DNA of 64,000 nucleotides from assembly GCA_016180435.1 (NCBI GenBank), contig JACPBG010000001.1, positions 216,006 to 280,005 of the forward strand, given 5' to 3'. Below are positions 1 through 64,000 of the stretch, in pieces (within the stretch, counting starts at the first letter, position 1; the number at the start of each line of letters is the position of its first letter). The notes below the pieces were generated by a model. That model saw only the letters and a program-made list of their open reading frames with translations, was not told the origin of the DNA and made no database searches. The DNA is from Candidatus Sungiibacteriota bacterium (GTDB lineage Bacteria > Patescibacteriota > Minisyncoccia > Sungbacterales > HO2-52-23). The position numbers were made by a program, and so were the translations under genes.

Positions 1-85
1 GGTTAGGTTCATTGCCGCAATGACGTCATTCATTATTGCTCCTTCCACAATGTATTAAATTGAATTATAAACTATTTATTTTAGA

Positions 86-1534
86 ATGTCAAGATTTCTA
101 AAAATATATCTTTATAATACTTTAACCCGCAGAAAAGAAGTATTTCGCCCACTTCACAAAAATTGGGTTGGTTTATATACCTGCGGGCCGACTGTCTATA
201 ACTATGCGCATATTGGAAATCTGCGAACTTATATTTTTGAAGACGTATTGCGGCGCACTCTCGCATATGCCGGATATAAAGTAAAACATGTAATGAATAT
301 TACCGATGTGGGGCATCTGACATCCGATGCGGACGAGGGCGAGGATAAGCTTGAAAAAGAAGCGCAGCAAGAAAAAAAATCCGTCTGGGATATTGCTGAA
401 TTTTATACCAGCGCATTTCTTAACGATATTTTGCGGCTCAATATAAAAAGGGCGGGGGTACTGACTCCGGCGACAAAAAATATCAAACAGCAGATTGCGC
501 TGATTGAAAAACTCTTCCGAACCGGCTTGGCGTATGAGACCACACAAGCGGTCTATTTTAATGTTTCTGAATTCAAGACGTATACAAAATTATCCCGCCA
601 AAGAATTGATGAAAAAATAACTGCCGCGCGCGCCGAAGTTATCCAGGACCCGGAGAAAAGAAATCCCCGCGACTTTGCGCTATGGTTCAAACGCACGGGA
701 AAATTCAAAAACCATGCCCTGCATTGGCCCTCGCCCTGGGGAGACGGATTCCCGGGCTGGCATATTGAATGTTCCGCAATTTCAACCGCATATTTGGGCC
801 AGCCTTTTGATATTCATACCGGCGGCGTTGACCATATCAGCGTCCACCACACCAATGAAATCGCCCAATCCGAAGGGGCATTCGGAAAACCCATGGTTAA
901 ATACTGGATGCACGGCGAATTTCTTCTGCTTGATCAGGCGCGCATGGGAAAATCCGTAGGAAATTTTATCACCTTGGATACGCTGGTTAAAAAAGGCATT
1001 AATCCCCTCGCATTTAGATACCTTGCGCTTGGCGCGCATTACCGTTCCAAATTGAATTTTACTTGGGAATCGCTTAGCGCCGCACAAAATTCGTTGGAGC
1101 GATTATATGATTTCGTTGAACGATTATCAGGACTATTGAGGCGAAACCTCGATAGCGACTATCGAGGTTTCGCCTCAATAGTAAAACCAAGAAAAAATTT
1201 TGAAAAGGCGATATATGACGACCTTGACACTCCTAAAGCGCTTTCGGTTTTGTGGAACTTAATCCGCGACTATAACAAAAAACCCGTGCGCTACCAACCG
1301 CGGGAAGTATTAAAACTGCTTTTTGACTTAGATCAAGTCCTGGGCTTGGGATTAAAAGATGTAAAATCCGAAAAAATTCCCGCAGAAATTCTTCAACTCG
1401 CCGAAAAACGTGAAGCGCTTCGTAAAGAAAAAAAATGGCAGGAAGCGGATCATATACGAAAAAAAATATTAAACGCCGGGTACGAAATTAAAGATTCACC
1501 ACAGGGATCACAAATCAAAGAGCGCCATAATTAA
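86..1534 (+). CDS. cysS: Cysteine--tRNA ligase (class I aminoacyl-tRNA synthetase)
   Basis: 482 aa; N-terminal CGPTVYNYAHIGN (HIGH-type motif), KMGKS (KMSKS-type) motif, typical CysRS length and architecture. Confidence 0.93.
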   Translation: MSRFLKIYLYNTLTRRKEVFRPLHKNWVGLYTCGPTVYNYAHIGNLRTYIFEDVLRRTLAYAGYKVKHVMNITDVGHLTSDADEGEDKLEKEAQQEKKSVWDIAEFYTSAFLNDILRLNIKRAGVLTPATKNIKQQIALIEKLFRTGLAYETTQAVYFNVSEFKTYTKLSRQRIDEKITAARAEVIQDPEKRNPRDFALWFKRTGKFKNHALHWPSPWGDGFPGWHIECSAISTAYLGQPFDIHTGGVDHISVHHTNEIAQSEGAFGKPMVKYWMHGEFLLLDQARMGKSVGNFITLDTLVKKGINPLAFRYLALGAHYRSKLNFTWESLSAAQNSLERLYDFVERLSGLLRRNLDSDYRGFASIVKPRKNFEKAIYDDLDTPKALSVLWNLIRDYNKKPVRYQPREVLKLLFDLDQVLGLGLKDVKSEKIPAEILQLAEKREALRKEKKWQEADHIRKKILNAGYEIKDSPQGSQIKERHN

Positions 1535-1568
1535 AAAGCCGCAAGCAAATTGCCTGCGGTTATTTGAT
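1533..1568. terminator. Bidirectional rho-independent terminator between convergent cysS and lipoprotein gene
   Basis: Hairpin gccgcaagc-aaatt-gcctgcgg flanked by A-run on 5' side and T-run on 3' side. Confidence 0.5.
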
Positions 1569-2138
1569 CTGGCTTAATCCCCGTCCAGCTGCGCCGGAAA
1601 ACGCGCCAGTTATCGGATCAGTAATATATTTTCTCTCTTTTTCGTCAACCACATAGTTATCGGGTATAATCAACCTGACAAACTTGTCATCAAAGAAAAT
1701 CAAATAGGCAATCAGGGACTCTCCGGTTCGCGGAAATGATGCCGAGATCGGAGAATCCAGCACCATGGGGCGGCTAGTCATGACAAGACGTATGGACTTT
1801 ATGCGGGTACGTTCCATCTTATCGCGGTGATCTTCAGCCGCTTCGGGAGTTGAGGCAATAATTTGCAGGCTCCCGTAAAGAAGCTCTTGCTTCTCTTTGG
1901 CCATTAAGACATCGCCCACATTGGGGGTTTTACGGGTGATATTCAGCTGTTTCATAACTTCCACATATGGGGTGTCTTTAGTGATAGCGTTTAGCTTACT
2001 CACGAGTTTATCGGCATTATCGGCAACTCCCGTAGGGATAATCTGGGTTTTGTTGAGCGGTATGCTTAATCCGCCGCATCCTGCCAATACTAAAGCCAGA
2101 TTAAATATTGCCCCCGCCAAAAGTGTATTATTACTCAT
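1560..2138 (-). CDS. Putative lipoprotein (signal peptide with LAGC lipobox)
   Basis: N-terminus MSNNTLLAGAIFNLALVLAGCGG fits SPII lipobox; no other recognisable domain. Confidence 0.5.
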   Translation of the reverse strand: MSNNTLLAGAIFNLALVLAGCGGLSIPLNKTQIIPTGVADNADKLVSKLNAITKDTPYVEVMKQLNITRKTPNVGDVLMAKEKQELLYGSLQIIASTPEAAEDHRDKMERTRIKSIRLVMTSRPMVLDSPISASFPRTGESLIAYLIFFDDKFVRLIIPDNYVVDEKERKYITDPITGAFSGAAGRGLSQIK

Positions 2139-2278
2139 TGAACCTCTGTTGAAAAAGAACGTTATTTATGTGTAACATTTCCTACAGAATATTGCAATAT
2201 CCGAATAAATAACAACCCACAGGTTTTCCCATATCCTCCCACTTGTCAACGGTTTTTGACCTGACGTATGCTTAATAT

Positions 2279-3649
2279 ATGCCTCAAATCTCCACCCAAA
2301 ATCCTATTGAGCTTCGCATGCCGCCCCAAAACGTAGAGGCGGAAATGTCGGCTTTGGGATCGCTTATGCTTGACCGCGACGCAATTTTTAAAGTCGCGGA
2401 TTTTTTAAAGCCGCATGATTTTTATAAATCCGCACACCGCGAAATTTACGAGGCGATGCTCGACATTTTCAATCACCGCGAGCCGATTGACGTTTTATCG
2501 GTTACGGCGCGGCTTCGTGAAAAAGGAAAATTGGAGGAAGTTGGGGGATCCGCCTATATCACGAGTTTAGTGAATGTGGTTCCCACCGCCACCCACGTGG
2601 CGCATTACGCTTCAATTGTAAGAAAGAAGCGCCTACTCCGCGATTTAATTGAGGCATCCAGCCATATTGCACAGCTCGGGTACAAGGAGGCGGAGGATGT
2701 TGAACAATTGATCGATGAGGCGGAACAGAAAATATTCGGCATATCGCGCGACTCTCTGCGCCAGGAATTTTTTCTGATAAAAGATGCACTGGAAGAGGCC
2801 TGGGAACGCATTGAAAAAATCCATAACAGCCGCGACGCCCTGCGCGGAGTTACCACGGGCTTTAAAGAACTTGATTCAATCCTGGGGGGCTTGCAAAAAT
2901 CGGACTTGGTCGTGCTGGCTTCGCGCCCGAGTTTAGGAAAAACATCGCTGGCTCTGGATATTTCACGCAATGCCGCGCGAGCCAAACACGCGGTCGGCGT
3001 ATTTAGCTTAGAAATGTCCAAAGAACAGCTGGTGGACCGCTTAATCGCCAGCGAGGCCGCAGTAGACCTTTGGCGCCTGCGCACCGGACATTTAAATCAG
3101 CACGGCGATGGAAATGATTTCTCACGATTGCAAAGCGCTTTATCCACTCTATCGGAACTTCCCCTGTATCTGGACGATACGCCATCCCCCACCGTAATGG
3201 AGCTTCGCGCCAAAGCCAGGCGGCTGCAATCCGAAAAAAAACTTGAACTGGTGGTAATTGATTACCTTCAGCTAATTAAAGGTTATGGAAGCCCGGAGTC
3301 GCGAGTGCAGGAGGTATCGGAAATTTCTCGCTCCCTCAAGGCCATGGCCAAAGAGTTAAATGTGCCGGTGCTTGCTCTTTCCCAGTTATCGCGCGGAGTT
3401 GAAATGAGGCCCTCGGCCATTCCCAAACTTTCGGATTTACGCGAAAGTGGAAGCATTGAGCAGGATGCGGACGTGGTCATGTTTATTTACCGCGAAGATA
3501 AAGTCAAAGAAAACAGCGAACGTAAAAACATCGCCGAAATCCGCGTGGAAAAACACAGGAATGGCCCCACCGGCAAAATTGAACTGTATTTCCACGAAGA
3601 AACCGCCTCATTCCGCTCTCTTGAAAAACATATGGAGGAACTTATATAA
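2279..3649 (+). CDS. dnaB: Replicative DNA helicase DnaB
   Basis: 456 aa; DnaB N-terminal domain (NVEAEMSALGSLMLD), Walker A GxxxxGKT (SRPSLGKTS), C-terminal RecA-like motifs (DYLQLI, ESGSIEQDADVV). Confidence 0.93.
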   Translation: MPQISTQNPIELRMPPQNVEAEMSALGSLMLDRDAIFKVADFLKPHDFYKSAHREIYEAMLDIFNHREPIDVLSVTARLREKGKLEEVGGSAYITSLVNVVPTATHVAHYASIVRKKRLLRDLIEASSHIAQLGYKEAEDVEQLIDEAEQKIFGISRDSLRQEFFLIKDALEEAWERIEKIHNSRDALRGVTTGFKELDSILGGLQKSDLVVLASRPSLGKTSLALDISRNAARAKHAVGVFSLEMSKEQLVDRLIASEAAVDLWRLRTGHLNQHGDGNDFSRLQSALSTLSELPLYLDDTPSPTVMELRAKARRLQSEKKLELVVIDYLQLIKGYGSPESRVQEVSEISRSLKAMAKELNVPVLALSQLSRGVEMRPSAIPKLSDLRESGSIEQDADVVMFIYREDKVKENSERKNIAEIRVEKHRNGPTGKIELYFHEETASFRSLEKHMEELI

Positions 3650-3650
3650 A

Positions 3651-3797
3651 ATTATTCTAATTGTTCTAATTAACCTAATTGTTCTAATCAATGACCATAA
3701 AAAATGTCTAATGACCAAAACTATTTTAGATATTTAGACATTCGCAAAATTGGGATTTAATTAGGTAAATTAGAATAATTAGGTTAATTAGAATAAT
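3651..3797. repeat. AT-rich palindromic intergenic element E1 built from TTCTAAT / ATTAGAA heptamer arrays
   Basis: Left half attattctaattgttctaattaacctaattgttctaat; right half aattaggtaaattagaataattaggttaattagaataatt is its inverted counterpart; near-identical copy at 5158-5299. Confidence 0.8.
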
Positions 3798-3806
3798 TTT
3801 TATTTC

Positions 3807-4433
3807 TTGTACCCAGCGCCTATTCAAAAATTAATTGACCTGTTCACCAAATTTCCCGGCATTGGTCCCCGACAAGCCACTCGCTTTGTTTTTTTTATGC
3901 TGAAAAATCGTGCCCTTATACCCGATTTGCGGCAGGGATTGGCGGATTTGGATAGAAAAATCGCTTTTTGCCCGCTATGCTATCGGGCGCTTGAACAAAA
4001 TGGCGAAAAAGGCGCGTACTGTATGCTATGCCGCGACACCAAACGGAATAGCCGACAAATCGCCGTGGTGGAAAAAGAAGCGGATTTGCAAAATTTAGAA
4101 AAAACCGGATCATATTCCGGCCTTTATCATGTCTTAAGCGGACTCATTGCGCCGCTTGATCCAAATTCTCCAAAGGGTTTGCATTTAAAAGAATTGCACG
4201 AGCGGGTCAATAATCTACTGGAAAAAGAGAGGAAATGTGAGATTATTTTGGCAACCGGAACCACAACCGAAGGCGACATGACCGCGCTTTATATTGAACG
4301 AATCCTAGCGCCTTTGAAAAACAAATTTCCGGAACTTAAAATCTCGCGCCTAGGCCGAGGACTCTCACTCGGCTCCGAACTTGAATATGCGGATGAAGTA
4401 ACCCTGAAAAACGCCTTAACGAACAGGAAATGA
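3807..4433 (+). CDS. recR: Recombination protein RecR
   Basis: 208 aa; HhH N-terminus (FPGIGPRQATR), C4 zinc finger CPLC...CMLC, Toprim region. Confidence 0.9.
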   Translation: MYPAPIQKLIDLFTKFPGIGPRQATRFVFFMLKNRALIPDLRQGLADLDRKIAFCPLCYRALEQNGEKGAYCMLCRDTKRNSRQIAVVEKEADLQNLEKTGSYSGLYHVLSGLIAPLDPNSPKGLHLKELHERVNNLLEKERKCEIILATGTTTEGDMTALYIERILAPLKNKFPELKISRLGRGLSLGSELEYADEVTLKNALTNRK

Positions 4434-4482
4434 AGGAATAATATAGCTACTTAAAATTATACTTTTCTGATTAGCAGCTTTT

Positions 4483-5157
4483 CTATCCGTACACCGGGGA
4501 CTCGCGGTAAATACAGTACTCGCAATTTTGATGGGCTTTGGGAATCGGGCCGGTAACGATTTCGCGGACTCTTTTTAAAACCGAGATGCCACGCGATGGA
4601 GAAACATCCATTTTGATAAGTTCGGTCTTAAAATCCGCCGCACCCATGCCGTATGACGTTGGCCAGAAAAATAATAAATATCCGTATTCTGCCGGAGGCA
4701 TTTTATTTTCGCGGAAAAGCAAAGCATATAAATCAAGCTGGGTGCGGTAATGTTCATGCGTATCCTCTTTGGTCGGATAACCGCGGGTTTTGAAATCAAA
4801 CGGCACAAACTTTCCGTCAGGCGCAATTAACAAATCGTCAATCGCGCCGCGAAGCACAATATCAAGGTCCGGAAATTTTGCCCCAAGACCCCCGCGGCCA
4901 AAATCTACTTCACGCCATTTATTAAATTCGGCCAAATTTTCATTATAAAGCCGGCCATCCGCTTTTCCATCAATCTCCGGAGGCAATTCGCCGCGTTTCC
5001 GATATTCGTCAAAATATTTTTTGAAAACATTATCCATTCCGTCCGGAAGCGACGGATAGGCGCCGCGCGGGCGCTTTTTATTTTCATTCATCTGCAGCCA
5101 AAGACAGCGCGGACATTCCAATAAATAACTTGTACCGGATGGAGAAACTTTAATCAC
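4483..5157 (-). CDS. Cas4/RecB-family PD-(D/E)xK nuclease with putative Fe-S cysteines (stand-alone)
   Basis: Motifs IDDLLIAPDGKFVPFDFK (D..D/ExK), QLDLYALL (QxxxY), Cys pairs CPRC (N-term) and CEYC (C-term). Start uncertain: track start at 5199 is TTG inside repeat E2; GTG at 5157 or ATG at 5091 are alternatives. Confidence 0.55.
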   Translation of the reverse strand: MIKVSPSGTSYLLECPRCLWLQMNENKKRPRGAYPSLPDGMDNVFKKYFDEYRKRGELPPEIDGKADGRLYNENLAEFNKWREVDFGRGGLGAKFPDLDIVLRGAIDDLLIAPDGKFVPFDFKTRGYPTKEDTHEHYRTQLDLYALLFRENKMPPAEYGYLLFFWPTSYGMGAADFKTELIKMDVSPSRGISVLKRVREIVTGPIPKAHQNCEYCIYRESPVYG

Positions 5158-5299
5158 AATTATTCTAATTACTCTAATTGCTCTAATTATTCTAATCAAA
5201 TCCTAATGACAAAATGTCTAAAAACTTTAGGAAATAGGCATTCAAATCATTGAGGTTTTTTAGGTTAATTAGGTCAATTAGAATAATTAGGTTAATTTA
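5158..5299. repeat. AT-rich palindromic intergenic element E2 (second copy of E1 family)
   Basis: aattattctaattactctaattgctctaattattctaatc ... aatgtctaa ... ttaggttaattaggtcaattagaataattaggttaatt; collinear with E1 at 3651-3797. Confidence 0.8.
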
Positions 5300-5747
5300 A
5301 TAGGCCCTTTATTTCCTTCAAAATACTATCCGGCACCGGATCACGCTCGGGCGCATGCCCGGGATAGCGCCAAGCGGTTATCACTTTAATTCGTTTAGGT
5401 TTGGGAATTGGAAATTGAGAATTGGAAATTCCTCGCACGGCCGTTACCATATACATAACCCATATTTCGGAATATTTCTTTCCTTCTGCCGGAGACATAG
5501 CAGCAATAGCGCGAGGCAATATCCCCTCCTCCGCCCGCGCCGGATGACGAATCACCCGTTTAATCCGCGATTCAGTCAAACGATAATGCCGCATTTTCAT
5601 ACGCGAGTGCTGAGTCCAAATATATTTATCACTCCATCCTCCTGAATGTCCCACGGTCTTGATACGAGAATGAAGAATTTTCTTCAATCTTTCTCGCGGG
5701 GTCCAATATTCCGCGCGAAGACGGGGGAATTTATCCACAGATATCAT
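5292..5747 (-). CDS. Hypothetical protein, DUF4258-like motif (possible toxin-like small protein)
   Basis: WTQHSRMKMRHYRLTESRIKRVIRHP resembles the DUF4258 T-x-H-A-x-E-R-M-x-E-R-x-I signature; contains in-frame simple repeat at 5401-5436. Confidence 0.35.
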   Translation of the reverse strand: MISVDKFPRLRAEYWTPRERLKKILHSRIKTVGHSGGWSDKYIWTQHSRMKMRHYRLTESRIKRVIRHPARAEEGILPRAIAAMSPAEGKKYSEIWVMYMVTAVRGISNSQFPIPKPKRIKVITAWRYPGHAPERDPVPDSILKEIKGLLN

Positions 5748-5800
5748 AACTAAACTTTATCACCGCAAACAAAGAAAAACAAATTAAAAACTCCATAAAA

Positions 5801-7387
5801 TCAAATTTTTATGGAGTCAAGATCAAACTCGCGATTTTGGATCATTAAAACAAGCTTCTCCAGGTCCTCATCCAGCGGACGATCCTTGCCGACAAAAGCA
5901 ACTTTGCTCCTAACCTTTTCATAGATTTTTCTGGTTCTCGGGTCAAGTTTTGCCGGATCGCGTCCGCTCCGAAGATCAGCGGCCTGCGTAACCGTAAGTA
6001 AAGTAATCGCAAGCAGCATTGTCAGCGCTTCGTTCAAAGCAAGCGCCTGACGAGCGGCGCCAAAACCAAAACTGACAATATCCTGATTCATAGATTCGGT
6101 CGCGCGGCGGAGCGGCGCATATGGCTGCGCCAGAAACTTAGCCTCTCCATATACATCGGTTCCACAAAGACCTACGCCCTTGAGTCCGCTATTGAATCCC
6201 GGCTCTTCTCCAGCTAAGCTCGGCGGAAGACCTTCATTGAGCCGCGCATCCAAAATCCGCTCTTTCACGGCGAACATCAAATCCGCAACCAAACCCATTT
6301 GCTGTTTCAAACGGTCCATTGCGTCCGCGATGTCAAACCCCGAGAAATTTCCAGTATGATGAATCTTCTTTTCTTCAAAATTAACCACAGGATTATCGTT
6401 GGCCGAGTTCATCTCGCACATGATTACCTTTTTAATTTCCCTGAGAGCGGTAAGCACCGGACTGAAAACGTGCGGAGAACACCGTTGCGAATATGCTTTC
6501 TGGGTATCCACCACGTTAGTAAGAACGCCTGCCTTAACCGATCGTTCCACCTGCGCACGCAATTCATCAATATCTTTGGTAAGTGCGCTTCCTTCAAGAA
6601 GAAGACGCAGGTCGCGGGCAGCTATTTGCTGTCCGGGATGTGGTTTCACACTATGTACAAAAGGATGAAGAGAATCGGTAATACCCTCCGATGCCTCAAA
6701 GGAAAGCGCGGTACACGCCAAAGCAAGTTTTACAAAATAACATGCGTCGTACCAGGCAAAGGCGGCCATGGAAGTCATGGCAGATGTTCCATTCACCAAA
6801 GAGAGACCTTCTTTTTCACGAAGCACCAACGGTTCCAGACGCAGTTCACACAAAACATCGGCAGTTTCTCGTATGCGGCCTTGATACCATGCTTTCCCGC
6901 TACCGCGCACAACCGCTGCAAGTGCCGCCAGCGGAACCAGATCTCCGCTGGCGCCAACCGATCCATAGCGATGGATTATAGGAAGAACGTCGCAGTTAAG
7001 TAATTGAATAATCCGCAAAACCTTATCAGGTCCGATTGCCGAACATCCCTCGTGCAAAATGGCGTTTACGCGAAGAAGCATTATACCCCGCACAATTTCC
7101 GGATGGATTAACCTGCCAATACCGCAAGAGAGCGAATTGATCAAATTTTCCTGAAAAGGGATCCGTTTCTCTTCCGGAATAACAATGTTGTCATTTGCGC
7201 CAACAGCCAGACGGTCACCGTACATACGAATATCGCTTGCCAAATAAAACGCCCTGCTTCTTATGAGTTTCTGTACCGCCTCCGAATCTTTGGGAAGATA
7301 TACGGCCCTTCGCCCTCGAGCAACGAGAATCAATTTTTCAATCGTCAAACTTTCTCCATCCACAATGACAGGCGATAAATTCTTCAT
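5801..7387 (-). CDS. MIO-dependent aromatic amino acid ammonia-lyase/aminomutase family (HAL/PAL/TAL-like)
   Basis: 528 aa; MIO-forming Ala-Ser-Gly triad in GSVGASGDLVPLA; global HAL/PAL architecture; selectivity positions read S-L (NSLSCGIG) rather than HAL S-H. Confidence 0.85.
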   Translation of the reverse strand: MKNLSPVIVDGESLTIEKLILVARGRRAVYLPKDSEAVQKLIRSRAFYLASDIRMYGDRLAVGANDNIVIPEEKRIPFQENLINSLSCGIGRLIHPEIVRGIMLLRVNAILHEGCSAIGPDKVLRIIQLLNCDVLPIIHRYGSVGASGDLVPLAALAAVVRGSGKAWYQGRIRETADVLCELRLEPLVLREKEGLSLVNGTSAMTSMAAFAWYDACYFVKLALACTALSFEASEGITDSLHPFVHSVKPHPGQQIAARDLRLLLEGSALTKDIDELRAQVERSVKAGVLTNVVDTQKAYSQRCSPHVFSPVLTALREIKKVIMCEMNSANDNPVVNFEEKKIHHTGNFSGFDIADAMDRLKQQMGLVADLMFAVKERILDARLNEGLPPSLAGEEPGFNSGLKGVGLCGTDVYGEAKFLAQPYAPLRRATESMNQDIVSFGFGAARQALALNEALTMLLAITLLTVTQAADLRSGRDPAKLDPRTRKIYEKVRSKVAFVGKDRPLDEDLEKLVLMIQNREFDLDSIKI

Positions 7388-7468
7388 ATGTCCTCCTTGT
7401 CAAAGGACGTATTTTCTATCCCCATGTAACCACTGTCTGTTTACACAGTCAAATGCGTGTATATAAAA

Positions 7469-7501
7469 TAAAAAGGCCAAGGCAAAACCTCGGCTTTTTT
7501 T
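7469..7501. terminator. Hairpin with flanking A/T runs (bidirectional terminator; serves minus-strand CoA ligase gene)
   Basis: aaaaa-ggccaaggcaaaacctcggc-ttttttt. Confidence 0.5.
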
Positions 7502-7502
7502 C

Positions 7503-9107
7503 TTATTTTTCGTCTGCCTTTTTCATTTGCAGATCGAGTGATAAATCTATCAGTTTGCGAAGTTCATGCTTCAAAACAGTTCCTTTGGCGGCTTTAGGCA
7601 ATTCATTCACAAATTGAACCCGGCGGATTGCGGAATAACCCGAAAGTTTTTCATGGCTCATCCTCATCACATCTTCCTCGGTCAAGGCCGCATCCGCGCG
7701 CACCACAAATGCATACGGAATTTCTCCTTTATCTTGGTCCGGACATCCTATAACAGCAATCTCGCTTATTCGATCTCCGAAATACCGCAACATCACATCC
7801 TCGATTTCCTTGGGCCATACAGCAAAACCGCTCACCTTCATCATATCATCTTGACGGTCAATAATCCGAAGATGACTTTCATCAAGCACCCCGATATCTC
7901 CGGTAAAAAGCCAGCCCTTGCGAATCCTTTCCTGTGTGGCCTTGGGATTCCGGAAATATCCTTTAAAAACATTAGGCCCTCGAATGATCACCTCGCCCCG
8001 TTTGCCGTCTTGCGTAATTCGTCTGCCGGATTTATCTACCAAACGCACCTCAACGTTTTCAATCGGCTCTCCTACGCTGTCATAACGGTATCCGGACTTA
8101 ACGTCGGCATTGTAGGTCGCAAAAGGAGTGCTCTCGGTTAGGCCGTATCCCATATAAATTTTCCGGCTGAATTTATCATGCCAAGCCCGGGCAGTTTCCG
8201 GAGCAAGCGGCGCTCCGGCGGAAAAAAAATAGCGCACCGAATTAAATGAATCCACATCATTCATACGCAATAATTTTTCATATCCCACCGGAACATGAAA
8301 AAACATGGAAACCCGATTGTCTTGAAGCGACTTGAGTATTTCCGGCGGATTGAACCGCGGGTGCAGTACCAGAGTTGCTCCGGCGTTGAAAGTCGCATTC
8401 ATAATGAAATTCTGACCAAAACAATGAAAAAGCGGCAAAAAACAAATAGCCACATCCTCGGAAGTCATGCCGGTGTGATGAACCGTGGCATTGATATTTG
8501 ACATCACGTTGCCGTGCGTCAACACCGCGCCCTTTCTTCGACCGGTGGTTCCGCTGGTAAGCAGTATGAGCGCAGGGTCTGACGGATCAAGGTCCTGCAA
8601 CGGAGCATAATCCGTGCAAACACCGATTTTTTCCACCTGATAAATCGGCAACACGCCGCCTAAAATAGACGCCTCGCCCCACAAATTTTCATCGGCAACA
8701 AGCACCCTGGGCTTGAGAAAATCAACGTATTCTTTAAGCTCATCGCCTTTCATAGCGGATGAAAGTAATACCGGAACCGCGCCAATCCGCCAAGCCGCAT
8801 AATTTACAACAGGGTACCAAACGTTATTGGTAAGAAAAACCCCGACTCTATCATTTTTCTTAACTCCCCACGATTTCAGTTCCCCGCTGAAAAGACATGC
8901 CAATTCGTGAAGTTCGGCATAGGAAATATGACAATATATCGGTATGCTTTCAGCGGATGTCGCGGGTTCAGTTACCGCAACTTTATTTCCGAAATAACGC
9001 TCGGCTTTCTCCAAAACCGAAAATATGTTCATGATTGCGCCTCCAAAAGAAATATTTTCAACGAACACTCGGATTATATCAATCACGAATTTGTTGTCAA
9101 ACCGCAA
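7503..9107 (-). CDS. AMP-dependent acyl-CoA synthetase/ligase (ANL superfamily; 4-coumarate/cinnamate-CoA-ligase-like)
   Basis: 534 aa; AMP-binding motif LTSGTTGRRKGAVLTHGN, YRTGD-like FTGDIG, C-terminal lysine region PKAAKGTVLKHEL. Confidence 0.85.
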   Translation of the reverse strand: MRFDNKFVIDIIRVFVENISFGGAIMNIFSVLEKAERYFGNKVAVTEPATSAESIPIYCHISYAELHELACLFSGELKSWGVKKNDRVGVFLTNNVWYPVVNYAAWRIGAVPVLLSSAMKGDELKEYVDFLKPRVLVADENLWGEASILGGVLPIYQVEKIGVCTDYAPLQDLDPSDPALILLTSGTTGRRKGAVLTHGNVMSNINATVHHTGMTSEDVAICFLPLFHCFGQNFIMNATFNAGATLVLHPRFNPPEILKSLQDNRVSMFFHVPVGYEKLLRMNDVDSFNSVRYFFSAGAPLAPETARAWHDKFSRKIYMGYGLTESTPFATYNADVKSGYRYDSVGEPIENVEVRLVDKSGRRITQDGKRGEVIIRGPNVFKGYFRNPKATQERIRKGWLFTGDIGVLDESHLRIIDRQDDMMKVSGFAVWPKEIEDVMLRYFGDRISEIAVIGCPDQDKGEIPYAFVVRADAALTEEDVMRMSHEKLSGYSAIRRVQFVNELPKAAKGTVLKHELRKLIDLSLDLQMKKADEK

Positions 9108-9146
9108 TACTTATGCTAATGTTTCCCCAAGTAAAAGAGGGGTTTT

Positions 9147-10316
9147 ATGGCTCGTTCAAAATCAAATACAGTGATCGTGGAAGCCAAACGCACTCCCATA
9201 GGCAAACGCAATGGCGTTTTCAAAAACCTCAAAGCGCATGAGCTTGGCGGCGCGCTTATAAAATCAGTGTTGAATGCCTGGGGACACCGGGTTGATGAAG
9301 TGATTATGGGAAATATGATCGGAGTAAGCTTTGATGCCGCACAAGGATTGAGACCGCGCCTGAATCCGGCAATGGAGGCATGCATCAAAGCCGGATATGG
9401 ATTTATTCATGGATGGACATGCGGAGATGCCTGCAGTTCGGCGTTAAAATCGGTCATAGTCGGAGACAGAAGTATTCGCTCGGGAGATTGTTCAAGTGTC
9501 CTGGCCGGAGGCATGGAATCCATGAGCGGACTTCCGAAAGAGTGGCTGGCTATGGTGCTAAAGGATCCTAACGATTTATCTCCTCTGCATCCTACCGATT
9601 ATTTCTCACATGGATTCACTACACTGGAAGCCGGAGAATGGTGCGCCAAGTATTGCGGAGTAAGCCGCCAAGATCTAGATAATTGGGCCATAAAAAGTTA
9701 CTTGCGAGCGCGCAAGGCCCAGACCGATGGAGTTTTTAATACGCAGATTGTGCCAATTAACGAAGTTGCTTTGGATGAAGAACCAACTCTGCCGATTACC
9801 GAAGACATGATACTCAAAGCCGCACCCAAATTGGGACCGGACGGAACCATAACGTATTATACCGCATCCAAAAATGCGGACGGGGCGTCGGTCGTGTGGC
9901 TAATGGATCCAACATTCGCAAAAAAACGCGGATTCCAACCGCTTGCCGAAATTGTAAGCCAAGCCCCAAGCCAAACCATACATCGCGATACAAGACACTT
10001 CACGGTTGAGCCTCTGCAGGCCATACACGCGGCCCTGCAAAAAGCCGATCTTTCACTGTCAGATGTAGATATTTTTGAAATAAATGCGCCATTCGCACCG
10101 GTAATAGTCCATGCAATCCGCCAACTCGGCATATCGGAGGAGTTGGTAAATATATATGGCGATTCAATCGCTTTCGGGCATCCGGTTGGAGCATCCGGCG
10201 CGATTTTGCTGGTACGCGCCATATACGCGCTTCTTGCCACCGGAGGACGTTATGCCGTAATTTGCCTGTGCCATGCGCTGGGCGGCGCAACTGCAATGGT
10301 TATCCGGCGAATGTAA
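9147..10316 (+). CDS. Thiolase-family protein (acetyl-CoA C-acyltransferase-like)
   Basis: 389 aa; N-terminal thiolase fold, C-terminal GHPVGASGAILLVRAIYAL and CLCHALGGATAMVI matching thiolase GHPxGASG and CxGGGxG regions. Confidence 0.7.
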   Translation: MARSKSNTVIVEAKRTPIGKRNGVFKNLKAHELGGALIKSVLNAWGHRVDEVIMGNMIGVSFDAAQGLRPRLNPAMEACIKAGYGFIHGWTCGDACSSALKSVIVGDRSIRSGDCSSVLAGGMESMSGLPKEWLAMVLKDPNDLSPLHPTDYFSHGFTTLEAGEWCAKYCGVSRQDLDNWAIKSYLRARKAQTDGVFNTQIVPINEVALDEEPTLPITEDMILKAAPKLGPDGTITYYTASKNADGASVVWLMDPTFAKKRGFQPLAEIVSQAPSQTIHRDTRHFTVEPLQAIHAALQKADLSLSDVDIFEINAPFAPVIVHAIRQLGISEELVNIYGDSIAFGHPVGASGAILLVRAIYALLATGGRYAVICLCHALGGATAMVIRRM

Positions 10317-10338
10317 AATATTTTGAGCTAATACAAAA

Positions 10339-10366
10339 ACCGAGGCATAACTGCCCCGGCTTTTTT
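10339..10366 (+). terminator. Rho-independent terminator downstream of thiolase gene
   Basis: ccgaggcataactgccccgg followed by cttttttc. Confidence 0.5.
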
Positions 10367-10415
10367 CATCCCGTTACCACGGAAATCATAGGTGTAAACC
10401 CGTGGTAACGGGATT
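10366..10415. repeat. 50-bp palindrome ATCCCGTTACCACGG-N17-CCGTGGTAACGGGAT
   Basis: Perfect 14-15 bp arms; shares TCATCCCGTTA with the left TIR of the small element at 37057. Confidence 0.7.
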
Positions 10416-10425
10416 CATATCAGAA

Positions 10426-10740
10426 TTATTGGGAAAGTTCTTTATCTATATCCGTAAGTTCGGCATCCAAATCATCCATTTTCATCGCGTTTAATTCATT
10501 TTCCATCGTCTCTTCTTCGCTTGGCATCATATTATTACCGGACATCATGTTATCCGGAACCATCATCTCGCCCGTATCGCTGGGCGCGGATGCATAATAA
10601 TAGTACGCAAGCGCGACAACTATGATGGCGGCCGCAATCACCGCCCCAAGCCACATTTTATTTTCTGGCGGAGACGGCAGCATTGGCGGAGATGATGGTG
10701 GCTGGCCGGACGACGGCAAATTGGTTTGATTTCCATTCAT
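10426..10740 (-). CDS. Hypothetical small membrane protein (Pro/Ser-rich N-terminus, one TM helix, acidic C-terminus)
   Basis: 104 aa; hydrophobic stretch LGAVIAAAIIVVALAYYYY. Confidence 0.35.
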   Translation of the reverse strand: MNGNQTNLPSSGQPPSSPPMLPSPPENKMWLGAVIAAAIIVVALAYYYYASAPSDTGEMMVPDNMMSGNNMMPSEEETMENELNAMKMDDLDAELTDIDKELSQ

Positions 10741-10829
10741 GTTTGCTTCGCAAAAGATCTTAGAACTTAGCGTCTAGAACTTAGTAATTTTCTAAGTTCT
10801 AAGTTCTAAATTCTAAGTTCTCGTATTAA
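10741..10829. repeat. Heptamer array element E3: 2x AGAACTTAG then 4x CTAAGTTCT (inverted)
   Basis: tcttagaacttagcgtctagaacttagtaattttctaagttctaagttctaaattctaagttctcg upstream of minus-strand gene 10426-10740. Confidence 0.75.
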
Positions 10830-11600
10830 CTATGGTTCTGTTGAAGTCGCATTTCCTCCTCCCAGACCTTTAGTTGAGCGCACCACATCCACCAAGGCGC
10901 GGTGCGCGGCCTTTACTTTCTCCGCAACCCCATGCACCAATTCCCGGACTTTGGCAAATGACTTTTTGAAATCCGGATCGCTGACGGCCGATGCATATTT
11001 GGCCTTGGCGTCTTCCAGCGCGTTTTGAGCATCATCAATGGCTGATTCGGCTGTATCAAGTTTCGCGCGAAGTTCATCCACATTCTTGCCGTTGGCAGCT
11101 GCTTTATCCAGACGCTCGCCTATGCGCTTAGCAAAATCATTCAGGCGGTCGATTGCGCCTTCGAATTTTTTGACCATGTGGTCAAAAAACATTTCGATCT
11201 TTTCGGCCCGCTTTTCGCCGAGTTTCTTTTTTAACTCTTCGCGCCGCGCTTTGGCCGTGTCGCGGAATTCCTCGCGTTTGGCACGCACCTCATCGCGGAA
11301 CCCCTCCCGCTTATCGCGGATCTCTGCCCGCATGGTTTGACGTTTCTCGCGCATTTCTTCGGTCATGGCTCCGCGCTTTTGCGTCATTTCCTCGCGCATG
11401 GCATCGCGTTTCTCGCGCATCTCCTGCATCATGGTTTCCCGCTTATCCGTGATGCCCTGACGCGTATCCTGACGCTTTTGCTGGATGTCTTTGCGCGTAT
11501 CGCGTTTTTGGTCACGCAGGGTTTGGGCTGCAACCAAAATCGGCAAAATAGATAACAGCGCCAACGAACCTCCTATAATTAATACATATCTTTTATTCAT
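10830..11600 (-). CDS. Hypothetical secreted coiled-coil protein with internal KR-x-x-M-x-x-EM repeats
   Basis: 256 aa; signal-peptide-like N-terminus; repetitive MREKRDAMREEMTQKRGAMTEEMREKRQTMRAEIRDKREGFRDEV. Confidence 0.4.
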   Translation of the reverse strand: MNKRYVLIIGGSLALLSILPILVAAQTLRDQKRDTRKDIQQKRQDTRQGITDKRETMMQEMREKRDAMREEMTQKRGAMTEEMREKRQTMRAEIRDKREGFRDEVRAKREEFRDTAKARREELKKKLGEKRAEKIEMFFDHMVKKFEGAIDRLNDFAKRIGERLDKAAANGKNVDELRAKLDTAESAIDDAQNALEDAKAKYASAVSDPDFKKSFAKVRELVHGVAEKVKAAHRALVDVVRSTKGLGGGNATSTEP

Positions 11601-11701
11601 ACGATAATTGCTAAATTATAAGTAAAAATAATTTTTTCGGCCTTTTTTATATTATCGCATAAAAATCAGTAAATCGCAAAACGCTTATCCACAGTTGATT
11701 C

Positions 11702-12748
11702 TCAAAGAGAAATTACTTCCTCCCACGGCAGGTCCGGCTTGCCAAAATGACCATAAGATGCGGTGCTTAAATAAATTGGCCGGCGCAAATTAAGACGCTC
11801 AATTATGGCTTGCGGCCGAAAATCGAATTTTTCGGAAACTAGTTTTCCTAAATCCTTACCGTCGCTGGTTTCGGCATGCACCATCAAGGGCTCGGCGCGG
11901 CCAATAGCATATGCAACCGAGACCATACAATCCTTGGCAAGTCCGTTTGCCACGATATTTTTAGCCGCATATCGCGCCATATAGGCGGCCGAGCGATCCA
12001 CTTTGGTAGGGTCCTTGCCGGAAAACGCGCCGCCGCCATGCGGAATAAGCCCGCCATACGTATCCACCATGATTTTTCTGCCGGTAAGTCCGGTGTCTGC
12101 CGTAAATCCGCCGATTACAAATTTTCCGGTAGGATTGACCAAGACCTCGATTCCCGATAAATCACCAGTAACCGGATGGATCAATTTGCGCAGCAGTATT
12201 TCTTTAATTTCCGGCTGGGAGATGCTGTCCGAGTGCTGACATGATATCAATACAGCGCTCAATTTCCCATCATGCATCGTTACCTGCGATTTGCCGTCAG
12301 GGCCAAGCCATGAACATTCAGAATCGTTTCTGCGCAAATCCTCAAGGCCTTTGGTAAATTTATGCGCCAGCGAAACAGCCCGCGGAAGAAATTCCGGGGT
12401 TTCGGCAGTAGCGTATCCATACATAATACCCTGATCCCCGGCGCCTCCGGTGTCCACTCCCTGCGCGATATCCGGGGACTGACGGATGATATTCGTAACA
12501 ACTTTCAAATTATCCGCATATCCGATGTCGCGGTATATTTTTTGCGCAATTTCTCCGGCCTCAATCTCCCCCCGGGAAGTTACTTCTCCTCCCACGACCA
12601 AAAGTCCGTGGGAGCCAAAACTCTCCACAGCCACGCGGGAATGCGTATCTTTTTTAAGATATTCGTCCAAAATCGCGTCCGAGATTTGGTCGCATATTTT
12701 ATCCGGATGTCCGGAGGTTACGCTTTCTACGGTGTATGTGGTACGCAT
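11702..12748 (-). CDS. metK: S-adenosylmethionine synthetase (methionine adenosyltransferase)
   Basis: 348 aa; N-terminal ESVTSGHPDKICDQISDAILD, GGGAFSGKDPTKVDRSAAYMARYAAKN signature. Confidence 0.9.
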   Translation of the reverse strand: MRTTYTVESVTSGHPDKICDQISDAILDEYLKKDTHSRVAVESFGSHGLLVVGGEVTSRGEIEAGEIAQKIYRDIGYADNLKVVTNIIRQSPDIAQGVDTGGAGDQGIMYGYATAETPEFLPRAVSLAHKFTKGLEDLRRNDSECSWLGPDGKSQVTMHDGKLSAVLISCQHSDSISQPEIKEILLRKLIHPVTGDLSGIEVLVNPTGKFVIGGFTADTGLTGRKIMVDTYGGLIPHGGGAFSGKDPTKVDRSAAYMARYAAKNIVANGLAKDCMVSVAYAIGRAEPLMVHAETSDGKDLGKLVSEKFDFRPQAIIERLNLRRPIYLSTASYGHFGKPDLPWEEVISL

Positions 12749-12759
12749 AAATGTAAATT

Positions 12760-12915
12760 AAAACTCACAAAGCACAGAAACCAAGACATAAACAAGCACT
12801 AAAATTCAAAATTCACCTAATTTCTAAGGCCTGAATTTTTAATTTCTTTATTTGGTATTTTATTAGAAATTAGACAATTAGGTAATTAGAAATTTATCTT
12901 AATGGGTTTTGTGCA
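12760..12915. repeat. Repeated ~150-bp leader/element E4 upstream of metK (homologous to 39476-39760 minus its inserted small element)
   Basis: acagaaacca..actaaaattcaaaattcacctaatttctaaggcctga..taatttctttatttggtattttattagaaattagacaattaggtaattagaaatt..gggttttgtgc shared almost verbatim with the region upstream of neuB. Confidence 0.75.
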
Positions 12916-12935
12916 TATCTCTGGTTTTGTACGTT

Positions 12936-12966
12936 TAAAATAAACCCTCTTCCGTAAAGAAGAGGC
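12936..12966 (-). terminator. Rho-independent terminator (minus strand)
   Basis: Minus-strand reading gcctcttctttacggaagaggg followed by tttatttt. Confidence 0.55.
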
Positions 12967-13150
12967 GAAAAAAGCTATCGCTCCCCTTACAGGGCTGGCA
13001 TTGGCACTATTCCGCTTTTAACGGAACTTTGCTGGCGGGTCATAGGGCCAGATCCCTCACCGCACTCTGGATAAAACATAAATTTTGATTATCTATATAA
13101 TACATGCAACTATACAAAAAACAAGAAAGTTTTCCACAAACATCCGACCA
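12966..13150 (-). ncRNA. Candidate small non-coding transcript (unclassified)
   Basis: ~180-nt GC-richer stretch between two minus-strand terminators, preceded by AT-rich promoter-like sequence at ~13085-13130, ending in the terminator at 12936-12966; contains several helices (gggccagatccc, ccgcttttaacgg); no match to SRP/6S/RNase P/tmRNA motifs that I could recognise. Confidence 0.2.
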
Positions 13151-13154
13151 CGTT

Positions 13155-13187
13155 AAAATAAAAACCGCCTGGCTATTTCCAGGGCGG
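13155..13187 (-). terminator. Rho-independent terminator of NYN-domain gene
   Basis: Minus-strand ccgccctggaaatagccaggcgg followed by tttttatttt. Confidence 0.6.
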
Positions 13188-13199
13188 TACGACCTAAAA

Positions 13200-14189
13200 T
13201 TAGATATCATCATCTCCTTCATTATTTAAATTTACTGAGATTGGTCGTGGTACTACTGACAACTCTGGACTACGGACTTTGACGGCTTTTGCTCTAATCT
13301 TTGACTCAGAGCGAACACTCATGACTTCTTTGGAAATCAGTTCGGACTCCAAGGAAACAAACATATCACATGACTCACGGAGTTCAAACGACAAACTTTC
13401 TTCCGTAAAAAAGACGATTGTGTAAATACCTTTTTGGCGCATCCGCTGCAGGAGATAGGCATAATCGCTATCTCCCGCCACCAAGATAACGCAATCAAAC
13501 CGTCCGCTAGATGCCAGTTCCATCATGTCAACCGTTAATTCCACGTCGCAATTAGCTTTTCCAACCACACTACCATCATTTCGCGTAATAAGTTTCTTGG
13601 TTTTGACATAGATGTAGTATCCAAAACCCTCCAGTGCCCGGAAAAAACTTCGCCTCCGGTCAATTCGCGCCTCTCGATCAACATCACCGTCCGAAACCTC
13701 TTCAGAAAAATAAGCACGCACTGCCAAACACTTGCCATACCAATTTAGCACTTTAAGTAGTTTATCGAAACTAGTACGCATACCGGGAAATACCCGCAAG
13801 GTTGCTCCCTCTAAATTCTGCCCGTCAACGAAGACCGCGGTACGGCGAGACAAAGATACTTGATTAAAAAGGCGGTCCAATTTACTCTGAATCACTGATT
13901 CTAATCCCTTAACTGTACTGCCGAGTTTGATGATGCTGGTTTCTACCGTCTTGAGTCGCTCATCGGTTTTTTCCGAATAAGTTGAAACATTTCCAGTCGT
14001 CCCGTGAATTTGCGCCCCAAGTTTATTCGCAATTTCCTGCCTTAATTCTGTCAAGGTTTTCTCAGTCGCCACAACCTCACCCAAACGCCCGATAAGCCGA
14101 CTTTCAACATCCACCAAAAGCTCTTCCAAAAAATCCTTCACCGCCACTGCTGGATCTTTCGCCTTTTTACTCTTCGGATTCTTATTCAT
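13200..14189 (-). CDS. NYN-domain (LabA/PIN-like) protein with N-terminal coiled-coil region
   Basis: 329 aa; C-terminal TAVFVDGQNLEGA ... CVILVAGDSDYAYLLQRMRQKGIYTIVF matches the NYN fiDGeN / GDsDf pattern. Confidence 0.55.
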   Translation of the reverse strand: MNKNPKSKKAKDPAVAVKDFLEELLVDVESRLIGRLGEVVATEKTLTELRQEIANKLGAQIHGTTGNVSTYSEKTDERLKTVETSIIKLGSTVKGLESVIQSKLDRLFNQVSLSRRTAVFVDGQNLEGATLRVFPGMRTSFDKLLKVLNWYGKCLAVRAYFSEEVSDGDVDREARIDRRRSFFRALEGFGYYIYVKTKKLITRNDGSVVGKANCDVELTVDMMELASSGRFDCVILVAGDSDYAYLLQRMRQKGIYTIVFFTEESLSFELRESCDMFVSLESELISKEVMSVRSESKIRAKAVKVRSPELSVVPRPISVNLNNEGDDDI

Positions 14190-14302
14190 TCATTACCCTC
14201 TCTATTTTGGTAAAGTTCGTGCTTCCAATTATACAATAAAATAGAATAAAAAACAAGCCCTCAGGGTAAATTAGGCCTGCCGTATCAAAAACTACTTTTT
14301 AA

Positions 14303-15028
14303 CTACTCGTGCAAAAGTTCGTTTATAAACGCACGGGTTTTAACTCCGACAAAACCGACTGTTTCTAAGCCGCGGGATATCTGAAATTTCTTCACAGCCG
14401 CTTCCGTGATTTTTCCAAAATATCCGGTTACCGGACCATCATCGGGAATTCCCCAACCGCCTTTCTGCAAAAATTCCTGCAAAATTTTAACTTCGTCCCC
14501 ACGCATTCCAAGATATAAATTCATAGTCAAAATTCTTTTGGAAACACCGGCGACCGCCGGAACGCCGGGCGATGACGTAGCCAAATCAGGCCTGACCGCG
14601 ACAGGCAATGGCGCCAAAACCGGCGGCAGAACTGCCGGAGACAAAGAAACAACCGGCAGAGCGGCTCCGCTTCCCGGGACTGAAAAATCACGGATGATTT
14701 GGGCTTCAATCAAACCTATCTCTTTTTTGGACGGCAGACCTTTGACTTCTAGCAGATGATCAACCAAAATTTGCTGCGGATCAAGCAACATGCCATCGGC
14801 AGATTGAAATTTTGCGTCATAATCGGCAAAAACCTTCCACTGATATCCCCAGACATTTACCGTAAAAAGATTTAGGGCGTGTCGTTTCTCCAATCGCGCG
14901 CCAATAAGATGAACTTCGCCGGTCTTATAGATATGCGCTTCCGGCGGAATGTAATCGGCATAAGAAAAAATTGGCATTATTACAATGCCCGAGAAGACAA
15001 GAAAGAACAGATATAAAAATTTATTCAT
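14303..15028 (-). CDS. Secreted protein with C-terminal peptidoglycan-binding (PG_binding_1-like) domain
   Basis: Signal peptide; C-terminal LYLGMRGDEVKILQEFLQKGG...DGPVTGYFGKITEAAVKKFQ. Confidence 0.55.
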   Translation of the reverse strand: MNKFLYLFFLVFSGIVIMPIFSYADYIPPEAHIYKTGEVHLIGARLEKRHALNLFTVNVWGYQWKVFADYDAKFQSADGMLLDPQQILVDHLLEVKGLPSKKEIGLIEAQIIRDFSVPGSGAALPVVSLSPAVLPPVLAPLPVAVRPDLATSSPGVPAVAGVSKRILTMNLYLGMRGDEVKILQEFLQKGGWGIPDDGPVTGYFGKITEAAVKKFQISRGLETVGFVGVKTRAFINELLHE

Positions 15029-15077
15029 ATAATCAAAAGCGCCATATCAAATTGCCGAGATAAGTCAAAAAGCTTTT

Positions 15078-15626
15078 TTATTTGGCAATAATTGCTTCAA
15101 TAATATCATCGCCGCCGTATTGATTCTGCCCAATCCCATCCGGGCCGAATGATCCGACCACCGCTGCCCAACGCTCGCCCGCGCCCGGATCAATATCATA
15201 ATCCGGATCAAAAAAATAAGCATTGTTCCAGGGGTCATTCATAATCGCCGAAATATAAGGGCCGCTCCAATTATTATAGTTTCCGTCGGTGGCAATGAGT
15301 CCGGCCGCAGGCGCGCCTAAATCCCATACCTCATTTCCGCTGGCTCCGGTTCCTACCTGATCCACCGGATAATGCCCGGGCCACTCATTGGCGTCGTTTT
15401 CCAAAAGCACGATGGCTTTGCGGATTTGATTAACATCTCCGAGCGCTTTGACCAGCCGCGCCGATTCTTTGGCGCGATACAATTGGAACATGATAATTGA
15501 CGCCAAAATGCCGATTACGGCCATAACCATCAGCATTTCAATCAGCGTGAACCCCGCCCTAAATTTGAGGCTAAACCTCGATAGTCCACCGTTGAGGTTT
15601 AGCCTCGCAGAGAAAAATCGTCTCAT
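15078..15626 (-). CDS. Type IV pilin / pseudopilin (prepilin-type N-terminal cleavage/methylation domain)
   Basis: RAGFTLIEMLMVMAVIGILASII = G|FTLIE prepilin motif followed by hydrophobic helix. Confidence 0.8.
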   Translation of the reverse strand: MRRFFSARLNLNGGLSRFSLKFRAGFTLIEMLMVMAVIGILASIIMFQLYRAKESARLVKALGDVNQIRKAIVLLENDANEWPGHYPVDQVGTGASGNEVWDLGAPAAGLIATDGNYNNWSGPYISAIMNDPWNNAYFFDPDYDIDPGAGERWAAVVGSFGPDGIGQNQYGGDDIIEAIIAK

Positions 15627-16198
15627 CTTTTTATCATACCATCAAAAGCCAACCGCGAATAGTCAGCTACATTAATGCCTTTTAGCGCATATATCTGATT
15701 GGCCGAGAAAATCTTTTTATCCTCCGGATTTAAATCCAGCCATGAAATCGCCATATCAATTTTTTCCCAGGACCGTGCTTCGATTTCAAGATACGGTTCC
15801 AATTCGGGAAAAGTATCTATATCAAACTCTACCTCATCTTTTATCCAGCGTATCCGTTTGTTTTCAGCATAATGTTTCTCCACAAAACCCAACCGCAAAA
15901 TAAGCGCGGCAGTTTTATCAAAATCATCCACAATAATTTCTACCTCCTCCATACCGTCATCCGATTCGCTTCCGTCATGCGACTTTATGCCAAGGCGCTG
16001 TTTAAAACTCAAGGTGATTCTGTCGCCCTCATCCCGCAATCGAAGCCAGGCGCCCTGCTTATCCAGCCGTAAGTCCGGATAATCAAAAACGCGCCGCCGA
16101 TAAAAATATTCGCCGGATTTTTGCGCGCCGATCTCCTGTAATTTTTTCTGAATCGCCGCCGGATTAATATTCAAGAATTTAACCTCTATTTCTTCCAT
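15623..16198 (-). CDS. CYTH-domain protein (CyaB/thiamine-triphosphatase-like)
   Basis: 191 aa; N-terminal EIEVKF motif and acidic/basic residue pattern typical of the CYTH triphosphate-tunnel fold. Confidence 0.65.
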   Translation of the reverse strand: MEEIEVKFLNINPAAIQKKLQEIGAQKSGEYFYRRRVFDYPDLRLDKQGAWLRLRDEGDRITLSFKQRLGIKSHDGSESDDGMEEVEIIVDDFDKTAALILRLGFVEKHYAENKRIRWIKDEVEFDIDTFPELEPYLEIEARSWEKIDMAISWLDLNPEDKKIFSANQIYALKGINVADYSRLAFDGMIKR

Positions 16199-16295
16199 AA
16201 GTTACTTTTTGATTATAACAATGCGCTCCATGTCATTACTTGTATAATTCGCAATACCGCCATATCATTTGTTTAGACCTTTTACGAGGTGAAAA

Positions 16296-16571
16296 TTGAA
16301 CAAAATGGAAATCCAAAATCTGAATCTGAAACTCAAGGAAACGGCAAATACTTATGATGCGCTTGCGCGTATATCTAAAATTTTCGGCGTCGTGCAAATC
16401 CAAAAATTATTTCCTGAAGAAACCGACCCGGAACTTTCAACCCTTTACATCATACAACTCAATCCGATTATACAAGTTGATCCGGTCCTGCTGGAACAAG
16501 TGCTCACGGCCTTGCGTCAAGACCCTGACGTAGAATACGCCGAAATGCCGCCTCATCGCAAACTAATATAA
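16296..16571 (+). CDS. Hypothetical protein
   Basis: 91 aa ORF with upstream -10-like TATAAT and downstream weak terminator (16578-16610); no recognisable domain. Confidence 0.3.
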   Translation: MNKMEIQNLNLKLKETANTYDALARISKIFGVVQIQKLFPEETDPELSTLYIIQLNPIIQVDPVLLEQVLTALRQDPDVEYAEMPPHRKLI

Positions 16572-16706
16572 TTTAATCGCCCCCAAAATTCTACTTTTGC
16601 GGGGTTTTTTATCCTCTACACCCCATGACATCTTTTATATTTCTTTCCCGAGCCGTCCGCCGACGCCCTTCGGGCTTTGGCGGACTCCGCTTCTCCGAGA
16701 TAACTA

Positions 16707-19481
16707 CTAGATTTTGCCGTGGCAATGCTTATACTTCTTTGGGCGGCCGTCAGAATGGGCCGCTCCGCACGGGCAGGGGTCATTGCGACTTGGTTCTTTT
16801 TGGCCTTTTAATTTAATAGAAGCTCCCATTTTTCCCGAAGAAGATTCTTCGCCCGGTTTAAATTGACTTACCGCAATATCCGGCCGGCGCTCCTCAACCC
16901 GGCGGGGATTTTCTCCGGCCATAGATATGGCGCCGACTTTAAAAATGGTGTGAACTATTTCACTGCGAATCGCGGCCTGCAGCTGCCGAAAAAGCCGCAC
17001 GCCCTCATTTTTATATTCCACTAATGGATCGCGCTGTCCGTAGGCGCGCAGGCGTACCGAATCGCGCAAATGCTCCATTTGATCAAGCTGATCCATCCAT
17101 AAAACATCAATGGTGCGAAGCATCACGGCGCGCTCGGAAGAGCGCATCTGCTCATCTCCCACGGCCTTTTCATGCTCTTCATATTTTGACTCCAAAACAT
17201 CAAATATAAAAGTGCCTATCTTATTGCGCTTCTCATCGCCGTATAATTCCTCGCCCGCAATTTCACGGAGTTTATGATGCATATCATCGGAAATCGACGC
17301 AATACTTTTTACTCCCTCGAATATTTCTTCAAGATTCCAATCGTCAATCCGATCGGCTGATGCATGAAATTCCACTAATTTTGAAACTTCTTCCTTAATC
17401 ATATCAAAAATCCTTTCGCGTAAGGTAACTTTCTCGACTTCGCTCGAAGAATAATTATCTAAGTTACCATTTGGGATTTGGGATTTGGGATTTGGGATTT
17501 CCGAAAAGAGAATATCTTTTCGGAGGCGGTATATTGAGTCCCTCTGCCTATTCAGCACATCATCAAACTCCAGCACGTGCTTTCGCGCATCAAAATGAAA
17601 CCCCTCGATTTTTTCCTGCGCGGCTTCAATAGCGCGCGATACCATGCGGTTTTCAATTGGCTGATCTTCAGGGATACCGAGAGTTTCCATCATGCGCCTC
17701 ACCCTCTCTGCCCCGAATATCCGCATCAAATCGTCTTCCATAGATACGAAAAACTGCGACTCGCCCGAATCGCCTTGCCGTCCGGCGCGTCCGCGCAACT
17801 GATTATCGATCCGGCGCGCCTCATGCCGCTCGGTGCCGATCACGCATAACCCCCCCAACCCGCGGACAATATCAGCTTCTTTCTGATCCTGCGGATTTCC
17901 TCCAAGAATTATGTCAACGCCTCGTCCGGCCATGTTGGTTGCAATTGTAACAGCACCAGCTCTGCCGGCTTGCGCGATGATCAATGCCTCGCGCTCGTGA
18001 TTTTTGGCGTTTAATACCTCATGCGGCACGCCTTCAACCTCAAGCATTTTGACCAGGCGTTCATTTTTTTCGATGGACACGGTGCCAACAAGCACCGGCT
18101 GACCTCTGCCATATCTTTCTTTTACTTCGCGTACAACTGCCTGCATTTTCCCCCGCTCGGTGCGAAATACCAAATCAGGCAAATCGCGGCGCACCATGGG
18201 GCGATGCGTGGGAACGGATATCACGTCAAGGTTATAGACCTTATGAAATTCCTCGGCCGAGGTTTGCGCGGTTCCGGTCATGCCCCCGAGTTTTTTATAC
18301 ATGCGGAAATAATTTTGAAACGTAATAGTGGCAAGGGTCCGCGATTCCTGTTCAACCCGCACGCCTTCTTTGGCCTCCACCGCCTGATGCAATCCCTCCG
18401 ACCAACGGCGCCCGGGCATAAGGCGCCCGGTAAACTCATCCACAATTGTCACTTTGCCGTCCTTTACCACATAATCGCGATCACGCGTAAATAAGGCTTG
18501 CGCCCGCAAGGCCTGTTCCAGATGATGCACAAAACGAATTCCTTTTTCCTCATAAATATTTCCGATGCCAAGCATTTGCTCAACTTTATCAATACCCGCC
18601 TCGGTGATGGATACGGCGCGCAGTTTTTCATCCACATTGTAATCAATATTTTCTTTCAGGCGCGGTACGATTTTTGAAAATACGCGGTAAAGTTCGGCGG
18701 ACTCTGCATCCGGCGCGGAAATTATCAAAGGAGTTCGCGCCTCATCAATTAAAATGGAATCCACCTCGTCAACTATGGCGTAATGATGGTGTTTTTGCCG
18801 AAGCGATTCGGGCGCATATTCTAAATTATCGCGCAAATAATCAAAGCCGAATTCGTTGTTGGTGCCGTAAGTTATGTCCGCGGCATAGGCTTCATGCCGC
18901 GCACAAGGCCGGAAATGCGAAAGGCGCGGATCATCATGACGCTGGATGTCTTGAAATTCCGGATCATAAATTCCGGAAAATTCATGGGCGATAACTCCGG
19001 TTGATACGCCCAGCGCGTGATACACCGGCCCCATCCAGCCCGCGCCAACCCGCGACAAATAATCATTCGGAGTAACCAAATGCGCGCCCCTGCCTTCAAG
19101 CGAATTCAAATAAAGCGGCAGGGTGGCCACCAGGGTTTTTCCCTCGCCGGTTTTCATCTCGGCAATTTTTCCCTCATGAAGCACAATTCCACCGGCTAAC
19201 TGCACATCAAAATGCCGCTGATTAAGTTTTCTCTTGGCAGCTTCCCGAACCGCGGCAAACGCCTCAGGAAGAATTTCTAACAGGGATCCGATCCCTGTTA
19301 CAGGGATCGGATCCCTGTTTATTCCTAGACGCCGCTTAAATTCAACCGTAAGATTTCTAAGTTCTTCATCTGAGAATTTTTCAAAATCTTTCTCCAATTC
19401 ATTGATCTCATCAACAATCGGCTGGAGAGATTTTATATAGCGTTCATTGGCATCCCCAAAAATTTTTCCCAAGATTGACAT
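16707..19481 (-). CDS. secA: Protein translocase subunit SecA
   Basis: 924 aa; DEAD-like motor (MKTGEGKTLVATLP, DEVDSILIDEARTPLIIS), C-terminal zinc-binding CPCG...HCHG; carries two unusual in-frame insertions (17470-17499; palindrome near 19270-19320). Confidence 0.95.
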   Translation of the reverse strand: MSILGKIFGDANERYIKSLQPIVDEINELEKDFEKFSDEELRNLTVEFKRRLGINRDPIPVTGIGSLLEILPEAFAAVREAAKRKLNQRHFDVQLAGGIVLHEGKIAEMKTGEGKTLVATLPLYLNSLEGRGAHLVTPNDYLSRVGAGWMGPVYHALGVSTGVIAHEFSGIYDPEFQDIQRHDDPRLSHFRPCARHEAYAADITYGTNNEFGFDYLRDNLEYAPESLRQKHHHYAIVDEVDSILIDEARTPLIISAPDAESAELYRVFSKIVPRLKENIDYNVDEKLRAVSITEAGIDKVEQMLGIGNIYEEKGIRFVHHLEQALRAQALFTRDRDYVVKDGKVTIVDEFTGRLMPGRRWSEGLHQAVEAKEGVRVEQESRTLATITFQNYFRMYKKLGGMTGTAQTSAEEFHKVYNLDVISVPTHRPMVRRDLPDLVFRTERGKMQAVVREVKERYGRGQPVLVGTVSIEKNERLVKMLEVEGVPHEVLNAKNHEREALIIAQAGRAGAVTIATNMAGRGVDIILGGNPQDQKEADIVRGLGGLCVIGTERHEARRIDNQLRGRAGRQGDSGESQFFVSMEDDLMRIFGAERVRRMMETLGIPEDQPIENRMVSRAIEAAQEKIEGFHFDARKHVLEFDDVLNRQRDSIYRLRKDILFSEIPNPKSQIPNGNLDNYSSSEVEKVTLRERIFDMIKEEVSKLVEFHASADRIDDWNLEEIFEGVKSIASISDDMHHKLREIAGEELYGDEKRNKIGTFIFDVLESKYEEHEKAVGDEQMRSSERAVMLRTIDVLWMDQLDQMEHLRDSVRLRAYGQRDPLVEYKNEGVRLFRQLQAAIRSEIVHTIFKVGAISMAGENPRRVEERRPDIAVSQFKPGEESSSGKMGASIKLKGQKEPSRNDPCPCGAAHSDGRPKKYKHCHGKI
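17470..17499. repeat. In-frame simple-sequence repeat (TTGGGAT/GGGATTT)x4 inside secA
   Basis: ttgggatttgggatttgggatttgggattt encodes IPNPKSQIPNG in SecA. Confidence 0.85.
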
Positions 19482-19535
19482 AACCGTTATTATACTGCTT
19501 TTTATCCAAAATAAAAAGGCCTGTCCAATGACAGG

Positions 19536-19775
19536 TCAACTTTTATCTCGACGAGCCCCTAAGAGCGACTTATATTTTTGGCGATAAACTTCACGGATTT
19601 GTTCCAAGAAAAAATCTTTTGGTTCAGATTCCAAGAAGTTATGGAATAGGATTAAATCCGCTTTACGAAGCGGGCGCAATGCTCTCCGAATTTCTGGAGC
19701 CCAAACTTTTTCTCTTATTTTTTTTAGAATCCGCTTTTTCCGACGGGACGACAAACGGGATACATGTTTTACCAC
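19536..19775 (-). CDS. Hypothetical small basic protein
   Basis: 79 aa, Lys/Arg-rich; followed on the minus strand by a hairpin plus T-run terminator (19500-19535). Confidence 0.3.
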   Translation of the reverse strand: MVKHVSRLSSRRKKRILKKIREKVWAPEIRRALRPLRKADLILFHNFLESEPKDFFLEQIREVYRQKYKSLLGARRDKS

Positions 19776-19966
19776 AAAATTATTCCTTTCGTTTTAATAT
19801 AATGAACTAAGTTCATACTATATAATTAAATTTTATTGTCAAAACTTGACTTGACCCGATAACCAAATTTTGCTATAAATTTAACGTGTTCCTTAAAAAC
19901 GACCGGCATGCTTTCTCCCGGTAGAAGCAGAAGGCGCGGATTCTCCCGAATAAAATCGGGATACAA

Positions 19967-20989
19967 ATGACAGCGAACTCCGCTGTAGAATGGAGAATTT
20001 TTATGTCAGAAGTGATGCTGCAGGTTCAACCCCGGCCGGAAGATATTCCGATGTTAAAGACCGACAGAAGTTTAGTCTGCCTAATTGATGCAAGCGGGCA
20101 TGTGCTTGCAAAACGCCTCGACAAAGAGAGCAGGAGGCGAGATATAGAAATAGAAATCTTTGCCCCCTTTACCTCGGCCATACTTGTACGCGGAATAGTA
20201 CAAGGCAGTGTTGTAGAATCTCTGCTTGAAAACGTCACAGAAATTGGAGAGAACCCAGCGACTTCACTAACCTCTCTCATCGTTCTCACCAAAAGACAGC
20301 GGGAGCGAATCAATGAAATTCTTGCGAGCTTAGACCGCGGTAAATTTCCGCTCAACACGCTTCATATCAAACAAACCTCGGAGTTGAATCAATATCAAAG
20401 ACGAACCGAGTTCTTTACAACAAAACCGCGCATAAAAATACCTGACTGCGACCGTACGGTAGAACTCAATTGGTTCACAGATCGTGATGCAGAGCTAAAA
20501 ACCAAACTCCTTGGCGCAAAAATAAAATACGAATGGCATGAGGGATCTTTTAAGATTGAGGACGTGCCTGATCATGACATATTATTGTCATATCGGGATA
20601 ACCAAAAACGGCCATTCTCGTATTATCCTTCAATGTTTAATGCAGGATTAATGAGTACTTACCGGTGGTATGAATCAGAAGATGCGGTTAATTCTGGCTT
20701 CCCATATATTCTGCCTTATGCCGTGGAGCCGCGGGATCGTTCGTTTGACATGCCAAAAACCGACGCATACAAACGAGGTATTATCCCCGCTACTCTGCGA
20801 GTGCTCTATGGCGAGTACGAACTCTTTGAGTATTTTGAGATAGATGATGCGCTGTTATTTCTTGAAGAGAAACGCGTAAACGCGTCCGGATCAGAACTAT
20901 ACTGGCACCTTGTCGTAATCTATAATTCGGAACTTCGGGAGAAAATTTCACGGGTTATATCAAATAACCGGCTATACGTAAAAAGATAA
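19967..20989 (+). CDS. Hypothetical protein (no recognisable domain)
   Basis: 340 aa ORF with own sigma70-like promoter (TTGACC-N17-TATAAA near 19845-19875) and terminator (20993-21014). Confidence 0.45.
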   Translation: MTANSAVEWRIFMSEVMLQVQPRPEDIPMLKTDRSLVCLIDASGHVLAKRLDKESRRRDIEIEIFAPFTSAILVRGIVQGSVVESLLENVTEIGENPATSLTSLIVLTKRQRERINEILASLDRGKFPLNTLHIKQTSELNQYQRRTEFFTTKPRIKIPDCDRTVELNWFTDRDAELKTKLLGAKIKYEWHEGSFKIEDVPDHDILLSYRDNQKRPFSYYPSMFNAGLMSTYRWYESEDAVNSGFPYILPYAVEPRDRSFDMPKTDAYKRGIIPATLRVLYGEYELFEYFEIDDALLFLEEKRVNASGSELYWHLVVIYNSELREKISRVISNNRLYVKR

Positions 20990-20992
20990 TAA

Positions 20993-21014
20993 GACGGCAC
21001 GAGCCGTCTATTTT
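20993..21014 (+). terminator. Rho-independent terminator
   Basis: gacggcacgagccgtc followed by tattttg. Confidence 0.6.
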
Positions 21015-21041
21015 GATACATCAAGAATTGAGTTTTTTGAT

Positions 21042-21081
21042 TTGTATCTAATTTTACGCTTAAGCGTAAAATTAGATACAA
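21042..21081. repeat. 40-bp perfect palindrome TTGTATCTAATTTTACGCTTAAGCGTAAAATTAGATACAA
   Basis: 19-bp perfect arms around a central TTAA (contains CTTAAG); lies between convergent genes but lacks a T-tract. Confidence 0.85.
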
Positions 21082-21093
21082 AATGAATTTACG

Positions 21094-21123
21094 AAAAATG
21101 AAACTCCACGGGCAAGCCCGTGG
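21094..21123 (-). terminator. Rho-independent terminator of arginine decarboxylase gene
   Basis: Minus-strand ccacgggcttgcccgtgg followed by agtttcattttt. Confidence 0.55.
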
Positions 21124-21174
21124 TCTTCTGGTGCGTGGATAAATTGACAAGAACGGTGCAATTTAATTTCCGTA

Positions 21175-21777
21175 CTATGACTGAATCGCAGGGGAAACGG
21201 CGCCACTCAGCATTCCGGATTGATCTTCGTAATCGGCAAACACGGCGGCGGCAAAGACCGTGGTCCATAGGCCGTCTTTATTACCAATAGCGGATTGAGT
21301 GATATTGGAAGTGCGTACGATTTTCTCGGACATTTTAAAAATTTGTTCCCTCTCATCCCAGGCGGTATCGGAATCAAATTCAATGCCCAAAGTGGTTGCC
21401 AACATGCTGGCAGCCAAATCCTCGGCATAATCCCCGGCTTTTTCTTCGGTCTCGCCAAAAGAATGATGCTCGGAAAGATAGCCGTGCTGATCCGGGTCCG
21501 CCGGAATCGCACAACCGACCGACGCGGCAACCAGGCGATTGGGCTCATTGCTTGATTCACGGTCATACACGCAAAAAACGATTTCCCCGGGTTTTAAAAG
21601 TTTCAATCCTTCTTCTTTGGAAACGCGCTTGGCTCCGGGCGGATAAATGCTGGAAACCAAAACCAAATTACAATACGCGATACCCGCATCGCGAAGCGCC
21701 AACTCAAAAGAAGCGAGCTTTTCTTTATGCACGCCCACGCCTTTGGTGAAAAATATTTTGGTGGGAACTAAGTTCAA
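21175..21777 (-). CDS. pdaD: Pyruvoyl-dependent arginine decarboxylase (PdaD family)
   Basis: 200 aa; N-terminal [37 protein letters not shown]; the NLVxVSSIxPP segment matches the PdaD Ser-Ser self-cleavage site. Confidence 0.65.
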
Positions 21778-21779
21778 AT

Positions 21780-22068
21780 TCGCTATAGCGGTTTTCGACC
21801 GCTACAATTTCAGACACGACTCGGTTGCTCCTGCGGCAACCTCGCTAAGGGTCGGCGCGGTTTTCCGCGCAAAGCGCGGATCCAAGCAAACCGCGCCTCC
21901 CATTGTCTGAAATTGCAACGGCCTCAACCGCCTGTATGCTCACCTTAGGGTTTTCTTATTGTATCCGCTTTCAGCGGACTCTCCCATTGCCTAAAATCAT
22001 GTGACTTTAGCCATCCGTATACTTACCTTAGGGTTTTCTTATGGTGGCCGCCTTTGGCGGCCAACTAA
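21780..22068. other. Structured GC-rich intergenic region with two ~40-bp tandem direct repeats (CCTTAGGGTTTTCTTAT + hairpin)
   Basis: Copies at ~21943-21985 and ~22025-22065; additional inverted pairs caatttcagaca/tgtctgaaattg and several GC hairpins; function unknown. Confidence 0.5.
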
Positions 22069-22485
22069 TTAGTTACCTTCATTTCTAATCCTACCTTTCC
22101 GATATCTACGGACAGAGCGAGCAAGATGCATTTCTTTTTTTATGCGGCGCGCGCCGCGGCGCTTCAGGGCCTGGCGTTTTCCCTTAAAATGCACCAATTC
22201 TCCCTCAATCTCGTCTTTTAGAAGATCAATTGCGGTTCGCGGATCTTGATCGTCCGCCACGGCCCGCAAAAGTTTACTGCCGATTCGCAGATTCACCTCG
22301 GCATGATACACCTTGCCTTTGCGGTGATGTTCGGTGGTTCGCGAAATTTCAATTTCCAGGATCGGCAAGTCCGATTCTGCCGCTTTTTTCATGCGTAGTT
22401 CCACCGGCCGGACGATTTTTTCTTCAGCGTAAATTCGCAGTGCCGGAGTTAAGACCAAATTTTTGGCATAAATTTTAAAACGCAT
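22069..22485 (-). CDS. hpf: Ribosome hibernation promoting factor / RaiA (S30AE family)
   Basis: 138 aa; MRFKIYAKNLVLTPALRIYAEEKI...LEIEISRT...GKVYHAEVNLRIGSKLLRAVADDQD typical of HPF/YfiA. Confidence 0.8.
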   Translation of the reverse strand: MRFKIYAKNLVLTPALRIYAEEKIVRPVELRMKKAAESDLPILEIEISRTTEHHRKGKVYHAEVNLRIGSKLLRAVADDQDPRTAIDLLKDEIEGELVHFKGKRQALKRRGARRIKKEMHLARSVRRYRKGRIRNEGN

Positions 22486-22497
22486 AATTTCTACTCA

Positions 22498-22536
22498 TTA
22501 TAAAGAAAAAAATCCGCAGAATCAACTGTGGATAAC
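22498..22536 (-). promoter_or_regulatory. Sigma70-like promoter of hpf with DnaA-box-like TTATCCACA overlapping the -35
   Basis: Minus strand: TTATCCACAGTTGATTctgcggatttttttcttTATAATgag (TTGATT-N17-TATAAT); the 18-mer TTATCCACAGTTGATTCT is also found at 11683-11700. Confidence 0.5.
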
Positions 22537-23055
22537 TTACTTAAAATTCTTCAAGTATACATAGAGGTCTTTGGCAACCCGCTTGGCATCATCTCCTATC
22601 ATATCCTTCACGAATTCATCGTAACTATAACTTGCCGCACTAAATTTTAGAGGATCAACCCTCTTTTCCATGTCCTCCATATAAACATGCGCGACAAACC
22701 CTATCTCTGGATTTGTAAAACCTTCTCGTGCGATAGTAAGCAGAACTGGCTTTTTGGTTTTTCGATGAACGGCATAACCTACTCCGAATGCATATGACGG
22801 CAACGGATCCAACACACGGAGCAAATCAAGTTCCTTACTCACTGCCACACGGAACTTCTCTCCTATGTCAACTGAATTTACATCCCATCCGCGAAGATCT
22901 TTATCCGAAGCATAAAATTCTCCAATGACTTGGCGACCCTCACTCCACCCATCTTCATATGCCGTGAGGCGCCCGATGAAAAAAGTTGCAACTGCCATAC
23001 ATAGCGCCAAAAGACCAATAACAACAGAGTAGTTACTTCGGCTATCCTGTTCCAT
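22537..23055 (-). CDS. Hypothetical membrane-anchored protein
   Basis: 172 aa; single N-terminal TM helix VVIGLLALCMAVATFFIG; no recognisable domain. Confidence 0.4.
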   Translation of the reverse strand: MEQDSRSNYSVVIGLLALCMAVATFFIGRLTAYEDGWSEGRQVIGEFYASDKDLRGWDVNSVDIGEKFRVAVSKELDLLRVLDPLPSYAFGVGYAVHRKTKKPVLLTIAREGFTNPEIGFVAHVYMEDMEKRVDPLKFSAASYSYDEFVKDMIGDDAKRVAKDLYVYLKNFK

Positions 23056-23335
23056 AATTTTCTCCTATTGAAAGAACGATCTCTGTATTTATATCAAATC
23101 CAGGAAGAAAAGCGAGGAATTCGTACTTCTTCCTTACGATCGTGGTACTAACACGTTAATTGAACCACTGTGCGCTGAAGCGCACAGATTCACGACTTAC
23201 CGCCAAGTCCCAGGATACGAACATTAAGTCTATCCGCAAACGTAAAGCGACCGCTATATATTTGCAGATAAATTATGCACCTTAAAACTTTAATTCTAGC
23301 TGCGGTTACTCTAAAATTTTAACTTTGGTTTAACA

Positions 23336-24307
23336 TCAGAATCCGACATATTGAATTTCCTCCTCCAATATCACCCCAAATTTACGCATACAAGTGTCTT
23401 TTATTATAGAGATCAGGGTTAAGATATCCTCGGCTTTGGCATTGCCCGGATTTATTATAAAATTCGCGTGCTTCGGCGAAACCACGGCATTCCCGACACG
23501 CCAGCCTTTAAGCCCGGCCATTTCAATAAAAAATCCGGCAGAAATAAAACCCCGGCGGTTCTCAAAAACCCAGCTTGAATTTTCATGTTTTCTATGCCAC
23601 CACGGAATACGGTTACCCAATTTTTCCAAAATTTCTTCGGACAATGGGACTCCTTTGAATATGCTTCCGGCGGACGACTCGCCGATCGGCTGCTCGCCAA
23701 TGCGCTCCGCGCTTTTTTGCCTGATTACCTCTAAAAGCTCCGCGGTGCGCGCCGGATCTTCCTGTTTTAATTTTAAAACAGCGGAAAGTATAATCCACTC
23801 CGGATGTTTTTTAAAAATTGATTCTCTGTAACCAAATTGACACTCGCGAGCGTTTAGCGTAAAGCGTTTAGCGTTTAGAAAATCCAGCACTTCAACAGAT
23901 TCAATCACGTCTTTCATCTCGCCACCGAAACATCCGGCATTTCCGCGCACTGCCCCGCCCGCCGTTCCCGGCACCCCCGTCCCCCATTCAAGTCCCGAGA
24001 GTCCGGCTTTGGCGGTTTCTATAGCCAGACGCGGCATCATGATACCGGCATCAACAGTAACCTCCGGACCATTAATTCTAAGCTCTCCGCCGATAATATG
24101 AATGGCCAGGCCGTCAAATCCTTTGTCGCTCACCAAAATGTTGGATCCGGCGCCTAAAATAAAAATGGCCGCTTGATTTTTTGCGGCAAAATCAAGCGCC
24201 TCTTTCATTTCCTGTTCATTCCTTGCCTCGGCAAAAAATCGGGCAGGCCCCCCGATTTTATATACGGTATACGGCGCAAGAATAATATTATGCCGCAAGG
24301 CGATCAT
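23336..24307 (-). CDS. murB: UDP-N-acetylenolpyruvoylglucosamine reductase MurB
   Basis: FAD-binding N-terminal domain (YKIGGPARFF, ILGAGSNILVSD), C-terminal MurB domain; probable ATG at 24307 (track extends to 24376); in-frame GCGTTTAGCGT-type repeat at 23843-23868. Confidence 0.85.
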   Translation of the reverse strand: MIALRHNIILAPYTVYKIGGPARFFAEARNEQEMKEALDFAAKNQAAIFILGAGSNILVSDKGFDGLAIHIIGGELRINGPEVTVDAGIMMPRLAIETAKAGLSGLEWGTGVPGTAGGAVRGNAGCFGGEMKDVIESVEVLDFLNAKRFTLNARECQFGYRESIFKKHPEWIILSAVLKLKQEDPARTAELLEVIRQKSAERIGEQPIGESSAGSIFKGVPLSEEILEKLGNRIPWWHRKHENSSWVFENRRGFISAGFFIEMAGLKGWRVGNAVVSPKHANFIINPGNAKAEDILTLISIIKDTCMRKFGVILEEEIQYVGF

Positions 24308-24590
24308 GACTATTTTCTTTTCTCCTTTTTTCTTCAATTTTATCCCACATTTCTTTATCCTTGCGCGCCTTAACATCCTCCCATGACCCGCCGAGCGCCT
24401 CGAATTCTTTTTTTAATTGCTGAAACTCTTTGCCCATACGCAAAGATTCATTGATTCTGGCTGTATCTTCCATATTGCCAAATCCAAAATTAAGGCGTTT
24501 TTGGGCCAAAGATAATTCGGTCATCTTCTCTTCCAACACCGCACGACGGCGATTTTCCAAGTCCTTATTTTTTTCAAGTGACTCATTCAT
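24288..24590 (-). CDS. Hypothetical coiled-coil protein
   Basis: 100 aa, Lys/Glu-rich ORF immediately upstream of murB; no domain recognised. Confidence 0.3.
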   Translation of the reverse strand: MNESLEKNKDLENRRRAVLEEKMTELSLAQKRLNFGFGNMEDTARINESLRMGKEFQQLKKEFEALGGSWEDVKARKDKEMWDKIEEKRRKENSHDRLAA

Positions 24591-24599
24591 TTTATTTCA

Positions 24600-24860
24600 A
24601 AAGTCGAAATTTGGTGCGGGGTCCTAAGCTTGCCCTCCCACCTTTTAATTCCTAGAAGGGCCATGAAGGGTTTAACTCCAACTCATTTGTCCTAAGTGAG
24701 TGCCTGCTTCATGGCCCACCTAGAAAAAGGTGGGAGGGTGAAAGTGCCTGCCTCTAACGCCATGAGAATTGTCAAAATTAAGTGGGGGATAAATGAGTGC
24801 CTACCTGATACCCCACCACAAAAATGTAGGGGACTGATGTTCTATATTCTATACTATACC
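24600..24860. other. Structured intergenic region: nested ~100-bp palindrome plus three AGTGCCTRC motifs
   Basis: Outer arms ccctcccacctttt / aaaaggtgggaggg (24643-24739), inner arms gggccatgaag / cttcatggccc; gtgcctgc repeated at ~24706, 24743, 24797. Confidence 0.5.
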
Positions 24861-24865
24861 AAATT

Positions 24866-24890
24866 AAAAAGGCGTTGCAACTTGCACGCC
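24866..24890 (-). terminator. Rho-independent terminator of aminopeptidase gene
   Basis: Minus-strand ggcgtgcaagttgcaacgcc followed by tttttaattt. Confidence 0.55.
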
Positions 24891-26020
24891 CTACGGAATA
24901 ATAATATCTTTGAGCTGCTTCGGATATTTGGTTAAATTCCAACAGCCGGTTTTAGTGACTTGCACCAAATCCTCAGTACGAACGCCGAGTTTATTTCCAG
25001 GATCATACAATCCTGGTTCTACCGACGTCACCAGGCCATTTTTTAGGATATAGGATCCTTCATTAATCCGCGCCGGCGGCTCGTGGCATAAAAGTCCAAG
25101 CCCATGGCCGGTGCCGTGGATAAACCCTCGACCCTTAACAAGATCAGTTTTAAAACCCGCTTTCGCAAACAATTCCTCAATCGCAACATGAATATCTTTC
25201 CCATCCACTCCGGCGCGAATCATCCCAATGCCTTTTTCTTGACCGGCAAGTACTGCCTCATACATCTTTACAAAAAGCGTAGGCGGATCGCCTTTACAAA
25301 ACGTCCGCGTCATATCAGAAAAATAACCGGTTTTTCGCGAATAAGGATAGATATCGAATATGATTGAAGTATTAGCACGAAGCGGTCCTACACCCACATG
25401 ATGCGGAATCGCAGATTGGGCGCCAGAAGAAACAATTGTGTCATAAGATGCGCAGCCGCGACGGAAAAGCTCAAGCTCAATGAATGAACGCAATCCTTCG
25501 GATGTAAGCGTCTTACCTTTCTCCATGATGAAACCATTTTTTATCGAGGCGCGGCGAAGGCGCTTTTGCACCAAATCCAGCACATCCTCCATATGATTTT
25601 GTACTTCAGTAATATGGCTGATTTCTTTTTCGGTCTTTACAATACGATTTTCATACCACGGCAACTGGCCAATTCGTATCTTTATCCCGGATTTACGCAA
25701 ACGATCCACAACTTCAATCGGAGTAAACGGGTGAACTTCTAAAGCGGTTAGGCCGCGTTTTTCAAGCAAATATTTTACCCGACTTTCTTGAAATAGGACT
25801 CCGCGTTAAGAACTTGGCAATTTTTGGCCTCAAGCTTCGCACGCGTAAATTCCAAAGATCCGACAAGCAAGAACCTATCCCATCGTCCGTTTTCGCGCGC
25901 AAACTCTAGAAAAAAATGCGGATCCGGAAGCGGCATCCGAACCAGCCAAAAAAGATCCATATTAATGGTTTCGGCCATATAGGTTGCGCCGTATATGAGA
26001 CGTGCTCGTTTTATAGACAT
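24891..26020 (-). pseudogene. Xaa-Pro aminopeptidase (M24B) interrupted by a +/-1 frameshift near 25769-25777
   Basis: Creatinase-like N-terminal domain in ORF 25775-26020 and the rest plus M24 catalytic domain (HGTGHGLGL) in ORF 24891-25769 lie in different frames 5 nt apart; could be a genuine frameshift or a sequencing error. Confidence 0.6.
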
Positions 26021-26183
26021 AGAAATTCTTTATGCAAAAAGCTCAGCATAGCATATAATTTTATACCATATAAAGCAAGATCCCCTTTTTAAGGGGGGCC
26101 TTGCCGGACAAATGGAGTTTTCAGAAGTCACTCCTGAAAACACTCACATGTTCTATTTGTAGCAAATTGCCAATAAAAAGTCA

Positions 26184-26284
26184 ACCCCGTTAGAGATTTG
26201 GTTATCCACATTACACATGCGCGTCAAAAAACACCTAAAACGTATTTCATCAGTACTACAAGAATCTTACATCTCTAACGGGGT
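26184..26284. mobile_element. Small TIR-bounded element (MITE-like), copy a: ACCCCGTTAGAGAT ... ATCTCTAACGGGGT
   Basis: 14-bp perfect terminal inverted repeats flanking ~73 bp non-coding DNA; same TIR family at 37057, 39537, 52234, 52257. Confidence 0.65.
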
Positions 26285-26305
26285 CAATACCCTTTATCCA
26301 CAGAT

Positions 26306-26343
26306 TAATTAAAAAAGTGTTAAACACCGAGTGTTTAACACTT
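26306..26343 (-). terminator. Rho-independent terminator of gene 26372-26896
   Basis: Minus-strand aagtgttaaacactcggtgtttaacactt (13-bp perfect stem) followed by ttttttaatt. Confidence 0.7.
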
Positions 26344-26371
26344 TCTATACATTAAACAGATTCTCCTATCA

Positions 26372-26896
26372 TTATGTTGAACCGGAGTACCGTGCATTGT
26401 TGCAAAACCCGATCTCTTCTTCAATTTTTCTCAAAATGTCCTGCCGCTCGTATTCGCGCACCGCACGGCACTGAAGCGGAGACCGTACCCAAACAACACG
26501 CACCGTGCAATAAATTTTTTGGCAATATCTTTCCACCAAGCTGCAAACCGCCTTTCTCCCGGCTACAATTATGATTTCGGGGATAAAATTTATTATCTTA
26601 TTGCACAGGGGATATCGAATATAGGCAGGATAATCACTGATGAAATAACTCGCCGGATATGAAAATGCCTGGATGTCCTCAAAGTTATATACAAACACTT
26701 CTTTCAAACCGGTTATCTTTTCACGGATGATCGGGAAAGAAATAATTTCATGCACTTCCCGGGTGAGCCAGAGGCGGTTGGCTTCAAATTCCTCCGGAGT
26801 GGACCATAAACTCCTCCCCCTATAGGACGGAGGATTATCATAAACAACCATAAGCTTGAGCCGCATATCCACCCCCGATAATTGATGCAGGCGCAT
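26372..26896 (-). CDS. Hypothetical Cys-rich protein
   Basis: 174 aa (possibly starts at internal Met); C-terminal cysteines C-x8-C-x5-C-x11-C; no confident family assignment. Confidence 0.4.
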   Translation of the reverse strand: MRLHQLSGVDMRLKLMVVYDNPPSYRGRSLWSTPEEFEANRLWLTREVHEIISFPIIREKITGLKEVFVYNFEDIQAFSYPASYFISDYPAYIRYPLCNKIINFIPEIIIVAGRKAVCSLVERYCQKIYCTVRVVWVRSPLQCRAVREYERQDILRKIEEEIGFCNNARYSGST

Positions 26897-26953
26897 TGAA
26901 AGGTACTGGCTCCAGTATGTACCAAATCCTTAACAAAATCAACTGAAAACGCG

Positions 26954-28132
26954 TTGTATCATACAATGGACAGGAGAAAAATTTTATACGTCATTACCAA
27001 GTCAAACTGGGGAGGGGCGCAAAGATACGTTTATGATCTTGCCACAAATTTGCCGCAGAATCGTTTTGAAATTGCCGCGGCAACCGGAGGAAATGGTCTT
27101 TTGATTCAAAAATTGCGCAAAGCCGGCATACGCATTATAGACATCCGATCCTTTCAACGCGACATAAGTATCCTGAAAGAATTTATGGCATTCTGGCATT
27201 TATTTAAGGTATTTTTGCGCGAAAAACCGGATGTCATACATTTAAACAGTTCCAAAGCAGGCGGGATCGGGGCAGTAGCCGCGTTTCTCTACAAACTAAT
27301 AACTAATAACTGGTTACTGATAACTATCTTTACTGCTCATGGCTGGGGATTTAACGAGCCCCGGGCGCATTGGCAAAAATTCCTGATTAGAATTGCAAGT
27401 CGAACCGCCGCCCTATTTCAGGATAAAATCGTTGTGATAAATAACGCCGATTATGATGCCGTACGCTCATTTATTCCGCCGCACAAACTCTCGCTTATAC
27501 ATAACGGCATACGGCGTCCGGAATTTCTGCCAAGACGCGAAGCGCGCAAATTTTTAGAAGAAAAAATCGGACGTCCGCTTCCCTCCGATACACTAACCAT
27601 AGGAACTATTGCAGAACTCACCAAAAATAAAGGACTCATTTATTTGATTGACGCGGTCAATCAAATAAAAACAAAAAACAAAAGACAAAAGACAAAAGTG
27701 ATTATTATCGGAGAAGGTGAGGATAGAAAGATGCTTGAAGAAAAAATAAAAATATGCAATTTGCAAGATACGATTTTTATTACGGGATTCATTCCGGATG
27801 CCGAAAAATATCTAACGGCATTTGATATTTTTGTGCTCCCGTCGCTAAAAGAGGGCCTCCCCTATACTTTGCTTGAAGCCATGGCCGCCGGACTTCCCGC
27901 TATTGCAACCCGCGTAGGAGGAATTCCGGATATAATCCAAAACAACGAAAACGGCCTTATGGTTCCTCCGTCTGATCCGCAAGCCCTTTCCACCGCGCTT
28001 AAAACGCTCATCGAAAATACTGTAATCCGCGCGCGGCTCGGAAAACAAGCCAACCGAACCGTCAAGACAAAATTCACGCTCAATGCTATGATAGAAAAAA
28101 CAATTTCACTCTATAGCACACATGGCTACTAA
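26954..28132 (+). CDS. Glycosyltransferase family 4 (GT-B, Glycos_transf_1)
   Basis: 392 aa; C-terminal EGLPYTLLEAMAAGLPAIATRVGGIPDII...NGLMV motif. Confidence 0.85.
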   Translation: MYHTMDRRKILYVITKSNWGGAQRYVYDLATNLPQNRFEIAAATGGNGLLIQKLRKAGIRIIDIRSFQRDISILKEFMAFWHLFKVFLREKPDVIHLNSSKAGGIGAVAAFLYKLITNNWLLITIFTAHGWGFNEPRAHWQKFLIRIASRTAALFQDKIVVINNADYDAVRSFIPPHKLSLIHNGIRRPEFLPRREARKFLEEKIGRPLPSDTLTIGTIAELTKNKGLIYLIDAVNQIKTKNKRQKTKVIIIGEGEDRKMLEEKIKICNLQDTIFITGFIPDAEKYLTAFDIFVLPSLKEGLPYTLLEAMAAGLPAIATRVGGIPDIIQNNENGLMVPPSDPQALSTALKTLIENTVIRARLGKQANRTVKTKFTLNAMIEKTISLYSTHGY

Positions 28133-29513
28133 CCGCATCAAAATCACGCTTCTTATTTTAGGGGACTTTCTAACACTCTGGGGAACCCTAATTTTGATTT
28201 TGTTTCTCCGCTATCACGCCGATCAAGATTTCGATCTACAAAAAATGTTTCAAATCCATGTAGCGCCTTTTACTCTCGTATTTGCCGCCTGGCTCGTACT
28301 TTTCGGCGCTTTTGGATTATACGACATACGGACGCTCGGCCTCGTTACCATACGGGATGCGCGGAGGCTTTTATTAAGAATGACGGAAGCAATGGCGTTT
28401 AATACGGCCTCGGCCATTATCATTTTTTATTTGATTCCGGCATTTGAAATCGAACCGCGCCGCAATTTATTCTTGGTGGTTTTGGGATCATTATTCTTCA
28501 TCTTTACATGGCGCTGCCTTATTAATCTTTTCATAACCAAAGCCAAGCCCTTACCGATCGCATTTTTTGGCATTAACAAAGAAGTGGTGGAGCTTGCGGA
28601 TTGGCTCCTGAAAAATCCGCAGCTCGGAAGAAAGCCGGCCGCATTCATATCCGCAAACAGCGAGGACACCCTGCGTCCCCTGCCCCTTCCCGTGTTCACC
28701 CACACCCAAGACATGCAGCATCTAGCGCGCGATTTGGCGCTGGATGCCATAATCATTACCCGCGAGATCAAAGAGAATAAAACACTGACGCGCGCTCTTT
28801 TTCAAATGATACCGCTGGGCGTAGGCATTACGGAATTTACGGCATTCCACGAAATGCTCACCGGAAAAATCCCTTTATCACTCATAGGGGAAGTGTGGTT
28901 TTTGGAAAATCTGGCTGGCAGCCAAAAAGACATATATGAATTTTTCAAACGCGTGCTTGATATCGGACTTGCCATACTTCTGGGCATTCCATTTTTAGTC
29001 CTTTTACCTTTAACTGCAATTTTTATCAAAATCAATTCGCCGGGTAGAATATTCTTCCGGCAAAAACGGGTGGGTAAAAATGGAAAGGAGTTTTTTCTGA
29101 TAAAATTCCGTTCTATGGTGCAGACTGCCGAAAAACTTGGCGGATTTAAAAATGAATCCGAAGACCGCCGCCATACCGGCGTAGGAAAATTTTTAAGAAA
29201 AATATATATTGACGAATTGCCACAAATAATAAATGTTTTGCGCGGTGAAATGTCATTTATCGGACCGCGGCCGGAGCGGCCCGAATATGTCCGCGAACTA
29301 AAAGAAAAAATTCCGTTTTACGAAATGCGACTTTTAGTTCCGCCCGGCATCACCGGCTGGGCGCAAATTAATATGGAGAATGACGCATCCGTGGAGGATG
29401 CGCCGGAAAAAATGCAGTATGATCTTTATTACATCAAAAATCGTTCATTCCTGCTGGATATTCTAGTGGCGCTCCGCACAATTTTTATCATTCTCCGCCG
29501 CCCTGGAAGATAG
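28122..29513 (+). CDS. Polyprenyl-phosphate sugar phosphotransferase (WbaP/PssY-like initiating transferase)
   Basis: 463 aa; N-terminal TM helices, C-terminal Bac_transf domain (KFRSM, DELPQIINVLRGEMSFIGPRPERP, PGITGWAQIN). Confidence 0.85.
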   Translation: MATNRIKITLLILGDFLTLWGTLILILFLRYHADQDFDLQKMFQIHVAPFTLVFAAWLVLFGAFGLYDIRTLGLVTIRDARRLLLRMTEAMAFNTASAIIIFYLIPAFEIEPRRNLFLVVLGSLFFIFTWRCLINLFITKAKPLPIAFFGINKEVVELADWLLKNPQLGRKPAAFISANSEDTLRPLPLPVFTHTQDMQHLARDLALDAIIITREIKENKTLTRALFQMIPLGVGITEFTAFHEMLTGKIPLSLIGEVWFLENLAGSQKDIYEFFKRVLDIGLAILLGIPFLVLLPLTAIFIKINSPGRIFFRQKRVGKNGKEFFLIKFRSMVQTAEKLGGFKNESEDRRHTGVGKFLRKIYIDELPQIINVLRGEMSFIGPRPERPEYVRELKEKIPFYEMRLLVPPGITGWAQINMENDASVEDAPEKMQYDLYYIKNRSFLLDILVALRTIFIILRRPGR

Positions 29514-29576
29514 TTTGACATCTTAATACCAATATGATACCGTAACTTGAGACCCTTAAGTTAGCGGAGTGAAAAA

Positions 29577-29981
29577 ATGGCTTTTAGTATGCAGCGCCTT
29601 GTCCCGGCAAATGAAACTAAAAAGGGGAAGCGCACATGGAATTGGAACATGCCGGACGGAAAACAAATAACGATTTATCAGAGATATCGGGACGAGGAAT
29701 TCGGAAATCACTTCCATAAAGGAGGGGACCCTTCAAAAAATCCGGAAAGGTTTCTCCTTCTTAACGGGATAGTTTATTTTTGGCTCGAAGATAAAAACGG
29801 CCACAGATATACTATGGTACTAGACGCAACCGATGGACCGGTGGAAATCATGATACGACCGTATATTCTCCACGGCGCCCGGGCGCTGGCAGATTGTTGC
29901 TTTATCGAATACCGGCAGAGCAAATTTGATCCGGCACATACAGATACATATCCGGAAGAAATCTTTCGGGAAACACATTAA
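29577..29981 (+). CDS. Cupin-fold protein, WxcM/FdtA-like (sugar ketoisomerase-like)
   Basis: 134 aa; GNHFHKGG metal-binding-like motif, similar to cupins at 44349-44810 and 57212-57604. Confidence 0.5.
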   Translation: MAFSMQRLVPANETKKGKRTWNWNMPDGKQITIYQRYRDEEFGNHFHKGGDPSKNPERFLLLNGIVYFWLEDKNGHRYTMVLDATDGPVEIMIRPYILHGARALADCCFIEYRQSKFDPAHTDTYPEEIFRETH

Positions 29982-30007
29982 AAGAACGCCTGCGCGTTCT
30001 TTTTTTA
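29982..30007 (+). terminator. Rho-independent terminator
   Basis: aagaacgcctgcgcgttctt followed by ttttttt. Confidence 0.7.
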
Positions 30008-30106
30008 ATTTGGATGACCTCTCGTTAAATATTATGGGATAATGGTAAAAATGGGGGGCTAAATATGTTAGTATAAATGATACTTATCAACTAATTTATG
30101 TAAAAG

Positions 30107-30502
30107 TTACAATGGTCTACAAAAAACGGCAAAATTTGCCCTTCCTGCGGCAGAAAAAATGCAAAAAAGAACGGATATTCACGCGGCAAGCAGCAATATA
30201 AATGCTTAAAGTGCAATAAGAAGTTTTCCGGTCAAAGACGACGCGGTATTTTACAAAGTATTCTTTGGCAGCAATACGCCCATGATTATTGCACAGTAGA
30301 TCAACTGACCCGCAAGTATCACCGAAGCGAAAAGTGGATCCGATCTCAACTGGATGCATACCGATTCCCGGAACATAAGATGGCGCCGCGTCCGGTCGTG
30401 ATCGTGGCTGACGCCATGTTCTTTGGAAGACACTGGGGAGTGGTAGTAATGCGCGCTCCGCACAATTTTCATCATTCTCCGCCGCCCTGGAAGATAGGAT
30501 AA
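30107..30502 (+). pseudogene. Zinc-ribbon transposase remnant (IS1/IS1595-type N-terminus; truncated, no ATG start)
   Basis: Frame encodes KNGKICPSCGRKNAKKNGYSRGKQQYKCLKCNKKFS (CxxC-N17-CxxC ribbon) then ...PRPVVIVADAMFFGRHWGVVV resembling the start of a DDE domain; ORF ends inside the duplicated 45-bp segment. Confidence 0.45.
30453..30497. repeat. 45-bp direct duplicate (44/45 identical) of the 3' end of the sugar-transferase gene (copy 1 at 29469-29513)
   Basis: gcgctccgcacaattttcatcattctccgccgccctggaagatag vs gcgctccgcacaatttttatcattctccgccgccctggaagatag; encodes ALRTIFIILRRPGR* in both places. Confidence 0.9.
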
Positions 30503-30548
30503 AAACAGGTTATTATCACAAATTGTCATACGGAATATCTGTATTTTT

Positions 30549-30586
30549 TACTCTGATATGTATACGATCGAAATAATATCAGAGTA
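30549..30586. promoter_or_regulatory. 38-bp palindromic site TACTCTGATAT-N16-ATATCAGAGTA (copy A, downstream of PaaX-like gene)
   Basis: tactctgatatgtatacgatcgaaataatatcagagta; second copy at 31284-31321. Confidence 0.6.
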
Positions 30587-30638
30587 AATCTGAATATCCG
30601 CCGCAGAACCATACAGAAAAATAAGATAGATAATACAT

Positions 30639-31232
30639 TTAAATTTCGTGAATGGTCCCGCGCTTATTTACCGAAAAAATATGAACGTGCGGTAGTAACT
30701 TTCTTTCCCGAATTGCATGAATAAAATCCTCGTCTATGGCATTGCCGCGGCTAACCCAAACGCTTTTTTGCAACAATTTAAATTCCATTTCTCGAAGACA
30801 AGCACGAACCCAATCACGAGCCCTGCGCTCTTTTTCGGGGATGTCAAATGCAACAATTATCAAACCGCTCCCCGTCGGAGGATCAAGTGAAACGGAAAAT
30901 TTTGAAAAATTATTCTGGGAGCGATCACGGATATACCTTAATCGTTCAATGCCACGTTTAGTAATATTCCAAAATGACGACTTTCCTTTTTCTTTTTTTA
31001 CCACCAATCCCTCATGTTGCAAATAATTGAGGGTGTTGTAAAATTGACGATGTTTCCTATAGATATCGGCCCAATCAGTTTTGAACTGGCGCGGACCTTG
31101 AGATAAGAATCTCCGATAATCGCGACGTGCCTCAGATTTAGACATAAAAAAGGATTTAAATAAATCAACGGTCACTTCCGCCTCGAATTGAAGTAATTCT
31201 AGAATTTTTTCGACAAACGTTTCGCGCTTCAT
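30639..31232 (-). CDS. PaaX-family-like transcriptional regulator: N-terminal winged HTH + C-terminal Cas2-like domain
   Basis: 197 aa; C-terminal LIIVAFDIPEKERRARDWVRACLREMEFKLLQKSVWV parallels Cas2 N-terminal beta-alpha-beta (lVlVsYDIsdd.rRrkvaklL..yGqRVQySVF) and the PaaX middle domain. Confidence 0.55.
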   Translation of the reverse strand: MKRETFVEKILELLQFEAEVTVDLFKSFFMSKSEARRDYRRFLSQGPRQFKTDWADIYRKHRQFYNTLNYLQHEGLVVKKEKGKSSFWNITKRGIERLRYIRDRSQNNFSKFSVSLDPPTGSGLIIVAFDIPEKERRARDWVRACLREMEFKLLQKSVWVSRGNAIDEDFIHAIRERKLLPHVHIFSVNKRGTIHEI

Positions 31233-31283
31233 TTAAATATATTCAGTGGCCAAAAACCGCGTTCCAGCCCGCAAAAATTTATA

Positions 31284-31321
31284 TACTCTGATATTTATAC
31301 GATCGTATTTATATCAGAGTA
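31284..31321. promoter_or_regulatory. 38-bp near-perfect palindrome (copy B) ~50 bp upstream of PaaX-like gene; putative operator
   Basis: tactctgatatttatacgatcgtatttatatcagagta (34/38 self-complementary). Confidence 0.6.
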
Positions 31322-31382
31322 AAAAATATTATTACTGGTCTGGTACTACTTGGGGGGAAGATAAAAAAACAATTATTAATAC

Positions 31383-32294
31383 TCAAAAAATATGCAACAG
31401 AGTTTTCAACTCATTTATTCCGTCAACAAAAGATATTTTTGGTTCCCAGCCGAGAAGTTCTTTGGCTTTCTTGATATCGGCCAAAGTTTCTAATACTTCG
31501 CCCTGGCGCGATTCGATAAATTTCCACGGCCCGCCGATCATCTCGGCGATTTCAAGAACACTGTAGTTCGTTGCCGTACCGATATTTACTATTTCTCCTT
31601 TGCCTACTTGACCGGATTTCATGGCAAGCAAATTGGCGCGCGCCACATCCGTAACGTGCGTAAAATCCCTACGCTGGGTCCCATCCGGCACCACACTCAT
31701 TGGCGTACTATTCGCACGTTGCTCTAAAAAAATTCCAATTACAGTTGCATATGGTCCGTCGGAAGCAGTGGTTTGCCGAGGCCCATAAACATTAAAATAA
31801 CGCAAAGAAACTGTTTCTAGGCCATAAAAACGCGCGGCCATTTCGCAATATTGCTCCCCCACTCTTTTCTGAATCGCGTAAGGAATAATGGGCTCCGGAC
31901 GCATGTCCTCCGTAAGAGGCATCACATCTTTTCTGCCGTACGCGGAGGAAGACGCGGAATACACCACTCTTTTGACTCCCGCATCGCGCGCCGCCAAAAG
32001 AACATTCAACGTTCCAGTAATATTGATATCATTGGTAAGCCGCGGCTCTTTCAGGGAATATTGCATTCGGGGTTGCGCCGCAGTATGGAAAATTCCCGCT
32101 GCACCCTTGAAAACCGGCGCAAGTTTGTCAAAATCGCGGATATCCATCTCATGAAGGATGGCCTTAGGATTTAGCCGCTCGCGCTTGCCGGTCAAAAAAT
32201 TATCAATAACATGCACTTCGTCGCCGCGCGCAATCAGCATATCCACAATATGGGAGCCGATAAAACCAGCCCCGCCGGTTACAATAAATTTCAT
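31383..32294 (-). CDS. NAD-dependent nucleotide-sugar epimerase/dehydratase (extended SDR)
   Basis: 303 aa; TGGAGFIGSH Rossmann motif, YxxxK (YAIQK). Confidence 0.85.
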   Translation of the reverse strand: MKFIVTGGAGFIGSHIVDMLIARGDEVHVIDNFLTGKRERLNPKAILHEMDIRDFDKLAPVFKGAAGIFHTAAQPRMQYSLKEPRLTNDINITGTLNVLLAARDAGVKRVVYSASSSAYGRKDVMPLTEDMRPEPIIPYAIQKRVGEQYCEMAARFYGLETVSLRYFNVYGPRQTTASDGPYATVIGIFLEQRANSTPMSVVPDGTQRRDFTHVTDVARANLLAMKSGQVGKGEIVNIGTATNYSVLEIAEMIGGPWKFIESRQGEVLETLADIKKAKELLGWEPKISFVDGINELKTLLHIF

Positions 32295-32326
32295 TAGGAA
32301 TTAGGAATTAGGAATTAGGAATTAGT
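32294..32326. repeat. Tandem heptamer array (AATTAGG)x4.5 abutting the epimerase start codon
   Basis: attaggaattaggaattaggaattaggaattag; on the coding strand (CTAATTC)n runs directly into ATG with no Shine-Dalgarno. Confidence 0.85.
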
Positions 32327-32356
32327 GGAAAATAAAATTCGCCCGTAATTCTTAAT

Positions 32357-33325
32357 TCATACTTCCTTATTCATTTTCTTCTGTATCCATTCCTTATCAT
32401 GCACTGATACATCTTCTTCGGTAAGTCCCTGGGTTTCTAAAAGCGTTCGGTTGTACTCGCGCATGGACTTCAAAAAATTGATTCCCGCGGCCAGGCGCTT
32501 ATATTCATGCGATCCGGCGGGAATCCTTGTCAAAAATTCTTCTCCGCGCGCAATCAAGGCGCTGGTATCTTTCGGAAAACAATATCCGCCGTATCCGCGA
32601 TAACTATGATATCCGACATCCAGCCAGGATCCTCCGATCCGGCGGTCATGCGAAAGCATGACGCGGACATTCTCATAATCGGTTTTGGTTTTTGACATGC
32701 CGGACACCGTGGAGATTGCATCGCAAAAATCTTTAATAATATTCCCAAATGTTACTTTAAACGCTCCGAAAAGATTCCCCGCATATTTTCCCAACTCCGC
32801 TTCGGTGGCGTTCAGGCGCAAAAATTCATAGGTGCCAAGCGCTCCGGGAGAAGAAAAATATGCCATCGGGAGAAGATTTAAAATTGTACTCGCATAAGAT
32901 TTAGAGTGAGCAGTATATCCGACCACCTGCCGATCGGGATTTAGCATATCTTCCCAAGCCCGCGATTCAGTCAAAAATTCCGGATTGAATAAAATTTTAT
33001 GGTGCGGATGGCGCTTTTGCAGTTCTTCGGTGGTGCCCGGCGGAACGGTTGATTTTACAATTATGATTTTTTCGGAGCTTAACATCCCGAGGGCGGATTC
33101 CACCGCGCTTATATCAGCCGAGCCGCCTGCGGTCATGGGCGTCGGGACGCAAATAAAAACCGCGTCGGCAAAATTGATGTTATCATGAAATCCTTTTTTA
33201 GGATCAATATCATATAGGAACAATTCTTCACCGCGCTTGTATCCGCGAATTTCCTCAAAATACCGCTTAAGCGGAGTCCCCACCATGCCAATACCCATAA
33301 TCCCGATTTTTAATTGAGACACCAT
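32357..33325 (-). CDS. Nucleotide-sugar dehydrogenase (UDP-glucose/UDP-ManNAc 6-dehydrogenase family)
   Basis: 322 aa; N-terminal GxGxxG (IMGIGMVG), catalytic GGYCFPKD motif. Confidence 0.8.
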   Translation of the reverse strand: MVSQLKIGIMGIGMVGTPLKRYFEEIRGYKRGEELFLYDIDPKKGFHDNINFADAVFICVPTPMTAGGSADISAVESALGMLSSEKIIIVKSTVPPGTTEELQKRHPHHKILFNPEFLTESRAWEDMLNPDRQVVGYTAHSKSYASTILNLLPMAYFSSPGALGTYEFLRLNATEAELGKYAGNLFGAFKVTFGNIIKDFCDAISTVSGMSKTKTDYENVRVMLSHDRRIGGSWLDVGYHSYRGYGGYCFPKDTSALIARGEEFLTRIPAGSHEYKRLAAGINFLKSMREYNRTLLETQGLTEEDVSVHDKEWIQKKMNKEV

Positions 33326-33355
33326 ATGTATGAAACGAGGAATTGAAATGATAGG

Positions 33356-35659
33356 TTACTGACTCCCTCCTTGCAGTTGCTTAAGAAATCCTTCCACTTC
33401 TTTGGCTAAACCAGGGTCAAGCCGGGCCGCAGTTTCAGCCTCCGCAATCGCGCGCTCCTTCTCCCCGAAAAATGCGAGCAAAGAAGCCAGTAAAGCATGA
33501 TATTTGGCGTTATCCGGATATCTTAAAATCAACTCTTCATAAAGCGTGCGGGCCGAAACAAAATCTCCGGCTTGCTGATAAAGTCCGGCCAAACGCTCCA
33601 CAGTCTCCACGGCCATTATATCCTGACGAAAGTAGGTCTTGGCCTTTTCAACAGCATCCGCGCGCTTTGCCATGTACCCGACTGCCAGAAGATTGACCGC
33701 GGCATCCTGATAGGACGGCTCCAGATCAAGAACCTGTTGCAGAACTTTTACCGTTTCATCGATTCTTCCCTGATTGAGGTAAACCTGCGCCAGCTCAAAA
33801 TAAATTATTTGCTTTCCCGGACTCAAACCAATCGCTTCCTTCAGGGCATTTTCCGCCTCAACCGCGTATTGGGGGTTCAGGCGCGCGGCGCGCGACATTA
33901 AAGCCCCTAAAAATAATTTATGCTTTACATCCGGAGCGGGAATTGAGGCTTCACGCCGCAACTCTTCAACGGAAAAATCGATCATTTTTTTATGTTCATC
34001 TTCGGTGTATTTACTATGCCCAATCACGCCGCGGGCCAGATTTGAAAGCTGTTCCCTGACTTCCGTATCGCCGAAAGTATTATAAGCAAGGGCATTCTTA
34101 AAATATTGGATAACTTCGTCCATGGGACGCTGGGCTTGATATGACTGCAGCGCCACGATAAGTCCTTTGGACTCAAGAACCGGCTTTGCGTGGAACTGAT
34201 ATCCTCCTATAAGAAAAAAAGCGATAAACGCTACTAAAACAGCATACGCAAGCCCTGCGCTCACGGGATGCGACGCCGCGCCCCTGACCGCGCCGGGATG
34301 AGTTTTATCATGACGAAGTTTTTCTTTTAGGGCGGCTGGAGCAGTGACTGCCTCGCGCGGAGCGGTTAAAACCTCTGTGTAGGCCAAAAAGGAGAAAAAG
34401 AGCAAATATGTGTTTAGATTGTCAAAAACAAAGATATTTTGCAGAAAATATGTAAGAAAAAGCGCGGAAATTATCAAGCCCTCAAAAGGCGCAACATTCC
34501 CTTTTTGCAAAGAATGAAAAATCAGCCAAAGCGATACGCCGATAAGCGAAAGATAACTCAAGAGCCCCAAAAAACCGGCATGGATCAGCCAGTCAAAAAA
34601 AACATTGTGCGAGCGGTCAAACCACGGCTCCTGCTGATACAGGCGCGGATCGAAATATTTCTGGAAAACCAGATAATAATTTTCCTGCCCCCATCCGAAA
34701 ATCGGACGCTCCAGCACTGCCTTGGAAGACATGCGCCATATCATAAAACGGGACTGAATGGTGCGCTCCTGAAAAGAATAACTGGTCAAGCGCGAAAGCA
34801 CCGGACTGGAGCGGACAAAATCGCTTTCCCGGGCAAACCAAAAAATAAACGGAATTGCCGCCACGGTGAACAAAACAGCTCCGGCCCATTTACGCATTTG
34901 AGAAACAGCCGGAAACATTTTCTTCCAGAATACGACGCTGGCAATACTCAAAAAAATCAAGGCGCCGGCGATAGCCAATGTGGCCCCCCGGGTTGCGGTA
35001 AAATAAATAATTATAAGCTCAAAAATAAGCGCCGCGCCGTAAAGGGCCGAGAGCCACCATTTTTTCCAAAATTGGTACAAAAGAATAAAAAGAAGCCAAA
35101 TATGAAAAACCAAATACGCCGCAAGATAGGTCGGATTTCCAATGGTTGAATCCACCCGAAATCCGCCCTGCAATGATATTCTATAGCCAAGGCGCTGGGT
35201 AAGCGCAATGTATGACACAATTAAACTCGCAATCAGAGTGGAGTGAAAAAATATCAGCCAATCACGCCGAGTCTTAAAAACAGAGGCGAGCATCACAAAA
35301 TAAATATAAAGATGGAAGAGCATCATAAATCCCTCCATGCGCTCATAATTGGAAAAAAATGCGCGATATGGATTGGGGCTGAAAAGATCCGCTAAAAATA
35401 AAATTACTATAAAAATCGTGGCGGCCTTGAAAAGCGGGGTCAGGCGGGGCCTAAACTCGGAACGCACCATGGCCAGAAAGACCCAGAATATAAAAATAAA
35501 TTCCACAGTAATGCGAAAAGCAAAATTCTTCCCCGTGATAAAGGGAAAAAGCATGGAGGAGGAAACATAAAGCGGCAAAAAGGGAATAACCCAGAGGCCG
35601 ATCTTTACGATCCAAAGAAAGAATTGTTCTTGAGGTTTAAGTTTCATATATACATCCAA
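33356..35659 (-). CDS. O-antigen-ligase-like (Wzy_C) polytopic membrane protein with C-terminal TPR repeats
   Basis: 767 aa; ~10 TM helices, SHNVFFDWLIHAGFLGLL matches Wzy_C H-N motif; C-terminal TPR-like repeats. Confidence 0.65.
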   Translation of the reverse strand: MDVYMKLKPQEQFFLWIVKIGLWVIPFLPLYVSSSMLFPFITGKNFAFRITVEFIFIFWVFLAMVRSEFRPRLTPLFKAATIFIVILFLADLFSPNPYRAFFSNYERMEGFMMLFHLYIYFVMLASVFKTRRDWLIFFHSTLIASLIVSYIALTQRLGYRISLQGGFRVDSTIGNPTYLAAYLVFHIWLLFILLYQFWKKWWLSALYGAALIFELIIIYFTATRGATLAIAGALIFLSIASVVFWKKMFPAVSQMRKWAGAVLFTVAAIPFIFWFARESDFVRSSPVLSRLTSYSFQERTIQSRFMIWRMSSKAVLERPIFGWGQENYYLVFQKYFDPRLYQQEPWFDRSHNVFFDWLIHAGFLGLLSYLSLIGVSLWLIFHSLQKGNVAPFEGLIISALFLTYFLQNIFVFDNLNTYLLFFSFLAYTEVLTAPREAVTAPAALKEKLRHDKTHPGAVRGAASHPVSAGLAYAVLVAFIAFFLIGGYQFHAKPVLESKGLIVALQSYQAQRPMDEVIQYFKNALAYNTFGDTEVREQLSNLARGVIGHSKYTEDEHKKMIDFSVEELRREASIPAPDVKHKLFLGALMSRAARLNPQYAVEAENALKEAIGLSPGKQIIYFELAQVYLNQGRIDETVKVLQQVLDLEPSYQDAAVNLLAVGYMAKRADAVEKAKTYFRQDIMAVETVERLAGLYQQAGDFVSARTLYEELILRYPDNAKYHALLASLLAFFGEKERAIAEAETAARLDPGLAKEVEGFLKQLQGGSQ

Positions 35660-37048
35660 CTATACCGCACTCTTAAATATTTTCAACCTCGACAAAACCC
35701 TTTGCCTGATATCCTTAAAAACCGCACGATCATATTCGTCAATTGAGAAAAACTCTTTCCAGGAAAATTTCCATTGGGGAAGCGCTTTTTTAATGGCCAG
35801 CGCATAAGCCGGCGTTGTCAAAATTCCCAAAAGAAGCATTTCGGATGCCGCGCCCCATAATCCGAAGAAATAAGTAAAAACAGCATTAAGAAGCACAACC
35901 GCAACGGTGCGCGAAACCGTAACCGCAAAAAGTTTCTGTTGGGCACGCAGGGCATAAAAAACCGGCACCGCAACAGTCCTGAATCCCGAAACGGGCAAAC
36001 CAAGAAGTAGGAGATAAAAATACGGGAGTGCCTCCCAATATTTTGGAATGACGAGTGCGACAAAGACCGGAGCGCCCGCGGCCGCAACAATGAATAATAT
36101 AAAATTCGCGGCAGTCGCATATTTGGTGGCGCGATTTAGCTGACGGGATAAACGTTCCGGGTCATCAGCTGATCGCGGCAAAACCGGGGTCAAAATTTCC
36201 CGCAACGGAAAAAGCGATTTTACATGAGCCGTAAGCCCTTGCGCCAGCGCAATCAGCGCCACCCCCTCTATTCCCACAAAGGCCTTTACGAGAAACGGCC
36301 GGATATTCTGCGCAAAATTATTGATAAAATCGCTCGCAATCGCCCATTTGCCGTGCCGCAAGAAAAGATCAAAAATCGCGCTGCGGCATTCCGCCCAAGA
36401 CGGAATAATAAAAAGCGGATCTCGGCGATATCCTAAACTTATCAAAACCGGAACAAGCATAGAGGCAAAACCCGCCCAAAGCGCCTCCTGCGCGCCGAAT
36501 ACCGCAAAAAAATAAAAAAGCGCGATTGAAACAATCCGGGCCATGCTTGAAATCAACCGATAGGCGTTTCCCCACCCAAAATCAAGAAATATCTGAAATT
36601 TAAGCTTATAGGCGGTTTCAAACGGAACCGCAATAAAAAAAAGCGAGACCACCGCCAGATGCGGAATTCCTTCGCTCTCGCCCAGCCAGGATGCGATAAA
36701 TCGCGAACCGAATAAAAAAAGCAAAAAAAATACCGCGCTCACCAACGCCACAAACCAAATATAAAAACTGAAAACCGCCTGGGCCCTGCGGCGATCACTC
36801 GCAAGATACGATGCAACGTCGCTTACCACCACATTTTCCAAACCGGCTAAAAAAAATCCGGCCATAAACTCATAGGCCGCAAGCGCCAGACGATAAACTC
36901 CGTATTCAAATAAGGAAAGAAGACGAAGAAGAGAGATAGCGGTCAGCGCATCAATAAATTTCCAGACCACAGTTCCCGCACCGGAAATGGCAATGCCGCG
37001 TATCACAACCTTCCCCATGTTTTCTTTTTCCTCGATATTATTATTCAT
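35660..37048 (-). CDS. Polysaccharide biosynthesis flippase (Wzx/MOP superfamily)
   Basis: 462 aa, ~12 TM helices, Polysacc_synt-like N-terminus. Confidence 0.6.
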   Translation of the reverse strand: MNNNIEEKENMGKVVIRGIAISGAGTVVWKFIDALTAISLLRLLSLFEYGVYRLALAAYEFMAGFFLAGLENVVVSDVASYLASDRRRAQAVFSFYIWFVALVSAVFFLLFLFGSRFIASWLGESEGIPHLAVVSLFFIAVPFETAYKLKFQIFLDFGWGNAYRLISSMARIVSIALFYFFAVFGAQEALWAGFASMLVPVLISLGYRRDPLFIIPSWAECRSAIFDLFLRHGKWAIASDFINNFAQNIRPFLVKAFVGIEGVALIALAQGLTAHVKSLFPLREILTPVLPRSADDPERLSRQLNRATKYATAANFILFIVAAAGAPVFVALVIPKYWEALPYFYLLLLGLPVSGFRTVAVPVFYALRAQQKLFAVTVSRTVAVVLLNAVFTYFFGLWGAASEMLLLGILTTPAYALAIKKALPQWKFSWKEFFSIDEYDRAVFKDIRQRVLSRLKIFKSAV

Positions 37049-37056
37049 CCCGTTAG

Positions 37057-37146
37057 AAGTATAATTCTTAAAAAAACACGCCTCTTAAAAATACAGGTGT
37101 TATCATTTGATCCTGTAGAAAGTATAGACCCAAACTTCTAACGGGA
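37057..37146. mobile_element. Small TIR-bounded element copy b: TCCCGTTAGAAG ... CTTCTAACGGGA
   Basis: 12-bp terminal inverted repeats of the CCCGTTAGAA family flanking ~66 bp; fills the neuC-flippase intergenic region. Confidence 0.6.
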
Positions 37147-38424
37147 TTAATAAAACCTTTTCTGGATTGAAGGATTGACCCGCGCCAGAATTTCGGCGAT
37201 ACGCGCGCCCGCCTTGCCATCCCCAAACATGGCACTTGACGGATACCGCCCATGCCGCAACTGTTTTTCGATTGCCTCTTTTATTTTTTTTTCTTCCGGC
37301 AAAACTTCAATGACATTTGCTCCACACTCTCGGCCCGTTTGCCTACTGCCGACCAGCACAGATGGCGTTCCGAAAAACGCTCCCTCGCGCAAAAAACTGG
37401 AAGAATTTCCTATGGCCGCGGAGGCATGCGCCAAAACCCGGTTAAAATCCTCCGGACTAAAATTTTTATAAAATGCGCGGTCCGGACGGCTGTTACGGAC
37501 GCGATACTCGCGAATGGCGGAAGATATTCCGTCTGATCCGGCATCCAGATTTGACACCACAAACATGGCCGGCATCTTGATTTTATCTATCGCGGCGCAT
37601 AGTGCCCGGGCATATTCGTAATTCATATTATATTCGGTGGTAACCGGATGATACAACACGAGTAAAAAGGGCTTATGCAAATCAAAATTGTCCGATCCTC
37701 CCCTTCCGTATCGCCTGAAAAAATCATTATCCAGGCCAAGATCTATACTCTTGATAAAATCAATTCCGGAAAAACCCGGCATAAAAACAAAATCCGGATT
37801 TTCTCCCATGCGTATCAGGCGCTGGCGGCTTTTTTCGGTCACGGGAAAATGCATGTGGGCAAGCTTGGTAATCGCATGACGCACGCTCTCGTCAATGGTT
37901 CCCGAAACGTCTCCGCCTTCCACATGGGCAATCGGAATATTCAAAAATGCCGCGGCCATCGCAATAGGCAAACTTTCAAATCGATCAGCGTAAATCAATA
38001 CGACATCCGGCTTTAATTTCTCAAAAAGCTTTGGAATTCCTAAAAGCCCAAGTCCGGCGCTCTTTACCATAACGCGCGTATTCCCTCCTTCCAAAAATAG
38101 CGGAAGTCGCGCGTGTATGGGAAATCCCGCGCCCATAAGCAATTTGGGCAGATATTCCAATTTTTCAACTTCACCTCTTTTTCCTAAAATTTTTGTGGTG
38201 CGGGCCTTTATATACCAAGAAAAAGCTTTCAAAAATGAAACCGGCTCGCCATGAAATAAATACCAAAACAAGTGGTCAAAATAAAAATTGGTTACGGCGA
38301 TAACCTGCAATTCCAACTGCGGATGTTTCTGAATCGCCTCCATAACCGGTTTAACTCTGCCATAAATCGCGCGGTCATTCACCACCACGCAAATTTTTCT
38401 TTTTTTCATTTGATGTGTTTCCAT
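37147..38424 (-). CDS. neuC: UDP-N-acetylglucosamine 2-epimerase (hydrolysing), NeuC-like
   Basis: 425 aa; Epimerase_2 family; HVEGG motif (IAHVEGGDVSGTIDE). Confidence 0.75.
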   Translation of the reverse strand: METHQMKKRKICVVVNDRAIYGRVKPVMEAIQKHPQLELQVIAVTNFYFDHLFWYLFHGEPVSFLKAFSWYIKARTTKILGKRGEVEKLEYLPKLLMGAGFPIHARLPLFLEGGNTRVMVKSAGLGLLGIPKLFEKLKPDVVLIYADRFESLPIAMAAAFLNIPIAHVEGGDVSGTIDESVRHAITKLAHMHFPVTEKSRQRLIRMGENPDFVFMPGFSGIDFIKSIDLGLDNDFFRRYGRGGSDNFDLHKPFLLVLYHPVTTEYNMNYEYARALCAAIDKIKMPAMFVVSNLDAGSDGISSAIREYRVRNSRPDRAFYKNFSPEDFNRVLAHASAAIGNSSSFLREGAFFGTPSVLVGSRQTGRECGANVIEVLPEEKKIKEAIEKQLRHGRYPSSAMFGDGKAGARIAEILARVNPSIQKRFY

Positions 38425-39452
38425 TTTAACTGCATGTCGCGCGGAACATCTGCTTTCGCCCGTTTTCCCAAAATTTTAGGGAAATGCACTGCTTTGATCT
38501 CACCGGTCCCGGGACGTTTAACCCAGATATTTTTTTTAGTTAACAACTCGCCCTTTTTGATATTCTGTATAGAAACAACGCAGGCATACGCAAAATCAAT
38601 TGTCGGCTGTTCTTCTTTCAAAATTTTTTTTACTCCCCCGCGCGCTTCCCATATAGCCCGGGATCCCTTTATCAAATCCTTGAGCTCCACCGGGTTGATT
38701 GAAATCGGCACATCCGGTCCAGGCCACTTTTTATCCGAAGTAAAATGCTTCTCCAGGATTGATGCGCCAAGCGCGGTTGCACCGAAAGACGTATAATTCC
38801 CAAGCGAATGATCGGAAAGTCCGATAACCGCATCCGGAAACGCACGCGAAAGCTCGAGCATTGCTCCCAATCTGACCTTTTCATACGGCGTCGGATACAT
38901 GGAGGTCACGTGCAAAAGCGCAAATGGAATATGTTTTTTACGCAAAATTGCGACTGCGGGCTTAATTGATGAAATATCGTTCATGCCGGTGCTTAAAATA
39001 ACAGGTTTCCCGAAGGACGCGATATGCTCAATCAAAGGATAATTATTGCACTCTCCGGATCCGATCTTATATGCCCTGACGCCCATTTTTTCAAGGCGAT
39101 CCGCGGCTGCGCGGGAAAATGGCGTGCAAAGATAGATCATACCCAGACGCTCCGTATAATGCTTTAATTCACGTTCCTTTTTTTCCGAAAACGCGCAGCG
39201 CTCCATAATCTCATAGATCGATACTTTGGCATTCCCCGGAATGGTTTTTTTTGCCGCAGGCGCCATTTCATCCTCCACTACATGCGACTGAAATTTTACG
39301 CACTCGGCCCCGGATTTTTTGGCATCACGGATCATCCGCTTGGCTTTGGCAATACTACCCTCATGATTGATCCCGATTTCGGCAACCACCAAAGGCGGGA
39401 AGTCACGTCCAATCTTCCGATTACCAATCTTAATGAAGGGGTTCTTTTTCAT
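38406..39452 (-). CDS. neuB: N-acetylneuraminate (nonulosonic acid) synthase NeuB
   Basis: 348 aa; NeuB TIM-barrel (VVAEIGINHEGS...KFQ) plus C-terminal SAF domain. Confidence 0.85.
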   Translation of the reverse strand: MKKNPFIKIGNRKIGRDFPPLVVAEIGINHEGSIAKAKRMIRDAKKSGAECVKFQSHVVEDEMAPAAKKTIPGNAKVSIYEIMERCAFSEKKERELKHYTERLGMIYLCTPFSRAAADRLEKMGVRAYKIGSGECNNYPLIEHIASFGKPVILSTGMNDISSIKPAVAILRKKHIPFALLHVTSMYPTPYEKVRLGAMLELSRAFPDAVIGLSDHSLGNYTSFGATALGASILEKHFTSDKKWPGPDVPISINPVELKDLIKGSRAIWEARGGVKKILKEEQPTIDFAYACVVSIQNIKKGELLTKKNIWVKRPGTGEIKAVHFPKILGKRAKADVPRDMQLKWKHIK

Positions 39453-39475
39453 ACGAAAAATATATAACTTATTTT

Positions 39476-39760
39476 CTAAAACTCACAAAACACAGAAACC
39501 AGAACTAAAATTCAAAATTCACCTAATCTCTAATTTACCCCGTTAGAAATAAACAAATATAGTAGCATCTGCAACTCGTTTTTATCGGTAAAAATAGATA
39601 ATTTCCGCACTAAAAACATCTTCTGTTTCTTTCTAACGGGGTGAACCTAATAAAATTTCTAAGGCCTAAGTTCTTAATTTCTTTATTGGACATTTTATTA
39701 GAAATTAGACAATTAGGTAATTAGAAATTGAGGCCGCTATTTGGGTTTTGTGCGTTTATT
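39476..39760. repeat. Copy E5 of the ~150-bp leader element (see 12760-12915) upstream of neuB, interrupted by a small TIR element
   Basis: acagaaaccagaactaaaattcaaaattcacctaat...[insert 39537-39642]...tttctaaggcctaagttcttaatttctttattggacattttattagaaattagacaattaggtaattagaaatt...gggttttgtgcg. Confidence 0.75.
39537..39642. mobile_element. Small TIR-bounded element copy c: ACCCCGTTAGAAA ... TTTCTAACGGGGT
   Basis: 13-bp perfect terminal inverted repeats; inserted within the repeated leader element relative to the uninterrupted copy upstream of metK. Confidence 0.7.
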
Positions 39761-40523
39761 TTTCTTCCTCCAAAATTTTTTTTAATTGCCGCTCGGATAT
39801 TTCCCAATCCTCCGGCGTATCAATATCAACGCTATATTTTACATCCATAACAAATCCGCGCACATCATTCCCATAAAAACTCTGGTCTTCTTCAAAAAGA
39901 AGCGCTGTCTTAAAAATATAAAATGCGCTGTTACGAATATATGTCTTAGGAAGATCCTGCCGGCGCCGGATAACGTTTTTTACCGAGCCACCGACAAATA
40001 ATTCCGCCCTACTCCCTTCTTGCAAATTAAATTGCCAGTGTGGGCTGTATCCGCCCGGAACTTCAACCAAACTAATAACCGAATCAGCATTACTTTGCAA
40101 AAACAAATTAAAACCATCTTTTATGCATGCTGGCGGAACGCCGGGAGTGGTTGCTTGCGTCAAAATAACAACCTTCGGTTCCCAATCCTCATTTTCTTTA
40201 AGAACCTTAACCGCATGTTGTAAGACCGGCAAAGTCGGACTCGTATCTTGCGCGAATTCCGCAGGACGCATAAACGGAACTTCGGCTCCAAATTTCTTGG
40301 CAATATCGGCAATCTCTTTATCGTCGGTTGAAACAACAACCCTATCGCACACCCCGCTTTCTTTCAATGCCTCAATAGCCCAAGCAATTAGTGGTTTCCC
40401 TAAAAAGGGTTTTATATTTTTACGCGGAATGGATTTTGACCCGCCCCGCGCCGGAATTATGCCTAAAATTTTCTTTTTTGAATCTGCCATATTCGCATTA
40501 ATGGGACTGTTGCCGAATACCAT
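39756..40523 (-). CDS. neuA: N-acylneuraminate cytidylyltransferase (CMP-sialic acid synthetase) NeuA
   Basis: 255 aa; IPARGGSKSIPRKNIKPFLGKPLIAWAIE signature of CMP-NeuAc/CMP-KDO synthetase family. Confidence 0.85.
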   Translation of the reverse strand: MVFGNSPINANMADSKKKILGIIPARGGSKSIPRKNIKPFLGKPLIAWAIEALKESGVCDRVVVSTDDKEIADIAKKFGAEVPFMRPAEFAQDTSPTLPVLQHAVKVLKENEDWEPKVVILTQATTPGVPPACIKDGFNLFLQSNADSVISLVEVPGGYSPHWQFNLQEGSRAELFVGGSVKNVIRRRQDLPKTYIRNSAFYIFKTALLFEEDQSFYGNDVRGFVMDVKYSVDIDTPEDWEISERQLKKILEEEK

Positions 40524-40653
40524 TTCTGCTGCAAATGATGAATTTCGGCCAAAATCGCTTCAAAACTTCTTGGCTTATCTTTCAGATAGGCCGCCAAGTT
40601 CTATTATCCAAAATAATAAGCAAGTTCTGCAAAGTCGAGGTTGTATTACTGGG

Positions 40654-41532
40654 TCATCCCCAAATGGCCGTAATCGCCACGCCGCTAAGCATTATAAGGG
40701 TTGCAACCAGACGCCGTTTCAAATCCCGCTCTTCCAGAAATTTCCCGGCTAAAATCACGGTCCATAAAGACCATAGGCGCTTCATACTTGCGGCATAGGC
40801 CGCCAGCGAATACCCCAAGGCTTGGGCGGTCAAAAATGAGCCGATTCCTCCGGCAAGCGAAACAAGCACAAGCGATCTCCTCCAACGCACCGCATCGCGA
40901 AAAAATGAAATCCGCGAATTCTTGAAAAAAATCATACTTCCCGCGATCGTTAAAATTCCAACCGCGATAAGCACCAGGGATGAGAAAAAAATCCCGGAGG
41001 ACGCCACCACCGCTTTTTTATCAAAAGGAAACGAAAAGGCAAAAAGAATTGAACCCATAATGCCGAATATCATGCCTTGGCGCAAAGCAGCGCGCTCCTC
41101 CACGCCCGAATCATTTCCTCCGGACGGAAGTAAAAGCCAAAGACCCGCGATGGTTGTTAAAATGCCCAAAGCCCCGGTGATGGTCGGAACCTCGCCCAAC
41201 ACCAAAAATCCGGTAAAAATTACAATGGGCGGAATTAAAAGGCGCAACGGCGCTATCAGCGACGCATCGGCAATCTTAAAAGCGCGGATAAAAATATTTT
41301 GCGATACTACATTTAAAAAGGTTGTTGCGAAAAACGCGCTCCAAAATCCGGATTTTATTTCCGGAATCCCAAAAATAAAAAGCGGGATCAACAAAAGCAA
41401 TCCACCGCCGAACCACGAGATTCCAAGCAATATTTGCTCATCCATCCCCTCGCGCAGATATTTTCGTTTCAGCACGTCATCCGCGCCCAGCGCCAATGTT
41501 CCGGCCAGCATTAAAAGAACAAAGATAGTCAT
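40654..41532 (-). CDS. EamA/DMT-superfamily transporter
   Basis: 292 aa, 10 predicted TM helices in two repeated halves. Confidence 0.6.
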   Translation of the reverse strand: MTIFVLLMLAGTLALGADDVLKRKYLREGMDEQILLGISWFGGGLLLLIPLFIFGIPEIKSGFWSAFFATTFLNVVSQNIFIRAFKIADASLIAPLRLLIPPIVIFTGFLVLGEVPTITGALGILTTIAGLWLLLPSGGNDSGVEERAALRQGMIFGIMGSILFAFSFPFDKKAVVASSGIFFSSLVLIAVGILTIAGSMIFFKNSRISFFRDAVRWRRSLVLVSLAGGIGSFLTAQALGYSLAAYAASMKRLWSLWTVILAGKFLEERDLKRRLVATLIMLSGVAITAIWG

Positions 41533-41936
41533 AGACCGTTAATTTTTACAATTAGCAGTTCAATTCTTCTTCCGCGGGCATCAATCTGATGCGGAACTCC
41601 CGGCGGAATGTCAATGACATCTCCCTCGGCAACTTCCTGCTCCTTTCCGCCCGCAATGGACGCGGCGGTTTTTTCGCCCTTACGCAAAGATACCGGATTT
41701 TTAAGTTCTCCGCCCAAAATAAACTTCGCACTGCCTTTGCGCACAAACCAAATATCTGCCGCATGTTCATGCATTTCCGCATCCGGCAGTACATCATCCA
41801 AAACCACGGATGCCACTGCATACGGTCCGTCCCAGGAGCCCGAAAGTAATTTAACGGTTTTTGCGCGAGACCCTGCGGCAAGTTCAATTTCAGCCGCCTC
41901 TTTATTTGTCACGATTTTATAACTCATATTTCCCAA
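41529..41936 (-). CDS. Cupin-domain protein
   Basis: 135 aa; His-containing cupin motifs (EMHEHAADIWF ... PPGVPHQI). Confidence 0.55.
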   Translation of the reverse strand: MGNMSYKIVTNKEAAEIELAAGSRAKTVKLLSGSWDGPYAVASVVLDDVLPDAEMHEHAADIWFVRKGSAKFILGGELKNPVSLRKGEKTAASIAGGKEQEVAEGDVIDIPPGVPHQIDARGRRIELLIVKINGL

Positions 41937-43281
41937 GCACTGCGCTCACAAGGCGCTCCGCCGAATGGCCGTCTAATCTCCAGATGAATTCAGAAAAAAT
42001 CTTTCTGCGCTCCACGGCATCTTCGGCAGGATTTTTTAAGTAATCATTAATATATTGGATAAGTTCAACGGAACTATGCGCCAATTTAAATCCCCGAGTT
42101 TCGGTAAGCAATTTATAATGCGTAAAATCAGTATAGAAACGCGCAACCGAATCCCAATATGGCTCTTTTGACTCTCCATCAAATGCCGCGCAGATAACCG
42201 GCCTATCAAATGCCACGGCATCAATTGTCATGGAAGAAGCAATATTAATCACTACATCGGCATAGCGAAGCGAATTTACCAGATGCGCGATTTCCGCTTT
42301 GCTCATTTCCCAACTCCCCTTTTCCGCGCTCGTATAGTGAGCAACCCCGTCATCAAATTTAATATTTTTCATACCGATAATTTTTTCGCGGTTGGCCATA
42401 AAATTAGGATGCGGCCGGAATAAAACATTAACTGAACCCTTAATTTTTTCTTTCTCAATCGCCTCATTAATTATTTTGGCTATTTCCCATTCATGCGGCG
42501 CCAAAAAATCACCAATACCGGCAATCAAAATTAACTTTTTGGCAGGATCCAAGCCGACATTACGCAAAAATTCCTCCCGCGAACTTTTAAGTATCTCCGG
42601 ATCAACATACCAGTCATAATGCGGAATGCCTACAACCTTGATCCGGCTTTCCGGAATAAAATGATAACGCATAGCGCACATTTTAAGAAAAGGGTTATGC
42701 ACCAAAAGTCGCGGCGGCAAAACACGGATAATGCCGTGATTAGTCAAATTATCCCAGCTTTTGGCCATACCGGCAATGGCAATATCCAGGCGCCGCGCCT
42801 CGCGCAGAAGAACAACATCCATATTTTCAATAACATTAGTGGCAAAAACAATATCGGGTTTTTCTTTAAGAATAAATTCGGAAATCACTGGATATCTCAC
42901 CAAACAATTGTCTCCGAAACGCACTAGCGCCTGAAAAAATCGGAATGCGCCCAAAAAATAAAGCAGACGCTTAACAAAAAAGATAAAGGGCCTTTTTCGT
43001 CCTTGGTAATCACTTTTTTGCAGCATGGAAACGCTTTCCGTACGCATGGTGTTTCTAGCCAGAAACGCGAAAAACCGATCAATAAACGTATTGGGGTACA
43101 AAGGCATTCTGACAATACGGACTTTGGGGCCAGAGAATTCTTTTTGATAATACTCCAATTTATCCGGCGTAACCACCAGAACAACCTCACATCCGTATGC
43201 GAGAAATTTATCTAAAACCCCGGAACGAAGAATATTCCGCGCAATAAATCCTCCGGCCACGGTAATAATAATTTTTTTCAT
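41917..43281 (-). CDS. GT-B glycosyltransferase of the CDP-glycerol glycerophosphotransferase / capsule polymerase (polysialyltransferase-like) superfamily
   Basis: Probable start MKKIIITVAGG (track ORF extends to 43368); conserved HP motif (VLFRPHPN) typical of TagF/GT38-like enzymes. Confidence 0.5.
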   Translation of the reverse strand: MKKIIITVAGGFIARNILRSGVLDKFLAYGCEVVLVVTPDKLEYYQKEFSGPKVRIVRMPLYPNTFIDRFFAFLARNTMRTESVSMLQKSDYQGRKRPFIFFVKRLLYFLGAFRFFQALVRFGDNCLVRYPVISEFILKEKPDIVFATNVIENMDVVLLREARRLDIAIAGMAKSWDNLTNHGIIRVLPPRLLVHNPFLKMCAMRYHFIPESRIKVVGIPHYDWYVDPEILKSSREEFLRNVGLDPAKKLILIAGIGDFLAPHEWEIAKIINEAIEKEKIKGSVNVLFRPHPNFMANREKIIGMKNIKFDDGVAHYTSAEKGSWEMSKAEIAHLVNSLRYADVVINIASSMTIDAVAFDRPVICAAFDGESKEPYWDSVARFYTDFTHYKLLTETRGFKLAHSSVELIQYINDYLKNPAEDAVERRKIFSEFIWRLDGHSAERLVSAVLGKYEL

Positions 43282-43453
43282 AGTATGATATACTGTATAT
43301 GTTATGTGAAGCCCACGAAAAAGTATTATTGGCTGAGCGCAGTCGAAGCCCAACCTTGCGCAAGGCAAAAGGTAACTTCTCGACTACGCTCGAAGAATAA
43401 TATCCTTATGATTTTTCATGAATCTCATATAAATAATAACACATAATAGAAAC

Positions 43454-44374
43454 ATGAGAAAAAAAATATTCATAATAGGCCTGGGAGGATTAACCGGCTC
43501 CAAATTAGCCATAATGGCTCAAAATGACTATGAGGTCTTTGGCAGTTACAATCTTAGAAATCCTGAATTTACTTTTGTCAAAAGCGTAAAATTGGATATT
43601 TCAAACGTGCCTGAATTGCAAAAGGCCTTGTCAGAAATACATCCTGATATTTTGATTAATGCTTCAGGCATTAATAGCGTAGATTATTGCGAGAGCCATC
43701 AAGATGAAGCCAGAAGAATCCACATTGATGCGGTAAAATGCATATCGGAAATTGCCGATTCACTTGGTGCTAAATTTGTCCATCTTTCCTCTGACTCGGT
43801 ATTTGACGGCATGAAAGATGCGCCCTACACGGAAAAAGATAGGCCAAACCCTATCAATTTTTACGGGCATACAAAACTGGCCGGCGAGAAAATTGTATTA
43901 AAAAACTCTAAAAATTTGGTAGTGCGCGCCAGCGTGCTGTACGGATGGCTACTGAAACAATTGTCTAACTTGCCTTCCAGTTCCATGAAGCCGTCAAATT
44001 TTGGCCAGTGGCTGATCACTAAACTAATTTCCGGAGAAAAAGTGAAAATCATTGCGGACGAATACGACTCACCGATAATTGCGGATGATTTTGCCAGATC
44101 CATATTGCATCTGGTCAAGAATAATCAAGCCGGAGTTTTCCATTCCGCTCCACCCATACGAATAACCCGATACGATTTCAGTATAAAACTCGCCCATATC
44201 CTTGGTTTGAATTCCGGTCTGATCCAGCCCGTATCCAATAAAGAGTTAGGACGAATTATAACTACCGGTTTTAATAAATGCCTGGATTCAAATAAAATTA
44301 AACGAACCGGATTTAAATTTTTATCCCTTGAGGAATCGCTGAATTTACTCAAAAAACAGGTTTTTTCCACTTAA
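43454..44374 (+). CDS. NAD(P)-dependent sugar reductase, RmlD-like (dTDP-4-dehydrorhamnose reductase family)
   Basis: 306 aa; RmlD substrate-binding fold, YxxxK (YGHTK), SDSVFDG motif. Confidence 0.7.
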   Translation: MRKKIFIIGLGGLTGSKLAIMAQNDYEVFGSYNLRNPEFTFVKSVKLDISNVPELQKALSEIHPDILINASGINSVDYCESHQDEARRIHIDAVKCISEIADSLGAKFVHLSSDSVFDGMKDAPYTEKDRPNPINFYGHTKLAGEKIVLKNSKNLVVRASVLYGWLLKQLSNLPSSSMKPSNFGQWLITKLISGEKVKIIADEYDSPIIADDFARSILHLVKNNQAGVFHSAPPIRITRYDFSIKLAHILGLNSGLIQPVSNKELGRIITTGFNKCLDSNKIKRTGFKFLSLEESLNLLKKQVFST

Positions 44375-44810
44375 CCCAGTCATAATCGTCAAAAGTAACA
44401 TTTTGCATTTCATCATCATTGGGCCGCCAGGCGATGTCGGCCAGCGCCAAGACCCGCGATACTCCTTTGGATAGATTCATATGAGCCGAGGGATAATTTT
44501 TAGGCACATAAACCAAAACCGGATCATCTTCGCCTGATTCCGCTTCTTGATACTTGCCATCCTTATCTTTAACTATAAAAACAACTTTGCCGTGTATGCA
44601 GACAAAATAACTGTCGCGCCGGGTATGCAAATGCGGCCCTTTTATTTCCCCGGGATTAACTGAACTTACATATACATATTTGGGATGACTTTTAATAATA
44701 TCGTCCCAATCGCGCCAAACTACGGTCAAAGAACCGTTTACATGTTTATCCCCGATGTCCCGGGTAGAATGTTTTTCCAATTTTATAAATTGAATGATGT
44801 CATCTTTCAT
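44349..44810 (-). CDS. WxcM/FdtA-like cupin (dTDP-sugar 3,4-ketoisomerase-like)
   Basis: 153 aa; GEIKGPHLHTRRDSYFVCIHGKVVF cupin motif. Confidence 0.6.
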   Translation of the reverse strand: MKDDIIQFIKLEKHSTRDIGDKHVNGSLTVVWRDWDDIIKSHPKYVYVSSVNPGEIKGPHLHTRRDSYFVCIHGKVVFIVKDKDGKYQEAESGEDDPVLVYVPKNYPSAHMNLSKGVSRVLALADIAWRPNDDEMQNVTFDDYDWVKWKKPVF

Positions 44811-44975
44811 GTCGAGTTATAAATCATTTAAAATAAAGCATAAATAAACGGGGAGAGCACCGAACTTTGACCTAAAGTAATCAATATGCCGCCCAGAACC
44901 AAAGCCACAACTACCGGCGCAAGCCACCAGGCCTTTCTTTCTTTAAGAAAATCCCATATTTCAAATAATAATGAT

Positions 44976-46094
44976 TTATTTTGCATGATTATTTACATTA
45001 AAAAATTTCTCAACCAGTACTCTATATAATACATCACTAATTATATTATGCCCATTTTTATTAAAATGAATGCTGTCTCCCGCAAGATATATTTCTCTAA
45101 AATTTGGCGCATCAAGATACGGCAGGAGGTCAACAACCTCAATCCCATATTCCTCCCCCATCTTCTGCAATCGCTCCTGCGGCATTTTTGTCAGGTTGTA
45201 CGAATGCCGAAACTGCTCCGTTTGGGGGAAAACTATGATAATTAATTTTGCGCCAGATTTTTCGAGTTCATCGGCAAAACCAACCAATTTTTTTTCAAAT
45301 CCGGGCCAGTTTTTTGTCCACTCCTCCATCACTCCTTCTTGAAAATACCGCAGGTTATATGAATTCCGCCTAGCCGAGCGCAAAATCTCGCATACCCGGC
45401 AAATCCTAACCACCCCGTCTTTCCATGTCATCTTTTCCCGCGATCTATCTTGGCGAGATATTCCCGCCCCCTCATCTTTCAATAAATTTTCCGTATCAAG
45501 TTTCTGTTTCCTGACCTCCTCAAACGTAATTTCTCTGATATCATTTAAAAACAAACCAAGCACCACGACATCCGAATCATATTTATAGCCCTCTTCCGCA
45601 AAATATGTATATTCCTGATCAAATTCATAGCTATTCACCCCGGCTTTTATGATTTCGGTGGAAAATCCCGCTCCGGCTAATTTACGTTCAAGTTGCCGCA
45701 AATATGTATCTTCAAAACTTACTCCGGCTCCAAATGTGATTGAATCTCCCAAACCCAAGATTCTTATAACACCGGGACTTTTTTTATAATCATGTTCTCT
45801 ATCACGCAAACCCTTCGAATTAATCTCAATATAAATCTTATCATATGGCGAATTAGGAAAGTATCCCGTAAAACCCGGTTTATATTTATATCCTTTCGTT
45901 TCATCCGGCAAAAAAAGACCGGGCGGATACCCATACGAATCCGGCTGTTTTCCCCACAGGTATCGTGCCAGCGTTTCCAAAATTATAAAACAAAAAACCG
46001 AGACCCAAAAAAGCAATAAAATTTCCCTTTTCTTTGAAACAATAAATTGTGCGGCCTTTTTAATCATTGGCATACTTTTCACTATCCCACGCAT
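44976..46094 (-). CDS. SGNH/GDSL-family hydrolase (possible glycan O-acetyl esterase/transferase)
   Basis: 372 aa; N-terminal TM anchor, GDS block (LGLGDSITFG), DxxH block (GDSIHFN). Confidence 0.7.
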   Translation of the reverse strand: MRGIVKSMPMIKKAAQFIVSKKREILLLFWVSVFCFIILETLARYLWGKQPDSYGYPPGLFLPDETKGYKYKPGFTGYFPNSPYDKIYIEINSKGLRDREHDYKKSPGVIRILGLGDSITFGAGVSFEDTYLRQLERKLAGAGFSTEIIKAGVNSYEFDQEYTYFAEEGYKYDSDVVVLGLFLNDIREITFEEVRKQKLDTENLLKDEGAGISRQDRSREKMTWKDGVVRICRVCEILRSARRNSYNLRYFQEGVMEEWTKNWPGFEKKLVGFADELEKSGAKLIIIVFPQTEQFRHSYNLTKMPQERLQKMGEEYGIEVVDLLPYLDAPNFREIYLAGDSIHFNKNGHNIISDVLYRVLVEKFFNVNNHAK

Positions 46095-47823
46095 GCGCTA
46101 AATTATTTTCTCTCTTTATCAAAAAATATTCCATAACTAAATAGTCAATACCCGTCCCCATCATGCATTTATAAGCATCATAGGGCGAGCATACAATCGG
46201 TTCACCGCGTATATTGAATGAGGTATTGATGACAATAGGAATGCCGGCGCGTTTTTCTACCTCTTTAATAAGATCATAGTATAGTGGACTTTCCTTCCTA
46301 TTCACCGTCTGAAGCCGCCCGCTTCCGTCAACATGCGTCACGGACGGTATGCGCTCGCGCCATGCCTTTCTGACAGGATACACCATCAGCATAAAATCGG
46401 TCGGGGCAGGAATAGATTGGTCGCATTCAAAATAGATTTGAGCATCCTCCCGGCATACCGCCGGCGCAAACGGACGGAATTTTTCTCTGTGTTTTACTTT
46501 AGTGTTCAAAAGCTCTTGCGCATCTGGATTTTGCGGATTGGCCAAAATGCTGCGCGCGCCGAGCGCCCTCGGACCCCATTCCATCCTTCCCTGAAACCAT
46601 CCCACGACCTTATTCTCACAGATAAGCCGCGCAACATCCGCAATAAGCGATTCCCGGCCGGAAAATTCAGAATACACAATACTATGCTCATCCAGAAAAG
46701 ACCTAATTTTATTATCCGAATATACCGGCCCCAAATATGCATTCGCTAAAATAAAGTTTCTCTTATTCCCTAAAATGGTGTGGTAGATATAGGATGCCGC
46801 GCCGATGCTGGTGCCGCCATCTCCGGAATCCGGCTGTATCCAAATATTCTTAAACGGAGTGTCACGCAAAATCTTTCCATTAAATACACTGTTTAATCCG
46901 CAACCTCCGGCCATAACCAGATTGTCGCACGCCGTAATTTTATACGCATGGCGCAGTATCTTTGTCAGCGCCTCTTCAAAAATCAGCTGAAGCGCGGCAG
47001 CAATATCTTTATGGCGTTTAGTGATTTCCATCTCGGGTTTCCTCACCGGACCGCCCAAAAGCTCACAAAGTTTTTGTGACGGCATTCTATCCGCCCAGTG
47101 ATAAATAAAATAATCCATGTCCATTCTAAAACTACCATCCTCTTTTATATCCATGACTTTGCACAATTTCCCATAATATGGATTTTGGGCCTTATCCATA
47201 AGGCCGTGCGCAGAAAGTCCCATCACTTTATATTCTGAATTATTAACGCTAAAGCCAAGATATGCGGTAATAGCTGAATACAAAAGCCCCAGCGAGTGCG
47301 GAAACCGTATTTCTTTCATAAGTTTAATATCGCACGAGTCGCCCATTCCGAAAGCGGTTGTTGTCCATTCCCCTACGCCATCCACCGTCACAATGGCGGC
47401 TTTCTCAAAAGGACTAATTAAAAAAGAACTTGCGGCATGCGCCAAATGATGTTCAATGAAAAAAATAGGGCCGCCATATTTCAACCTCTTGCGGATCATA
47501 CGGGGCACTCTCAATTTCTCGTTAATCCATGAAGGTACGGAACTTATAAATGTTTTCAAACTCCGCGGAAACATCTCAAAATGCTGATAAAGCACCCGCT
47601 CAAATTTAAGAAGCGGCTTTTCATAAAAACCGACATACTGAATCGCATCAATGCCAATACCCTCGCTCTCCAAACAATAGCGTATGGCATTCAAAGGGAA
47701 CGACGAATCATGTTTTTTTCTGGTAAACCGCTCTTCTTGCGCGGCCGCGACAATAATACCGTCTTTCAGAAGAGCGGCCGAAGCATCATGATAATAACAG
47801 CTGATTCCCAATATATACATCAC
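46060..47823 (-). CDS. Carbamoyltransferase (NodU/CmcH/TobZ family)
   Basis: 587 aa; N-terminal ILGISCYYHDASAALLKDG (Carbam_trans_N) and C-terminal domain. Confidence 0.85.
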   Translation of the reverse strand: MMYILGISCYYHDASAALLKDGIIVAAAQEERFTRKKHDSSFPLNAIRYCLESEGIGIDAIQYVGFYEKPLLKFERVLYQHFEMFPRSLKTFISSVPSWINEKLRVPRMIRKRLKYGGPIFFIEHHLAHAASSFLISPFEKAAIVTVDGVGEWTTTAFGMGDSCDIKLMKEIRFPHSLGLLYSAITAYLGFSVNNSEYKVMGLSAHGLMDKAQNPYYGKLCKVMDIKEDGSFRMDMDYFIYHWADRMPSQKLCELLGGPVRKPEMEITKRHKDIAAALQLIFEEALTKILRHAYKITACDNLVMAGGCGLNSVFNGKILRDTPFKNIWIQPDSGDGGTSIGAASYIYHTILGNKRNFILANAYLGPVYSDNKIRSFLDEHSIVYSEFSGRESLIADVARLICENKVVGWFQGRMEWGPRALGARSILANPQNPDAQELLNTKVKHREKFRPFAPAVCREDAQIYFECDQSIPAPTDFMLMVYPVRKAWRERIPSVTHVDGSGRLQTVNRKESPLYYDLIKEVEKRAGIPIVINTSFNIRGEPIVCSPYDAYKCMMGTGIDYLVMEYFLIKRENNLAHAWDSEKYAND

Positions 47824-47838
47824 AGTGATGAATTGCAG

Positions 47839-48081
47839 CTAAAATTGCCTGTAGTATTTTTCAATCGGTTTTTTACCAAGATTTAAATCAATCCAGTACG
47901 TTTTTGCCTCTCTATGCAATTTGAGGTCCAAAAAATGCTTTTTCCTCAATCGCGCGATAAATACAGTCGGCCCTATTGCAATAAAATAAACCAGTGACAA
48001 AATCAGGCTATTTATAAGATAGCTGATCGTATGCCCCAGCATGCCCATCCCTTTATAAAATCCTGAAAAAAAGTGTTTCAT
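47839..48081 (-). CDS. Small membrane protein (possibly SxtJ/SxtK-like carbamoyltransferase-associated)
   Basis: 80 aa, one or two TM helices, directly downstream of carbamoyltransferase. Confidence 0.3.
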   Translation of the reverse strand: MKHFFSGFYKGMGMLGHTISYLINSLILSLVYFIAIGPTVFIARLRKKHFLDLKLHREAKTYWIDLNLGKKPIEKYYRQF

Positions 48082-48086
48082 ATTAT

Positions 48087-48296
48087 TTATGAAATTAACT
48101 TCTTCACGCCTTGTCCGACAAGAACCGCGCTGGACGCGATACCGAAAGCATAGATGAAATCGAGAAAATGAAATTCATACCGCCTAGTGTAAAAAAACAA
48201 AAAATATAATACCGCCGAAAAAATGAAAAAGGAGAAGAGAAAACCGCAAATTCTCCCTGCCGTAAAAACAACCGATGTTTTTGATTCAAAATTCAT
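48087..48296 (-). CDS. Small membrane protein
   Basis: 69 aa, two hydrophobic helices. Confidence 0.3.
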   Translation of the reverse strand: MNFESKTSVVFTAGRICGFLFSFFIFSAVLYFLFFYTRRYEFHFLDFIYAFGIASSAVLVGQGVKKLIS

Positions 48297-48358
48297 AAAT
48301 TATCACAACACCCGTAGAATAAGCGTTTGATATATGTTATAACTAAAATATACTACTT

Positions 48359-49615
48359 ATGATAACATCAAATCTTGAGCCGAACAACCCGAATCAGCGC
48401 CCTTTTTTCTCCGTTATTATCCCCACCCTCGGAAAAATTGAGGGGTGGAAATTATCCATCCAATCCATACTTGAGCAAACCTTCAATGATTTTGAACTAA
48501 TCGCCATTGATTCAGGGCCAGAAACAGAAAGCCGTCCGATCGTAGAAAAATTAAATGATCCCCGAATCAAATATGTAAATACCGATGGGCAAGATCCGCG
48601 GCTTAATTGGGATGTAGGATTCAAAAATGCAAAAGGAGAATATATTATCTGGGCGGAAGACGATAATTACCTCCTACCCAGTGAACTCACAGAATTTGCG
48701 AATGCCATTTCAAAAACTGACGCTGATTTCATAACAGCCGAACACATTCACTGGAGAGGACTTGAGCATCCTCTTAAACGAGCGCGGAATTGCCTGATAA
48801 TCAGAAAAGGCCTTTTCAGCGGAGAAATAACTCCGCTGGACGCTAAAAATGTTATCCGCAGAATATTTGATCTGCCATATAAAGGAAAATTCGTCAGCAT
48901 CCATTTTTCGGCAACCGCAGTTAAAAAAGAGCTGGCCGAAAAACTTATGAATAAAATAAAGGAAATAAATTTTGGAACAACCGGCTCCCATGCGCTTCGT
49001 ATCGGACTCGTCGCACTTGCAAAAAATGCCTATCATATTGACCAGCCGCTGGCAATTGTCGGACAATCGGGTACATCTATGTCGGATGTATGGCCCAAAC
49101 CATTTTCAAAAATAAAACGTCCGGAATTCAAATTTATTTTAAGCCCGGTAAGGGCCAACACATACACGAACTACCGGCTGGAAAATCACTTGCTTATTAA
49201 AAAATATCTGCCGGATGAACTTGCCGAATTTCCAATTGACTACCATAGATTTTTTCGTACGTATCACAAAGAACTTGCACATCTAGATTTATCCTGGAAA
49301 GAAACTATCGCAAAATGGAATGAACTTTTCTATTATGTAAACATATCGGAAGACCAAAATATAAAAAAACTAAAAAGAGAAATAAACATATCTTTTTTAC
49401 GAGGTCTGATTATCAAATTGATGCGCGTATTAAAAATATATGGACTTATTAAAAACGTACTTGAAAGAGTACGCATGCCCAAAGGAGGAATAGAAATTTC
49501 TCTATTTCCATATGAAGTAACTAATATACAAGAGTGCTCTCACAAACTTCCCGAAATCATCAAAAAGGAAATTCCCGAGATTTCAAAATTTTTCCCGCAA
49601 AAAACTATTGCATAA
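48359..49615 (+). CDS. Glycosyltransferase family 2
   Basis: 418 aa; N-terminal FSVIIPTLGK ... DSG ... EDDNY (DXD-like) GT-A motifs. Confidence 0.7.
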   Translation: MITSNLEPNNPNQRPFFSVIIPTLGKIEGWKLSIQSILEQTFNDFELIAIDSGPETESRPIVEKLNDPRIKYVNTDGQDPRLNWDVGFKNAKGEYIIWAEDDNYLLPSELTEFANAISKTDADFITAEHIHWRGLEHPLKRARNCLIIRKGLFSGEITPLDAKNVIRRIFDLPYKGKFVSIHFSATAVKKELAEKLMNKIKEINFGTTGSHALRIGLVALAKNAYHIDQPLAIVGQSGTSMSDVWPKPFSKIKRPEFKFILSPVRANTYTNYRLENHLLIKKYLPDELAEFPIDYHRFFRTYHKELAHLDLSWKETIAKWNELFYYVNISEDQNIKKLKREINISFLRGLIIKLMRVLKIYGLIKNVLERVRMPKGGIEISLFPYEVTNIQECSHKLPEIIKKEIPEISKFFPQKTIA

Positions 49616-49702
49616 ATCCCGTTACATTTCAACGTAATATTGAACTACGCAGAAATGATCTAAAATCTTATTGTGGTATCTCAACGGTGAAACCGCGGCG
49701 TT

Positions 49703-52198
49703 TTAAAAATGTAACGGGATAAATCCAACCGATCGCAACCACTTGGCCTCCCCCATTATCCCTTCATAACGAACGGTGACAGTATGAAAACCGGACGGCA
49801 CGGCCAGCGCCATATATAAACCGTTGGCTCTGACAATTTCCGCCGGAACGCCGTCAATTTCCGCCTGCCAACCCGGAAGATTGCTTTCGGAAACCACAAG
49901 CCAAGCGTCTTTTTTTGATTTGGTTTTAAATTCAAAAAAGCCGTTGCGCAATACAAATTCGGAAATACCGGCGTCATCCGCGGCAATAATACCTGACGCG
50001 CATTTAACACAATCAATATAGGTGATCTGCGAAAAATCTCTTTTTTCTTTTTGCCTAAGTTCCGTCAAAGATCCGTGCGGGAATTCAAAAACTTTTTTGG
50101 CAAAATAAAATCTGGGAAGAGCATTTTTGTTCTCATATATATAGAGAGGAATTTTGTAAGCGGAAACCTCCCGGATGCCGCGCAGTAAAAGATCGGGGTG
50201 CGCCAACCGAACTCCGGAAACAATATATTTCCCGGCCATCATGCCGAGCATATCCAGATTGGCCAAAAGCCGCTGCGTGTTTTCGCTATTGGAAAAACGC
50301 GCGGTGCCGTATTCTCCTCCGCGGGTACTGCCCAACGCCACCAGCGTGTCAAACAAATCCTGCGGAAGAATGGGGTCATACCCATCCACCGACGGCATCA
50401 CCAGCATATTTATATTGGTCCAGCCGCTTATATTTTTTAGTTGAGCAGATGCGCGCAATTGCTCAATTGAGGGTCTATATTCGGAAGTCACAACTTCACT
50501 GAATTTTCCCCGATCAAGCAAAAATGGAAAAGTCCGGTACAACATGCGCTCCTCGGCCGGAACGAATTTGTCAAAAAGAGCGCTGCGCGATCCAAGTTCG
50601 GATTGCGGCATCGCGCCAATTTCAATTGATGCTTTCATGATAACCACAAACAAAAACAGTGAAATTGCGTATCCGGCCCGGCTGAATAAATAATATCCGA
50701 TCCGTTTCCATATGAAAAGAACCGTCAGAATAAAACTGCTGATAAGGCCCAGAAACGGCAGTAGAAAATAAACATCCGAAAAAGAAAGAAACGCGCGCCA
50801 AGCCGCCAGACCGCGTAAAATCGCATCCTGATAATGAATCGGGTCCTTATCATATCCAAAATTTCCGTAGATAAATTTAGAGAAGACAATCTGCAAAAAA
50901 TCCCCTATTTGTTTCCAAAAAGCTCCGCCAAATATATTTAACGAAACAACCAGAAGAGAAAAAGCGCCGATTCCAGCGCCCAGAAACACAAACATCTTTC
51001 TCATCGTTTTTTCTTCGCGCAAGTCCCGCATAAGATCAAACCCAACGGCTCCGAGGCAAGCCAGATAAAACGTTCCCGCAAACATCCATTTATGCATATA
51101 CCGGAAAAGATTAAACACCGGCAATTGCTGTAAAAAATATGAGATGGGCGATTTTTCAAAAGCAATAGCCAGCGCAACCAGATACACGCCGGCAAACACC
51201 GCCGCCACCGCAATATTACGCCGCGCTCCATTGTTCTCCGGCGCCACGCTCCGTCCGGCTTTGGTCTTCACTATCAACATAACTGCGGCAATTGCCGAAA
51301 AAAATATAAAAACGCCCACATACATGCTCTTTACGCCCACCGAAATATACGGAAAATATAGATAATTGGGAAAGAAAAGCAGGATAAAATCGCCGATCTT
51401 AATGCCGCTCCCCAGCGCAGTTGCCAAATCTATGCCTTCGGAGCGGACGCTCAAAGAAATGTATCTAAACACCGGCAAAATCAGGGGAAGCGCCACTGCC
51501 AGCCCCACGGCAACCATTGGAATAATAAAATATAACCACTCCTTCAGAACATTTAACCATCCCAACCGTTCCACCGCAAAAAGATAAATAAAAACGAATG
51601 CCCCGAAAAGAAACAGTGAATAAACCGCCATTTGAGGGTATCCGCCCAAAAACACAAATCCAACTCCGGCCCCGGCAATAATTTTCCAGAACCAGGGCCG
51701 CGTCACTCCGGAACGCATTCGCAAAAATATCCAGATAAGAAATGGGGTTAAAAAGAAAACATTCGCCACCCAAAGATTTGCCAAAAAATTTATAGTAAAA
51801 GACGAGAGGTAAGCGATGCCTATCAAACTTGAAGCCAAACGCGACAGTTTGAGCGCGCGCCCGGCCATATAAGAAAAAAAGAGCGTCAGAAAATAATTAA
51901 TAAAAAGGCGCAAATGCACTCCGTCTATACCCTCCAGATACGAAAAAATTATGCGATTCAAAGGATCTAAAAATCCTCCGGCATGGCCCAGATATAAAGG
52001 TGATCCGGAAAATGTCCAGGGGCTCCATAAAAAAGAATCTCCCCGCCGGAGGGCATCGTGATAAAAATCAAAATAGGGATAAAAGATGGAGGCGGTGTCC
52101 AGATGTGCAAACACCCAATCCTGAAAAAAGATCGGGAAAAATGCGATTATAAGCAATATCGCAAAAAAAATGATGATTCCGAGGTCTTGCTTTTGCAT
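49703..52198 (-). CDS. YfhO-family polytopic membrane protein (putative lipid-linked glycan/teichoic-acid glycosylation)
   Basis: 831 aa; many TM helices, C-terminal beta-rich domain ending SNLPGWQAEIDG...VRYEG, paralogous to 61863-63950. Confidence 0.55.
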   Translation of the reverse strand: MQKQDLGIIIFFAILLIIAFFPIFFQDWVFAHLDTASIFYPYFDFYHDALRRGDSFLWSPWTFSGSPLYLGHAGGFLDPLNRIIFSYLEGIDGVHLRLFINYFLTLFFSYMAGRALKLSRLASSLIGIAYLSSFTINFLANLWVANVFFLTPFLIWIFLRMRSGVTRPWFWKIIAGAGVGFVFLGGYPQMAVYSLFLFGAFVFIYLFAVERLGWLNVLKEWLYFIIPMVAVGLAVALPLILPVFRYISLSVRSEGIDLATALGSGIKIGDFILLFFPNYLYFPYISVGVKSMYVGVFIFFSAIAAVMLIVKTKAGRSVAPENNGARRNIAVAAVFAGVYLVALAIAFEKSPISYFLQQLPVFNLFRYMHKWMFAGTFYLACLGAVGFDLMRDLREEKTMRKMFVFLGAGIGAFSLLVVSLNIFGGAFWKQIGDFLQIVFSKFIYGNFGYDKDPIHYQDAILRGLAAWRAFLSFSDVYFLLPFLGLISSFILTVLFIWKRIGYYLFSRAGYAISLFLFVVIMKASIEIGAMPQSELGSRSALFDKFVPAEERMLYRTFPFLLDRGKFSEVVTSEYRPSIEQLRASAQLKNISGWTNINMLVMPSVDGYDPILPQDLFDTLVALGSTRGGEYGTARFSNSENTQRLLANLDMLGMMAGKYIVSGVRLAHPDLLLRGIREVSAYKIPLYIYENKNALPRFYFAKKVFEFPHGSLTELRQKEKRDFSQITYIDCVKCASGIIAADDAGISEFVLRNGFFEFKTKSKKDAWLVVSESNLPGWQAEIDGVPAEIVRANGLYMALAVPSGFHTVTVRYEGIMGEAKWLRSVGFIPLHF

Positions 52199-52233
52199 AC
52201 GATTATGCGTTAATATAGGCGGGATAGCTATAA

Positions 52234-52440
52234 ACCCCGTTAGAAACGGGCGCTTCGCCCCGTTAGAGATTTATAGAGTATTGAACCCATTTAAGAAAAA
52301 AATCATATTTTCACTTATATAGTCGGGGTCTTGTCGCGCCATATCTCTAACGGGGTGAGCGACCTGCCAATGAAAGCATTATACTCCCATCAGCTATTTC
52401 TATCTCTACCGCGACAGAGTCGGTGGCGTTCTAACGGGGT
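52234..52440. mobile_element. Nested pair of small TIR elements (outer ACCCCGTTAGAAA...GTTCTAACGGGGT; inner CCCCGTTAGAGAT...ATCTCTAACGGGG at 52257-52354)
   Basis: Inner element sits 10 bp inside the left end of the outer element; inner TIR variant (GTTAGAGAT) is identical to copy a at 26184. Confidence 0.65.
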
Positions 52441-52498
52441 AAAACAAATAAGACGAAATCAATGTTTTATCAGTAGTAACTAAATCTGCTGAAATTTT

Positions 52499-53539
52499 AT
52501 GCGACTATTGATTACCGGTGGATCAGGGTTTATGGGATCAAACTTCATCCGCTACCTTTACAACGCCTACAAAACGGCGCGTATTTGGAATTTGGATCTT
52601 TTAACTTACGCCGGCAATCCGGAAAATCTTGCTGATATTGAAGCAACTGAATCAAAAATGCCGGATGATGAACGCCGCTATACTTTTATCAAAGGCGACG
52701 TGGCAGACCGAGAACTGATCCAGCGCCTGTTTGAAGAAAATGAATTTGATACGGTATTCAATTTCGCCGCTGAAAGCCATGTGGATCGCTCCATCGTGAA
52801 CTCGGTTAATTTCATACGCACCAATATCCAGGGAACCCATACGCTTTTGGATGCGGCCCGGAATTTTAATACTCCTCATTTCATTCACGTATCAACGGAC
52901 GAGGTCTACGGAGACCGCCTGGAGGGATCGGCAGATGAGAAGACCCTGCTTAAACCCTCCAATCCATATTCGGCGTCCAAGGCCGGAGCGGACTTCCTGG
53001 CCCAGGCATATATCAGAACCTATAATCTTCCCATAACCATAATACGCTCATGCAATAATTTCGGGCCCTATCAATATCCGGAAAAATTAATACCCCTTAC
53101 CATTACCAACCTTCTGGAGGGAAAAAAGGTTCCGGTCCATGGCAGCGGCCTGCATGTCCGAAGCTGGATTTATGTAAAGGATTTCTGCGAGGCCCTGGAT
53201 GCCATCTGGCAAAAAGCCCATACGCGAGAAATTTACAACATAGGCGGAGTTGAGAAAAAAAATATGGATATAGTGGCGCATATCGCATCCTGCCTGCAAA
53301 AAGACGCCCACGCCTGGATAGAACATGTAAACGACCGCCCGGGACAGGACGTCCGCTACTCAATAACGCACGCCAAACTAAAATCCCACATAGGATGGGA
53401 GCCAAAATACGAATACAAAACCGCGTTTGCGGATACTATAAACTGGTATCTTGCCAACCCTGAATGGTGGAAAAAAATACGCGATACCAAAGAATTTACG
53501 GATCATCTGGATCTTCAATCCAAAGGAATGCGATTTTGA
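52499..53539 (+). CDS. rfbB: dTDP-glucose 4,6-dehydratase
   Basis: 346 aa; TGGSGFMGSN, YxxxK (YSASK), characteristic RmlB regions. Confidence 0.9.
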   Translation: MRLLITGGSGFMGSNFIRYLYNAYKTARIWNLDLLTYAGNPENLADIEATESKMPDDERRYTFIKGDVADRELIQRLFEENEFDTVFNFAAESHVDRSIVNSVNFIRTNIQGTHTLLDAARNFNTPHFIHVSTDEVYGDRLEGSADEKTLLKPSNPYSASKAGADFLAQAYIRTYNLPITIIRSCNNFGPYQYPEKLIPLTITNLLEGKKVPVHGSGLHVRSWIYVKDFCEALDAIWQKAHTREIYNIGGVEKKNMDIVAHIASCLQKDAHAWIEHVNDRPGQDVRYSITHAKLKSHIGWEPKYEYKTAFADTINWYLANPEWWKKIRDTKEFTDHLDLQSKGMRF

Positions 53540-53547
53540 TAAACCAT

Positions 53548-53704
53548 TTAATAACCCCATATTCTGCTGCAATTGCAATATTTCGGCTGCGGCGCCCAAC
53601 GGCTCAAACTCGCCGTATCAACCGATACGCCTCGTTTTCCGCCGGGGCGTCTCGCTCGAAATATTGCAATTTCGCAACGAAAGAGGGTTATTAAACGGTT
53701 TCTA
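53548..53704. mobile_element. 157-bp element with ~38-bp imperfect TIRs (TTAATAACCC...GCAATTGCAATATTTCG / CGAAATATTGCAATTTCGC...GGGTTATTAA)
   Basis: Fills exactly the space between convergent rfbB and GT2 genes; long inverted arms with ~70-nt GC-rich interior; alternatively a giant bidirectional terminator-like hairpin. Confidence 0.5.
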
Positions 53705-53707
53705 ACC

Positions 53708-54403
53708 TTATATTTTCTTGAAGCGATATTTAAAAAGGGTCGCTATTATTTTAAACGTATAATACCAGCGCATTTTCTTTCCCTGTTCAAATGTACGGGA
53801 TCTATGTAAAATCGGCACATTCACGACTCGCAATCCCAGACGGAAAACCTTGGCTGAAATCTCGGATTCGGTTTCAAACCTGTCCTCCTCTAAAGTTATT
53901 TTATCAAATATTTCGCGCTTAAAGGCCTTGGCCGCGGTGGTAAAATTATAAATCCGATTAAAATAAAGCGCATTAAAAAGCCGATTGACGGCAGCACTCC
54001 CGAAATTATAAAGCTTGGAATAACTCCCCTGCTTCCCTAAAGTCCGAGACCCGTATACGACGTCAGCTTCGTCCCGGATAAGCGGCCGGAGAAGCCCCGG
54101 AATATTTGAAACCGCATACTCCAAATCAACATCCTGACGGACGATATAATCGCCGGTGGAGGCCTTAATGCCGTCTCGCACGGCAGCCCCCACCCCCTGA
54201 TTTTTTTCATGGATCACGATTTTATATTTATCTTTCAACGACTCCAAAATTTCCCGACTGCCGTCGCTGGAACCGTCGTCAATTAATATAAATTCTTTTT
54301 TAAGTCCGGGAAGCGCCAAACCTTCAACTTGACGCACTGTCTCAAGAATGAAGTTCTTTTCATTATAGATTGGAATGATAATTGAAACGGTTTTTCCATT
54401 CAT
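53708..54403 (-). CDS. Glycosyltransferase family 2 (Dpm1/GtrB-like polyprenyl-phosphate sugar transferase)
   Basis: 231 aa; VSIIIPIYNE ... IDDGSSDGS ... motifs. Confidence 0.8.
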   Translation of the reverse strand: MNGKTVSIIIPIYNEKNFILETVRQVEGLALPGLKKEFILIDDGSSDGSREILESLKDKYKIVIHEKNQGVGAAVRDGIKASTGDYIVRQDVDLEYAVSNIPGLLRPLIRDEADVVYGSRTLGKQGSYSKLYNFGSAAVNRLFNALYFNRIYNFTTAAKAFKREIFDKITLEEDRFETESEISAKVFRLGLRVVNVPILHRSRTFEQGKKMRWYYTFKIIATLFKYRFKKI

Positions 54404-54447
54404 ATAGTAAAAAATTCTTATTTATAATATACGTGGAAATAAAAACT

Positions 54448-55182
54448 ATGAACTATCGCGTTGATTTAGTCGTTCCGGTATATAACGAGCGGGAAACATT
54501 TCCGGCGCTTTATGATTTTATCAGTAAAAACGTAAAATCCGATTGGCGGTTATTCGTTGTATATGACTTTCCTGAAGATACAACGCTGGAAGTTGCCAAA
54601 CCGGTTTCGGATAAAGATCCACGGATAAAACTTGTTCTGAATTCCGAACGCGGAGGACTTGGCGCAACCAAAACCGGTTTTTACGCCGCCCAAGCCGAGG
54701 CAATCATGTTTATCATGGCTGACAATAGCGAGGATATGCTTAAAAAAATAGATGAGATGGTGCAACGATTTTATGAGGAAAAAGCGGATATTGTCGTAGC
54801 GTCCCGCTACATGAGAGGGGCTACGCGGCGCGGAGGACCTTTTTTAAAGGGGGTAATTTCCCGCCTTGCCAGCTTGTCTCTACACTGGCTTATTGGCATT
54901 CCCACTCATGATGCGACTGAAAATACACGAATATACCGCAAATCAATGCTCAAAGAAATTTCCATTGAATCGCAAAAAACATTTGAAGTGTCGCTTGAAG
55001 TTATCATAAAGGCGCACCTTCTCGAAAAAAAAATAATTGAAGTGCCGGTAATTTGGATTGACCGAAAAAATTACAGAGGAGAATCAAAATTCAAAACATG
55101 GCAATGGCTTCCGTACTATCTTTATTGGTATTTATACGGAATAAAGCATTATTGGGTGAAAAAATTACGCCGCACCCCCTAA
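54448..55182 (+). CDS. Glycosyltransferase family 2 (Dpm1/GtrB-like)
   Basis: Start at MNYRVDLVVPVYNE (track ORF begins 54382 and would overlap the divergent gene); GT-A motifs. Confidence 0.75.
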   Translation: MNYRVDLVVPVYNERETFPALYDFISKNVKSDWRLFVVYDFPEDTTLEVAKPVSDKDPRIKLVLNSERGGLGATKTGFYAAQAEAIMFIMADNSEDMLKKIDEMVQRFYEEKADIVVASRYMRGATRRGGPFLKGVISRLASLSLHWLIGIPTHDATENTRIYRKSMLKEISIESQKTFEVSLEVIIKAHLLEKKIIEVPVIWIDRKNYRGESKFKTWQWLPYYLYWYLYGIKHYWVKKLRRTP

Positions 55183-56231
55183 AAAAACTTTTTAACGATT
55201 CCGAGAACTCCTTGATTCCAGAGCGAGCGATTTCCTTTTCCGCTTGACATGCGAAGAGTATCTTTGTGTTCACGGTACCATTGAAACGCATCAATCAATA
55301 TCTCTTTATTGCTTTTTTGCGGCGACCATCCAAGTTTTTCTATTTTATCAATTGATCCGAAAAAATCTATGTCGGCCGTCTCATAAATCCAATGGTGCAG
55401 GGGCGAGAGGCCGACTTTATCAAAAAACCTTAGTGCTACTTTCACCGGAAAAGCCGGGAGCGGAAAAATCTTTGATCCTGAATTTGCGAAACTGCAAAGC
55501 GCCTCAAGATCGCCGCGAATAGTTCCGAACTCTTTTGCTCCGATATTAAACGTATCGTTCACGCGGATATCGCTGCTTGCCGCGACAAAAAGTATCGCGC
55601 GAATCGCGTCATCAACCGAGAGAAATTGATGGCGATTAGTTCCGGACCCGATGATGGGAACCCGCCTCCCGGCCATAATCCACTCAAATAAAATCTGAAA
55701 CGCGCCAAGCCGTTCGGCTCCGATTACTGTCGGCAACCGAAGTATGGGAATTTTCATATCTTTTTTCCGGTATATTTCACAATATTGCTCAGCGATTTTT
55801 TTGCTTCCGCTGTAAGCATCACGGCTTATCAAAGGATGGTCTTCGGTCAGCGGAACGCGCTGCGGAATGCCATAAGCATAGATGGAAGATAAAAATACAA
55901 ATGTCTTAATGCCTTTTTTATACGACTCCTCAAGAAGTATCCGGGTTCCATCGGCATTCACCGAATGAATATCTTCATCTTTCTGAAGCGGCAAAGCCGC
56001 GGCCGCATGTATGACAATATCAATCCCAATAAGCGCCCGCCGTACATCTTCAATGCTACGCACGTCGCCTTTGATAAATTTGATTGCGGAGGGCACAGGA
56101 GATTTAGGAAAATTTTCAAAATCCAGGATCGTTACTTCAAATCCGTTGTTCAAAATATTAAGTACAAGATTGCTTCCTATAAAACCCGACCCGCCTGTGA
56201 CTAAGTAACGCATATTCTTATTGAGATTCAA
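55179..56231 (-). CDS. NAD-dependent nucleotide-sugar epimerase/dehydratase
   Basis: 350 aa; [11 protein letters not shown], YxxxK (YSGSK). Confidence 0.85.
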
Positions 56232-57156
56232 GATACCAATTTATGGTCTTTTGCAAACCCTCTTCAAGCGCAACATTGGCTTGAAAACCAAATCGTTCCT
56301 TAGCCTTGGTTATATCCAGCATCCGGCGCGGCTGGCCGTCCGGCTTAGTGGTATCCCAAACGATTTTTCCTTTATACCCGACGAGTTTTCCTATAAGCTT
56401 TACTAATTCTTTTATAGGCATTTCATGGCCCGAGCCCAAATTTATCGGCTCTGAAGAATCATACCGTTCGGTTGCCAAAACAATTCCCTCGGCGGCATCT
56501 TCGGCATACAAAAATTCGCGCGATGCGCTTCCGGTCCCCCATACTGTCACTTCAGGAATATTATTTTTTTTGGCCTCCACGAATTTAACTATGAGCGCGG
56601 GTATAACATGCGAATCTTCCAAATCAAAATTGTCCCGCGGGCCGTAAAGATTCACAAGCAAGAGATAAATCGCATTAAACCCGTACTGCTGGCGGTAGGC
56701 CTGGGCCTGCACCAAAGGCATTTTTTTTGCCAAGCCATACGGCGCATTGGTTTCTTCCGGATAACCGTTCCATAAATCCTCTTCTTTAAAAGGGACCGGC
56801 GTAAACTTAGGATATGCGCAGATGGTGCCCACCACCACAAACTTTTTAATACCCTCCAGGCGCGCCGCCTCCATAAGCTGGGTTCCCATCATAAGATTGT
56901 CGTAAAAAAGCTCGGCAGGTTTTTTGCGGTTAAATCCAATGCCGCCGACATTGGCCGCAGCATGAATCACGATATCTTTCCCCCGAACCACATCAACGCA
57001 ATTTTCCCATATTCGCAAATCATGCTCTTTGGAGCGCGTAACGAACATGTTTTCTTTCGGAACTCGCCGTGCCCGTAATTTATCCACGATAAAAGAACCC
57101 AGAAATCCGGCTCCTCCGGTGACTAAAATTTTCTTGGTTTTAAGGTCTATTGACAT
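56218..57156 (-). CDS. fcl: GDP-L-fucose synthase (GDP-4-keto-6-deoxymannose 3,5-epimerase/4-reductase)
   Basis: 312 aa; [46 protein letters not shown] typical of Fcl. Confidence 0.85.
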
Positions 57157-57211
57157 CTAAAGCGCGATTTTATAAAATACTCATGGATCTTTTCAAAATG
57201 AGGGGTTAACT

Positions 57212-57604
57212 ATGTATAAAGGACAGATTGCGCCCATTCCCAACGGTGAAGATAATAGGCGTATAATCGAAGAGTTCAATTGCACTGAAGGCGGATTTTC
57301 AGTGGGAAGATTTTTTATAAAAAACGACGATAAGGCCCTTGGAAACCACTATCACCGAGACAAAGAAGAGACGTTTGTCATATTGGATGGCAGCGGAATA
57401 GTTGTCACCCAAAAGCTTCTCACAAGCGGCAATCCTCTGGGACCCGTTGAAAGGACCGAACTACAGCCGGATTCGGTTGTAAAAATAATGAGATATACGG
57501 CCCACGCCTTCCTGCTTAAGCCGGGTTCACGGATGATTTGCTATTCATCAGCGGCATTTAACCTCGAAAATCAGGATCTTATACCTTATATTGTCATCCC
57601 ATAA
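57212..57604 (+). CDS. Cupin-fold protein, WxcM/FdtA-like
   Basis: 130 aa; GNHYHRDKEETFVILDGSG cupin motif, paralogous to 29577-29981. Confidence 0.5.
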   Translation: MYKGQIAPIPNGEDNRRIIEEFNCTEGGFSVGRFFIKNDDKALGNHYHRDKEETFVILDGSGIVVTQKLLTSGNPLGPVERTELQPDSVVKIMRYTAHAFLLKPGSRMICYSSAAFNLENQDLIPYIVIP

Positions 57605-57642
57605 TTATATGGGATCTTTTTATTTAAATCCAGCTTGCCGGA

Positions 57643-58674
57643 TTATGCGAGCCGGATTTTTTCAGCTTCTTTTTCAAGACCATGGCTTTTAAGATCGTGT
57701 TTTACCATGATTTTCACCAAATCGCTAAATTCGGTCTTGGCTTCCCAGCCAAGTTCTTTTTGGGCTTTAGCGGGATTGGCCACCAAATGTTCCACCTCGG
57801 TCGGACGGTAATAACGAGGGTCAACACCAACATAGTTTTGCCAGTCCGAAATACCAACGCAGGCAAACGCCGCTTCCACAAAATCACGCACCGAATGGCT
57901 CACGCCCGTACCAATTACGAAGTCATCAGGTTTTTCACGTTGCATCATACGCCAAGCCGCATCCATATATTCCGGGGCAAAACCCCAGTCCCGCCGCGCG
58001 TCCAAATTTCCCAAATAAATTTTCTTATCCAGTCCCGCAAGTATCCGCGCAATTCCCCGCGTAATTTTCCGCGTAACAAACGTCTCGCCGCGCCGCTCGG
58101 ACTCGTGATTAAACAATATGCCATTTACCGCAAAAATTCCGTACGCTTCGCGATAATTTATGGCGGTATGATACGCAAAAACCTTAGCGGCTCCATACGG
58201 ACTCCGTGGATAAAATGACGTTTTCTCATTTTGCGGGGGGGGTGCGGCTCCAAACATCTCGGAAGAACTTGCCTGATAAAATTTAACTTTTTTACTGCCT
58301 TGTTCTTCATAATCCTTAATGGCCTCCAGAATCCGAAGCGCGCCCAGGCCGGTGATATTGGCCGTATATTCGGGTATGTCAAAAGAAACGCGCACATGCG
58401 ATTGCGCGCCCATATGATAAAATTCATCCGGCTGGATTTTATAGATAAGTTTTCTAACCGTATTGGCATCCGCCAAATCGCCATAATGCAAAAAAAACCG
58501 CACGCCCTGAAGATGCGGATCCTGATAAATATGATCAATCCGTCCGGTATTAAAGGTGGATGCGCGACGAATAACGCCATGCACCTCATACCCTTTCTCC
58601 AACAAAAATTCGGCCAAGTACGAGCCGTCTTGCCCGGTAATTCCCGTAATTAAGGCCTTTTTAAATTCAACCAT
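57643..58674 (-). CDS. gmd: GDP-mannose 4,6-dehydratase
   Basis: 343 aa; [28 protein letters not shown] hallmark N-terminus. Confidence 0.9.
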
Positions 58675-58769
58675 GATTTTTTAAACTTTATATCTGATAC
58701 GCATAAATATACAACAACTCTGCCACAAAACAAGTAACTCACTGAAATTAAAAGAGATGACAGGATAAA

Positions 58770-59345
58770 TCATCTCTTCTTTCTACTCACGCGAGTTGGC
58801 GGAAAAATGAAACCATAAAGATCCACAATAGCCGGGAATACTCCTTCCGAAATAAGCTTCTCACGAGTAAAAGGAATTAAACCCCCTCCGATTTTATACT
58901 CATCTTTATCAAGGTGCCTGGATGCGTAAACAAGTTCCTTTGATGTAAGTTCTACTGTGAAGGTATAAGTAGCCATGTGGCATCCAACTGTCTGTGGCAG
59001 CTGCGCCCTATCTTTCCAACGATAATCAAAGATCGCAGTAAGTTTAAACCGATTTTGAGAAAATGCGAGTCCGGTCTCCCGTTTGAAATTTCTCGTTACC
59101 GCTTCTTCTTTGGTCTCATACGGCTCCATTCGACCGCCTATCCAAAACCAACCTATCATTGGCTTTGACTGTCGCCGCGCCAGATAAATTACTTTCCGTT
59201 TAACGTCAATTGGAACAATATCAGCGCAAGCAAATACGAAACACTGAAGTCCCTTGCCATATTCCTTATCGGGAAGACGAACAAACGGTATGGGTTTATA
59301 CCCATCTTCCGTGTAACTGCTAATCAGAACTTTTTCTTGCCCCAT
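58770..59345 (-). CDS. NUDIX hydrolase (GDP-mannose mannosyl hydrolase-like)
   Basis: 191 aa; degenerate Nudix box GGRMEPYETKEEAVTRNFKRETGL; adjacent to gmd/fcl as in gmd-fcl-gmm operons. Confidence 0.5.
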   Translation of the reverse strand: MGQEKVLISSYTEDGYKPIPFVRLPDKEYGKGLQCFVFACADIVPIDVKRKVIYLARRQSKPMIGWFWIGGRMEPYETKEEAVTRNFKRETGLAFSQNRFKLTAIFDYRWKDRAQLPQTVGCHMATYTFTVELTSKELVYASRHLDKDEYKIGGGLIPFTREKLISEGVFPAIVDLYGFIFPPTRVSRKKR

Positions 59346-59600
59346 AAATCACCCTTCGATAAATTGTACTATAAAAGTACAACCACAAAACGATATGTCT
59401 AATATAGCATAATTATACTATACCGTCAATAAAAATTCGCTGAGTTTGGTGAATAATAAGATTTTAAGCCAATTTTATTCTTCGAGCCTGTCGAGAAGTA
59501 CATTATGGATTAAGGTAATTTCTCGACGCGCCGCCGCTGCGGCTTGCTCGAAAAATAACTTATCATTGCGCGGCCTATAATTTACGCTAAAATAAAAGCA

Positions 59601-60287
59601 ATGACCGCAACACTCATTATTCTCACCAAAAACGAAATTGAAGGATTAAAACAAATTTTTCCCAAAATTGACCGCACCCTTTTTATGGAATTAATCGCCT
59701 GCGACGGCGGATCAGGAGACGGAACCCTTGAATTTTATAAAGAGCACGGAGTACAAATTCAGCCGGAAGTAAAATACGGGGACGTTTTCAGAGCCGCAGC
59801 CCAAATTGCCAAAGGCGAAATTATAATTTTCTTCCGGCCGGACGGCAATGAAGACCCGCGCGATCTCCCAAAACTCATCCAATACATCAAAGACGGGGCG
59901 GATCACGTGATTGCATCCAGATTCATGATGGGCTCTCGCAACGAAGAAGATGATTCAATCCTAAAAATCCGCGCCTGGGCAAACCGCATGTTTACTCTAC
60001 TTGCCAATATTTTTTTCAATCGCACCGGAATATATATTACCGACACCATCAATGGCTATCGCGCCGTGCGAGCCGACAAACTTCGTGAAATGAAACTTGA
60101 TGCGCCGGGTTTTTCCATTGAATACCAAATGACCATCCGCTCGCTTAAACTCGGCCACAAAATCAGGGAGATCCCGACAATTGAGGGCAACCGTATTGGA
60201 GGCAGAGTGAAAGCATCGTCAATTCCCGTGGGCATGGAGATGCTCCGGCGCCTTATCACTGAAATCGCAATCGGAAAAAATTTTTGA
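59601..60287 (+). CDS. Glycosyltransferase family 2
   Basis: 228 aa; LIILTKNE ... CDGGSGDGT ... GT-A fold motifs. Confidence 0.7.
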   Translation: MTATLIILTKNEIEGLKQIFPKIDRTLFMELIACDGGSGDGTLEFYKEHGVQIQPEVKYGDVFRAAAQIAKGEIIIFFRPDGNEDPRDLPKLIQYIKDGADHVIASRFMMGSRNEEDDSILKIRAWANRMFTLLANIFFNRTGIYITDTINGYRAVRADKLREMKLDAPGFSIEYQMTIRSLKLGHKIREIPTIEGNRIGGRVKASSIPVGMEMLRRLITEIAIGKNF

Positions 60288-60358
60288 CGACATATACAAC
60301 AATTGCATACCTCAAATAGGTAATAAAAATGGCTCCTGGGGAAGCCGAGATAATACGA

Positions 60359-61147
60359 TTATAAAAAATCCAGAGTAACAGCAATTGTCGCCGCGCCCGA
60401 GGGGACGAATTCTTTTTGCTCAAGCATACATCGCAACTCATCCGCAGTAAAAAACCCGTGCTTTCCTTCCCAAGCATCTTCCGCATTCTCTGCACGTTTA
60501 AGCACTTCCCGACTCGTCAAGTTGGTTTTACCAGAAAAGCAGATCACTCTAACCGCGAGTCCCGTCGTATGTTCGCATAACGCAACTTCTTTGAGATCGC
60601 AGATATCGCTTGGCTCAAGACCCAATTCTTCTTTAATTTCCCGCAAAATTACAGGCATGGCGCTTTTAGCGCGTAGTGCCTCCGCAAGATCTACATATCC
60701 GGCAGAACTCACAGCCCACATATTCGGGCAATGACTCACCAATTCCGAACGGAAAGTGAGAATAAAAAGATCATCGCTCGTCTGCAAAAGACAATCTGCC
60801 CCGAGAGTATAAAAATGCTCTGCTTGAGGAGTCGCTTCCCAAATCCCGGACTTATTCAGCATACTATACTGGGCCCAACTTACTGCCGCACAAGAAATTA
60901 CGCACCGATGCGACGGCGGAGAATCCAAAGAGTAGGAAAGCACCCCGACCATCTGTGGAATCACATGCTGCAGAAGAAACGGCTTACCTTTTTTATCCCT
61001 CCACTCGATAATATATTTATCAAGTGTGGGGGTAAGCAATCCGCCCCTGGGATTAAAATGAAGAGAATAATTGGTTGAACACTTATCAAGAATCCTGACT
61101 TTCTGCCGCTCCAGTAAATCCATTTCCAGCCATCCTTTCGCATGCAA
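60359..61147 (-). CDS. Hypothetical protein with C-terminal Nudix-box-like motif
   Basis: 262 aa; ILREIKEELGLEP resembles REUxEExGU. Confidence 0.3.
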   Translation of the reverse strand: MHAKGWLEMDLLERQKVRILDKCSTNYSLHFNPRGGLLTPTLDKYIIEWRDKKGKPFLLQHVIPQMVGVLSYSLDSPPSHRCVISCAAVSWAQYSMLNKSGIWEATPQAEHFYTLGADCLLQTSDDLFILTFRSELVSHCPNMWAVSSAGYVDLAEALRAKSAMPVILREIKEELGLEPSDICDLKEVALCEHTTGLAVRVICFSGKTNLTSREVLKRAENAEDAWEGKHGFFTADELRCMLEQKEFVPSGAATIAVTLDFL

Positions 61148-61229
61148 AATCTATTCATAAGAACCATAAAGAAGTATAGCAGAAAAACTTATTTTTGTCC
61201 ATAGCCAATCTTATCCAATACAAGATTTT

Positions 61230-61829
61230 TTATTCGCCTTGTTTTTCAAAAAGCGTGGTCCATTGGGGAGTGCGCATAAATATCAAACCGCTTTTAACAT
61301 GCCGTAAATTTGTGCCGGAGGCAAATTTTAGAACTTTTTTAGGCGTTAAGCGATGAACGTGGAAACGATATCCTAAAAACGGGTTTCGATGAATTTTCCA
61401 GGCGCCCCGCGCATGAGCCATACCGCGAAATAATTCCCAAGGATATACAAAAAACGCAAGACCGCCGGGCTTTAATACACGGTCCACTTCATGAAATACC
61501 GACTGTAAATCCTTAATGTGTTCTATAGTGTGCAAAGAGTAAATCTTGTCAAAACTTGATGAAGGAAAAACAAGTTTGGTTGCATCCATAACCATAGCCT
61601 CTCCTCCACAATGTTCTTTCAAAGCATCGGGGTTTATGTCAATGCCGACAACTTTTCGCGCCACTCGAGCCACCTTTTGCTGGACAAAACCATTATCGCA
61701 TCCGATATCCAACACCATATCTTTACTATCAATAGCCAGCGTCTTAATTACAAGGTCAGCCAATTTATCTCTTTGGATGAGCCAATCATCTTTGGGCAGA
61801 ACTACTTTAGAATACTTACGGTCATACAT
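61230..61829 (-). CDS. Class I SAM-dependent methyltransferase
   Basis: 199 aa; motif I VLDIGCDNG, Methyltransf_11-like. Confidence 0.75.
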   Translation of the reverse strand: MYDRKYSKVVLPKDDWLIQRDKLADLVIKTLAIDSKDMVLDIGCDNGFVQQKVARVARKVVGIDINPDALKEHCGGEAMVMDATKLVFPSSSFDKIYSLHTIEHIKDLQSVFHEVDRVLKPGGLAFFVYPWELFRGMAHARGAWKIHRNPFLGYRFHVHRLTPKKVLKFASGTNLRHVKSGLIFMRTPQWTTLFEKQGE

Positions 61830-61862
61830 AAATAATGCCAGGATAAAAATTTACTCTAACTT

Positions 61863-63950
61863 TTAGTAGATGCTCATTTTCTCAAGAAAAAGGCGAGATG
61901 ATCCCTGGTATTCAAATAAAACTTCATGGCTTCCCTCCGGAACATATACGGCCTGAAACAGATAGTTTGCATTATAAATCTGCGCGCGTTTTCCGTCAAT
62001 TTCCGCAATCCAGCCCGGGATATTGGATTCACTAAACACAAGCCACCCGCCTTTTTCCGTCTCAACGGATAATTTCACTTTTCCGTTCAAGTATTCGTTT
62101 ACCGTAACTTTTCCCTGACTTTCCGTTTCTTTACAATCCTTACACTCAATGAATGTTTTTTCCTTAAAGTCCTTGTTTTCCGCGACTGCCAAAAGCAAAT
62201 CCCGCTCCGATCCGCGCCAAAAAAACGGGTGCCGAGCAAAATATGTTCTGGGCAAAAATTGCATATTCTCATAAAGATGAAATGGAACCGATAGGGATGA
62301 ATTTTCTTCCACCGGAATTTCCCGAAGTCCGGGGTGCCCAAGAGGATAAATTGAGATAATATATTTTACGTTCATCATGGAAAGAAGCGGCAGGCGCGCG
62401 GCAAAATCCGCCGCCTTTTCCTCAATGGAAACAACCCGCAGTGCTTTATCATTAACTTTCTGGTCAATCCGTGCGTTATTTTTTACCGCACCAGCATCAA
62501 AAACCGCAACCCGCCCGGGAGCAAGCACGGTTTCAATCAGCTGGTTTTGCCGCATGGTGCGGAGCGACTCATATCCCCACATATTTTGCAGGCCGTAAAA
62601 CGCCCCGATCTGGTTCGTCAAAAACTCCCGATGCAAAATCGCCTGCTCCTCCGCGGAAACCGAGCGCCGCGAGGTTAATTCGCGAAACATCCCTTCTCCG
62701 AAAAGAAACGGGAGAATACGAAACGAAGCAAGATCACTCTCCCGCGCCTTTATAATACGCAAAACCGCCGGCTCTTTGGCCAGAAGCGACTGCGGAATAA
62801 AAGAATCAAATGAAAAAGAAAAAGCGAGCCACGCGTTTAATGCAGTTGCCATAATTACGCACCACCCCAACCAACGGAATGGATAATTTCTCGCAAAAAA
62901 ATAAATCAGAAAAACAGCGGCAGGAATAAGCAAAACCGGAATTCCGAATGCCGGATTCAATAACGATATGTGCATCCGCAAATCGCTGATAGTCAAGTCA
63001 AACGCCGCCGCATAGTGCTCAAAAGGAAATATTCGCGCCCGATCTCCCAAAATAAAAGACAAAAGGCGCGATTTAAAATCAGGGTTTTGTGAAAGACGCG
63101 CTAAAAAAATATTTAGCGCGGCAATACCGCCTACGATAAGAAAAGACGCCGCTAGGCCGCCCCGCAAAAAATTTATAAATTTTTTCTCTTGAAACCATTC
63201 CCGCGGCTTATTTAAAAATTCATTAAATCCGTGCGCCGCAAGATATGCAAGCGGGATTGCGGCGGCATAAAGCCATCGGGTAGGACTTGTAATGCGGGAA
63301 AAAACCGGAAAATACCGGTTAAACCAGGAAAAGGGGGCAAGATCCGCCGCCATGGCAAAGAGTATAAAATAAGAAATCAGAAAAAACCATACCTCCCGCG
63401 TACGGAAAAAAATAACCGCCATAAGCGCAAAAATAAACGGGAAAACTCCTATATAAAAACCGGCGGTACTTATGGAAACTTGGGGAATATCAAAATTCGG
63501 CGGCAAAAATAAATAAATCCATTCTCCCCAAGGGAGCGATTCAGAAACTTGGGCTGTATATCCCGGAACCCGAACCGATAAATCAAGATACTGCCAGGTT
63601 GGCAAAAGCTGCGGAAGCGCCAAGACCGCACCCCCGGCCACCGCTAATACAAGAAAAAAAGCAGTCCGGAACCGCCATATCAGCGATTCGCCTTGCCCGG
63701 TAATATCAAGAAAAAGCGCATACGCCCAGGCAAAAGTGATGCTGTAAAGAACTATATGCGGCACACCGGCTAAAAAACCAACCGCGCCTCCCGCCACACC
63801 TGCCAAAAAATACGGAATAAGCGCGCGAACCGAATCAGATTGTCGGATACGCAAAGCAATAAATAACAGCAGAGGAAGAACAAAGAATCCATTGGCAAAG
63901 GCAAAACTAACGTATAAAGCCGCGAACGTCTGGCCGATGGCATAAGCCAT
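61863..63950 (-). CDS. YfhO-family-like polytopic membrane protein (second paralog)
   Basis: 695 aa; multiple TM helices; C-terminus NIPGWIAEIDGKRAQIY...FEYQG parallels the 49703-52198 protein. Confidence 0.5.
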   Translation of the reverse strand: MAYAIGQTFAALYVSFAFANGFFVLPLLLFIALRIRQSDSVRALIPYFLAGVAGGAVGFLAGVPHIVLYSITFAWAYALFLDITGQGESLIWRFRTAFFLVLAVAGGAVLALPQLLPTWQYLDLSVRVPGYTAQVSESLPWGEWIYLFLPPNFDIPQVSISTAGFYIGVFPFIFALMAVIFFRTREVWFFLISYFILFAMAADLAPFSWFNRYFPVFSRITSPTRWLYAAAIPLAYLAAHGFNEFLNKPREWFQEKKFINFLRGGLAASFLIVGGIAALNIFLARLSQNPDFKSRLLSFILGDRARIFPFEHYAAAFDLTISDLRMHISLLNPAFGIPVLLIPAAVFLIYFFARNYPFRWLGWCVIMATALNAWLAFSFSFDSFIPQSLLAKEPAVLRIIKARESDLASFRILPFLFGEGMFRELTSRRSVSAEEQAILHREFLTNQIGAFYGLQNMWGYESLRTMRQNQLIETVLAPGRVAVFDAGAVKNNARIDQKVNDKALRVVSIEEKAADFAARLPLLSMMNVKYIISIYPLGHPGLREIPVEENSSLSVPFHLYENMQFLPRTYFARHPFFWRGSERDLLLAVAENKDFKEKTFIECKDCKETESQGKVTVNEYLNGKVKLSVETEKGGWLVFSESNIPGWIAEIDGKRAQIYNANYLFQAVYVPEGSHEVLFEYQGSSRLFLEKMSIY

Positions 63951-64000
63951 GGCAAAAAGTAACGAAGGAAATATGGAAAACTTACTCGCGCGGGCAAACG

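Follow-up and report, generated by a model that had tools for sequence, protein, structure and literature searches.

What are the short, hairpin-like units that recur between the genes of a polysaccharide cluster in a Candidatus Sungbacteria MAG (Patescibacteria/CPR)? A first-pass annotation of a 64-kb window of this genome (the whole stretch of DNA analyzed here, 64,000 nucleotides) had listed five such units bounded by terminal inverted repeats (TIRs), likened them to MITEs, and kept as fallbacks a structured RNA family or a substrate of site-specific recombination. The five units are gene-less members of a widespread, cross-phylum family of miniature mobile DNA elements, and within the window they are best explained as fixed passengers in the intergenic gaps of the cluster. 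As to what moves the family, we favor, with a probability of roughly 0.6, the reading in which a GIY-YIG nuclease mobilizes a family of miniature transposons and the five units are MITE-like, non-autonomous members of that family.

Five units in a polysaccharide-biosynthesis cluster

The sequence ACCCCGTTAGA is found with at most one mismatch at 10 sites of the window, while dinucleotide-preserving shuffles contain 0.54 on average and never more than 3. Paired up, these sites delimit five units of 98-205 bp with inverted repeats at their ends, as first proposed (Table 1; the core of a unit is counted from the initial C of CCCC through the final G of GGGG). The start originally given for Element 2, 37057, was off by 10 nt. 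The perfect terminal repeats measure 12-14 bp in all five units when the flanking A/T is counted, the length the annotation had reported. All five are indeed intergenic and lie within a 26-kb cluster carrying genes for glycosyltransferases, a sugar transferase, a Wzy-like polymerase, a flippase, NeuB/NeuC/CMP-transferase-like proteins and several epimerase/dehydratases. None contains an ORF, and no further copy was found in the 7.3 kb upstream of the window.

Table 1. Coordinates of the elements, their neighbors and the loci discussed in the text (window positions unless a locus is named)
Feature	Position	Strand	Description
Element 1	26185-26283	no strand	99 bp, non-coding, ends CCCCGTTAGAGAT / ATCTCTAACGGGG
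Element 2	37048-37146	no strand	99 bp, variant ends TCCCGTTAGAAGT / ACTTCTAACGGGA (TCCC...GGGA)
Element 3	39538-39641	no strand	104 bp, 13-bp perfect repeat plus imperfect extension
Element 4a (outer)	52235-52439	no strand	205 bp including the nested copy; two-hairpin subfamily
Element 4b (inner)	52258-52355	no strand	98 bp, nested in 4a
Flippase-like gene	35660-37048	minus	ATG at the edge of Element 2
UDP-GlcNAc 2-epimerase-like gene	37147-38424	minus	Stop codon abuts Element 2
Leader repeat split by Element 3	39477-39729	no strand	Upstream of a neuB-like gene
Intact leader paralogue	12759-12894	no strand	Empty-site comparator for Element 3
Prepilin-leader insertions	L220 6426-6494, 7142-7474, 9911-10011, 10699-10989	reverse	
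Prepilin-leader insertions	L026 2942-3105, 6121-6200; L075 6334-7021; L131; L218; L233 2653-2676		
Repeat-bracketed tRNA loci	L045 4971-5060; L053 431-539; L077 1140-1248; L101 5057-5166		

The annotation had proposed comparing flanks for target-site duplications. This comparison gave perfect 4-bp matches for Element 1 (TCAA at 26181-26184 and 26284-26287) and for Element 4a (TAAA at 52231-52234 and 52440-52443), which lies between divergent genes. Element 2 fills the whole stop-to-ATG gap between two minus-strand genes, the ATG overlapping it by 1 nt, and its flanks (TTCA at 37044-37047, TTAA at 37147-37150) agree at three of four positions. No duplication was seen around Element 3 (TTTA at 39534-39537, TGAA at 39642-39645) or Element 4b (TTCG at 52254-52257, TGAG at 52356-52359).

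That the units have no conserved interior is true among the window copies, whose interiors are mutually unrelated (local alignment scores of 7-12 against shuffle means of 8-10); a second copy of any of them was found neither in the window nor in all the sequences that we fetched. The claim fails for Element 4a, whose interior, unlike the unrelated interiors elsewhere, is conserved and common to other phyla. This element aligns end to end with three uninterrupted homologues from other phyla (L031, L115 and L134; 85.6% identity over 90 nt for L031), relative to which Element 4b is an extra block, and the two copies are thus nested as described. The annotation had also read one copy as interrupting a repeated leader. 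Element 3 does split the neuB-side copy of an AT-rich leader repeat of ~135 bp that is intact in its paralogue, the junction being untidy. The presence/absence comparison that had been suggested for related loci does reveal empty sites, the leader paralogue and the uninterrupted homologues of Element 4a among them. The intact leader copy itself sits between a SAM riboswitch (12972-13077, minus strand) and the ATG of metK (11702-12748).

Nesting and interruption had been taken to imply recent mobility, and for the source genome this found no support: in Logan assemblies from its population, Element 2 and the nested pair are present in unaltered form, and the window copies show no presence/absence polymorphism. 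Logan contigs from many samples (L001-L014, L256, L257) end at 39558, 40494 and 52249, in or near elements. We do not use these breaks as evidence, as they fall off the repeat boundaries and an alternative allele was not recovered.

Short inverted repeats that flank 70-180 bp between the genes of a surface-polysaccharide cluster, in one case between divergent genes, recall invertible promoter switches (invertons), which a site-specific recombinase would flip to control glycan genes; the capsule switches of Bacteroides are a comparable arrangement. We consider this reading extremely unlikely. No window ORF contains a recombinase or transposase domain, and Elements 2 and 4, where Logan contigs run across them, show a single orientation at the assembly level. 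Identical ends enclose ORFs, tRNAs and almost empty hairpins at hundreds of unrelated loci, and neither 4-bp target duplications nor empty sites would be expected of invertons. The recombination-substrate fallback of the annotation is likewise not supported, on the first and last of these grounds.

The window also holds several other repeats. Arrays of AATTAGNNN with a 9-bp period, in inverted orientation (3648-3807 and 5149-5297), bracket recR-like and PD-(D/E)XK nuclease genes. A 45-bp direct repeat (98% identical; 29469-29513 and 30453-30497) duplicates the 3' end of the sugar-transferase gene and brackets an insert of ~940 bp whose ORF (29577-29981) has no family match, and which looks like a small integrated element. 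Inverted repeats of 48 nt (88% complementary; 30542-31328) enclose an ORF (30639-31232) whose 197-aa product has a Cas2/PaaX_M-like domain, forming another small repeat-bounded unit. Finally, a 57-nt imperfect inverted repeat (74% complementary; 53541-53701) lies between convergent genes just downstream of a dehydratase gene (52499-53539).

The family beyond the window

Across genomes the TIR of the family measures 14-17 bp, (TTNA)CCCCGTTAGA(RAT), and the end consensus is identical in short elements, at both ends of the GIY-YIG units described below and in the window copies. A scan for exact CCCCGTTAGA-N60-90-TCTAACGGGG in one genome per species yielded at least 120 loci from at least 10 phylum-level groups, and a metagenome scan with exact ends again at least 120; since both scans used exact 10-nt ends, fixed size windows and the matches listed, these counts are lower bounds and the proportions are not unbiased. 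The lineages listed comprise many Patescibacteria, Omnitrophota, Planctomycetota, Thermodesulfobacteriota/'Deltaproteobacteria', Nitrospirota and Gammaproteobacteria, together with Bdellovibrionales, Spirochaetia, Cloacimonadota, KSB1, WOR-3 and others. Two scans of viral contigs gave 0 and 1 matches, which makes carriage by phages unlikely. In the MAG DX4.bin27 (L019; L023 2166-2259 and 4941-5034; L057 1389-1482) the element sits inside a larger repeat with its own TIR (AATCCCGCG..CGCGGGATT), and these copies are therefore not independent insertions.

The MITE-like behavior suggested for the window copies is borne out at the level of the family, by 4-bp target duplications, occupied/empty pairs, nested and tandem insertions, and a coding partner with the same ends. 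Identical 4-bp flanks surround 63 of 128 short elements, against a mean of 10.7 (8%) and a maximum of 19 in shuffles. They follow the pattern T-N-N-A, G being weakly preferred on the preceding side and C/T on the following one. Clean 4-bp duplications are seen in an occupied/empty pair of paralogous pilin genes of L220 (TGAA), in a 68-bp copy nested within another copy (CTCG; L218/L220), and in the occupied/empty pair L219 and L164. A comparison of flanks across all loci further shows that tandem copy number varies at the duplicated tetranucleotide, and the spacer between tandem copies is always exactly 4 nt.

Not every junction is so simple. The occupied/empty junctions are unclean in L191 versus L022, in L026 and at position 5597 of L220. 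In L191, a GIY-YIG unit (2660-2938) and a short element (2987-3074) lie 45 nt apart in a mazG-like ORF, which a Geobacteraceae MAG carries in intact form (L022 850-900), and neither junction is a clean 4-bp duplication. One flank class, TTCA..TAAA (TTTA..TGAA on the other strand), recurs in 26 of 82 GIY-YIG units and 11 of 127 short elements, Element 3 included, and fits neither a simple duplication nor a perfect extension of the repeat. Elements of the two-hairpin subfamily carry TAAA/TGAA on both sides in one orientation by 12 to 1, and the inner flank of several tandem insertions differs from the target. Together these three patterns hint that the four flanking bases may in part move along with the element, for example by ligation of overhangs. 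A separate idea, that stop codons are targeted, was rejected: of 101 T[AG]A-flanked ends, 19 close an ORF of 80 codons or more, as against 19 of 202 in control frames, an enrichment of just 2-fold.

What lies between the ends varies widely. The smallest interiors make near-empty hairpins, 24-30 bp between and including the ends; others are unrelated sequences of ~80 nt, a two-hairpin module common to several phyla, or a nuclease gene. At four loci (Table 1) a tRNA gene sits exactly between the terminal repeats (Thr-CGT, Val-GAC and twice Ala-CGC), and these may be mobile tRNA minigenes. With such different contents between the same ends, the family looks cargo-agnostic, only its ends being constrained.

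Could the closing stem instead be the hallmark of a structured RNA family, or of DNA hairpins that serve the host, for instance in processing, termination or mRNA stabilization? All copies fold better than shuffles (z of -3.1 to -6.8), the two-hairpin subfamily keeps an internal hairpin across phyla in which the stem sequence changes and the loop GCATTAAAC is conserved, and the stem-bracketed tRNAs recall processing stems. The fold signal is, however, the terminal repeat itself: interiors are unstructured in centroid folds, the closing stem is the one robust feature of the single-strand folds, as in Element 1, and this stem is invariant and free of covariation. Copies are found in either orientation, some within ORFs and in frame, some nested, and some as tandem arrays spaced by 4 nt. 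Target duplications and empty sites, for their part, characterize mobile DNA. Rfam 15 gave no match on the elements searched (those of the window, L026, L031, L034 and L058), its sole match being the SAM riboswitch elsewhere. We therefore judge this reading, the other fallback of the annotation, very improbable.

A GIY-YIG nuclease gene between the same ends

The annotation had recommended looking for a full-length IS with the same TIRs. A coding partner exists, and it is not the one expected: no conventional IS turned up among the pairs scanned, and units of ~280 bp with the same ends enclose a small GIY-YIG gene. The first two were met by chance at two loci. A metagenome scan for CCCCGTTAGA-N250-280-TCTAACGGGG, in which ORFs were scored where the flank was long enough, then gave 124 elements of 270-300 bp among the matches listed, 82 of them (about two thirds) with one intact GIY-YIG ORF. 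The ORF fills the interior, starting at an ATG 14-30 nt inside the left repeat. The right repeat encodes the C-terminus of the product, ..(S)LTG, and the stop is usually a flanking TAA or TGA.

The product, of 83-96 residues and typically ~86 aa, matches the Pfam GIY-YIG family (E=5.7e-14), is closest to UPF0213/YhbQ proteins (1zg2, E=1.5e-8), and forms a single domain without a separate DNA-binding domain. Its AF2 model (pLDDT 93) matches UPF0213 BH0048, the Slx1 nuclease domain (TM 0.6) and the I-TevI catalytic domain. The 79 distinct proteins share 37-99% identity (median 57%) and keep the conserved residues. The median pN/pS over 52 pairs is 0.22, which indicates purifying selection. Clustered at 90% identity, the nuclease family as a whole forms at least 5,790 clusters; its members, most of them exactly 86 aa long, are annotated at source merely as 'putative endonuclease' or 'GIY-YIG nuclease family protein'. 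GIY-YIG genes have been listed among the horizontally transferred genes of Patescibacteria in one report (PMC12455944). In the full-text literature, of which our coverage is incomplete, we found no description of TIR-bounded GIY-YIG minigenes or of the repeat.

Short elements also occur on 44 of 120 contigs picked for a GIY-YIG element. The window has no GIY-YIG gene (best E=0.83 with the GIY-YIG HMM), and its copies, with neither this gene nor a recombinase or transposase beside them, are therefore non-autonomous.

The nuclease could in principle be a passenger, an addiction gene or a homing gene, the short elements then being ordinary MITEs of a conventional IS, for example of the DDE type with 4-bp duplications. 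TIRs with a 4-bp target duplication are typical of DDE transposition, the tRNA genes show that other cargo is carried, and the nuclease gene is absent near the window copies. To our knowledge, moreover, all characterized bacterial MITEs depend on conventional transposases. We nevertheless regard this reading as unlikely. The 313 adjacent end pairs found in 1.5 Mb measure 20-140 or 200-300 bp and none exceeds 300 bp, so that the GIY-YIG unit is the largest member of the family. A search for a long autonomous element by relaxed ends and target duplications, in scans windowed by size, found no transposase-containing pair and gave only composites of short elements. Among the elements scanned, GIY-YIG is the sole protein between these ends, and a C-terminus and stop built into the right repeat and its flank are what is usual for an element's own gene.

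A different role for the nuclease is suggested by insertions in prepilin leaders of other genomes (Table 1). Read through TTCA, the right repeat followed by the left repeat encodes LTG/FTPLE, which mimics the prepilin cleavage site G/FTLIE (the slash marks the cleaved bond). Of 667 ends, 11 abut the N-terminus of a type IV pilin in frame, and in all 11 the reading frame continues without a stop across the insertion, be it one element or up to three in tandem or nested, and G/FT is regenerated, as in the leader MKRRSGFT-PLENSLTG-FTLLEL. These insertions, at the G/FT codons and with TTCA or TTTA as the duplicated target, would thus merely add length to a leader that is cleaved off. In the window itself, the pilin-like gene (15078-15626, minus strand) has its GGGG-TTCA-CG site unoccupied. 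Its leader holds a different 13-nt inverted repeat, GAGGCTAAACCTC/GAGGTTTAGCCTC (15565-15610), unrelated to the family and related to a perfect 24-nt palindrome at 1132-1182.

This resemblance also suits a homing-type element, in which the nuclease would cut a GG/TTYA/CC(CTNATYGAR)-like prepilin site and the element would be copied in by double-strand-break repair, its repeats mimicking the target half-site. The closeness of the repeat junction to the pilin site, the in-frame pilin insertions, and the recreation of a target-like site at each junction, which fits tandem arrays, all speak for it, as does the fact that the closest characterized mobile GIY-YIG enzymes are homing endonucleases. Most insertions, however, are at unrelated TNNA sites without flanking homology, and the nested CTCG insertion and the intergenic duplications fit transposition better than homology-directed copying. 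The 86-aa single-domain protein also lacks the DNA-binding domains of I-TevI-type enzymes. On balance, homing seems improbable to us.

A proposed mode of movement and its relatives

The family inserts at short TNNA sites, usually duplicating 4 bp, and any sequence between two ends would travel along. If it is mobilized by its GIY-YIG nuclease, as we propose, the enzyme would act on the two ends as a pair, recognizing them either in duplex form or extruded into a hairpin or cruciform, and would bind and cut them. It would introduce breaks with a 4-nt stagger both at the edges of the element and in the target, and the host would complete the move by repair or ligation. Gene-less copies, including those of the window, would be moved in trans. 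The recognition step is modeled on Slx1, which cuts branched and stem-loop DNA and would suit a hairpin or cruciform substrate.

Several observations count against this scheme. Identical 4-bp flanks are present in just 17 of the 82 GIY-YIG units. The 86-aa nuclease has no separate DNA-binding domain, and GIY-YIG homing enzymes are described in one account as leaving 2-nt 3' overhangs, not 4-nt staggers (PMC2761285). We also count against it the recurrent TTCA..TAAA flank class, the unclean junctions (the three noted above and that of the leader split by Element 3), the lack of a GIY-YIG gene in the window and the lack of polymorphism in the Logan assemblies.

Among known systems, bacterial MITEs such as Correia/NEMIS of Neisseria and the palindromic elements of Rickettsia (RPE) are likewise small, non-coding, TIR-bounded and flanked by short target duplications, with dispersed intergenic and nested copies. 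Some RPE copies lie in frame inside protein-coding genes, to which the prepilin leaders provide a parallel. The present family differs in sharing one end sequence across many phyla, in its unrelated interiors, some of them tRNA genes, and in having as sole coding partner a GIY-YIG unit of ~280 bp rather than an IS with a DDE transposase. REPIN-RAYT systems similarly combine a small nuclease gene between inverted repeat copies with many gene-less hairpin doublets. Their enzyme is of the Y1/HUH type and their REP palindromes are GTAG-headed and lineage-specific, whereas the family has a GIY-YIG enzyme and a cross-phylum repeat, with ends that are not self-palindromic, no GTAG head and clear 4-bp target duplications.

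With free-standing and intron-encoded GIY-YIG homing endonucleases (T4 Seg, I-TevI) the family shares the catalytic domain, selfish spread and an apparent conserved coding target, the pilin N-terminus. It departs from them in its 86-aa protein devoid of a DNA-binding domain, its TIRs and target duplications, and its many gene-less derivatives. In sequence and fold the nuclease is matched best by YhbQ/UPF0213 and Slx1, but these are host repair enzymes, single-copy and not repeat-bounded.

Integron attC sites also have imperfect inverted repeats, GTTAGA/TCTAAC-like cores and variable middles over 60-140 bp. We rejected this identity as the order of the cores is reversed (RYYYAAC...GTTRRRY in attC, GTTAGA...TCTAAC in the family) and the window has neither an integrase nor a cassette array. 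A lead from the 77-bp inverted repeat of the P. gingivalis capsule locus was dropped as well: in that source (PMC3969353) the motif appears only in an engineered bulge oligonucleotide.

For the Sungbacteria genome, the consequence is that the strange hairpins of the glycan cluster are best read as passengers and not as regulatory switches. For annotation more generally, the family accounts for recurrent contig breaks and spurious small ORFs (..SNGV.., ..LTG..), for odd long prepilin leaders and for repeat-bracketed tRNA genes. A broader proposal, which we advance tentatively and at somewhat less than even odds, is that it represents a new class of prokaryotic DNA transposon, with a minimal Slx1/YhbQ-like GIY-YIG transposase, cargo-agnostic derivatives that include tRNA minigenes, and ends whose shape lets an insertion at prepilin G/FT codons add length to the cleaved leader alone, a 'stealth' use of pilin genes as a safe harbor. 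The prokaryotic transposases known to us are DDE/DEDD, HUH, serine, tyrosine or Cas1 enzymes. If the proposal is true, an 86-residue GIY-YIG protein would add a new transposase class, and at ~280 bp its unit would be the smallest autonomous DNA transposon known, pushing down the minimum size of autonomous mobile DNA, in a family that spans candidate phyla, among them Patescibacteria, where the mechanisms of genome plasticity are poorly known.

Follow-up and report, generated by a model that had tools for sequence, protein, structure and literature searches.

Does a long run of sugar-handling genes in a minimal bacterium build one surface glycoconjugate, or several glycans that merely share an address? 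The question is raised by the MAG of an uncultured, tiny-genome Candidatus Sungbacteria (CPR/Patescibacteria), in which about 32 glycan genes occupy positions 26954-64000 of the 64,000-nucleotide stretch of DNA analysed here (the window; Table 1). Nearly all the genes named in a preliminary description of 26954-63950 were borne out by searches of Pfam, NCBIfam or PDB, the cupin-type small ORFs being four rather than one. The cluster goes beyond 63950, its second YfhO gene being cut by the window edge. It continues for at least 7.1 kb past the window; its length is no less than 37 kb within the window and at least 44 kb including the continuation. Junctions were recovered in independent contigs at 99.8-100% identity. 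The type IV pilin said to occur in the same cell is present, and a host without LPS agrees both with its identity as a CPR Sungbacterium and with a Parcubacterium that lacks lipid A genes (PMC5220378). We judge, with a probability of roughly 0.6, that the cluster truly serves to assemble a cell-surface glycoconjugate in this CPR bacterium, with known enzyme families in three layers: a core conserved in the lineage, modules for sugar supply and tailoring that vary between strains, and enzymes that decorate the glycan beyond the membrane.

Table 1. Positions in the window of the glycan genes, neighbouring repeats and pilin.
Feature	Position	Strand	Remark
Type IV pilin	15078-15626		
Palindrome-ended small element, further copies	26184-26284, 39537-39642, 52234-52356		half-site 52429-52440
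GT4 glycosyltransferase	26954-28132	+	Pfam
Polyprenyl-phosphate hexose-1-phosphate transferase, WbaP/WcaJ class	28122-29513	+	Pfam; NCBIfam TIGR03025
~1 kb strain-specific insert	29514-30497		
Cupin-like 134-aa ORF	29577-29981		within insert
Zn-ribbon-like ORF fragment	30119-30452		within insert
45-nt duplicate of transferase 3' end	30453-30497		repeat D6, 98% identical
Two 36-nt palindromes	30550-30585, 31285-31320		bracket Cas2-like/PaaX_M ORF
Cas2-like/PaaX_M-domain ORF	30639-31232	-	Pfam PaaX_M, E 6e-13
GalE/TviC-like SDR epimerase	31383-32294	-	
Short UDP-glucose-dehydrogenase (UGDH)-like protein	32357-33325	-	C-terminal domain missing
WaaL/PglL-like membrane transferase (Wzy_C-TPR)	33356-35659	-	Wzy_C, 13th transmembrane helix, C-terminal TPR; candidate ligase/O-oligosaccharyltransferase
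Wzx-type MOP flippase	35660-37048	-	Pfam Polysacc_synt_3, Polysacc_synt
Palindrome-ended small element	37047-37147		Wzx-neuC gap
neuC, hydrolysing UDP-GlcNAc 2-epimerase	37147-38424	-	
neuB, Neu5Ac-synthase type	38406-39452	-	
neuA-type CMP-nonulosonate synthetase	39756-40523	-	in four-gene operon 39756-43368
EamA/DMT transporter	40654-41532	-	same operon
Cupin	41529-41936	-	same operon
TagB-like GT-B	41917-43281	-	same operon; ORF to 43368; candidate nonulosonic-acid transferase
RmlD-like reductase	43454-44374	+	
FdtA-like cupin	44349-44810	-	
SGNH esterase/acyl-hydrolase	44976-46094	-	N-terminal TM
NodU/CmcH-type carbamoyltransferase	46060-47823	-	
80-aa membrane ORF	47839-48081	-	weak SxtJ likeness
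GT2, 418 aa	48359-49615	+	
YfhO-like GT-C, paralogue 1	49703-52198	-	
rfbB, dTDP-glucose 4,6-dehydratase	52499-53539	+	TIGR01181
Dpm1/ArnC/AglJ-like GT2	53708-54403	-	divergent pair, first
Dpm1/ArnC/AglJ-like GT2	54382-55182	+	divergent pair, second
Extra SDR	55179-56231	-	GDP-6-deoxyhexose branch (55179-59345)
Fcl-like	56218-57156	-	same branch
Cupin-like 130-aa ORF	57212-57604	+	
gmd	57643-58674	-	same branch
NUDIX	58770-59345	-	same branch
AglJ/Dpm1-like GT2	59601-60287	+	
262-aa ORF	60359-61147	-	weak NUDIX match
Class I SAM methyltransferase	61230-61829	-	
YfhO GT-C, paralogue 2	61863-64000	-	Pfam YfhO; cut by window end

The left ~10 kb, which comprises the GT4, phosphoglycosyl transferase, epimerase, short UGDH-like, Wzy_C-TPR and Wzx genes, had been counted as part of an accessory island. 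It is not accessory: the same genes are syntenic next to murB in relatives (L010, L097, L098, L099, L100 and L101) with proteins down to ~49-62% identical. The Bac_transf phosphoglycosyl transferase scores 345 bits against TIGR03025 (cutoff 296) and keeps its place beside the GT4 in L010, L097 and L098 (66-83% amino-acid identity) and in L100 (52-58%); the epimerase and short UGDH-like pair shows 84-89% identity to sister species, falling to 54-62% for L099 and L100; and Wzx is 81-83% identical in L097 and L098, at the contig edge, and 48% in L094, where it adjoins neu genes. Turnover of genes, predicted for the whole region, was found in its right-hand part. Sister strain L105 (~86% nucleotide identity) lacks EamA and has a GFO_IDH oxidoreductase directly adjoining FdtA, at the site that SGNH and the carbamoyltransferase occupy in the window, its RmlD-like and FdtA-like proteins being 87-92% identical to those here; upstream of the Wzy_C-TPR gene the distant relatives L099 and L100 have different modules, and the type of NeuB also varies among relatives.

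The donor of a nonulosonic acid, proposed from neuC-neuB-neuA, can be narrowed to the product of a Neu5Ac-type synthase. NeuC scores 325 bits against TIGR03568 (cutoff 236). NeuB lies slightly below the cutoff of TIGR03569 (375 bits against 400; 236 for the PseI model), and matches Neisseria meningitidis NeuB at 57% identity over its full length (428 bits, as against 129 for PseI). CMP-Neu5Ac synthetases are the best PDB matches of NeuA, and PseF its top NCBIfam match, below cutoff; NeuB, NeuA, Fcl and RmlD all fall short of their NCBIfam equivalog cutoffs. The adjoining enzyme first labelled TagF/polysialyltransferase-like is indeed a glycosyltransferase (Glyphos_transf-like), but is more aptly called TagB-like and a candidate for nonulosonic-acid transfer: its family occurs with neu genes in about ten metagenome loci and in L094 and L095, its RPHP motif is conserved and its HP motif retained, and a related Tannerella family has been validated genetically as a nonulosonic-acid transferase (PMC5420450). 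Its match to the BFO_1060 model reaches 47 bits (cutoff 200) and covers only 60 residues.

The claim of a multi-sugar, strongly modified glycan is likewise supported, by GDP-6-deoxyhexose and dTDP-6-deoxyhexose branches alongside the CMP-nonulosonic acid. Gmd (509 bits) exceeds its cutoff of 415 and RfbB (414 bits, TIGR01181) its cutoff of 365; the Fcl-like protein, at 293, lies below its cutoff of 500, and neither rmlA nor a canonical rmlC was found in the window. The three Dpm1-like GT2s previously reported are present, with a fourth, larger GT2 besides. Best matches of the three small ones (231, 266 and 228 aa) are the polyprenyl-phosphate sugar synthases AglJ, ArnC, DPMS and PpgS, at scores far under the family cutoffs, and they lack the C-terminal TM helices of CsbB and GtrB. 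The two YfhO proteins proved to be true paralogues (30% identity over ~700 aa, E 7e-63). Paralogue 1 matches Pfam YfhO weakly (18 bits, cutoff 28.5), but its homologues bear PF09586 and its AF2 model (pLDDT 74) finds ArnT, AftD, PMT, EmbB and STT3 as best PDB folds; in L094, L095 and L096 its homologues adjoin those of the TagB-like transferase. Paralogue 2, at 36.6 bits, passes the same cutoff, runs without an in-frame stop to the window end and is whole in L102 (866 aa). YfhO with a GT-A partner is a known scheme of transmembrane glycosylation (PMC8035078).

Smaller elements lie among these genes. The ~1 kb insert is absent from L010, L097 and L098, where its flanking genes lie ~110 bp apart; Logan contigs of the same population carry it unaltered. 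It had been read as a duplication/IS remnant; the transferase 3' end is indeed duplicated over 45 nt, and the IS part is unconfirmed, the ORF fragment beside the duplicate giving no significant transposase or Pfam match. The Cas2-like/PaaX_M ORF is 69% identical in L010, L097 and L098, and L010 repeats its palindrome-bracketed architecture with a different arm sequence. The postulated small mobile elements are real, being palindrome-ended ~100-nt units of the ACCCCGTTAGAA...TTCTAACGGGGT type (9 motif matches against 0.26 expected), and in sister strain L105 a 102-nt copy lies in frame within the GT gene. A hotspot for them cannot be shown, because the copies number four.

Among known systems, the slg loci for S-layer protein O-glycosylation in monoderm Firmicutes (Geobacillus stearothermophilus wsa, Paenibacillus alvei wsf) and the PglL/PilO system for pilin O-glycosylation come closest. 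Shared features are an initiating transferase like WbaP, nucleotide-sugar genes (rml, FdtA-type), genes for a methyltransferase and a TagB-like enzyme, an undecaprenyl-linked glycan whose export is predicted here, and a Wzy_C-domain protein with C-terminal TPR, here a candidate O-oligosaccharyltransferase; the present host has a type IV pilin and no LPS. By contrast, the CPR protein has a far longer TPR region after its 13th TM, and modules for nonulosonic acid, GDP-fucose and carbamoylation, together with two YfhO GT-Cs, are additions of this locus. Pilin or S-layer proteins, proposed earlier as targets, are plausible; the analysis identified neither an acceptor protein nor an S-layer gene nor a glycosylation sequon, and no S-layer gene or proven acceptor adjoins the locus. 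O-glycosylation in Tannerella forsythia (terminal Pse/Leg, Tanf_01245/BFO_1060) resembles it in a CMP-nonulosonic acid pathway followed by a TagB-like GT-B with HP motif, in a nearby methyltransferase and in a nonulosonic acid whose type depends on the strain, as NeuB type here depends on the relative; however, the CPR host is monoderm-like, its synthase is Neu5Ac-type, and the coupling of the GT to YfhO-like GT-C genes in related loci is not seen in Tannerella. The Gram-positive wall-polymer system CsbB/GtlA-GtcA-YfhO/GtlB also sets GT-A polyprenyl-phosphate sugar synthases beside YfhO GT-Cs (PMC8035078), as these candidates are set here, but the window shows no GtrA/GtcA-type flippase, the short GT2s have no TM helices, paralogue 1 is a weak YfhO match and genes for a teichoic-acid backbone were not identified. 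With the Neisseria/Escherichia coli K1 route the locus shares the same three enzymes from UDP-GlcNAc (NeuC/SiaA, NeuB/SiaC, NeuA/SiaB); it differs in having no polysialyltransferase (GT38) or ABC capsule export, a short NeuA without esterase domain, and a CPR setting with a Wzx-type pathway.

What the Wzy_C-TPR protein does bears most directly on the product. An oligosaccharyltransferase was to be sought elsewhere in the genome, but the best candidate sits within the island: the Wzy_C-TPR protein is most likely that enzyme, having WaaL, a ligase, as its nearest fold and the architecture of WsfB and PglL, which are Wzy_C-domain O-oligosaccharyltransferases with C-terminal TPR (PMC2943079). Its family, large and highly conserved, is specific to the CPR, and the protein is kept strongly across the lineage while sugar genes vary. 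The protein could equally be a polymerase, as the classical Wzx/Wzy route of PGT, Wzx and Wzy_C, the EPS and PEP-CTERM-type families that best match the PGT and GT4, and the LTA and WTA substrates of characterized YfhO enzymes would suggest. On that reading the locus would yield a heteropolysaccharide, either secreted or associated with the wall (capsule, EPS or secondary cell-wall polymer), instead of glycoproteins, with YfhO enzymes decorating it as in Firmicutes teichoic acids; we consider this rather doubtful, given the ligase-like fold, the architecture and the conservation, and the absence from the window of a chain-length regulator (Wzz/PCP) and an LCP ligase. Somewhat less likely again is a legionaminic or other 5,7-diamino sugar, with its early genes encoded elsewhere, in place of Neu5Ac: the legionaminic pathway too uses NeuC-type hydrolysing epimerases, an Acinetobacter diNAcBac 2-epimerase is the second-best PDB match of NeuC, PseF heads NeuA's NCBIfam matches, and NeuB in L094 and L095 is of another, ambiguous type. 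Yet NeuB is far closer to the biochemically defined Neu5Ac synthase than to PseI or SpsE, NeuA's PDB matches favour CMP-Neu5Ac, and no aminotransferase, N-acetyltransferase or 4,6-dehydratase of the Leg/Pse route was found adjoining the neu genes.

Whether the parts act together is the more pressing doubt. The region changes strand at least ten times and has many short transcription units, and the mixed orientation of its genes suggests several such units, possibly for different products; L099 and L100 have the core but neither neu nor YfhO genes, the paralogue 2 operon includes its own donor-synthesis genes past the window end, and the neu/TagB-like/YfhO module of L094-L096 comes without a visible Wzy_C-TPR, although those contigs are short and core absence there is therefore not established. 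Independent pathways side by side (core, nonulosonic-acid, and two or three GT2/GT-C systems) with separate targets form the strongest of the alternatives, if still an unlikely one: the window holds only one initiating transferase, a single Wzx/Wzy_C pair occurs in it and the 7.1 kb checked beyond, and GT-C decoration in known systems targets the product of the neighbouring pathway. That the whole region came in recently as an island from a foreign source, or is a chimera of assembly or binning, is very improbable. Several genes of the variable part have GC of 0.385-0.41 against 0.474 +/- 0.023 for housekeeping genes, and NeuB is 65-74% identical to genes of genomes with GC of 29-70%; but neither a flanking tRNA nor an integrase was found, synteny of the left part extends to several genomes of Sungbacteria and Parcubacteria, independent assemblies repeat the junctions, and the nearest YfhO-like, TagB-like and Wzy_C-TPR homologues are annotated as Sungbacteria or Patescibacteria.

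For a single assembly locus, whose family assignments, WaaL-like and GT-C folds, conservation pattern and gene linkages the analysis shows, we infer an order of steps, an acceptor and exact sugars. The WbaP-class phosphoglycosyl transferase and GT4 would start a polyprenyl-diphosphate-linked glycan, with a core sugar perhaps supplied by the epimerase and short UGDH-like protein. To this the TagB-like GT-B may attach, in the cytoplasm, the CMP-activated Neu5Ac-type nonulosonic acid predicted from neuC-neuB-neuA; gmd, fcl and the extra SDR would provide GDP-6-deoxyhexoses, rfbB, the RmlD-like reductase and cupins a dTDP-6-deoxyhexose, and the carbamoyl-, methyl- and SGNH enzymes would tailor the glycan. 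Wzx would flip it across the membrane. There the WaaL/PglL-like Wzy_C protein, its TPR domain outward, would hand it on to an acceptor other than LPS, its likeliest role being that of a protein O-oligosaccharyltransferase acting on pilin or proteins of S-layer type, and the two YfhO-type GT-C enzymes may add, after export, polyprenyl-phosphate monosaccharides made by the three Dpm1/ArnC-like GT2s. The product is probably an undecaprenyl-phosphate-based surface glycoconjugate, formed by protein O-glycosylation with GT-C decoration outside the membrane, and the surface sugar chain of this bacterium probably carries sialic acid.

Scans of the window against curated families showed that the composite surface-glycan island recognized in the preliminary description is real and was well described, with essentially all of the genes it named recovered by ORF listing and Pfam/NCBIfam scans. 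Four proteins score above curated cutoffs, namely the initiating phosphoglycosyl transferase (TIGR03025), NeuC (TIGR03568), RfbB (TIGR01181) and Gmd (TIGR01472); Wzy_C, NeuB, the N and C domains of the carbamoyltransferase, FdtA and the second YfhO paralogue pass their Pfam cutoffs. NeuB (375/400), NeuA (196/206 for the PseF model), Fcl (293/500, best match NF047922) and RmlD (183/224) are best matches that stay under the equivalog cutoffs. Functional statements on the locus are homology-based throughout; it belongs to a known kind, an undecaprenyl-phosphate-based surface-glycan or protein-glycosylation locus.

The nearest species-representative genome found is that of Parcubacteria group bacterium GW2011_GWA2_45_30, and the window belongs to the Candidate Phyla Radiation (CPR). 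CPR bacteria, or Patescibacteria, which live attached to other cells, account for a big part of bacterial diversity. A complete relative of 923 kb (CP066690.1) is the basis for our genome size estimate of ~1 Mb. A lipid A/LPS pathway has not been reported for these bacteria, whose envelope is described as poorly understood and of unclear structure (PMC5220378). Placing the left edge of the island at 26954 is sensible, given that the leftward neighbours are housekeeping or conserved genes; the right edge at 63950 is an artefact, the frame of the YfhO paralogue there (YfhO-2) staying open to the window's last base. A contig from the same population (L102; identity 100% over 4.4 kb), in which position 7106 corresponds to window position 64000, carries YfhO-2 complete at 866 aa together with further genes upstream, all on the strand of YfhO-2, so that the glycan locus extends over at least 44 kb. 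Sequencing runs in which this population occurs are SRR12113383-429 and SRR4343428/30.

Features of the window and of the related loci, with coordinates where available (L010, sister species; L105, sister strain; L102, same population; L094 and L095, loci with the YfhO/TagB-like module)
Feature	Position	Strand	Remarks
AATTAGNNN arrays	3648-3800; 5156-5299; 12819-12894; 39654-39729		9-nt period
Aromatic amino acid ammonia-lyase, AMP-dependent ligase, thiolase	5801-10316		clustered
metK start region	12749-13077
SAM-I riboswitch	12972-13077		outside island
Type IV pilin	15078-15626		left of island
cysS, dnaB, recR, metK (with SAM riboswitch), secA, murB			housekeeping, left of island
Insertion relative to sister species	22546-23340		~800 bp
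174-aa ORF, M24 peptidase, murB			left of 26954
ACCCCGTTAGAA/TTCTAACGGGGT units	26184-26284; 37047-37147; 39537-39642; 52234-52356 (+52429-52440); L105 3257-3358		~100 nt
Phosphoglycosyl transferase (WbaP/WcaJ class)	28122-29513
Cupin-type small ORFs (four)	at 29577, 41529, 44349, 57212
Zn-ribbon-like fragment	30119-30452
36-nt palindromes	30550-30585; 31285-31320; L010 3962-3999, 4625-4662
PaaX_M/Cas2-like ORF	30639-31232		197 aa
UDP-glucose-dehydrogenase-like (UGDH-like) gene	32357-33325
Wzy_C-TPR	33356-35659	-	WaaL/PglL-like
Wzx	35660-37048	-
neuC	37147-38424	-
neuB	38406-39452	-
Divergent neuB	L094 9875-10999; L095 12497-13603
neuA-type gene	39756-40523	-
TagB-like GT	41917-43281	-	GT-B
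80-aa membrane ORF	47839-48081		directly upstream of carbamoyltransferase
YfhO-like-1	49703-52198	-	GT-C
YfhO-2	61863-64000	-	runs off window end
PgpA-like phosphatase, SDR	within L102 1-7105	as YfhO-2	upstream of YfhO-2
GMC oxidoreductase and small subunit-like ORF	within L102 1-7105
617-aa protein	within L102 1-7105		no assigned function
UbiA-family enzyme	within L102 1-7105		best match decaprenyl-phosphate phosphoribosyltransferase, 198 bits vs cutoff 234

Comparison with relatives divides the island into a conserved core and variable modules. The core, comprising a GT4 gene, the phosphoglycosyl transferase gene, (the Cas2-like ORF,) an epimerase gene, the short UGDH-like gene and the gene for the membrane transferase Wzy_C-TPR, is collinear beside murB in three sister-species loci (L010, L097 and L098; 66-89% aa, 73-78% nt), in which Wzx also comes next (81-83%) up to the contig ends. 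It recurs beside murB in a complete Sungbacteria genome (L100/L101; 49-62% aa) and partly in another relative, L099. Upstream of Wzy_C-TPR, L100 carries an LPG-synthase/methyltransferase fusion, GFO_IDH, an ArnC-like GT2, a DegT aminotransferase, a methyltransferase and a PMT_2 GT-C, and L099 a GT2, a methyltransferase and a sugar-phosphate/nucleotidyl module. The sister strain L105 (~86% nt) retains FdtA, RmlD, a TagB-like glycosyltransferase (TagB-like GT), a cupin and NeuA; its GFO_IDH gene directly adjoins FdtA, a place taken in the window by SGNH, with the carbamoyltransferase next, and it lacks the EamA gene (~945 bp of the window versus 58 bp there). Present in the window but missing from the sister species is a ~1 kb insert 3' of the phosphoglycosyl transferase gene. 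The accessory behaviour proposed for the island thus fails for its left third, which is completely conserved across these relatives; the remainder is clearly not so conserved.

The "IS remnant" of the preliminary description went unconfirmed, the Zn-ribbon-like fragment giving no significant Pfam match (best E 0.004-0.2) and having a homologue in none of the fetched loci. The Cas2-like ORF is flanked by near-identical palindromes, and the same architecture is found in the sister species L010, where the arms differ and the ACGATCGT centre is identical; this arrangement points to one of two things, a pair of operators for the protein encoded in between or a cassette-like unit. The UGDH-like protein (308-346 aa including its orthologues in L010 and L097-L101) is missing its C-terminal UDP-binding domain as well as some of the N-terminal one; being retained beside Wzy_C-TPR across the lineage, the gene is not a pseudogene. 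Left of the island, an insertion absent from the sister species separates murB from the ribosome hibernation factor gene and contains a 172-aa ORF with no family match.

The phosphoglycosyl transferase matches Bac_transf (E 8e-62) and TIGR03025 (345 bits versus a cutoff of 296), and the Wzx flippase, with at least eight TM segments, matches Polysacc_synt_3 (60.7 bits versus 23); no Wzz/PCP chain-length regulator was matched among the 50+ window ORFs scanned, and one may be encoded elsewhere in the genome. In Wzy_C-TPR the Wzy_C domain occupies a big extracytoplasmic loop between TM9 and TM10 of a 12-TM core, the WaaL-type arrangement. A confident structure model built from a deep alignment (pLDDT 85) places after helix 12 a K/R-rich loop, a thirteenth hydrophobic helix (466-487) and the TPR domain, which, because of this extra helix, should face outward and lie outside the membrane. 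The family has 3946 matches, of which the best 120 all cover the full length at 49% identity or more; such conservation next to variable sugar genes is the behaviour expected of a relaxed-donor ligase or oligosaccharyltransferase rather than of a serotype-specific polymerase. A C-terminal TPR is likewise combined with Wzy_C in the S-layer O-OTase WsfB and the pilin/general O-OTase PglL (PMC2943079). Topology model, family conservation and shared architecture together favour protein O-glycosylation, which we prefer to a polymeric product at roughly even odds.

The nonulosonic-acid genes point, from sequence comparison, to a product that is Neu5Ac or a sugar very close to it, with UDP-GlcNAc as the starting compound. 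NeuC scores 325 bits against TIGR03568 (cutoff 236), with the GNE epimerase domain and LegG-type enzymes as best PDB matches. NeuB aligns end-to-end with Neisseria meningitidis NeuB/SiaC (428 bits, 57% identity; SpsE 173 bits, PseI 129 bits) and has the Pfam NeuB and SAF domains, its TIGR03569 score of 374.8 being slightly under the equivalog cutoff of 399.65. NeuA passes for CTP_transf_3; its best PDB matches are NeuA/CMP-Neu5Ac synthetases (124 bits) and its best NCBIfam match is PseF (195.5 versus a cutoff of 205.7). Next to the neu genes there is no dehydratase, aminotransferase or acetyltransferase specific to the Leg or Pse routes. Proteins 65-74% identical to this NeuB occur in >580 metagenome loci, in genomes of 29-70% GC, and since this NeuB type is so extremely conserved, its similarity alone does not prove recent transfer. 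In two loci with the YfhO/TagB-like module, L094 and L095, NeuC, NeuA and Wzx share 45-53% identity with their window counterparts and NeuB only 31-33%, with an ambiguous type assignment there (NeuB model 251-267 versus PseI 222-224); on these identities the synthase type was apparently replaced within an otherwise related module. A comparable swap is known from Tannerella, where Pse and Leg are exchanged between strains (PMC5420450).

Between the neu genes and the first YfhO paralogue (YfhO-like-1) lies the TagB-like GT, which the preliminary description had called TagF/polysialyltransferase-like. It gives a Glyphos_transf match (42 bits), and the protein is better placed as a TagB-like GT-B near the type of BFO_1060/Tanf_01245, the genetically validated Tannerella Pse/Leg transferase, itself a TagB-like GT-B with an HP motif (PMC5420450). 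Its match to the BFO_1060 model NF046086 is partial and sub-cutoff (46.8 bits versus 200, residues 236-296 only), making it a relative rather than a member of that family. Like BFO_1060, it combines an HP sialyltransferase-type motif (RPHP, its His invariant in 13 homologues) with linkage to CMP-nonulosonate genes: it adjoins neu genes in the window (neuABC), in L012 (40% identity), in ~9 further NeuB loci and in L094 and L095. The family numbers 135 homologues, many labelled Sungbacteria or Patescibacteria. [quoted passage not shown]

YfhO-like-1 and YfhO-2 are paralogues (30% identity, E 7e-63), and both have the YfhO-type GT-C fold. YfhO-2 matches PF09586 at 36.6 bits (cutoff 28.5) in the window, and the full 866-aa protein matches it too; YfhO-like-1 reaches only 18.4 bits, but its homologues carry PF09586, and its structure model (pLDDT 74) matches ArnT, AftD, PMTs, EmbB, STT3 and AglB, all GT-C enzymes with polyprenyl-phosphate-linked donors. 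The least expected result is the recurrent linkage of YfhO-like-1 to the TagB-like GT. YfhO-like-1 homologues (35-44% identity) were retrieved in three loci, directly adjoining a TagB-like GT homologue in L094 and L096 and separated from it by one GT2 gene in L095; those in L094 and L095 are also grouped with neuC, neuA, neuB and Wzx, and L095 additionally has homologues of YfhO-2 and of the 418-aa and 231-aa GT2s. These three loci, of unassigned taxonomy, suggest that the GT-C enzymes act on the same nonulosonic-acid-bearing glycan.

As to donors, the label "Dpm1-like" for three GT2s of 228-266 aa is fair, their best matches being polyprenyl-phosphate sugar synthases (AglJ, ArnC, dolichyl-phosphate hexose transferase, PpgS and the DPMS structure 5mlz), at 39-105 bits versus family cutoffs of 325-529; the fourth GT2, of 418 aa, is of a different type. 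By analogy with CsbB/GtcA/YfhO, a three-component transmembrane glycosylation scheme (PMC8035078), the three would provide polyprenyl-phosphate sugars. That system uses a GtrA/GtcA flippase and a membrane-bound GT-A, whereas the window contains no ORF for a small flippase of this type and none of the three small GT2s has predicted TM helices; the sole extra transporter in the window is an EamA/DMT protein, the one missing in L105. The genes past the window in L102 resemble the mycobacterial decaprenyl-phospho-arabinose route, a GMC oxidase here taking DprE1's place, and could by this analogy supply a lipid-linked pentose donor for YfhO-2.

Of the deoxyhexose branches, the GDP-linked one has Gmd (TIGR01472, 509 bits versus 415) and a sub-cutoff Fcl match, and an extra SDR suggests a second GDP-6-deoxyhexose. 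The dTDP-L-rhamnose pathway (RmlABCD) is incomplete in the window: RfbB passes, the RmlD-like protein falls short, and neither an RmlA-type nucleotidyltransferase nor an RmlC family match was found there, FdtA-like and other cupins being present instead. Beside the carbamoyltransferase gene, an 80-aa membrane ORF bears a weak resemblance (E 0.009) to SxtJ, a small protein accompanying the saxitoxin O-carbamoyltransferase.

An integrative island bounded by a tRNA or an integrase was considered, but the window holds no tRNA gene and no integrase among the scanned ORFs; the sole Rfam match is the SAM riboswitch. An assembly chimera is rejected, since the junctions are reproduced by independent contigs. 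Composition is not decisive for foreign origin, GC and GC3 showing only modest dips limited to some genes; promoter and terminator scans gave counts equal to the shuffled expectation and are hence uninformative.

The mobile small elements consist of inverted ACCCCGTTAGAA...TTCTAACGGGGT pairs 84-111 nt apart (nine motif matches versus 0.26 expected), within which short-read contigs break. Only the 12-16 nt ends are common to the four units of the window, the interiors being unrelated. The unit at 26184 has the same position in sister species, and the TagB-like GT gene of L105 contains, in frame, a copy of 102 nt that is missing in the window, which indicates that the element has moved. A reading as integron attC sites is rejected: the GTTAGAA/TTCTAAC motifs stand in reverse order relative to attC core sites, and the interiors are neither alignable nor palindromic, pairing being confined to the 12-16 nt terminal stem. 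A MITE family with homologous interior is not supported, and a REPIN-like description fits the units better. Each of the four window copies falls inside the glycan locus or no more than 800 nt beyond its left edge; given so small a number and the uneven distribution of intergenic space, the "hotspot" proposed earlier is indistinguishable from chance.

The AATTAGNNN arrays (12 matches versus 0.04 expected) stand, inverted, on both sides of the recR/PD-(D/E)XK gene pair and form part of a 76-nt repeat (92% identity) just upstream of metK and of neuB; the SAM-I riboswitch lies ~220 nt from the metK start, and the spacer holds the repeat common with the neuB upstream region. The clustered ammonia-lyase, ligase and thiolase genes are a phenylpropanoid-like activation set, unexpected for a metabolically reduced CPR genome.

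The literature searched yielded no account of nonulosonic-acid loci in CPR bacteria, which is not proof of novelty, and the searched text of a recent field overview has no mention of glycosylation, polysaccharide, S-layer or teichoic acid (PMC11665869). The interest of the locus rests on its CPR host with a minimal genome, a complete Neu5Ac-type pathway, and a conserved core with swappable modules. The most far-reaching reading, which we hold unlikely as a whole (about one chance in five), is that Sungbacteria and related Parcubacteria have a lineage-wide general protein O-glycosylation system. In it, the conserved WaaL/PglL-like transferase, with its 13 TM segments and external TPR arm, would attach to pili or other surface proteins a glycan that varies between strains, is capped with sialic acid and bears carbamoyl and methyl groups. 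A CPR-typical pairing of TagB-like nonulosonic-acid transferase and YfhO-type GT-C would diversify the coat outside the membrane, one GT-C apparently receiving its donor from a polyprenyl-phosphate pentose pathway, similar to that for decaprenyl-phospho-arabinose, just past the window, and this coat would form the principal variable surface through which these episymbionts attach to hosts and evade phages. With its WaaL/PglL-like core conserved and its sugar modules swappable, the locus offers as hypotheses a candidate O-oligosaccharyltransferase, a candidate sialyltransferase family and markers of strain-level surface variation that can be traced in metagenomes. That ~4-5% of a ~1 Mb genome is given over to one surface-glycan locus implies strong selection on the cell surface.

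Follow-up and report, generated by a model that had tools for sequence, protein, structure and literature searches.

The DNA considered here lies in a window of 64,000 nt (the whole stretch that was analysed) from Candidatus Sungiibacteriota bacterium. On its plus strand, an intact gene for a WbaP-like initiating sugar-phosphate transferase of 463 aa (28122-29513; Pfam PF02397 Bac_transf, E=8e-62), hereafter wbaP, is followed by an interval in which an earlier note on this DNA had placed a cupin gene, a terminator and an open reading frame (ORF) lacking an ATG, all of which were found. The last 45 nt of wbaP, including its TAG stop (29469-29513, plus strand; copy R), recur on the same strand at 30453-30497 (copy R'), and alignment confirmed the 44 of 45 identical positions that had been reported. 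Within the window this 45-mer is present exactly twice, with no mismatch in R and one in R', and none would be expected (100 shuffles). The sole mismatch, T29486 against C30470, is a synonymous third-position difference in the wbaP frame (TTT to TTC, Phe), and TTC is also the codon found in a related locus (L006). Identity between the copies ends precisely at the G of the TAG stop. According to the sequence and the repeat scan, R is the working 3' end of wbaP, and R' is the orphaned ancestral end, still joined to ancestral downstream DNA that is homologous to the intergenic region of L006.

Comparison with related loci establishes what has happened between the two copies. L006 is a syntenic locus of a related species whose WbaP is 83% identical to that of the window over its full length. 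In L006, wbaP is joined directly to the sequence that follows R' in the window, which constitutes an empty site, and the window therefore carries an insertion of 984 bp. The same arrangement of wbaP, 98 nt and a PaaX-like gene is shared by L006 and three further loci (L039-L041), and neither a cupin nor a transposase gene occurs at any of the 59 related wbaP loci, so that the insertion proposed by the earlier note withstood the synteny comparison. The duplication of the gene end likewise stood: the WbaP C-terminus is normal (...LVALRTIFIILRRPGR*) and the same as in L006, because the gene end was duplicated. No conspecific empty site or donor was encountered, exact-protein look-ups with WbaP, the cupin protein and the PaaX-like protein returning only contigs with the same insertion.

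Downstream of R', the ancestral intergenic DNA (30498-30638) aligns with positions 7393-7490 of L006, including a palindromic hairpin at 30544-30588 (ATACGATCGTAT) with a folding energy of -14.7 kcal/mol (z = -4.3). It leads to a gene on the minus strand for a PaaX/Cas2-like winged helix-turn-helix protein (30639-31232; PF20803, E=6e-13), which also adjoins wbaP where the site is empty (L006 orthologue at 7491-8087). This neighbouring gene is itself bracketed by two copies of the hairpin with a conserved ACGATCG loop, the appearance of an older, adjacent insertion. The intergenic spot between wbaP and the epimerase gene has taken up genes at least twice, each insert being bracketed by a target duplication of approximately 45 nt.

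The insertion opens with a foreign spacer of 63 nt (29514-29576, plus strand) that has no counterpart in L006 and carries a GGAG 8 nt before the ATG of the cupin gene. The latter (29577-29981, plus strand) is an accessory gene encoding a protein of 134 aa, for which no Pfam or NCBIfam match was obtained even at E<=1. The AF2 model of the protein (pLDDT 77, pTM 0.71) is all-beta, and Foldseek against the PDB matched it to CapF (E=2e-7, TMq 0.67), as well as to FdtA and RmlC. The protein is a putative sugar-nucleotide epimerase or isomerase, and the fold-level resemblance to sugar-nucleotide enzymes agrees with its earlier designation as a cupin. Its predicted fold is like the C-terminal cupin domain of CapF (Staphylococcus aureus capsule synthesis), the 3,4-ketoisomerase FdtA and the 3,5-epimerase RmlC (E=2e-7 to 1e-4, TMq 0.5-0.67 overall), the HxH motif is conserved (H45, H47) and the gene sits in a glycan-synthesis operon, whereas identity to solved structures is at most 23% and family models give no match. 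Homologues fell into three clusters only, and one homologue (P0003) is placed in a sugar cluster with DegT, transketolase and Polysacc_synt_2 genes; none was present in JGI metagenome contigs.

The terminator scan identified an intrinsic terminator hairpin after the cupin gene (29980-30003, plus strand; -11.6 kcal/mol, z = -4.5) and none between wbaP and the cupin gene. Since a ribosome-binding site is present and no terminator stands upstream, the cupin gene is now probably co-transcribed with GT4-wbaP, ending at its own terminator. A TTGACA just past the wbaP stop (29515-29520) was considered as a promoter and rejected, having no properly spaced -10 box and leaving the promoter scan silent.

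DNA alignment to five related insertion sequence (IS) copies identified the segment from 30036 to 30465 (plus strand) as the left 417-430 nt of an IS of about 1,035 bp, a length taken from L033 and L034, belonging to the Zn-binding variant of the IS256 family. The left terminus, GGGATAATGGTAAAAA, occupies 30036-30051, its 16 nt being identical to those of full-length relatives, and its position is fixed by three copies with different flanks (L035, L036 and L038), which diverge just upstream of GGGATAATGG. No right end exists in the window, where only one of the two terminal inverted repeats is present.

Within this segment, the ATG-less ORF (30107-30502, plus strand; NF048019, E=2e-21) encodes approximately residues 1-119 of a transposase, followed by 12 codons of the wbaP duplicate read in a frame other than that of wbaP. 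The transposase part comprises a Zn ribbon, a helix-turn-helix (HTH)-like region and the first catalytic Asp. ORF residues 13-115 correspond to positions 2-106 of the 304 of the NF048019 profile, and the score of 76.4 bits lies below the curated cutoff of 150 bits for a model of about 304 aa, whereas the relatives P0221, P0200, P0266, P0024 and P0027 reach 286-320 bits, full-length relatives measuring 278-320 aa; the partial match therefore denotes a remnant of a member and not a functional member. The N-terminal 4-Cys zinc-binding domain is recognised over ORF residues 11-41 by both NF050000 (34.6 bits, cutoff 28) and NF048018 (31.4 bits, cutoff 27). The DDE domain is incomplete, as only the first conserved Asp is found (D102, in VADAMFFGR) and the alignment with full-length relatives stops at about residue 119. 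A word-indexed protein search with the ORF gave a single 79-aa match, and exhaustive HMMER and profile searches were needed to recover relatives, of which HMMER returned 371.

The remnant thus resembles the IS256 Zn-binding variant (NF048019; related to IS1249) in its alignable 4-Cys ribbon, HTH-like segment and first catalytic Asp, and differs in keeping only the first 39% or so of the protein and about 40% of the element. Lacking a right end, a complete DDE domain and an in-frame start, it is inert. The earlier note was right to see in the ORF a transposase N-terminus with the start of a DDE domain; its assignment to the IS1/IS1595 type has to be replaced, as these share only the N-terminal Zn-ribbon domain model with the window transposase. 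Two details of the ORF also need amending: the cysteine spacing is CxxC-N18-CxxC and not CxxC-N17-CxxC, and the frame does not end inside the duplicate, since it reads through and stops 3 nt beyond it (TAA, 30500-30502).

An ATG GTC TAC followed by a run of six A lies at 30112-30127 (plus strand), its start codon out of frame with the ribbon ORF, and corresponds to the ATG-N3/6-A7 of related IS copies. This putative recoding site, an out-of-frame ATG with an A-run, is conserved among those copies. The Zn-ribbon start of the IS group would be hidden behind an A-run frameshift, and gene callers would therefore systematically truncate the protein to approximately 278 aa. As by-products, the comparison thus yields the left end and the size of a poorly described IS group, together with evidence for a start hidden by an A-run.

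At the right junction, the IS and wbaP homologies run into one another. DNA homology to the IS relatives extends to 30462-30465, about 10-13 nt inside R', and the tblastn alignments of the closest relatives all stop at 30463, so that transposase and wbaP homology overlap over 30453-30465 (plus strand; window ATGCGCGCTCCGCACAATTTTC, wbaP AGTGGCGCTCCGCACAATTTTT) in a short identity. Of this stretch, TCCGCACAA (30457-30465) is common to the IS relatives, which read ATGCGT(A/G)ATCCGCA(C/T)... here, and to wbaP, while 30453-30456 is ambiguous. The word is native to both reading contexts, as R-x-P-H in the transposase and as A-L-R-T in wbaP, and for this reason the right junction is a microhomology join. 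The transposase motif is retained in the window as RAPH, R116 and P118 being invariant and H119 present in five of six relatives. As the native transposase sequence at the junction had to be deduced from relatives with a DNA identity of only about 73%, the microhomology is certain over approximately 7 nt (TCCGCA[C]), probable over 9 and possible over 13. Because the first 9-13 nt of R' are also native transposase sequence, the unambiguous wbaP duplicate is confined to 30466-30497 (32 nt). An IS of this kind and wbaP will often share words of 9-10 nt, about five per pair being expected by chance, and what carries the argument is that the junction falls on a shared word, not that the word is rare.

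We consider it reasonably probable that about 940 bp of foreign DNA were spliced into the 3' end of wbaP by a single, fairly recent illegitimate recombination in this Parcubacteria lineage. The ancestral order would have been GT4, wbaP, a short hairpin spacer and then two genes on the other strand, the PaaX-like one and that of the epimerase. The incoming DNA would have carried the cupin gene with its terminator and then, after a gap of 32 nt, an IS256-type element of the Zn variant, and would have been joined on the right where the transposase sequence ...ATG CGx xxT CCG CAC AA... (M-R-x-P-H) matches ...G GCG CTC CGC ACA A... (A-L-R-T) of wbaP. This join, 45 nt before the wbaP stop, would have cut the transposase at about codon 119, with loss of the remaining 60% of the IS. 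The duplication of the last 45 nt of wbaP would follow from the complete wbaP end that stands upstream of the foreign DNA; R would close the working gene, and R' would be left orphaned, to be read in the frame of the transposase. It was the event itself that cut the transposase, which is cargo, not agent, and the later decay suggested previously is not the best reading of a truncation that is the junction itself.

The comparisons show the insertion with its empty site, the place of the IS left end, the truncation and the microhomology on the right; as to the pathway, we infer one of two routes. In the first, homology-facilitated illegitimate recombination, a closely related donor with the order wbaP-cupin-IS may have paired through wbaP, its heterologous tail being fixed at the microhomology. 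The wbaP end upstream of the insert, which would then be the anchor brought by the donor, is 44/45 identical to R'. In the second, a double-illegitimate or template-switch event, the chromosome may have been re-entered 45 nt upstream of the point of departure. It counts against the explanation that the left junction coincides with the last base of the TAG stop, which for a purely random join would be a coincidence of roughly 1 in 50 to 1 in 100 among viable positions. No donor arrangement, either a cupin gene next to an intact IS or a wbaP-cupin pair, was found in the databases, the JGI contigs or the plasmid and phage collections. Base composition was uninformative, GC content and skew showing nothing distinctive for the insert.

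The same product, with the same microhomology, would arise from a two-copy intermediate, in which wbaP-cupin-IS was followed by a second wbaP copy and the PaaX-like gene. A deletion mediated by the microhomology would then have removed everything between transposase codon ~119 and a point 45 nt short of the end of the second wbaP. In another locus (L027), a 3' fragment of a Bac_transf gene lies rearranged between cupin paralogues, which indicates that such gene-pair duplications occur. This course of events is nevertheless rather unlikely: it calls for two or more additional steps (duplication of wbaP in near-identical form and an insertion between the copies), tandem full-length wbaP genes with a cupin gene between them are seen at none of the 59 related loci, and in the closest relatives a lone wbaP runs straight into the ancestral downstream DNA. 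The chance that the arrangement was produced by assembly, through chimeric joining at a shared k-mer in what is probably a metagenome-assembled sequence, is minimal. R and R' are reproduced at 100% identity, in the identical arrangement, in independently assembled per-run Logan contigs from at least 12 sequencing runs; contigs spanning both repeats derive from SRR4343430 (same contig, 7 samples) and SRR12113384/85/390/420/425/428/429.

Neither att-site integration nor transposition fits the scar. The earlier note had likened the locus to integration at tRNA 3' ends. On such a model a site-specific integrative element would have used the 45-nt wbaP end as its att site, regenerated the gene end and later decayed. 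Direct repeats do bracket the insert, an empty site exists, and the repeats cease to be identical precisely with the stop codon, as expected of an element that has only to restore the coding sequence; such an origin is still improbable, considerably more so than a two-copy intermediate. No integrase was detected in the interval (ORFs, Pfam, NCBIfam), neither the insert nor the adjoining DNA encodes a tyrosine or serine recombinase, and the region has no tRNA or Rfam family. Mobility functions are represented by a DDE transposase alone, from a family with terminal inverted repeats, and its ORF is cut by the repeat itself, whose edge lies at the 9-13-nt chance identity between transposase and wbaP and not at an att core. 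Moreover, the 984-bp insert does not recur at any other wbaP locus (0/59) or in plasmid or phage collections. IS256-family elements make target duplications of about 8-9 bp. Transposition by the IS transposase with an unusually long target-site duplication of 45 bp would account for the presence of an IS remnant, and 13 of the 16 nt at wbaP 29482-29497 agree with the reverse-complemented IS left end; the anatomy of the locus effectively refutes it, and we regard it as hardly credible. The repeats do not abut the IS ends, the left end lying 522 nt from R and the right end being missing, and R' abuts an internal transposase codon. The 13/16 match, evaluated as a surrogate transposon end, is probably due to chance, as only 11 of the 16 nt of this wbaP sequence agree with the real right ends of relatives and the join is away from the IS end. 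Of the previous interpretation, the insertion, the duplicated gene end, the cupin fold and the transposase N-terminus thus remain, while tRNA-type integration, decay and the IS1/IS1595 assignment are not supported.

Illegitimate recombination at the wbaP end, the reading preferred here, traces, to the base pair and against an empty site, the route by which an accessory gene for sugar modification would have come into a surface-glycan operon in an uncultivated member of the Parcubacteria. No functional mobile element would have been needed, a chance identity of 9-13 nt being enough, and the essential transferase gene would have survived because its end was duplicated. For annotators, the locus is a caution: when a piece of transposase lies next to a repeat, it can be cargo and not agent. 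A bolder proposal, which we hold to be unlikely, is that, provided the two bracketed inserts are more than a coincidence, these Parcubacteria may possess a systematic gene-capture route, linked to competence or replication, that leaves long target duplications and spares flanking genes and terminators. If this were true, the window would offer a case from nature, open to dating, of reduced episymbiont genomes acquiring surface-glycan genes with no mobile-element machinery dedicated to the task.

The event is well resolved, but of a known, ordinary kind. Genomic islands at the 3' ends of tRNA or protein genes offer one comparison, in that direct repeats of the 3' end bracket the insert, the gene remains intact and relatives have the empty site; the window differs in having no integrase, an insert of under 1 kb and no recurrence, and in that the left boundary of its repeat is a chance identity inside the transposase ORF. 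Closer parallels are homology-facilitated illegitimate recombination (HFIR) and double illegitimate recombination in the natural transformation of Acinetobacter baylyi, Streptococcus pneumoniae and Pseudomonas stutzeri. Microhomologies of 3-10 bp are given as the hallmark of HFIR in the passage of PMC6382021 that cites de Vries & Wackernagel (2002) and Prudhomme (2002), and 'extended microhomologies' with mismatches have been described for double illegitimate recombination (bioRxiv 10.1101/2023.11.22.568220). In the window, as in those systems, foreign DNA is fixed at a short microhomology, one side of the insert would be flanked by recipient-identical sequence and no dedicated recombinase is involved. 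The usual outcome of such events is reportedly a deletion. The window, by contrast, holds a 45-nt duplication of recipient DNA, and its scar arose in nature, in the genome of an uncultivated member of the Parcubacteria, and not in a laboratory transformant.

The Bac_transf/WbaP-like gene (wbaP; 28122-29513, + strand; PF02397, E = 8e-62) ends in a 45-mer, GCGCTCCGCACAATTTTTATCATTCTCCGCCGCCCTGGAAGATAG, which occupies 29469-29513 (copy R) and recurs with a single mismatch at 30453-30497 (copy R'), a third copy being absent. No copy is expected by chance (0 in 100 shuffles), and the R-insert-R' order came out the same when at least 12 sequencing runs were each assembled independently, on contigs crossing both repeats, which rules out an assembly artefact. 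The 44/45 duplication of the transferase 3' end described in the earlier note is thus confirmed. The sole mismatch, T29486 versus C30470, falls at a third codon position and is synonymous in the wbaP frame, and the identity runs exactly to the final G of the stop codon (TAG).

Relatives of wbaP were identified by a genome scan with WbaP, and 59 related wbaP loci were retrieved. The contig LCKU01000012.1 of Parcubacteria group bacterium GW2011_GWA2_45_30 (L006) encodes a WbaP 83% identical to that of the window, in a gene order syntenic with the window on both sides (GT4, WbaP, PaaX/Cas2-like, epimerase, dehydrogenase-like, large O-antigen-ligase-like). Only 98 nt separate its wbaP stop codon from the point where the convergent PaaX-like gene ends. 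A hairpin in this spacer (TATACTGATATACGAACGATCGTTTATACATCAGTATA) aligns to window positions 30548-30586, downstream of R', whereas the spacer gave no alignment with the window DNA after R, which indicates that R' and the DNA following it represent the ancestral wbaP end and its surroundings. Judged from this alignment, the window carries 984 extra bases relative to the ancestral arrangement. The L006 arrangement was found again in three metagenome contigs (L039-L041), so that the empty site proposed as a check was indeed present in relatives; the 134-aa protein and the transposase encoded between R and R' were both absent from all 59 related loci, across which the order GT4, wbaP and convergent epimerase is kept. 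The C-terminus of the window WbaP is normal and identical to that of L006.

Separately, a ~45-nt hairpin occurs on both sides of the neighbouring PaaX/Cas2-like gene (30639-31232, - strand), at 30544-30588 and 31279-31323 (87% identical). L006 has both copies (7421-7462 and 8093-8131), and a contig lacking the PaaX-like gene (L042) has a single one (3560-3597) between convergent wbaP and epimerase genes. On this pattern, the PaaX/Cas2-like gene seems to have been inserted earlier at this site, likewise within a duplicated target. The hairpin is palindromic, with an ACGATCG loop core kept across species and variable stems, and could be a terminator, a putative protein-binding site, or both. Elsewhere, at 25778, the window is 22 nt shorter than an otherwise identical Logan contig (L001; SRR4343430) within a Peptidase_M24 gene that encodes 383 aa in the latter and is split in the window; the difference stems either from the strains or from the assembly.

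Between R and R', an ATG-less ORF with a CxxC-N18-CxxC ribbon (30107-30502) matches the NCBIfam model NF048019, 'IS256 family transposase, variant Zn-binding type' (E = 2e-21), its residues 13-115 covering positions 2-106 of the 304-position profile; on this model, full-length relatives reach 286-320 bits (cutoff 150). The IS1/IS1595-type assignment was not borne out, as only the Zn-ribbon domain model is common to those families. Boundaries were set by aligning the window to five related IS copies, whose protein identity is 68-75% across the N-terminal part that is retained; three of them carry one and the same IS within differing flanking DNA. The left terminus lies at 30036 (GGGATAATGGTAAAAA, the same in all aligned copies), which places the cupin gene and its terminator outside the IS. 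Related copies give an element length of ~1,035 bp, of which the window keeps only the left ~40%; a right end was found nowhere in the window, and the remnant is inert. A stretch of wbaP (29482-29497; TTTTTATCATTCTCCG) agrees with the reverse-complemented left terminus at 13/16 positions, probably by chance, true right ends of related copies matching it at only 11/16. In two metagenome contigs, an unrelated second transposase gene (DDE_Tnp_1; L035 1416-2237, L036 1224-2027) adjoins related Zn-variant copies, which may reflect nesting or clustering of IS elements.

In the window (30112-30127) and all related IS copies examined, including members just 36-40% identical to the window ORF, the ATG is not in frame with the Zn-ribbon ORF, from which an A-run separates it: ATG GTC TAC A6 in the window, ATG GTC TAT A7 in L035 (~277-295), ATG CGC TAC A7 in L034 (~37-52), ATG AAC CGT A7 in L033, ATG GGT A7 in L088 and ATG AGT A7 in L083 (~516-530). 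Frame is restored by +1 A in most copies and, in L083 and the window, by -1 A. Since even distant members keep the pattern, it probably represents programmed recoding 2-3 codons past the start, through either transcriptional slippage or ribosomal frameshifting. A-run slippage in IS genes is already known (PMC1088944, PMC6211511). Such a recoding site explains gene-caller proteins of ~278 aa with an internal ATG start and half of the ribbon missing.

The decisive observation on the junction is that transposase homology extends past 30452, the last base before R'. Protein alignments give a family motif G-x-x-V-x-R-x-P-H, present as GVVVMRAPH in the window, with R116 and P118 invariant and H119 in 5/6 close relatives; with the closest relatives, every tblastn alignment stops at 30463, and blastn homology at 30462-30465. 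The junction reads ATGCGCGCTCCGCACAATTTTC in the window, ATGCGT(A/G)ATCCGCA(C/T)AAAAAAG or ...CACCGGAG in IS relatives, and AGTGGCGCTCCGCACAATTTTT in wbaP. ATGC (30449-30452) is found only in the transposase and TTTTC onward only in wbaP, 30453-30456 being of ambiguous parentage. Because TCCGCACAA (30457-30465) is native to transposase and wbaP alike, the right junction reads as a join at a 9-nt microhomology, of which ~7 nt are certain and which could reach 13 nt if the donor codons were CGC GCT. Such an IS and wbaP share ~5 9-10-mers per pair by chance, so no special site is needed; what is informative is the coincidence of the breakpoint with one of them, an arbitrary breakpoint landing on a shared 9-mer with probability ~4^-9.

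This anatomy fits microhomology-mediated illegitimate recombination. A closely related donor carrying wbaP-cupin-IS could have paired with the recipient through wbaP, its heterologous tail being fixed at a microhomology in the recipient gene and 984 nt looped in; alternatively, a fragment could have entered via two illegitimate joins or template switches, the return point lying 45 nt upstream of departure. Deletion inside a two-copy intermediate would be a third, less parsimonious route to the same product. At the single R/R' variable site R' has the L006 base, and this difference does not discriminate between insertion routes. Exact-protein look-ups, a homologue search, JGI metagenome contigs, and plasmid and phage collections yielded no donor. 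Transposition with an IS-made target duplication is excluded by the anatomy: the repeats do not adjoin the IS ends, the right end is missing, and IS256 target duplications typically measure 8-9 bp, far short of 45 bp. An att-type integrative element at the wbaP 3' end, akin to integration at tRNA 3' ends as the earlier note envisaged, is the only route that accounts for a left junction exactly at the stop codon, but it is rejected, since the insert encodes no recombinase (ORFs, Pfam, NCBIfam), the region contains no tRNA, nothing similar recurs among the 59 wbaP loci or the plasmid and phage collections, and the supposed 'att' boundary falls on a chance identity within a transposase codon.

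The gene carried by the insert begins after a 63-nt spacer downstream of R as an intact 134-aa ORF (29577-29981), with GGAG 8 nt 5' of its ATG and a terminator hairpin at 29980-30003. A terminator scan found none upstream of it, and the gene is probably co-transcribed with GT4-wbaP, ending at its own terminator. The protein matches no Pfam or NCBIfam model, even at E = 1, and a homologue search yielded only three clusters. Its AlphaFold model is an all-beta barrel (pLDDT 77) that resembles, by predicted fold, FdtA, RmlC and, as the top Foldseek match, the cupin domain at the C-terminus of CapF, a capsule enzyme of S. aureus (E = 2e-7, TMq 0.67, 23% identity). A homologue, P0003 (50% identity), immediately follows a Bac_transf fragment, and the sugar cluster to which both belong also encodes DegT aminotransferases, transketolase subunits and a Polysacc_synt_2 enzyme. 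These fold matches and this context make the label of a cupin, putatively sugar-modifying, reasonable, and recruitment of an accessory sugar-modifying gene is supported in a general sense. In another sugar cluster (L027; JBGOTK010000031.1, 17-1485), a Bac_transf C-terminal fragment (~residue 330 to end) lies between paralogous cupin genes, a second instance in which the 3' part of a sugar-transferase gene has been rearranged together with cupin genes.

Of the proposal that an insertion regenerated the gene end, the insertion, the intact WbaP end and, in a general sense, the gene recruitment stand, whereas att-type integration and the IS family do not; the interpretation is thus partly supported. 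Homology-facilitated illegitimate recombination uses 3-10-bp microhomologies beside a homologous anchor (PMC6382021), double illegitimate recombination involves 'extended microhomologies' with mismatches possible (bioRxiv 10.1101/2023.11.22.568220), and accessory-gene gain through such events has been discussed (PMC12359135); the feature represents this known kind of event in a natural, well-resolved case, together with a remnant of a known IS family.

Follow-up and report, generated by a model that had tools for sequence, protein, structure and literature searches.

A shortened PaaX-like protein gene bracketed by palindromes in Patescibacteria, probably a self-repressing switch

The window, a stretch of 64 kb from a Candidatus Sungiibacteriota contig, contains a gene (hereafter X) for a small protein in which a winged helix is joined to a Cas2-like domain and which lies between two palindromes of 38 bp. 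Is such a gene a regulator, a part of a CRISPR system or a mobile element, and what are the palindromes for? The question has a wider bearing, since Patescibacteria (CPR) have tiny genomes with very few recognisable regulators, and the control of their transcription is almost wholly obscure. The gene and its palindromes had been described in a sequence-only reading of the window, and every detail of that description was confirmed, with measured spacings of 51 and 52 nt (Table 1). Both palindromes have the form TACTCTGATAT-N16-ATATCAGAGTA. Chance was ruled out as their origin: no match appeared in 100 shuffles, and the sites recurred at 41 of 48 homolog loci. Because the same layout is found at most sampled Patescibacteria relatives, a self-repressing switch is the most likely role, rather than a CRISPR part or a mobile element. 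We consider it moderately probable that X is a dimeric autorepressor of a minimal PaaX type, whose two operators bracket its gene and which has a small set of further targets. New here is the comparative result, i.e., the bracketing palindromes as a family-wide unit of a large unannotated family. Our literature search found no description of the X subfamily and its bracketing sites, and no paper tying PaaX, PaaX_M or a Cas2-like winged-helix protein to Patescibacteria.

Table 1. Features of the X locus, in positions of the window.
Feature	Position	Strand	Remarks
X, mini-PaaX protein gene, 197 aa	30639..31232	-	ORF list; stop codon counted in; Pfam matches; homologs
Segment within X gene	30915..31232	-	
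Cas2-like (PaaX_M) domain coding region, residues 123-197	30642..30866	-	
Upstream 38-bp palindrome, proposed primary operator	31284..31321	.	36-bp core 31285-31320, 16/18 symmetric; 51 nt before ATG
Downstream 38-bp palindrome, proposed second operator (loop/roadblock)	30549..30586	.	Core 30550-30585, 14/18 symmetric; 52 nt past stop
Terminator-like hairpin followed by TTTTT, between upstream palindrome and ATG	31257..31274	-	Consensus scan alone
TATATT following TGAA, 3 nt ahead of ATG; possible -10 hexamer	31236..31241	-	Read off sequence

In Pfam, residues 126–193 of X matched PaaX_M (PF20803, ‘PaaX central Cas2-like domain’) with an E-value of 6.2e-13 (49.1 bits, cut-off 24), and residues 124–163, the stretch that the sequence-only reading had singled out, matched positions 2–38 of the CRISPR_Cas2 profile (3.8e-5; 24.2 bits, cut-off 23.8). 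The NCBIfam model TIGR01573 (cas2) reached 21.4 bits, under its cut-off of 24.5. Several Cas2 models of PADLOC matched at 6e-5 to 1e-3; overall, PHROGs and PADLOC returned only weak Cas2 and winged-helix matches for X. The N-terminus is a winged-helix DNA-binding domain, a feature of the PaaX family, with weak sequence matches to the MarR family, whereas Pfam's model for the N-terminal domain of PaaX was not matched. Pfam gave no match to PaaX_C, the helical effector-binding domain, and X stops 4 residues past its Cas2-like domain. No HUH/Y1, other transposase, recombinase or integrase domain was revealed in X by domain profile searches. The earlier call of a winged helix followed by a Cas2-like, PaaX-like region was thus borne out, and the Pfam check that had been proposed for it (PaaX_C, Cas2) placed the C-terminal region in PaaX_M/Cas2. 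The idea that it is unusual for a regulator to contain a Cas2-like domain was not supported, since Pfam already defines the PaaX middle domain in this way.

The invariant residues of the family were D130, P132, E133, R139, R143 and Q155-x-S157-V158-W159; the Cas2 signature (F129-D130 together with Q155-x-S157-V158-W159) did not vary across 36 aligned sequences. D130 falls at about position 8 of the Cas2 profile and is an aspartate at the end of strand 1, like D10 of SSO1404. F129-D130 and W159 of X align with Y9-D10 and F37 of this Cas2, respectively. D10 of SSO1404 is catalytic, binds metal and lies at the dimer interface (PMC3351183). In X, the conserved residues of the Cas2 signature may be structural, although their invariance would also be compatible with a nuclease activity.

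PaaX of E. coli (PaaX structures 8a39, 3l09 and 3kfw), the repressor of phenylacetate catabolism, is 316 aa long and carries a C-terminal domain for its effector phenylacetyl-CoA, whereas X has 197 aa and lacks this domain. The sequence similarity between the two is marginal, with only 29 wing residues aligned by hhalign. X keeps the QxSVW motif of Cas2, which E. coli PaaX does not have when the two are aligned by eye. PaaX is linked to phenylacetate (paa) catabolism, whereas no paa genes were present among the neighbours of X that we examined. Judging from its sequence, X appears to be a variant of the PaaX kind, a shortened PaaX repressor; it was filed as a variant and not as an ortholog because the effector domain is missing and there is no paa gene context.

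A word-indexed search retrieved 36 close relatives of about 195 aa, all metagenomic and all carrying PaaX_M; few had names, and the named ones belonged to Parcubacteria or Patescibacteria. The family is large. An HMM search of 1.84 billion cluster representatives recovered 701 clusters (50% identity) at E<=1e-30 and 2156 at E<=1e-10, most of them unnamed or uninformatively named. Nearly all of the best 150 matches were 185–215 aa long, and the longer members showed no informative domain fusions. Scanning of species-representative genomes yielded 46 X loci (designated below by L numbers). Those with clear labels were Patescibacteria (Paceibacteria, Wolfe-, Lipton-, Sungi- and Nomurabacteria, Minisyncoccia); some metagenome-assembled genomes with X were tagged just ‘bacterium’ or ‘uncultured Candidatus Saccharibacteria’, and L051, labelled Gammaproteobacteria, was the weakest match (E 1e-4). 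Several genomes contained two or three paralogs.

The Cas2 matches could also mean that X is a solo remnant of a CRISPR adaptation module, or a toxin of the VapD/Cas2 kind fused to an autoregulatory DNA-binding domain. One of the relatives bears the source-database name ‘CRISPR-associated endonuclease Cas2’, the Pfam Cas2 match lies just over the cut-off, and the PADLOC matches point the same way. Against this, PaaX_M far outscores Cas2, and TIGR01573 stays under its cut-off. X differs from Cas2 and VapD in its fusion to a winged helix. No regularly spaced CRISPR-like repeat array was found by the repeat scan of the 64-kb window, as had been noted before, and no cas1 or other cas gene occurred among the called or recurrent neighbours of X; a partner antitoxin gene was likewise not found. 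Moreover, members of the family are common in very small genomes, each of which has several paralogs. The context essentially excludes both forms of this reading, to which we assign a very small probability.

The comparative result comes from the palindromes of the relatives. We scanned 48 loci for 36-bp symmetric sites. A site equivalent to the upstream palindrome was present at 44 of them and one equivalent to the downstream palindrome, right past the stop codon (mostly at -11 to +25 nt), at 42 of 47 evaluable loci; 41 of the 48 had a site on each side of the gene. This bracketing persisted at protein identities down to about 26–30%. The centres of paired sites are 527–863 bp apart (median 681), which makes a palindrome-gene-palindrome unit of about 700–750 bp. 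The distance from the upstream copy to the ATG is 0–94 nt, save for two loci with 166 and 216 nt, and 13 loci cluster at 7–11 nt. Among the half-sites, positions 16–17 (CG) are invariant, and A predominates at positions 15 (82%) and 18 (76%). The resulting CG..CG core reads ACGATCGT, and in distant clades ACGGCCGT and CCGGCCGG.

Arm positions 3–8 vary among loci. They are almost never asymmetric and are common to both copies of one locus, and paralogs within one genome have related yet distinct arms (L036/L037/L042, L009/L011, L016/L022). This pattern is as would be expected of a half-site co-evolving with its reader. Similar helix-wing sequences go with similar arms, e.g., YNLLYKLKRDGL with CTATCC, a correspondence seen by eye and confounded by shared ancestry. 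The arms of the window (ACTCTGATAT) differ from those of L006 (ATACTGAAGT), the same locus with a protein 69% identical, and the arms of L023, L026 and L034, also orthologs at one locus, have diverged. The arms thus change while the orthologs keep their position, which means that the protein and its sites co-evolve in place. Palindrome, gene and palindrome thus form a family-wide, co-evolving architecture.

Further copies away from the gene are rare. In 646 kb around the homologs we found seven orphan sites, six of them intergenic, or about one per 90 kb sampled. One is located 128 nt upstream of rplJ, and another precedes an operon that codes for a giant secreted protein containing SNase and LTD domains. 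A site at position 18606 of L037 matches the palindrome of the L036 paralog at 34 of 36 positions; although the genome is the same, the contig is a different one and the paralog 8 kb away is not L036, which suggests action in trans. The search for additional copies that had been proposed from the window did not define a regulon for this particular X: the 64 kb hold none beyond the two, and in the JGI metagenomes a single contig carries a perfect orphan site of the window type, with no X gene on this contig. That orphan site sits between two secreted-protein genes. Because each X gene adjoins two copies of its presumed binding site, targets are predictable genome by genome. Such a ready-made specificity code would make regulon prediction and simple biochemistry (EMSA, DAP-seq) feasible for uncultured organisms, and with hundreds of 50%-identity clusters the family would offer a natural series of presumably orthogonal protein-site pairs.

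The plan of these sites resembles the operator of PaaX. E. coli PaaX recognises the 39-bp site TGATTC-N27-GAATCA and acts as a repressor of its own promoter (PMC9493321). We recovered this sequence at the E. coli paaA promoter. The sites of X are 36–38 bp long and follow the same plan, with two arms whose centres are about 25 bp apart. E. coli paaX differs in not being bracketed by sites, whereas X has them on both sides and with a conserved central core. In L002, L004, L006, L009, L018, L021, L029, L030, L036, L042 and others, the upstream palindrome contains a sigma-70-type promoter facing X, with the -35 element (TTGACG or TTGATA) overlapping the core, a spacer of 16–18 nt and the -10 element at the outer palindrome edge. 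Promoters scoring at least 9 of 12 consensus positions were found in 26 of 98 sites vs. 13.9 in shuffles, and these were mostly upstream copies. Where the ATG comes 7–11 nt past the palindrome, a leaderless X mRNA is implied. From this arrangement, a protein bound at the upstream copy would occlude its own promoter. The earlier view of the palindromes as operator-like was therefore upheld by their recurrence down to about 30% identity, their PaaX-like geometry and the frequent position of the upstream copy on a promoter.

The autorepressor model builds on the domain architecture, on sites that are conserved across the family and have matching arms within each locus, and on the promoters that these sites overlap in relatives; from these we infer binding, dimerisation, repression, and looping or roadblocking. 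The winged helix would read DNA, and the Cas2-like domain would form the dimer, as in PaaX and Cas2. A dimer of X would bind the 36–38-bp palindrome, with its two winged helices contacting the outer arms at about positions 3–8 of each half (ACTCTGATAT in the window) and the conserved core ACGATCGT beneath the dimer axis. X would repress itself because the upstream site overlaps or adjoins its own promoter. The downstream site would be a second operator, which either loops to the first or acts as a roadblock that insulates the small transcription unit from its neighbours, and a small regulon would be formed by a few additional cognate sites in other parts of the genome. All this would proceed with no effector-binding C-terminal domain in the protein. 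As a minimal version of the PaaX fold, X may also be useful for learning how a Cas2-like dimer places winged helices about 25 bp apart.

In having a winged-helix protein, presumably dimeric, and a palindromic operator at its own promoter, X resembles MarR-type and other small winged-helix autorepressors. Two operators hundreds of base pairs apart are classic for looping repressors (lac, gal, deo). X differs from all of these by its putative dimerisation module of the Cas2 fold, by a much longer operator (36 bp, arms about 25 bp apart) and by a second operator placed systematically just past the stop codon, at an inter-site distance without helical phasing. No such phasing was detected between paired sites, a looping test that is uninformative at about 680 bp.

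For the window's own copy, promoter occlusion is the weakest link of the autorepressor model. It is not evident here, because the upstream palindrome is 51 nt from the ATG and separated from it by a terminator-like hairpin, and because the consensus scan placed no promoter inside this palindrome. The hairpin probably ends the transcript of the upstream epimerase gene. The hexamer TATATT is possible as a -10 element and would make the X mRNA leaderless; it was proposed by analogy with relatives having the ATG 7–11 nt past the palindrome and was not reported by the consensus scan. Possible modes of action for X of the window are repression from about position -70, looping, and the roadblocking of read-through from the glycan operon.

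A further reading does without binding by X. The palindromes would be 5' and 3' stem-loops of the mRNA, stabilising or terminating it, and their association with X would be indirect. The stems are strong, the downstream copy abuts the stop codon, where a 3' stem-loop is expected, and 15 of 16 stem pairs change on both sides; this covariation counts for little because the sites were chosen for being palindromic. An RNA hairpin on the sense strand was rejected, since G-T (G-U in RNA) mismatches are about as frequent as A-C ones (41 vs. 45), without strand bias. An intrinsic terminator was rejected as well: on both strands, T-runs precede and A-runs follow the palindrome, the reverse of what a terminator has. 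In addition, the upstream copy is probably untranscribed where the ATG lies 0–11 nt past the palindrome, and a conserved core, locus-specific arms and a strict tie to one protein family are unlike generic stem-loops. A known RNA family was not found either, as Rfam at E<=1 gave just a spurious miRNA match. We regard an origin of the palindromes as transcript structures as improbable.

Several observations are not explained by autorepression. A plain autorepressor has no need of a second site past the stop codon. Yet the downstream copy is conserved to about the same degree as the upstream one. The gene that follows it is co-directional at roughly half of the loci and convergent at the others; since the copy is kept in either orientation, it is not a promoter element for the neighbours. 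A looping or roadblock role is plausible for it. The second feature is the symmetry. Positions 9–14 differ between the copies of one locus, yet they are about 79% symmetric. Comparison of the copies within loci revealed 66 compensated doubles, 36 uncompensated doubles and 101 single differences, whereas a rough estimate for independently drifting arms is fewer than ten compensated doubles. Clean compensated examples are L037, L030 and L018. Symmetry at variable positions is not predicted by base read-out of a symmetric dimer; intrastrand pairing (a cruciform or DNA hairpin) or copying from arm to arm would predict it. In the clade of the window (L002, L004, L006) the effect is weak, and the spacers between arm and core are asymmetric. 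The third feature is L038, in which three copies, identical at 36 of 36 nt, are spread over 6 kb. They look like the result of copying and not of convergent evolution of binding sites.

These features are reminiscent of REP/RAYT systems. RAYT, the REP-associated tyrosine transposase, is encoded by a single-copy gene flanked by cognate REPs; its paralogs go with different palindrome types, and extra copies are intergenic. By analogy, X would be a structure-specific nuclease or DNA-processing protein whose winged helix targets the hairpin or cruciform, and it would maintain, homogenise or occasionally copy its own palindrome. The likeness consists in the cognate palindromes flanking the X gene (41 of 48 loci), a palindrome type for each paralog and the orphan intergenic copies (the seven mentioned above, plus L052). 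The compensated doubles with symmetry held at copy-variable positions, the identical copies of L038, the many sites that are perfect at 18 of 18 positions with DNA hairpins of -17 to -18 kcal/mol (z -7.5 to -11), and the invariant F129-D130 and W159 that match Y9-D10 and F37 of Cas2 add to it. X is, however, unrelated to RAYT, an IS200/IS605-like HUH/Y1 transposase, and is without any such domain or other transposase or recombinase domain. Its palindromes are very few in the available sequence (0 extra in the window and the low density of orphans around the homologs), have a strictly conserved core and often overlap the promoter of the gene. Because arm-core spacers are asymmetric in the window, L002, L004 and L006, hairpin perfection is not required in this clade. 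The closest characterised relative, PaaX, is a repressor, and E. coli PaaX is also acidic at the positions aligned by eye with D130 and E133. The nuclease activity of Cas2 is, besides, generally held dispensable for its known role. On balance, a REP/RAYT-like role of X is unlikely.

The second site past the stop codon and the selection for symmetry nevertheless leave room for an activity that depends on DNA structure. We think it quite unlikely, and still worth stating, that X and its palindromes are a self-contained protein-repeat system, in which a Cas2-fold protein recognises 36-bp repeats as structured DNA and maintains, homogenises or copies them outside CRISPR. If true, this would account for the constant bracketing, the symmetry at variable positions and the identical copies kilobases apart; it would be a REP/RAYT-like system on a Cas2 fold and the first natural link between a Cas1-independent Cas2 homolog and palindromic repeats.

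The palindromes might also be att- or lox-like sites, with arms that serve for binding and the CGATCG/CGGCCG core as the point of crossover or cleavage, so that the unit could be excised or inverted and extra copies would mark other rearrangeable segments. Arms around a conserved central core do resemble recombinase sites, the core is itself a 6-bp palindrome and invariant family-wide, and L018, L026 and L038 have gene blocks flanked by identical sites. X, however, contains neither a tyrosine- or serine-recombinase domain nor an integrase domain, and genes of this kind do not recur next to it. Orthologs are stably syntenic within clades, and no empty site or inverted layout was noticed among related loci in an incidental, unsystematic look. 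The viral and plasmid collections (IMG/VR, GenBank phages, PLSDB) contained no relatives of X. We give this recombination cassette little credence. Carriage by a mobile element was rejected on similar grounds, i.e., the lack of viral, phage and plasmid relatives and the orthologs that keep their locus while the arms diverge (window/L006; L023/L026/L034). The unit is not mobile on the visible timescale, and we found no support for membership in a CRISPR system, phage, plasmid or transposon.

The neighbours of X differ among clades and are stable within them, and no recurrent neighbour family is common across clades. In the window, L006, L007 and L011, an O-antigen-ligase-like gene and the genes for UDP-glucose dehydrogenase and an epimerase are located upstream, and in the window and L006 a sugar transferase gene lies downstream. 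Glycosyltransferase genes and a flippase-like gene are near X in L023, L026 and L034. The gene order is adk, map, X, ruvX in L002 and L004, at the end of a ribosomal-protein cluster, and corA, X, grpE, dnaK in L017, L020, L031 and L032, with a palindrome between X and grpE. In the latter four loci X occupies the place directly upstream of grpE-dnaK where hrcA usually sits; this likeness to HrcA/CIRCE is confined to one clade, and a relation in sequence or fold is not expected. The view of X as a regulator specifically of a glycan island, as in the sequence-only reading, was not supported: other places where homologs occur include the interval from map to ruvX and the region upstream of grpE-dnaK. 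Taken together, the domain call and the operator-like palindromes of that reading were retained, and the unusual Cas2 regulator, the glycan specificity and the mobile-element association were not. As for the last of these, the transposase remnant and the duplicated gene end that it had pointed out next to X were both found. Positions 30100–30500 encode the N-terminal third of an IS256 Zn-type transposase, and the final 45 nt of the sugar-transferase gene are duplicated (29469–29513 = 30453–30497). The remnant and a 134-aa ORF of the window form a separate insertion of 984 bp that is bounded by the 45-bp duplication and is unrelated to X: in L006 this insertion is absent, and the sugar-transferase gene directly follows the downstream palindrome.

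Palindromes of the cognate type were also detected away from genes for the mini-PaaX-type protein (winged helix plus Cas2-like domain). Such orphan sites lay upstream of rplJ and of an operon for a 1552-aa secreted protein carrying SNase and lamin-tail domains. The SNase-LTD gene family of this operon also occurred near the mini-PaaX gene in L023, L026, and L041. Another site, in a 3.1 kb groundwater metagenome contig devoid of the mini-PaaX gene, was flanked on either side by a gene encoding a Thr/Ser-rich secreted protein. Comparison of L004 with L002 and L003 showed that the T5orf172/MUG113-domain gene is an insertion between map and the mini-PaaX gene in the latter two loci.

In one clade (L017, positions 1259-2701; L020, L031, and L032), the mini-PaaX gene was situated directly upstream of grpE-dnaK, the place usually taken by hrcA. 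The palindrome of this clade, CTGTCAAGTATCTCACGATCGTGAGATACTTGACAG, was identical across the four genomes and contained TTGACA within its arms at both ends. The proteins of L017 and L031, the one cross-pair compared, shared only about 30-70% identity along their length.

Codon usage was compared between the window gene and its ortholog in L006. Over the last ~60 codons (window 30639-30820 vs. L006 4420-4602), the same codon was used at ~80% of identical residues, whereas over the first 135 codons it was kept for 30-45% of them. The contrast points to a recent gene conversion or exchange event affecting the Cas2-like half, or to a constraint acting at the nucleotide level. Weaker forms of the contrast were seen in other ortholog pairs.

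Coordinates of the features
Feature	Location	Position or context
Insertion, 984 bp	window 29469-30497	edges formed by a 45-bp duplication of the sugar-transferase gene 3' end
Palindrome GTATCTAATTTTACGCTTAAGCGTAAAATTAGATAC	window 21044-21079	between convergent ORFs 19967-20989 (+) and 21175-21777 (-)
AATTAG(G/A)-type repeat sets	window 3650-3691, 3757-3807, 5149-5199, 5247-5297, 12819-12894, 39654-39729, 32293-32320	
Orphan palindrome	L018 5752-5787	5' of rplJ (ribosomal protein L10)
Orphan palindrome	L038 3973-4008	5' of operon for 1552-aa secreted protein
Perfect palindrome AGTCTGATATTTTAACGATCGTTAAAATATCAGACT, window's type	L052 1972-2007	Hainich groundwater metagenome contig
T5orf172/MUG113-domain gene, GIY-YIG-like	L002 4352-4948	directly 5' of the mini-PaaX gene; likewise in L003

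A further 36-bp palindrome in the window was perfect (18/18 symmetric). Like the palindromes bracketing the mini-PaaX gene, it was preceded by a T-run and followed by an A-run, but its centre was ACG-CTTAAG-CGT instead of ACG-AT-CGT. It may be a site for another regulator.

The 984-bp insertion was missing at the orthologous locus L006. The two copies of its edge duplication (29469-29513 and 30453-30497) matched at 44 of 45 positions. Inside, an ORF of 134 aa at 29577-29981 matched no family, and the stretch at about 30100-30500 encoded the N-terminal third of a transposase of the IS256 Zn type (NF048019, E 2.3e-21).

Several intergenic regions of the window contained short AATTAG(G/A)-type repeats with a period of 7-9 nt. 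The 76-nt copies at 12819 and 39654 were 92% identical, and a set of four ATTAGGA units was found directly upstream of the epimerase gene adjoining the mini-PaaX gene.
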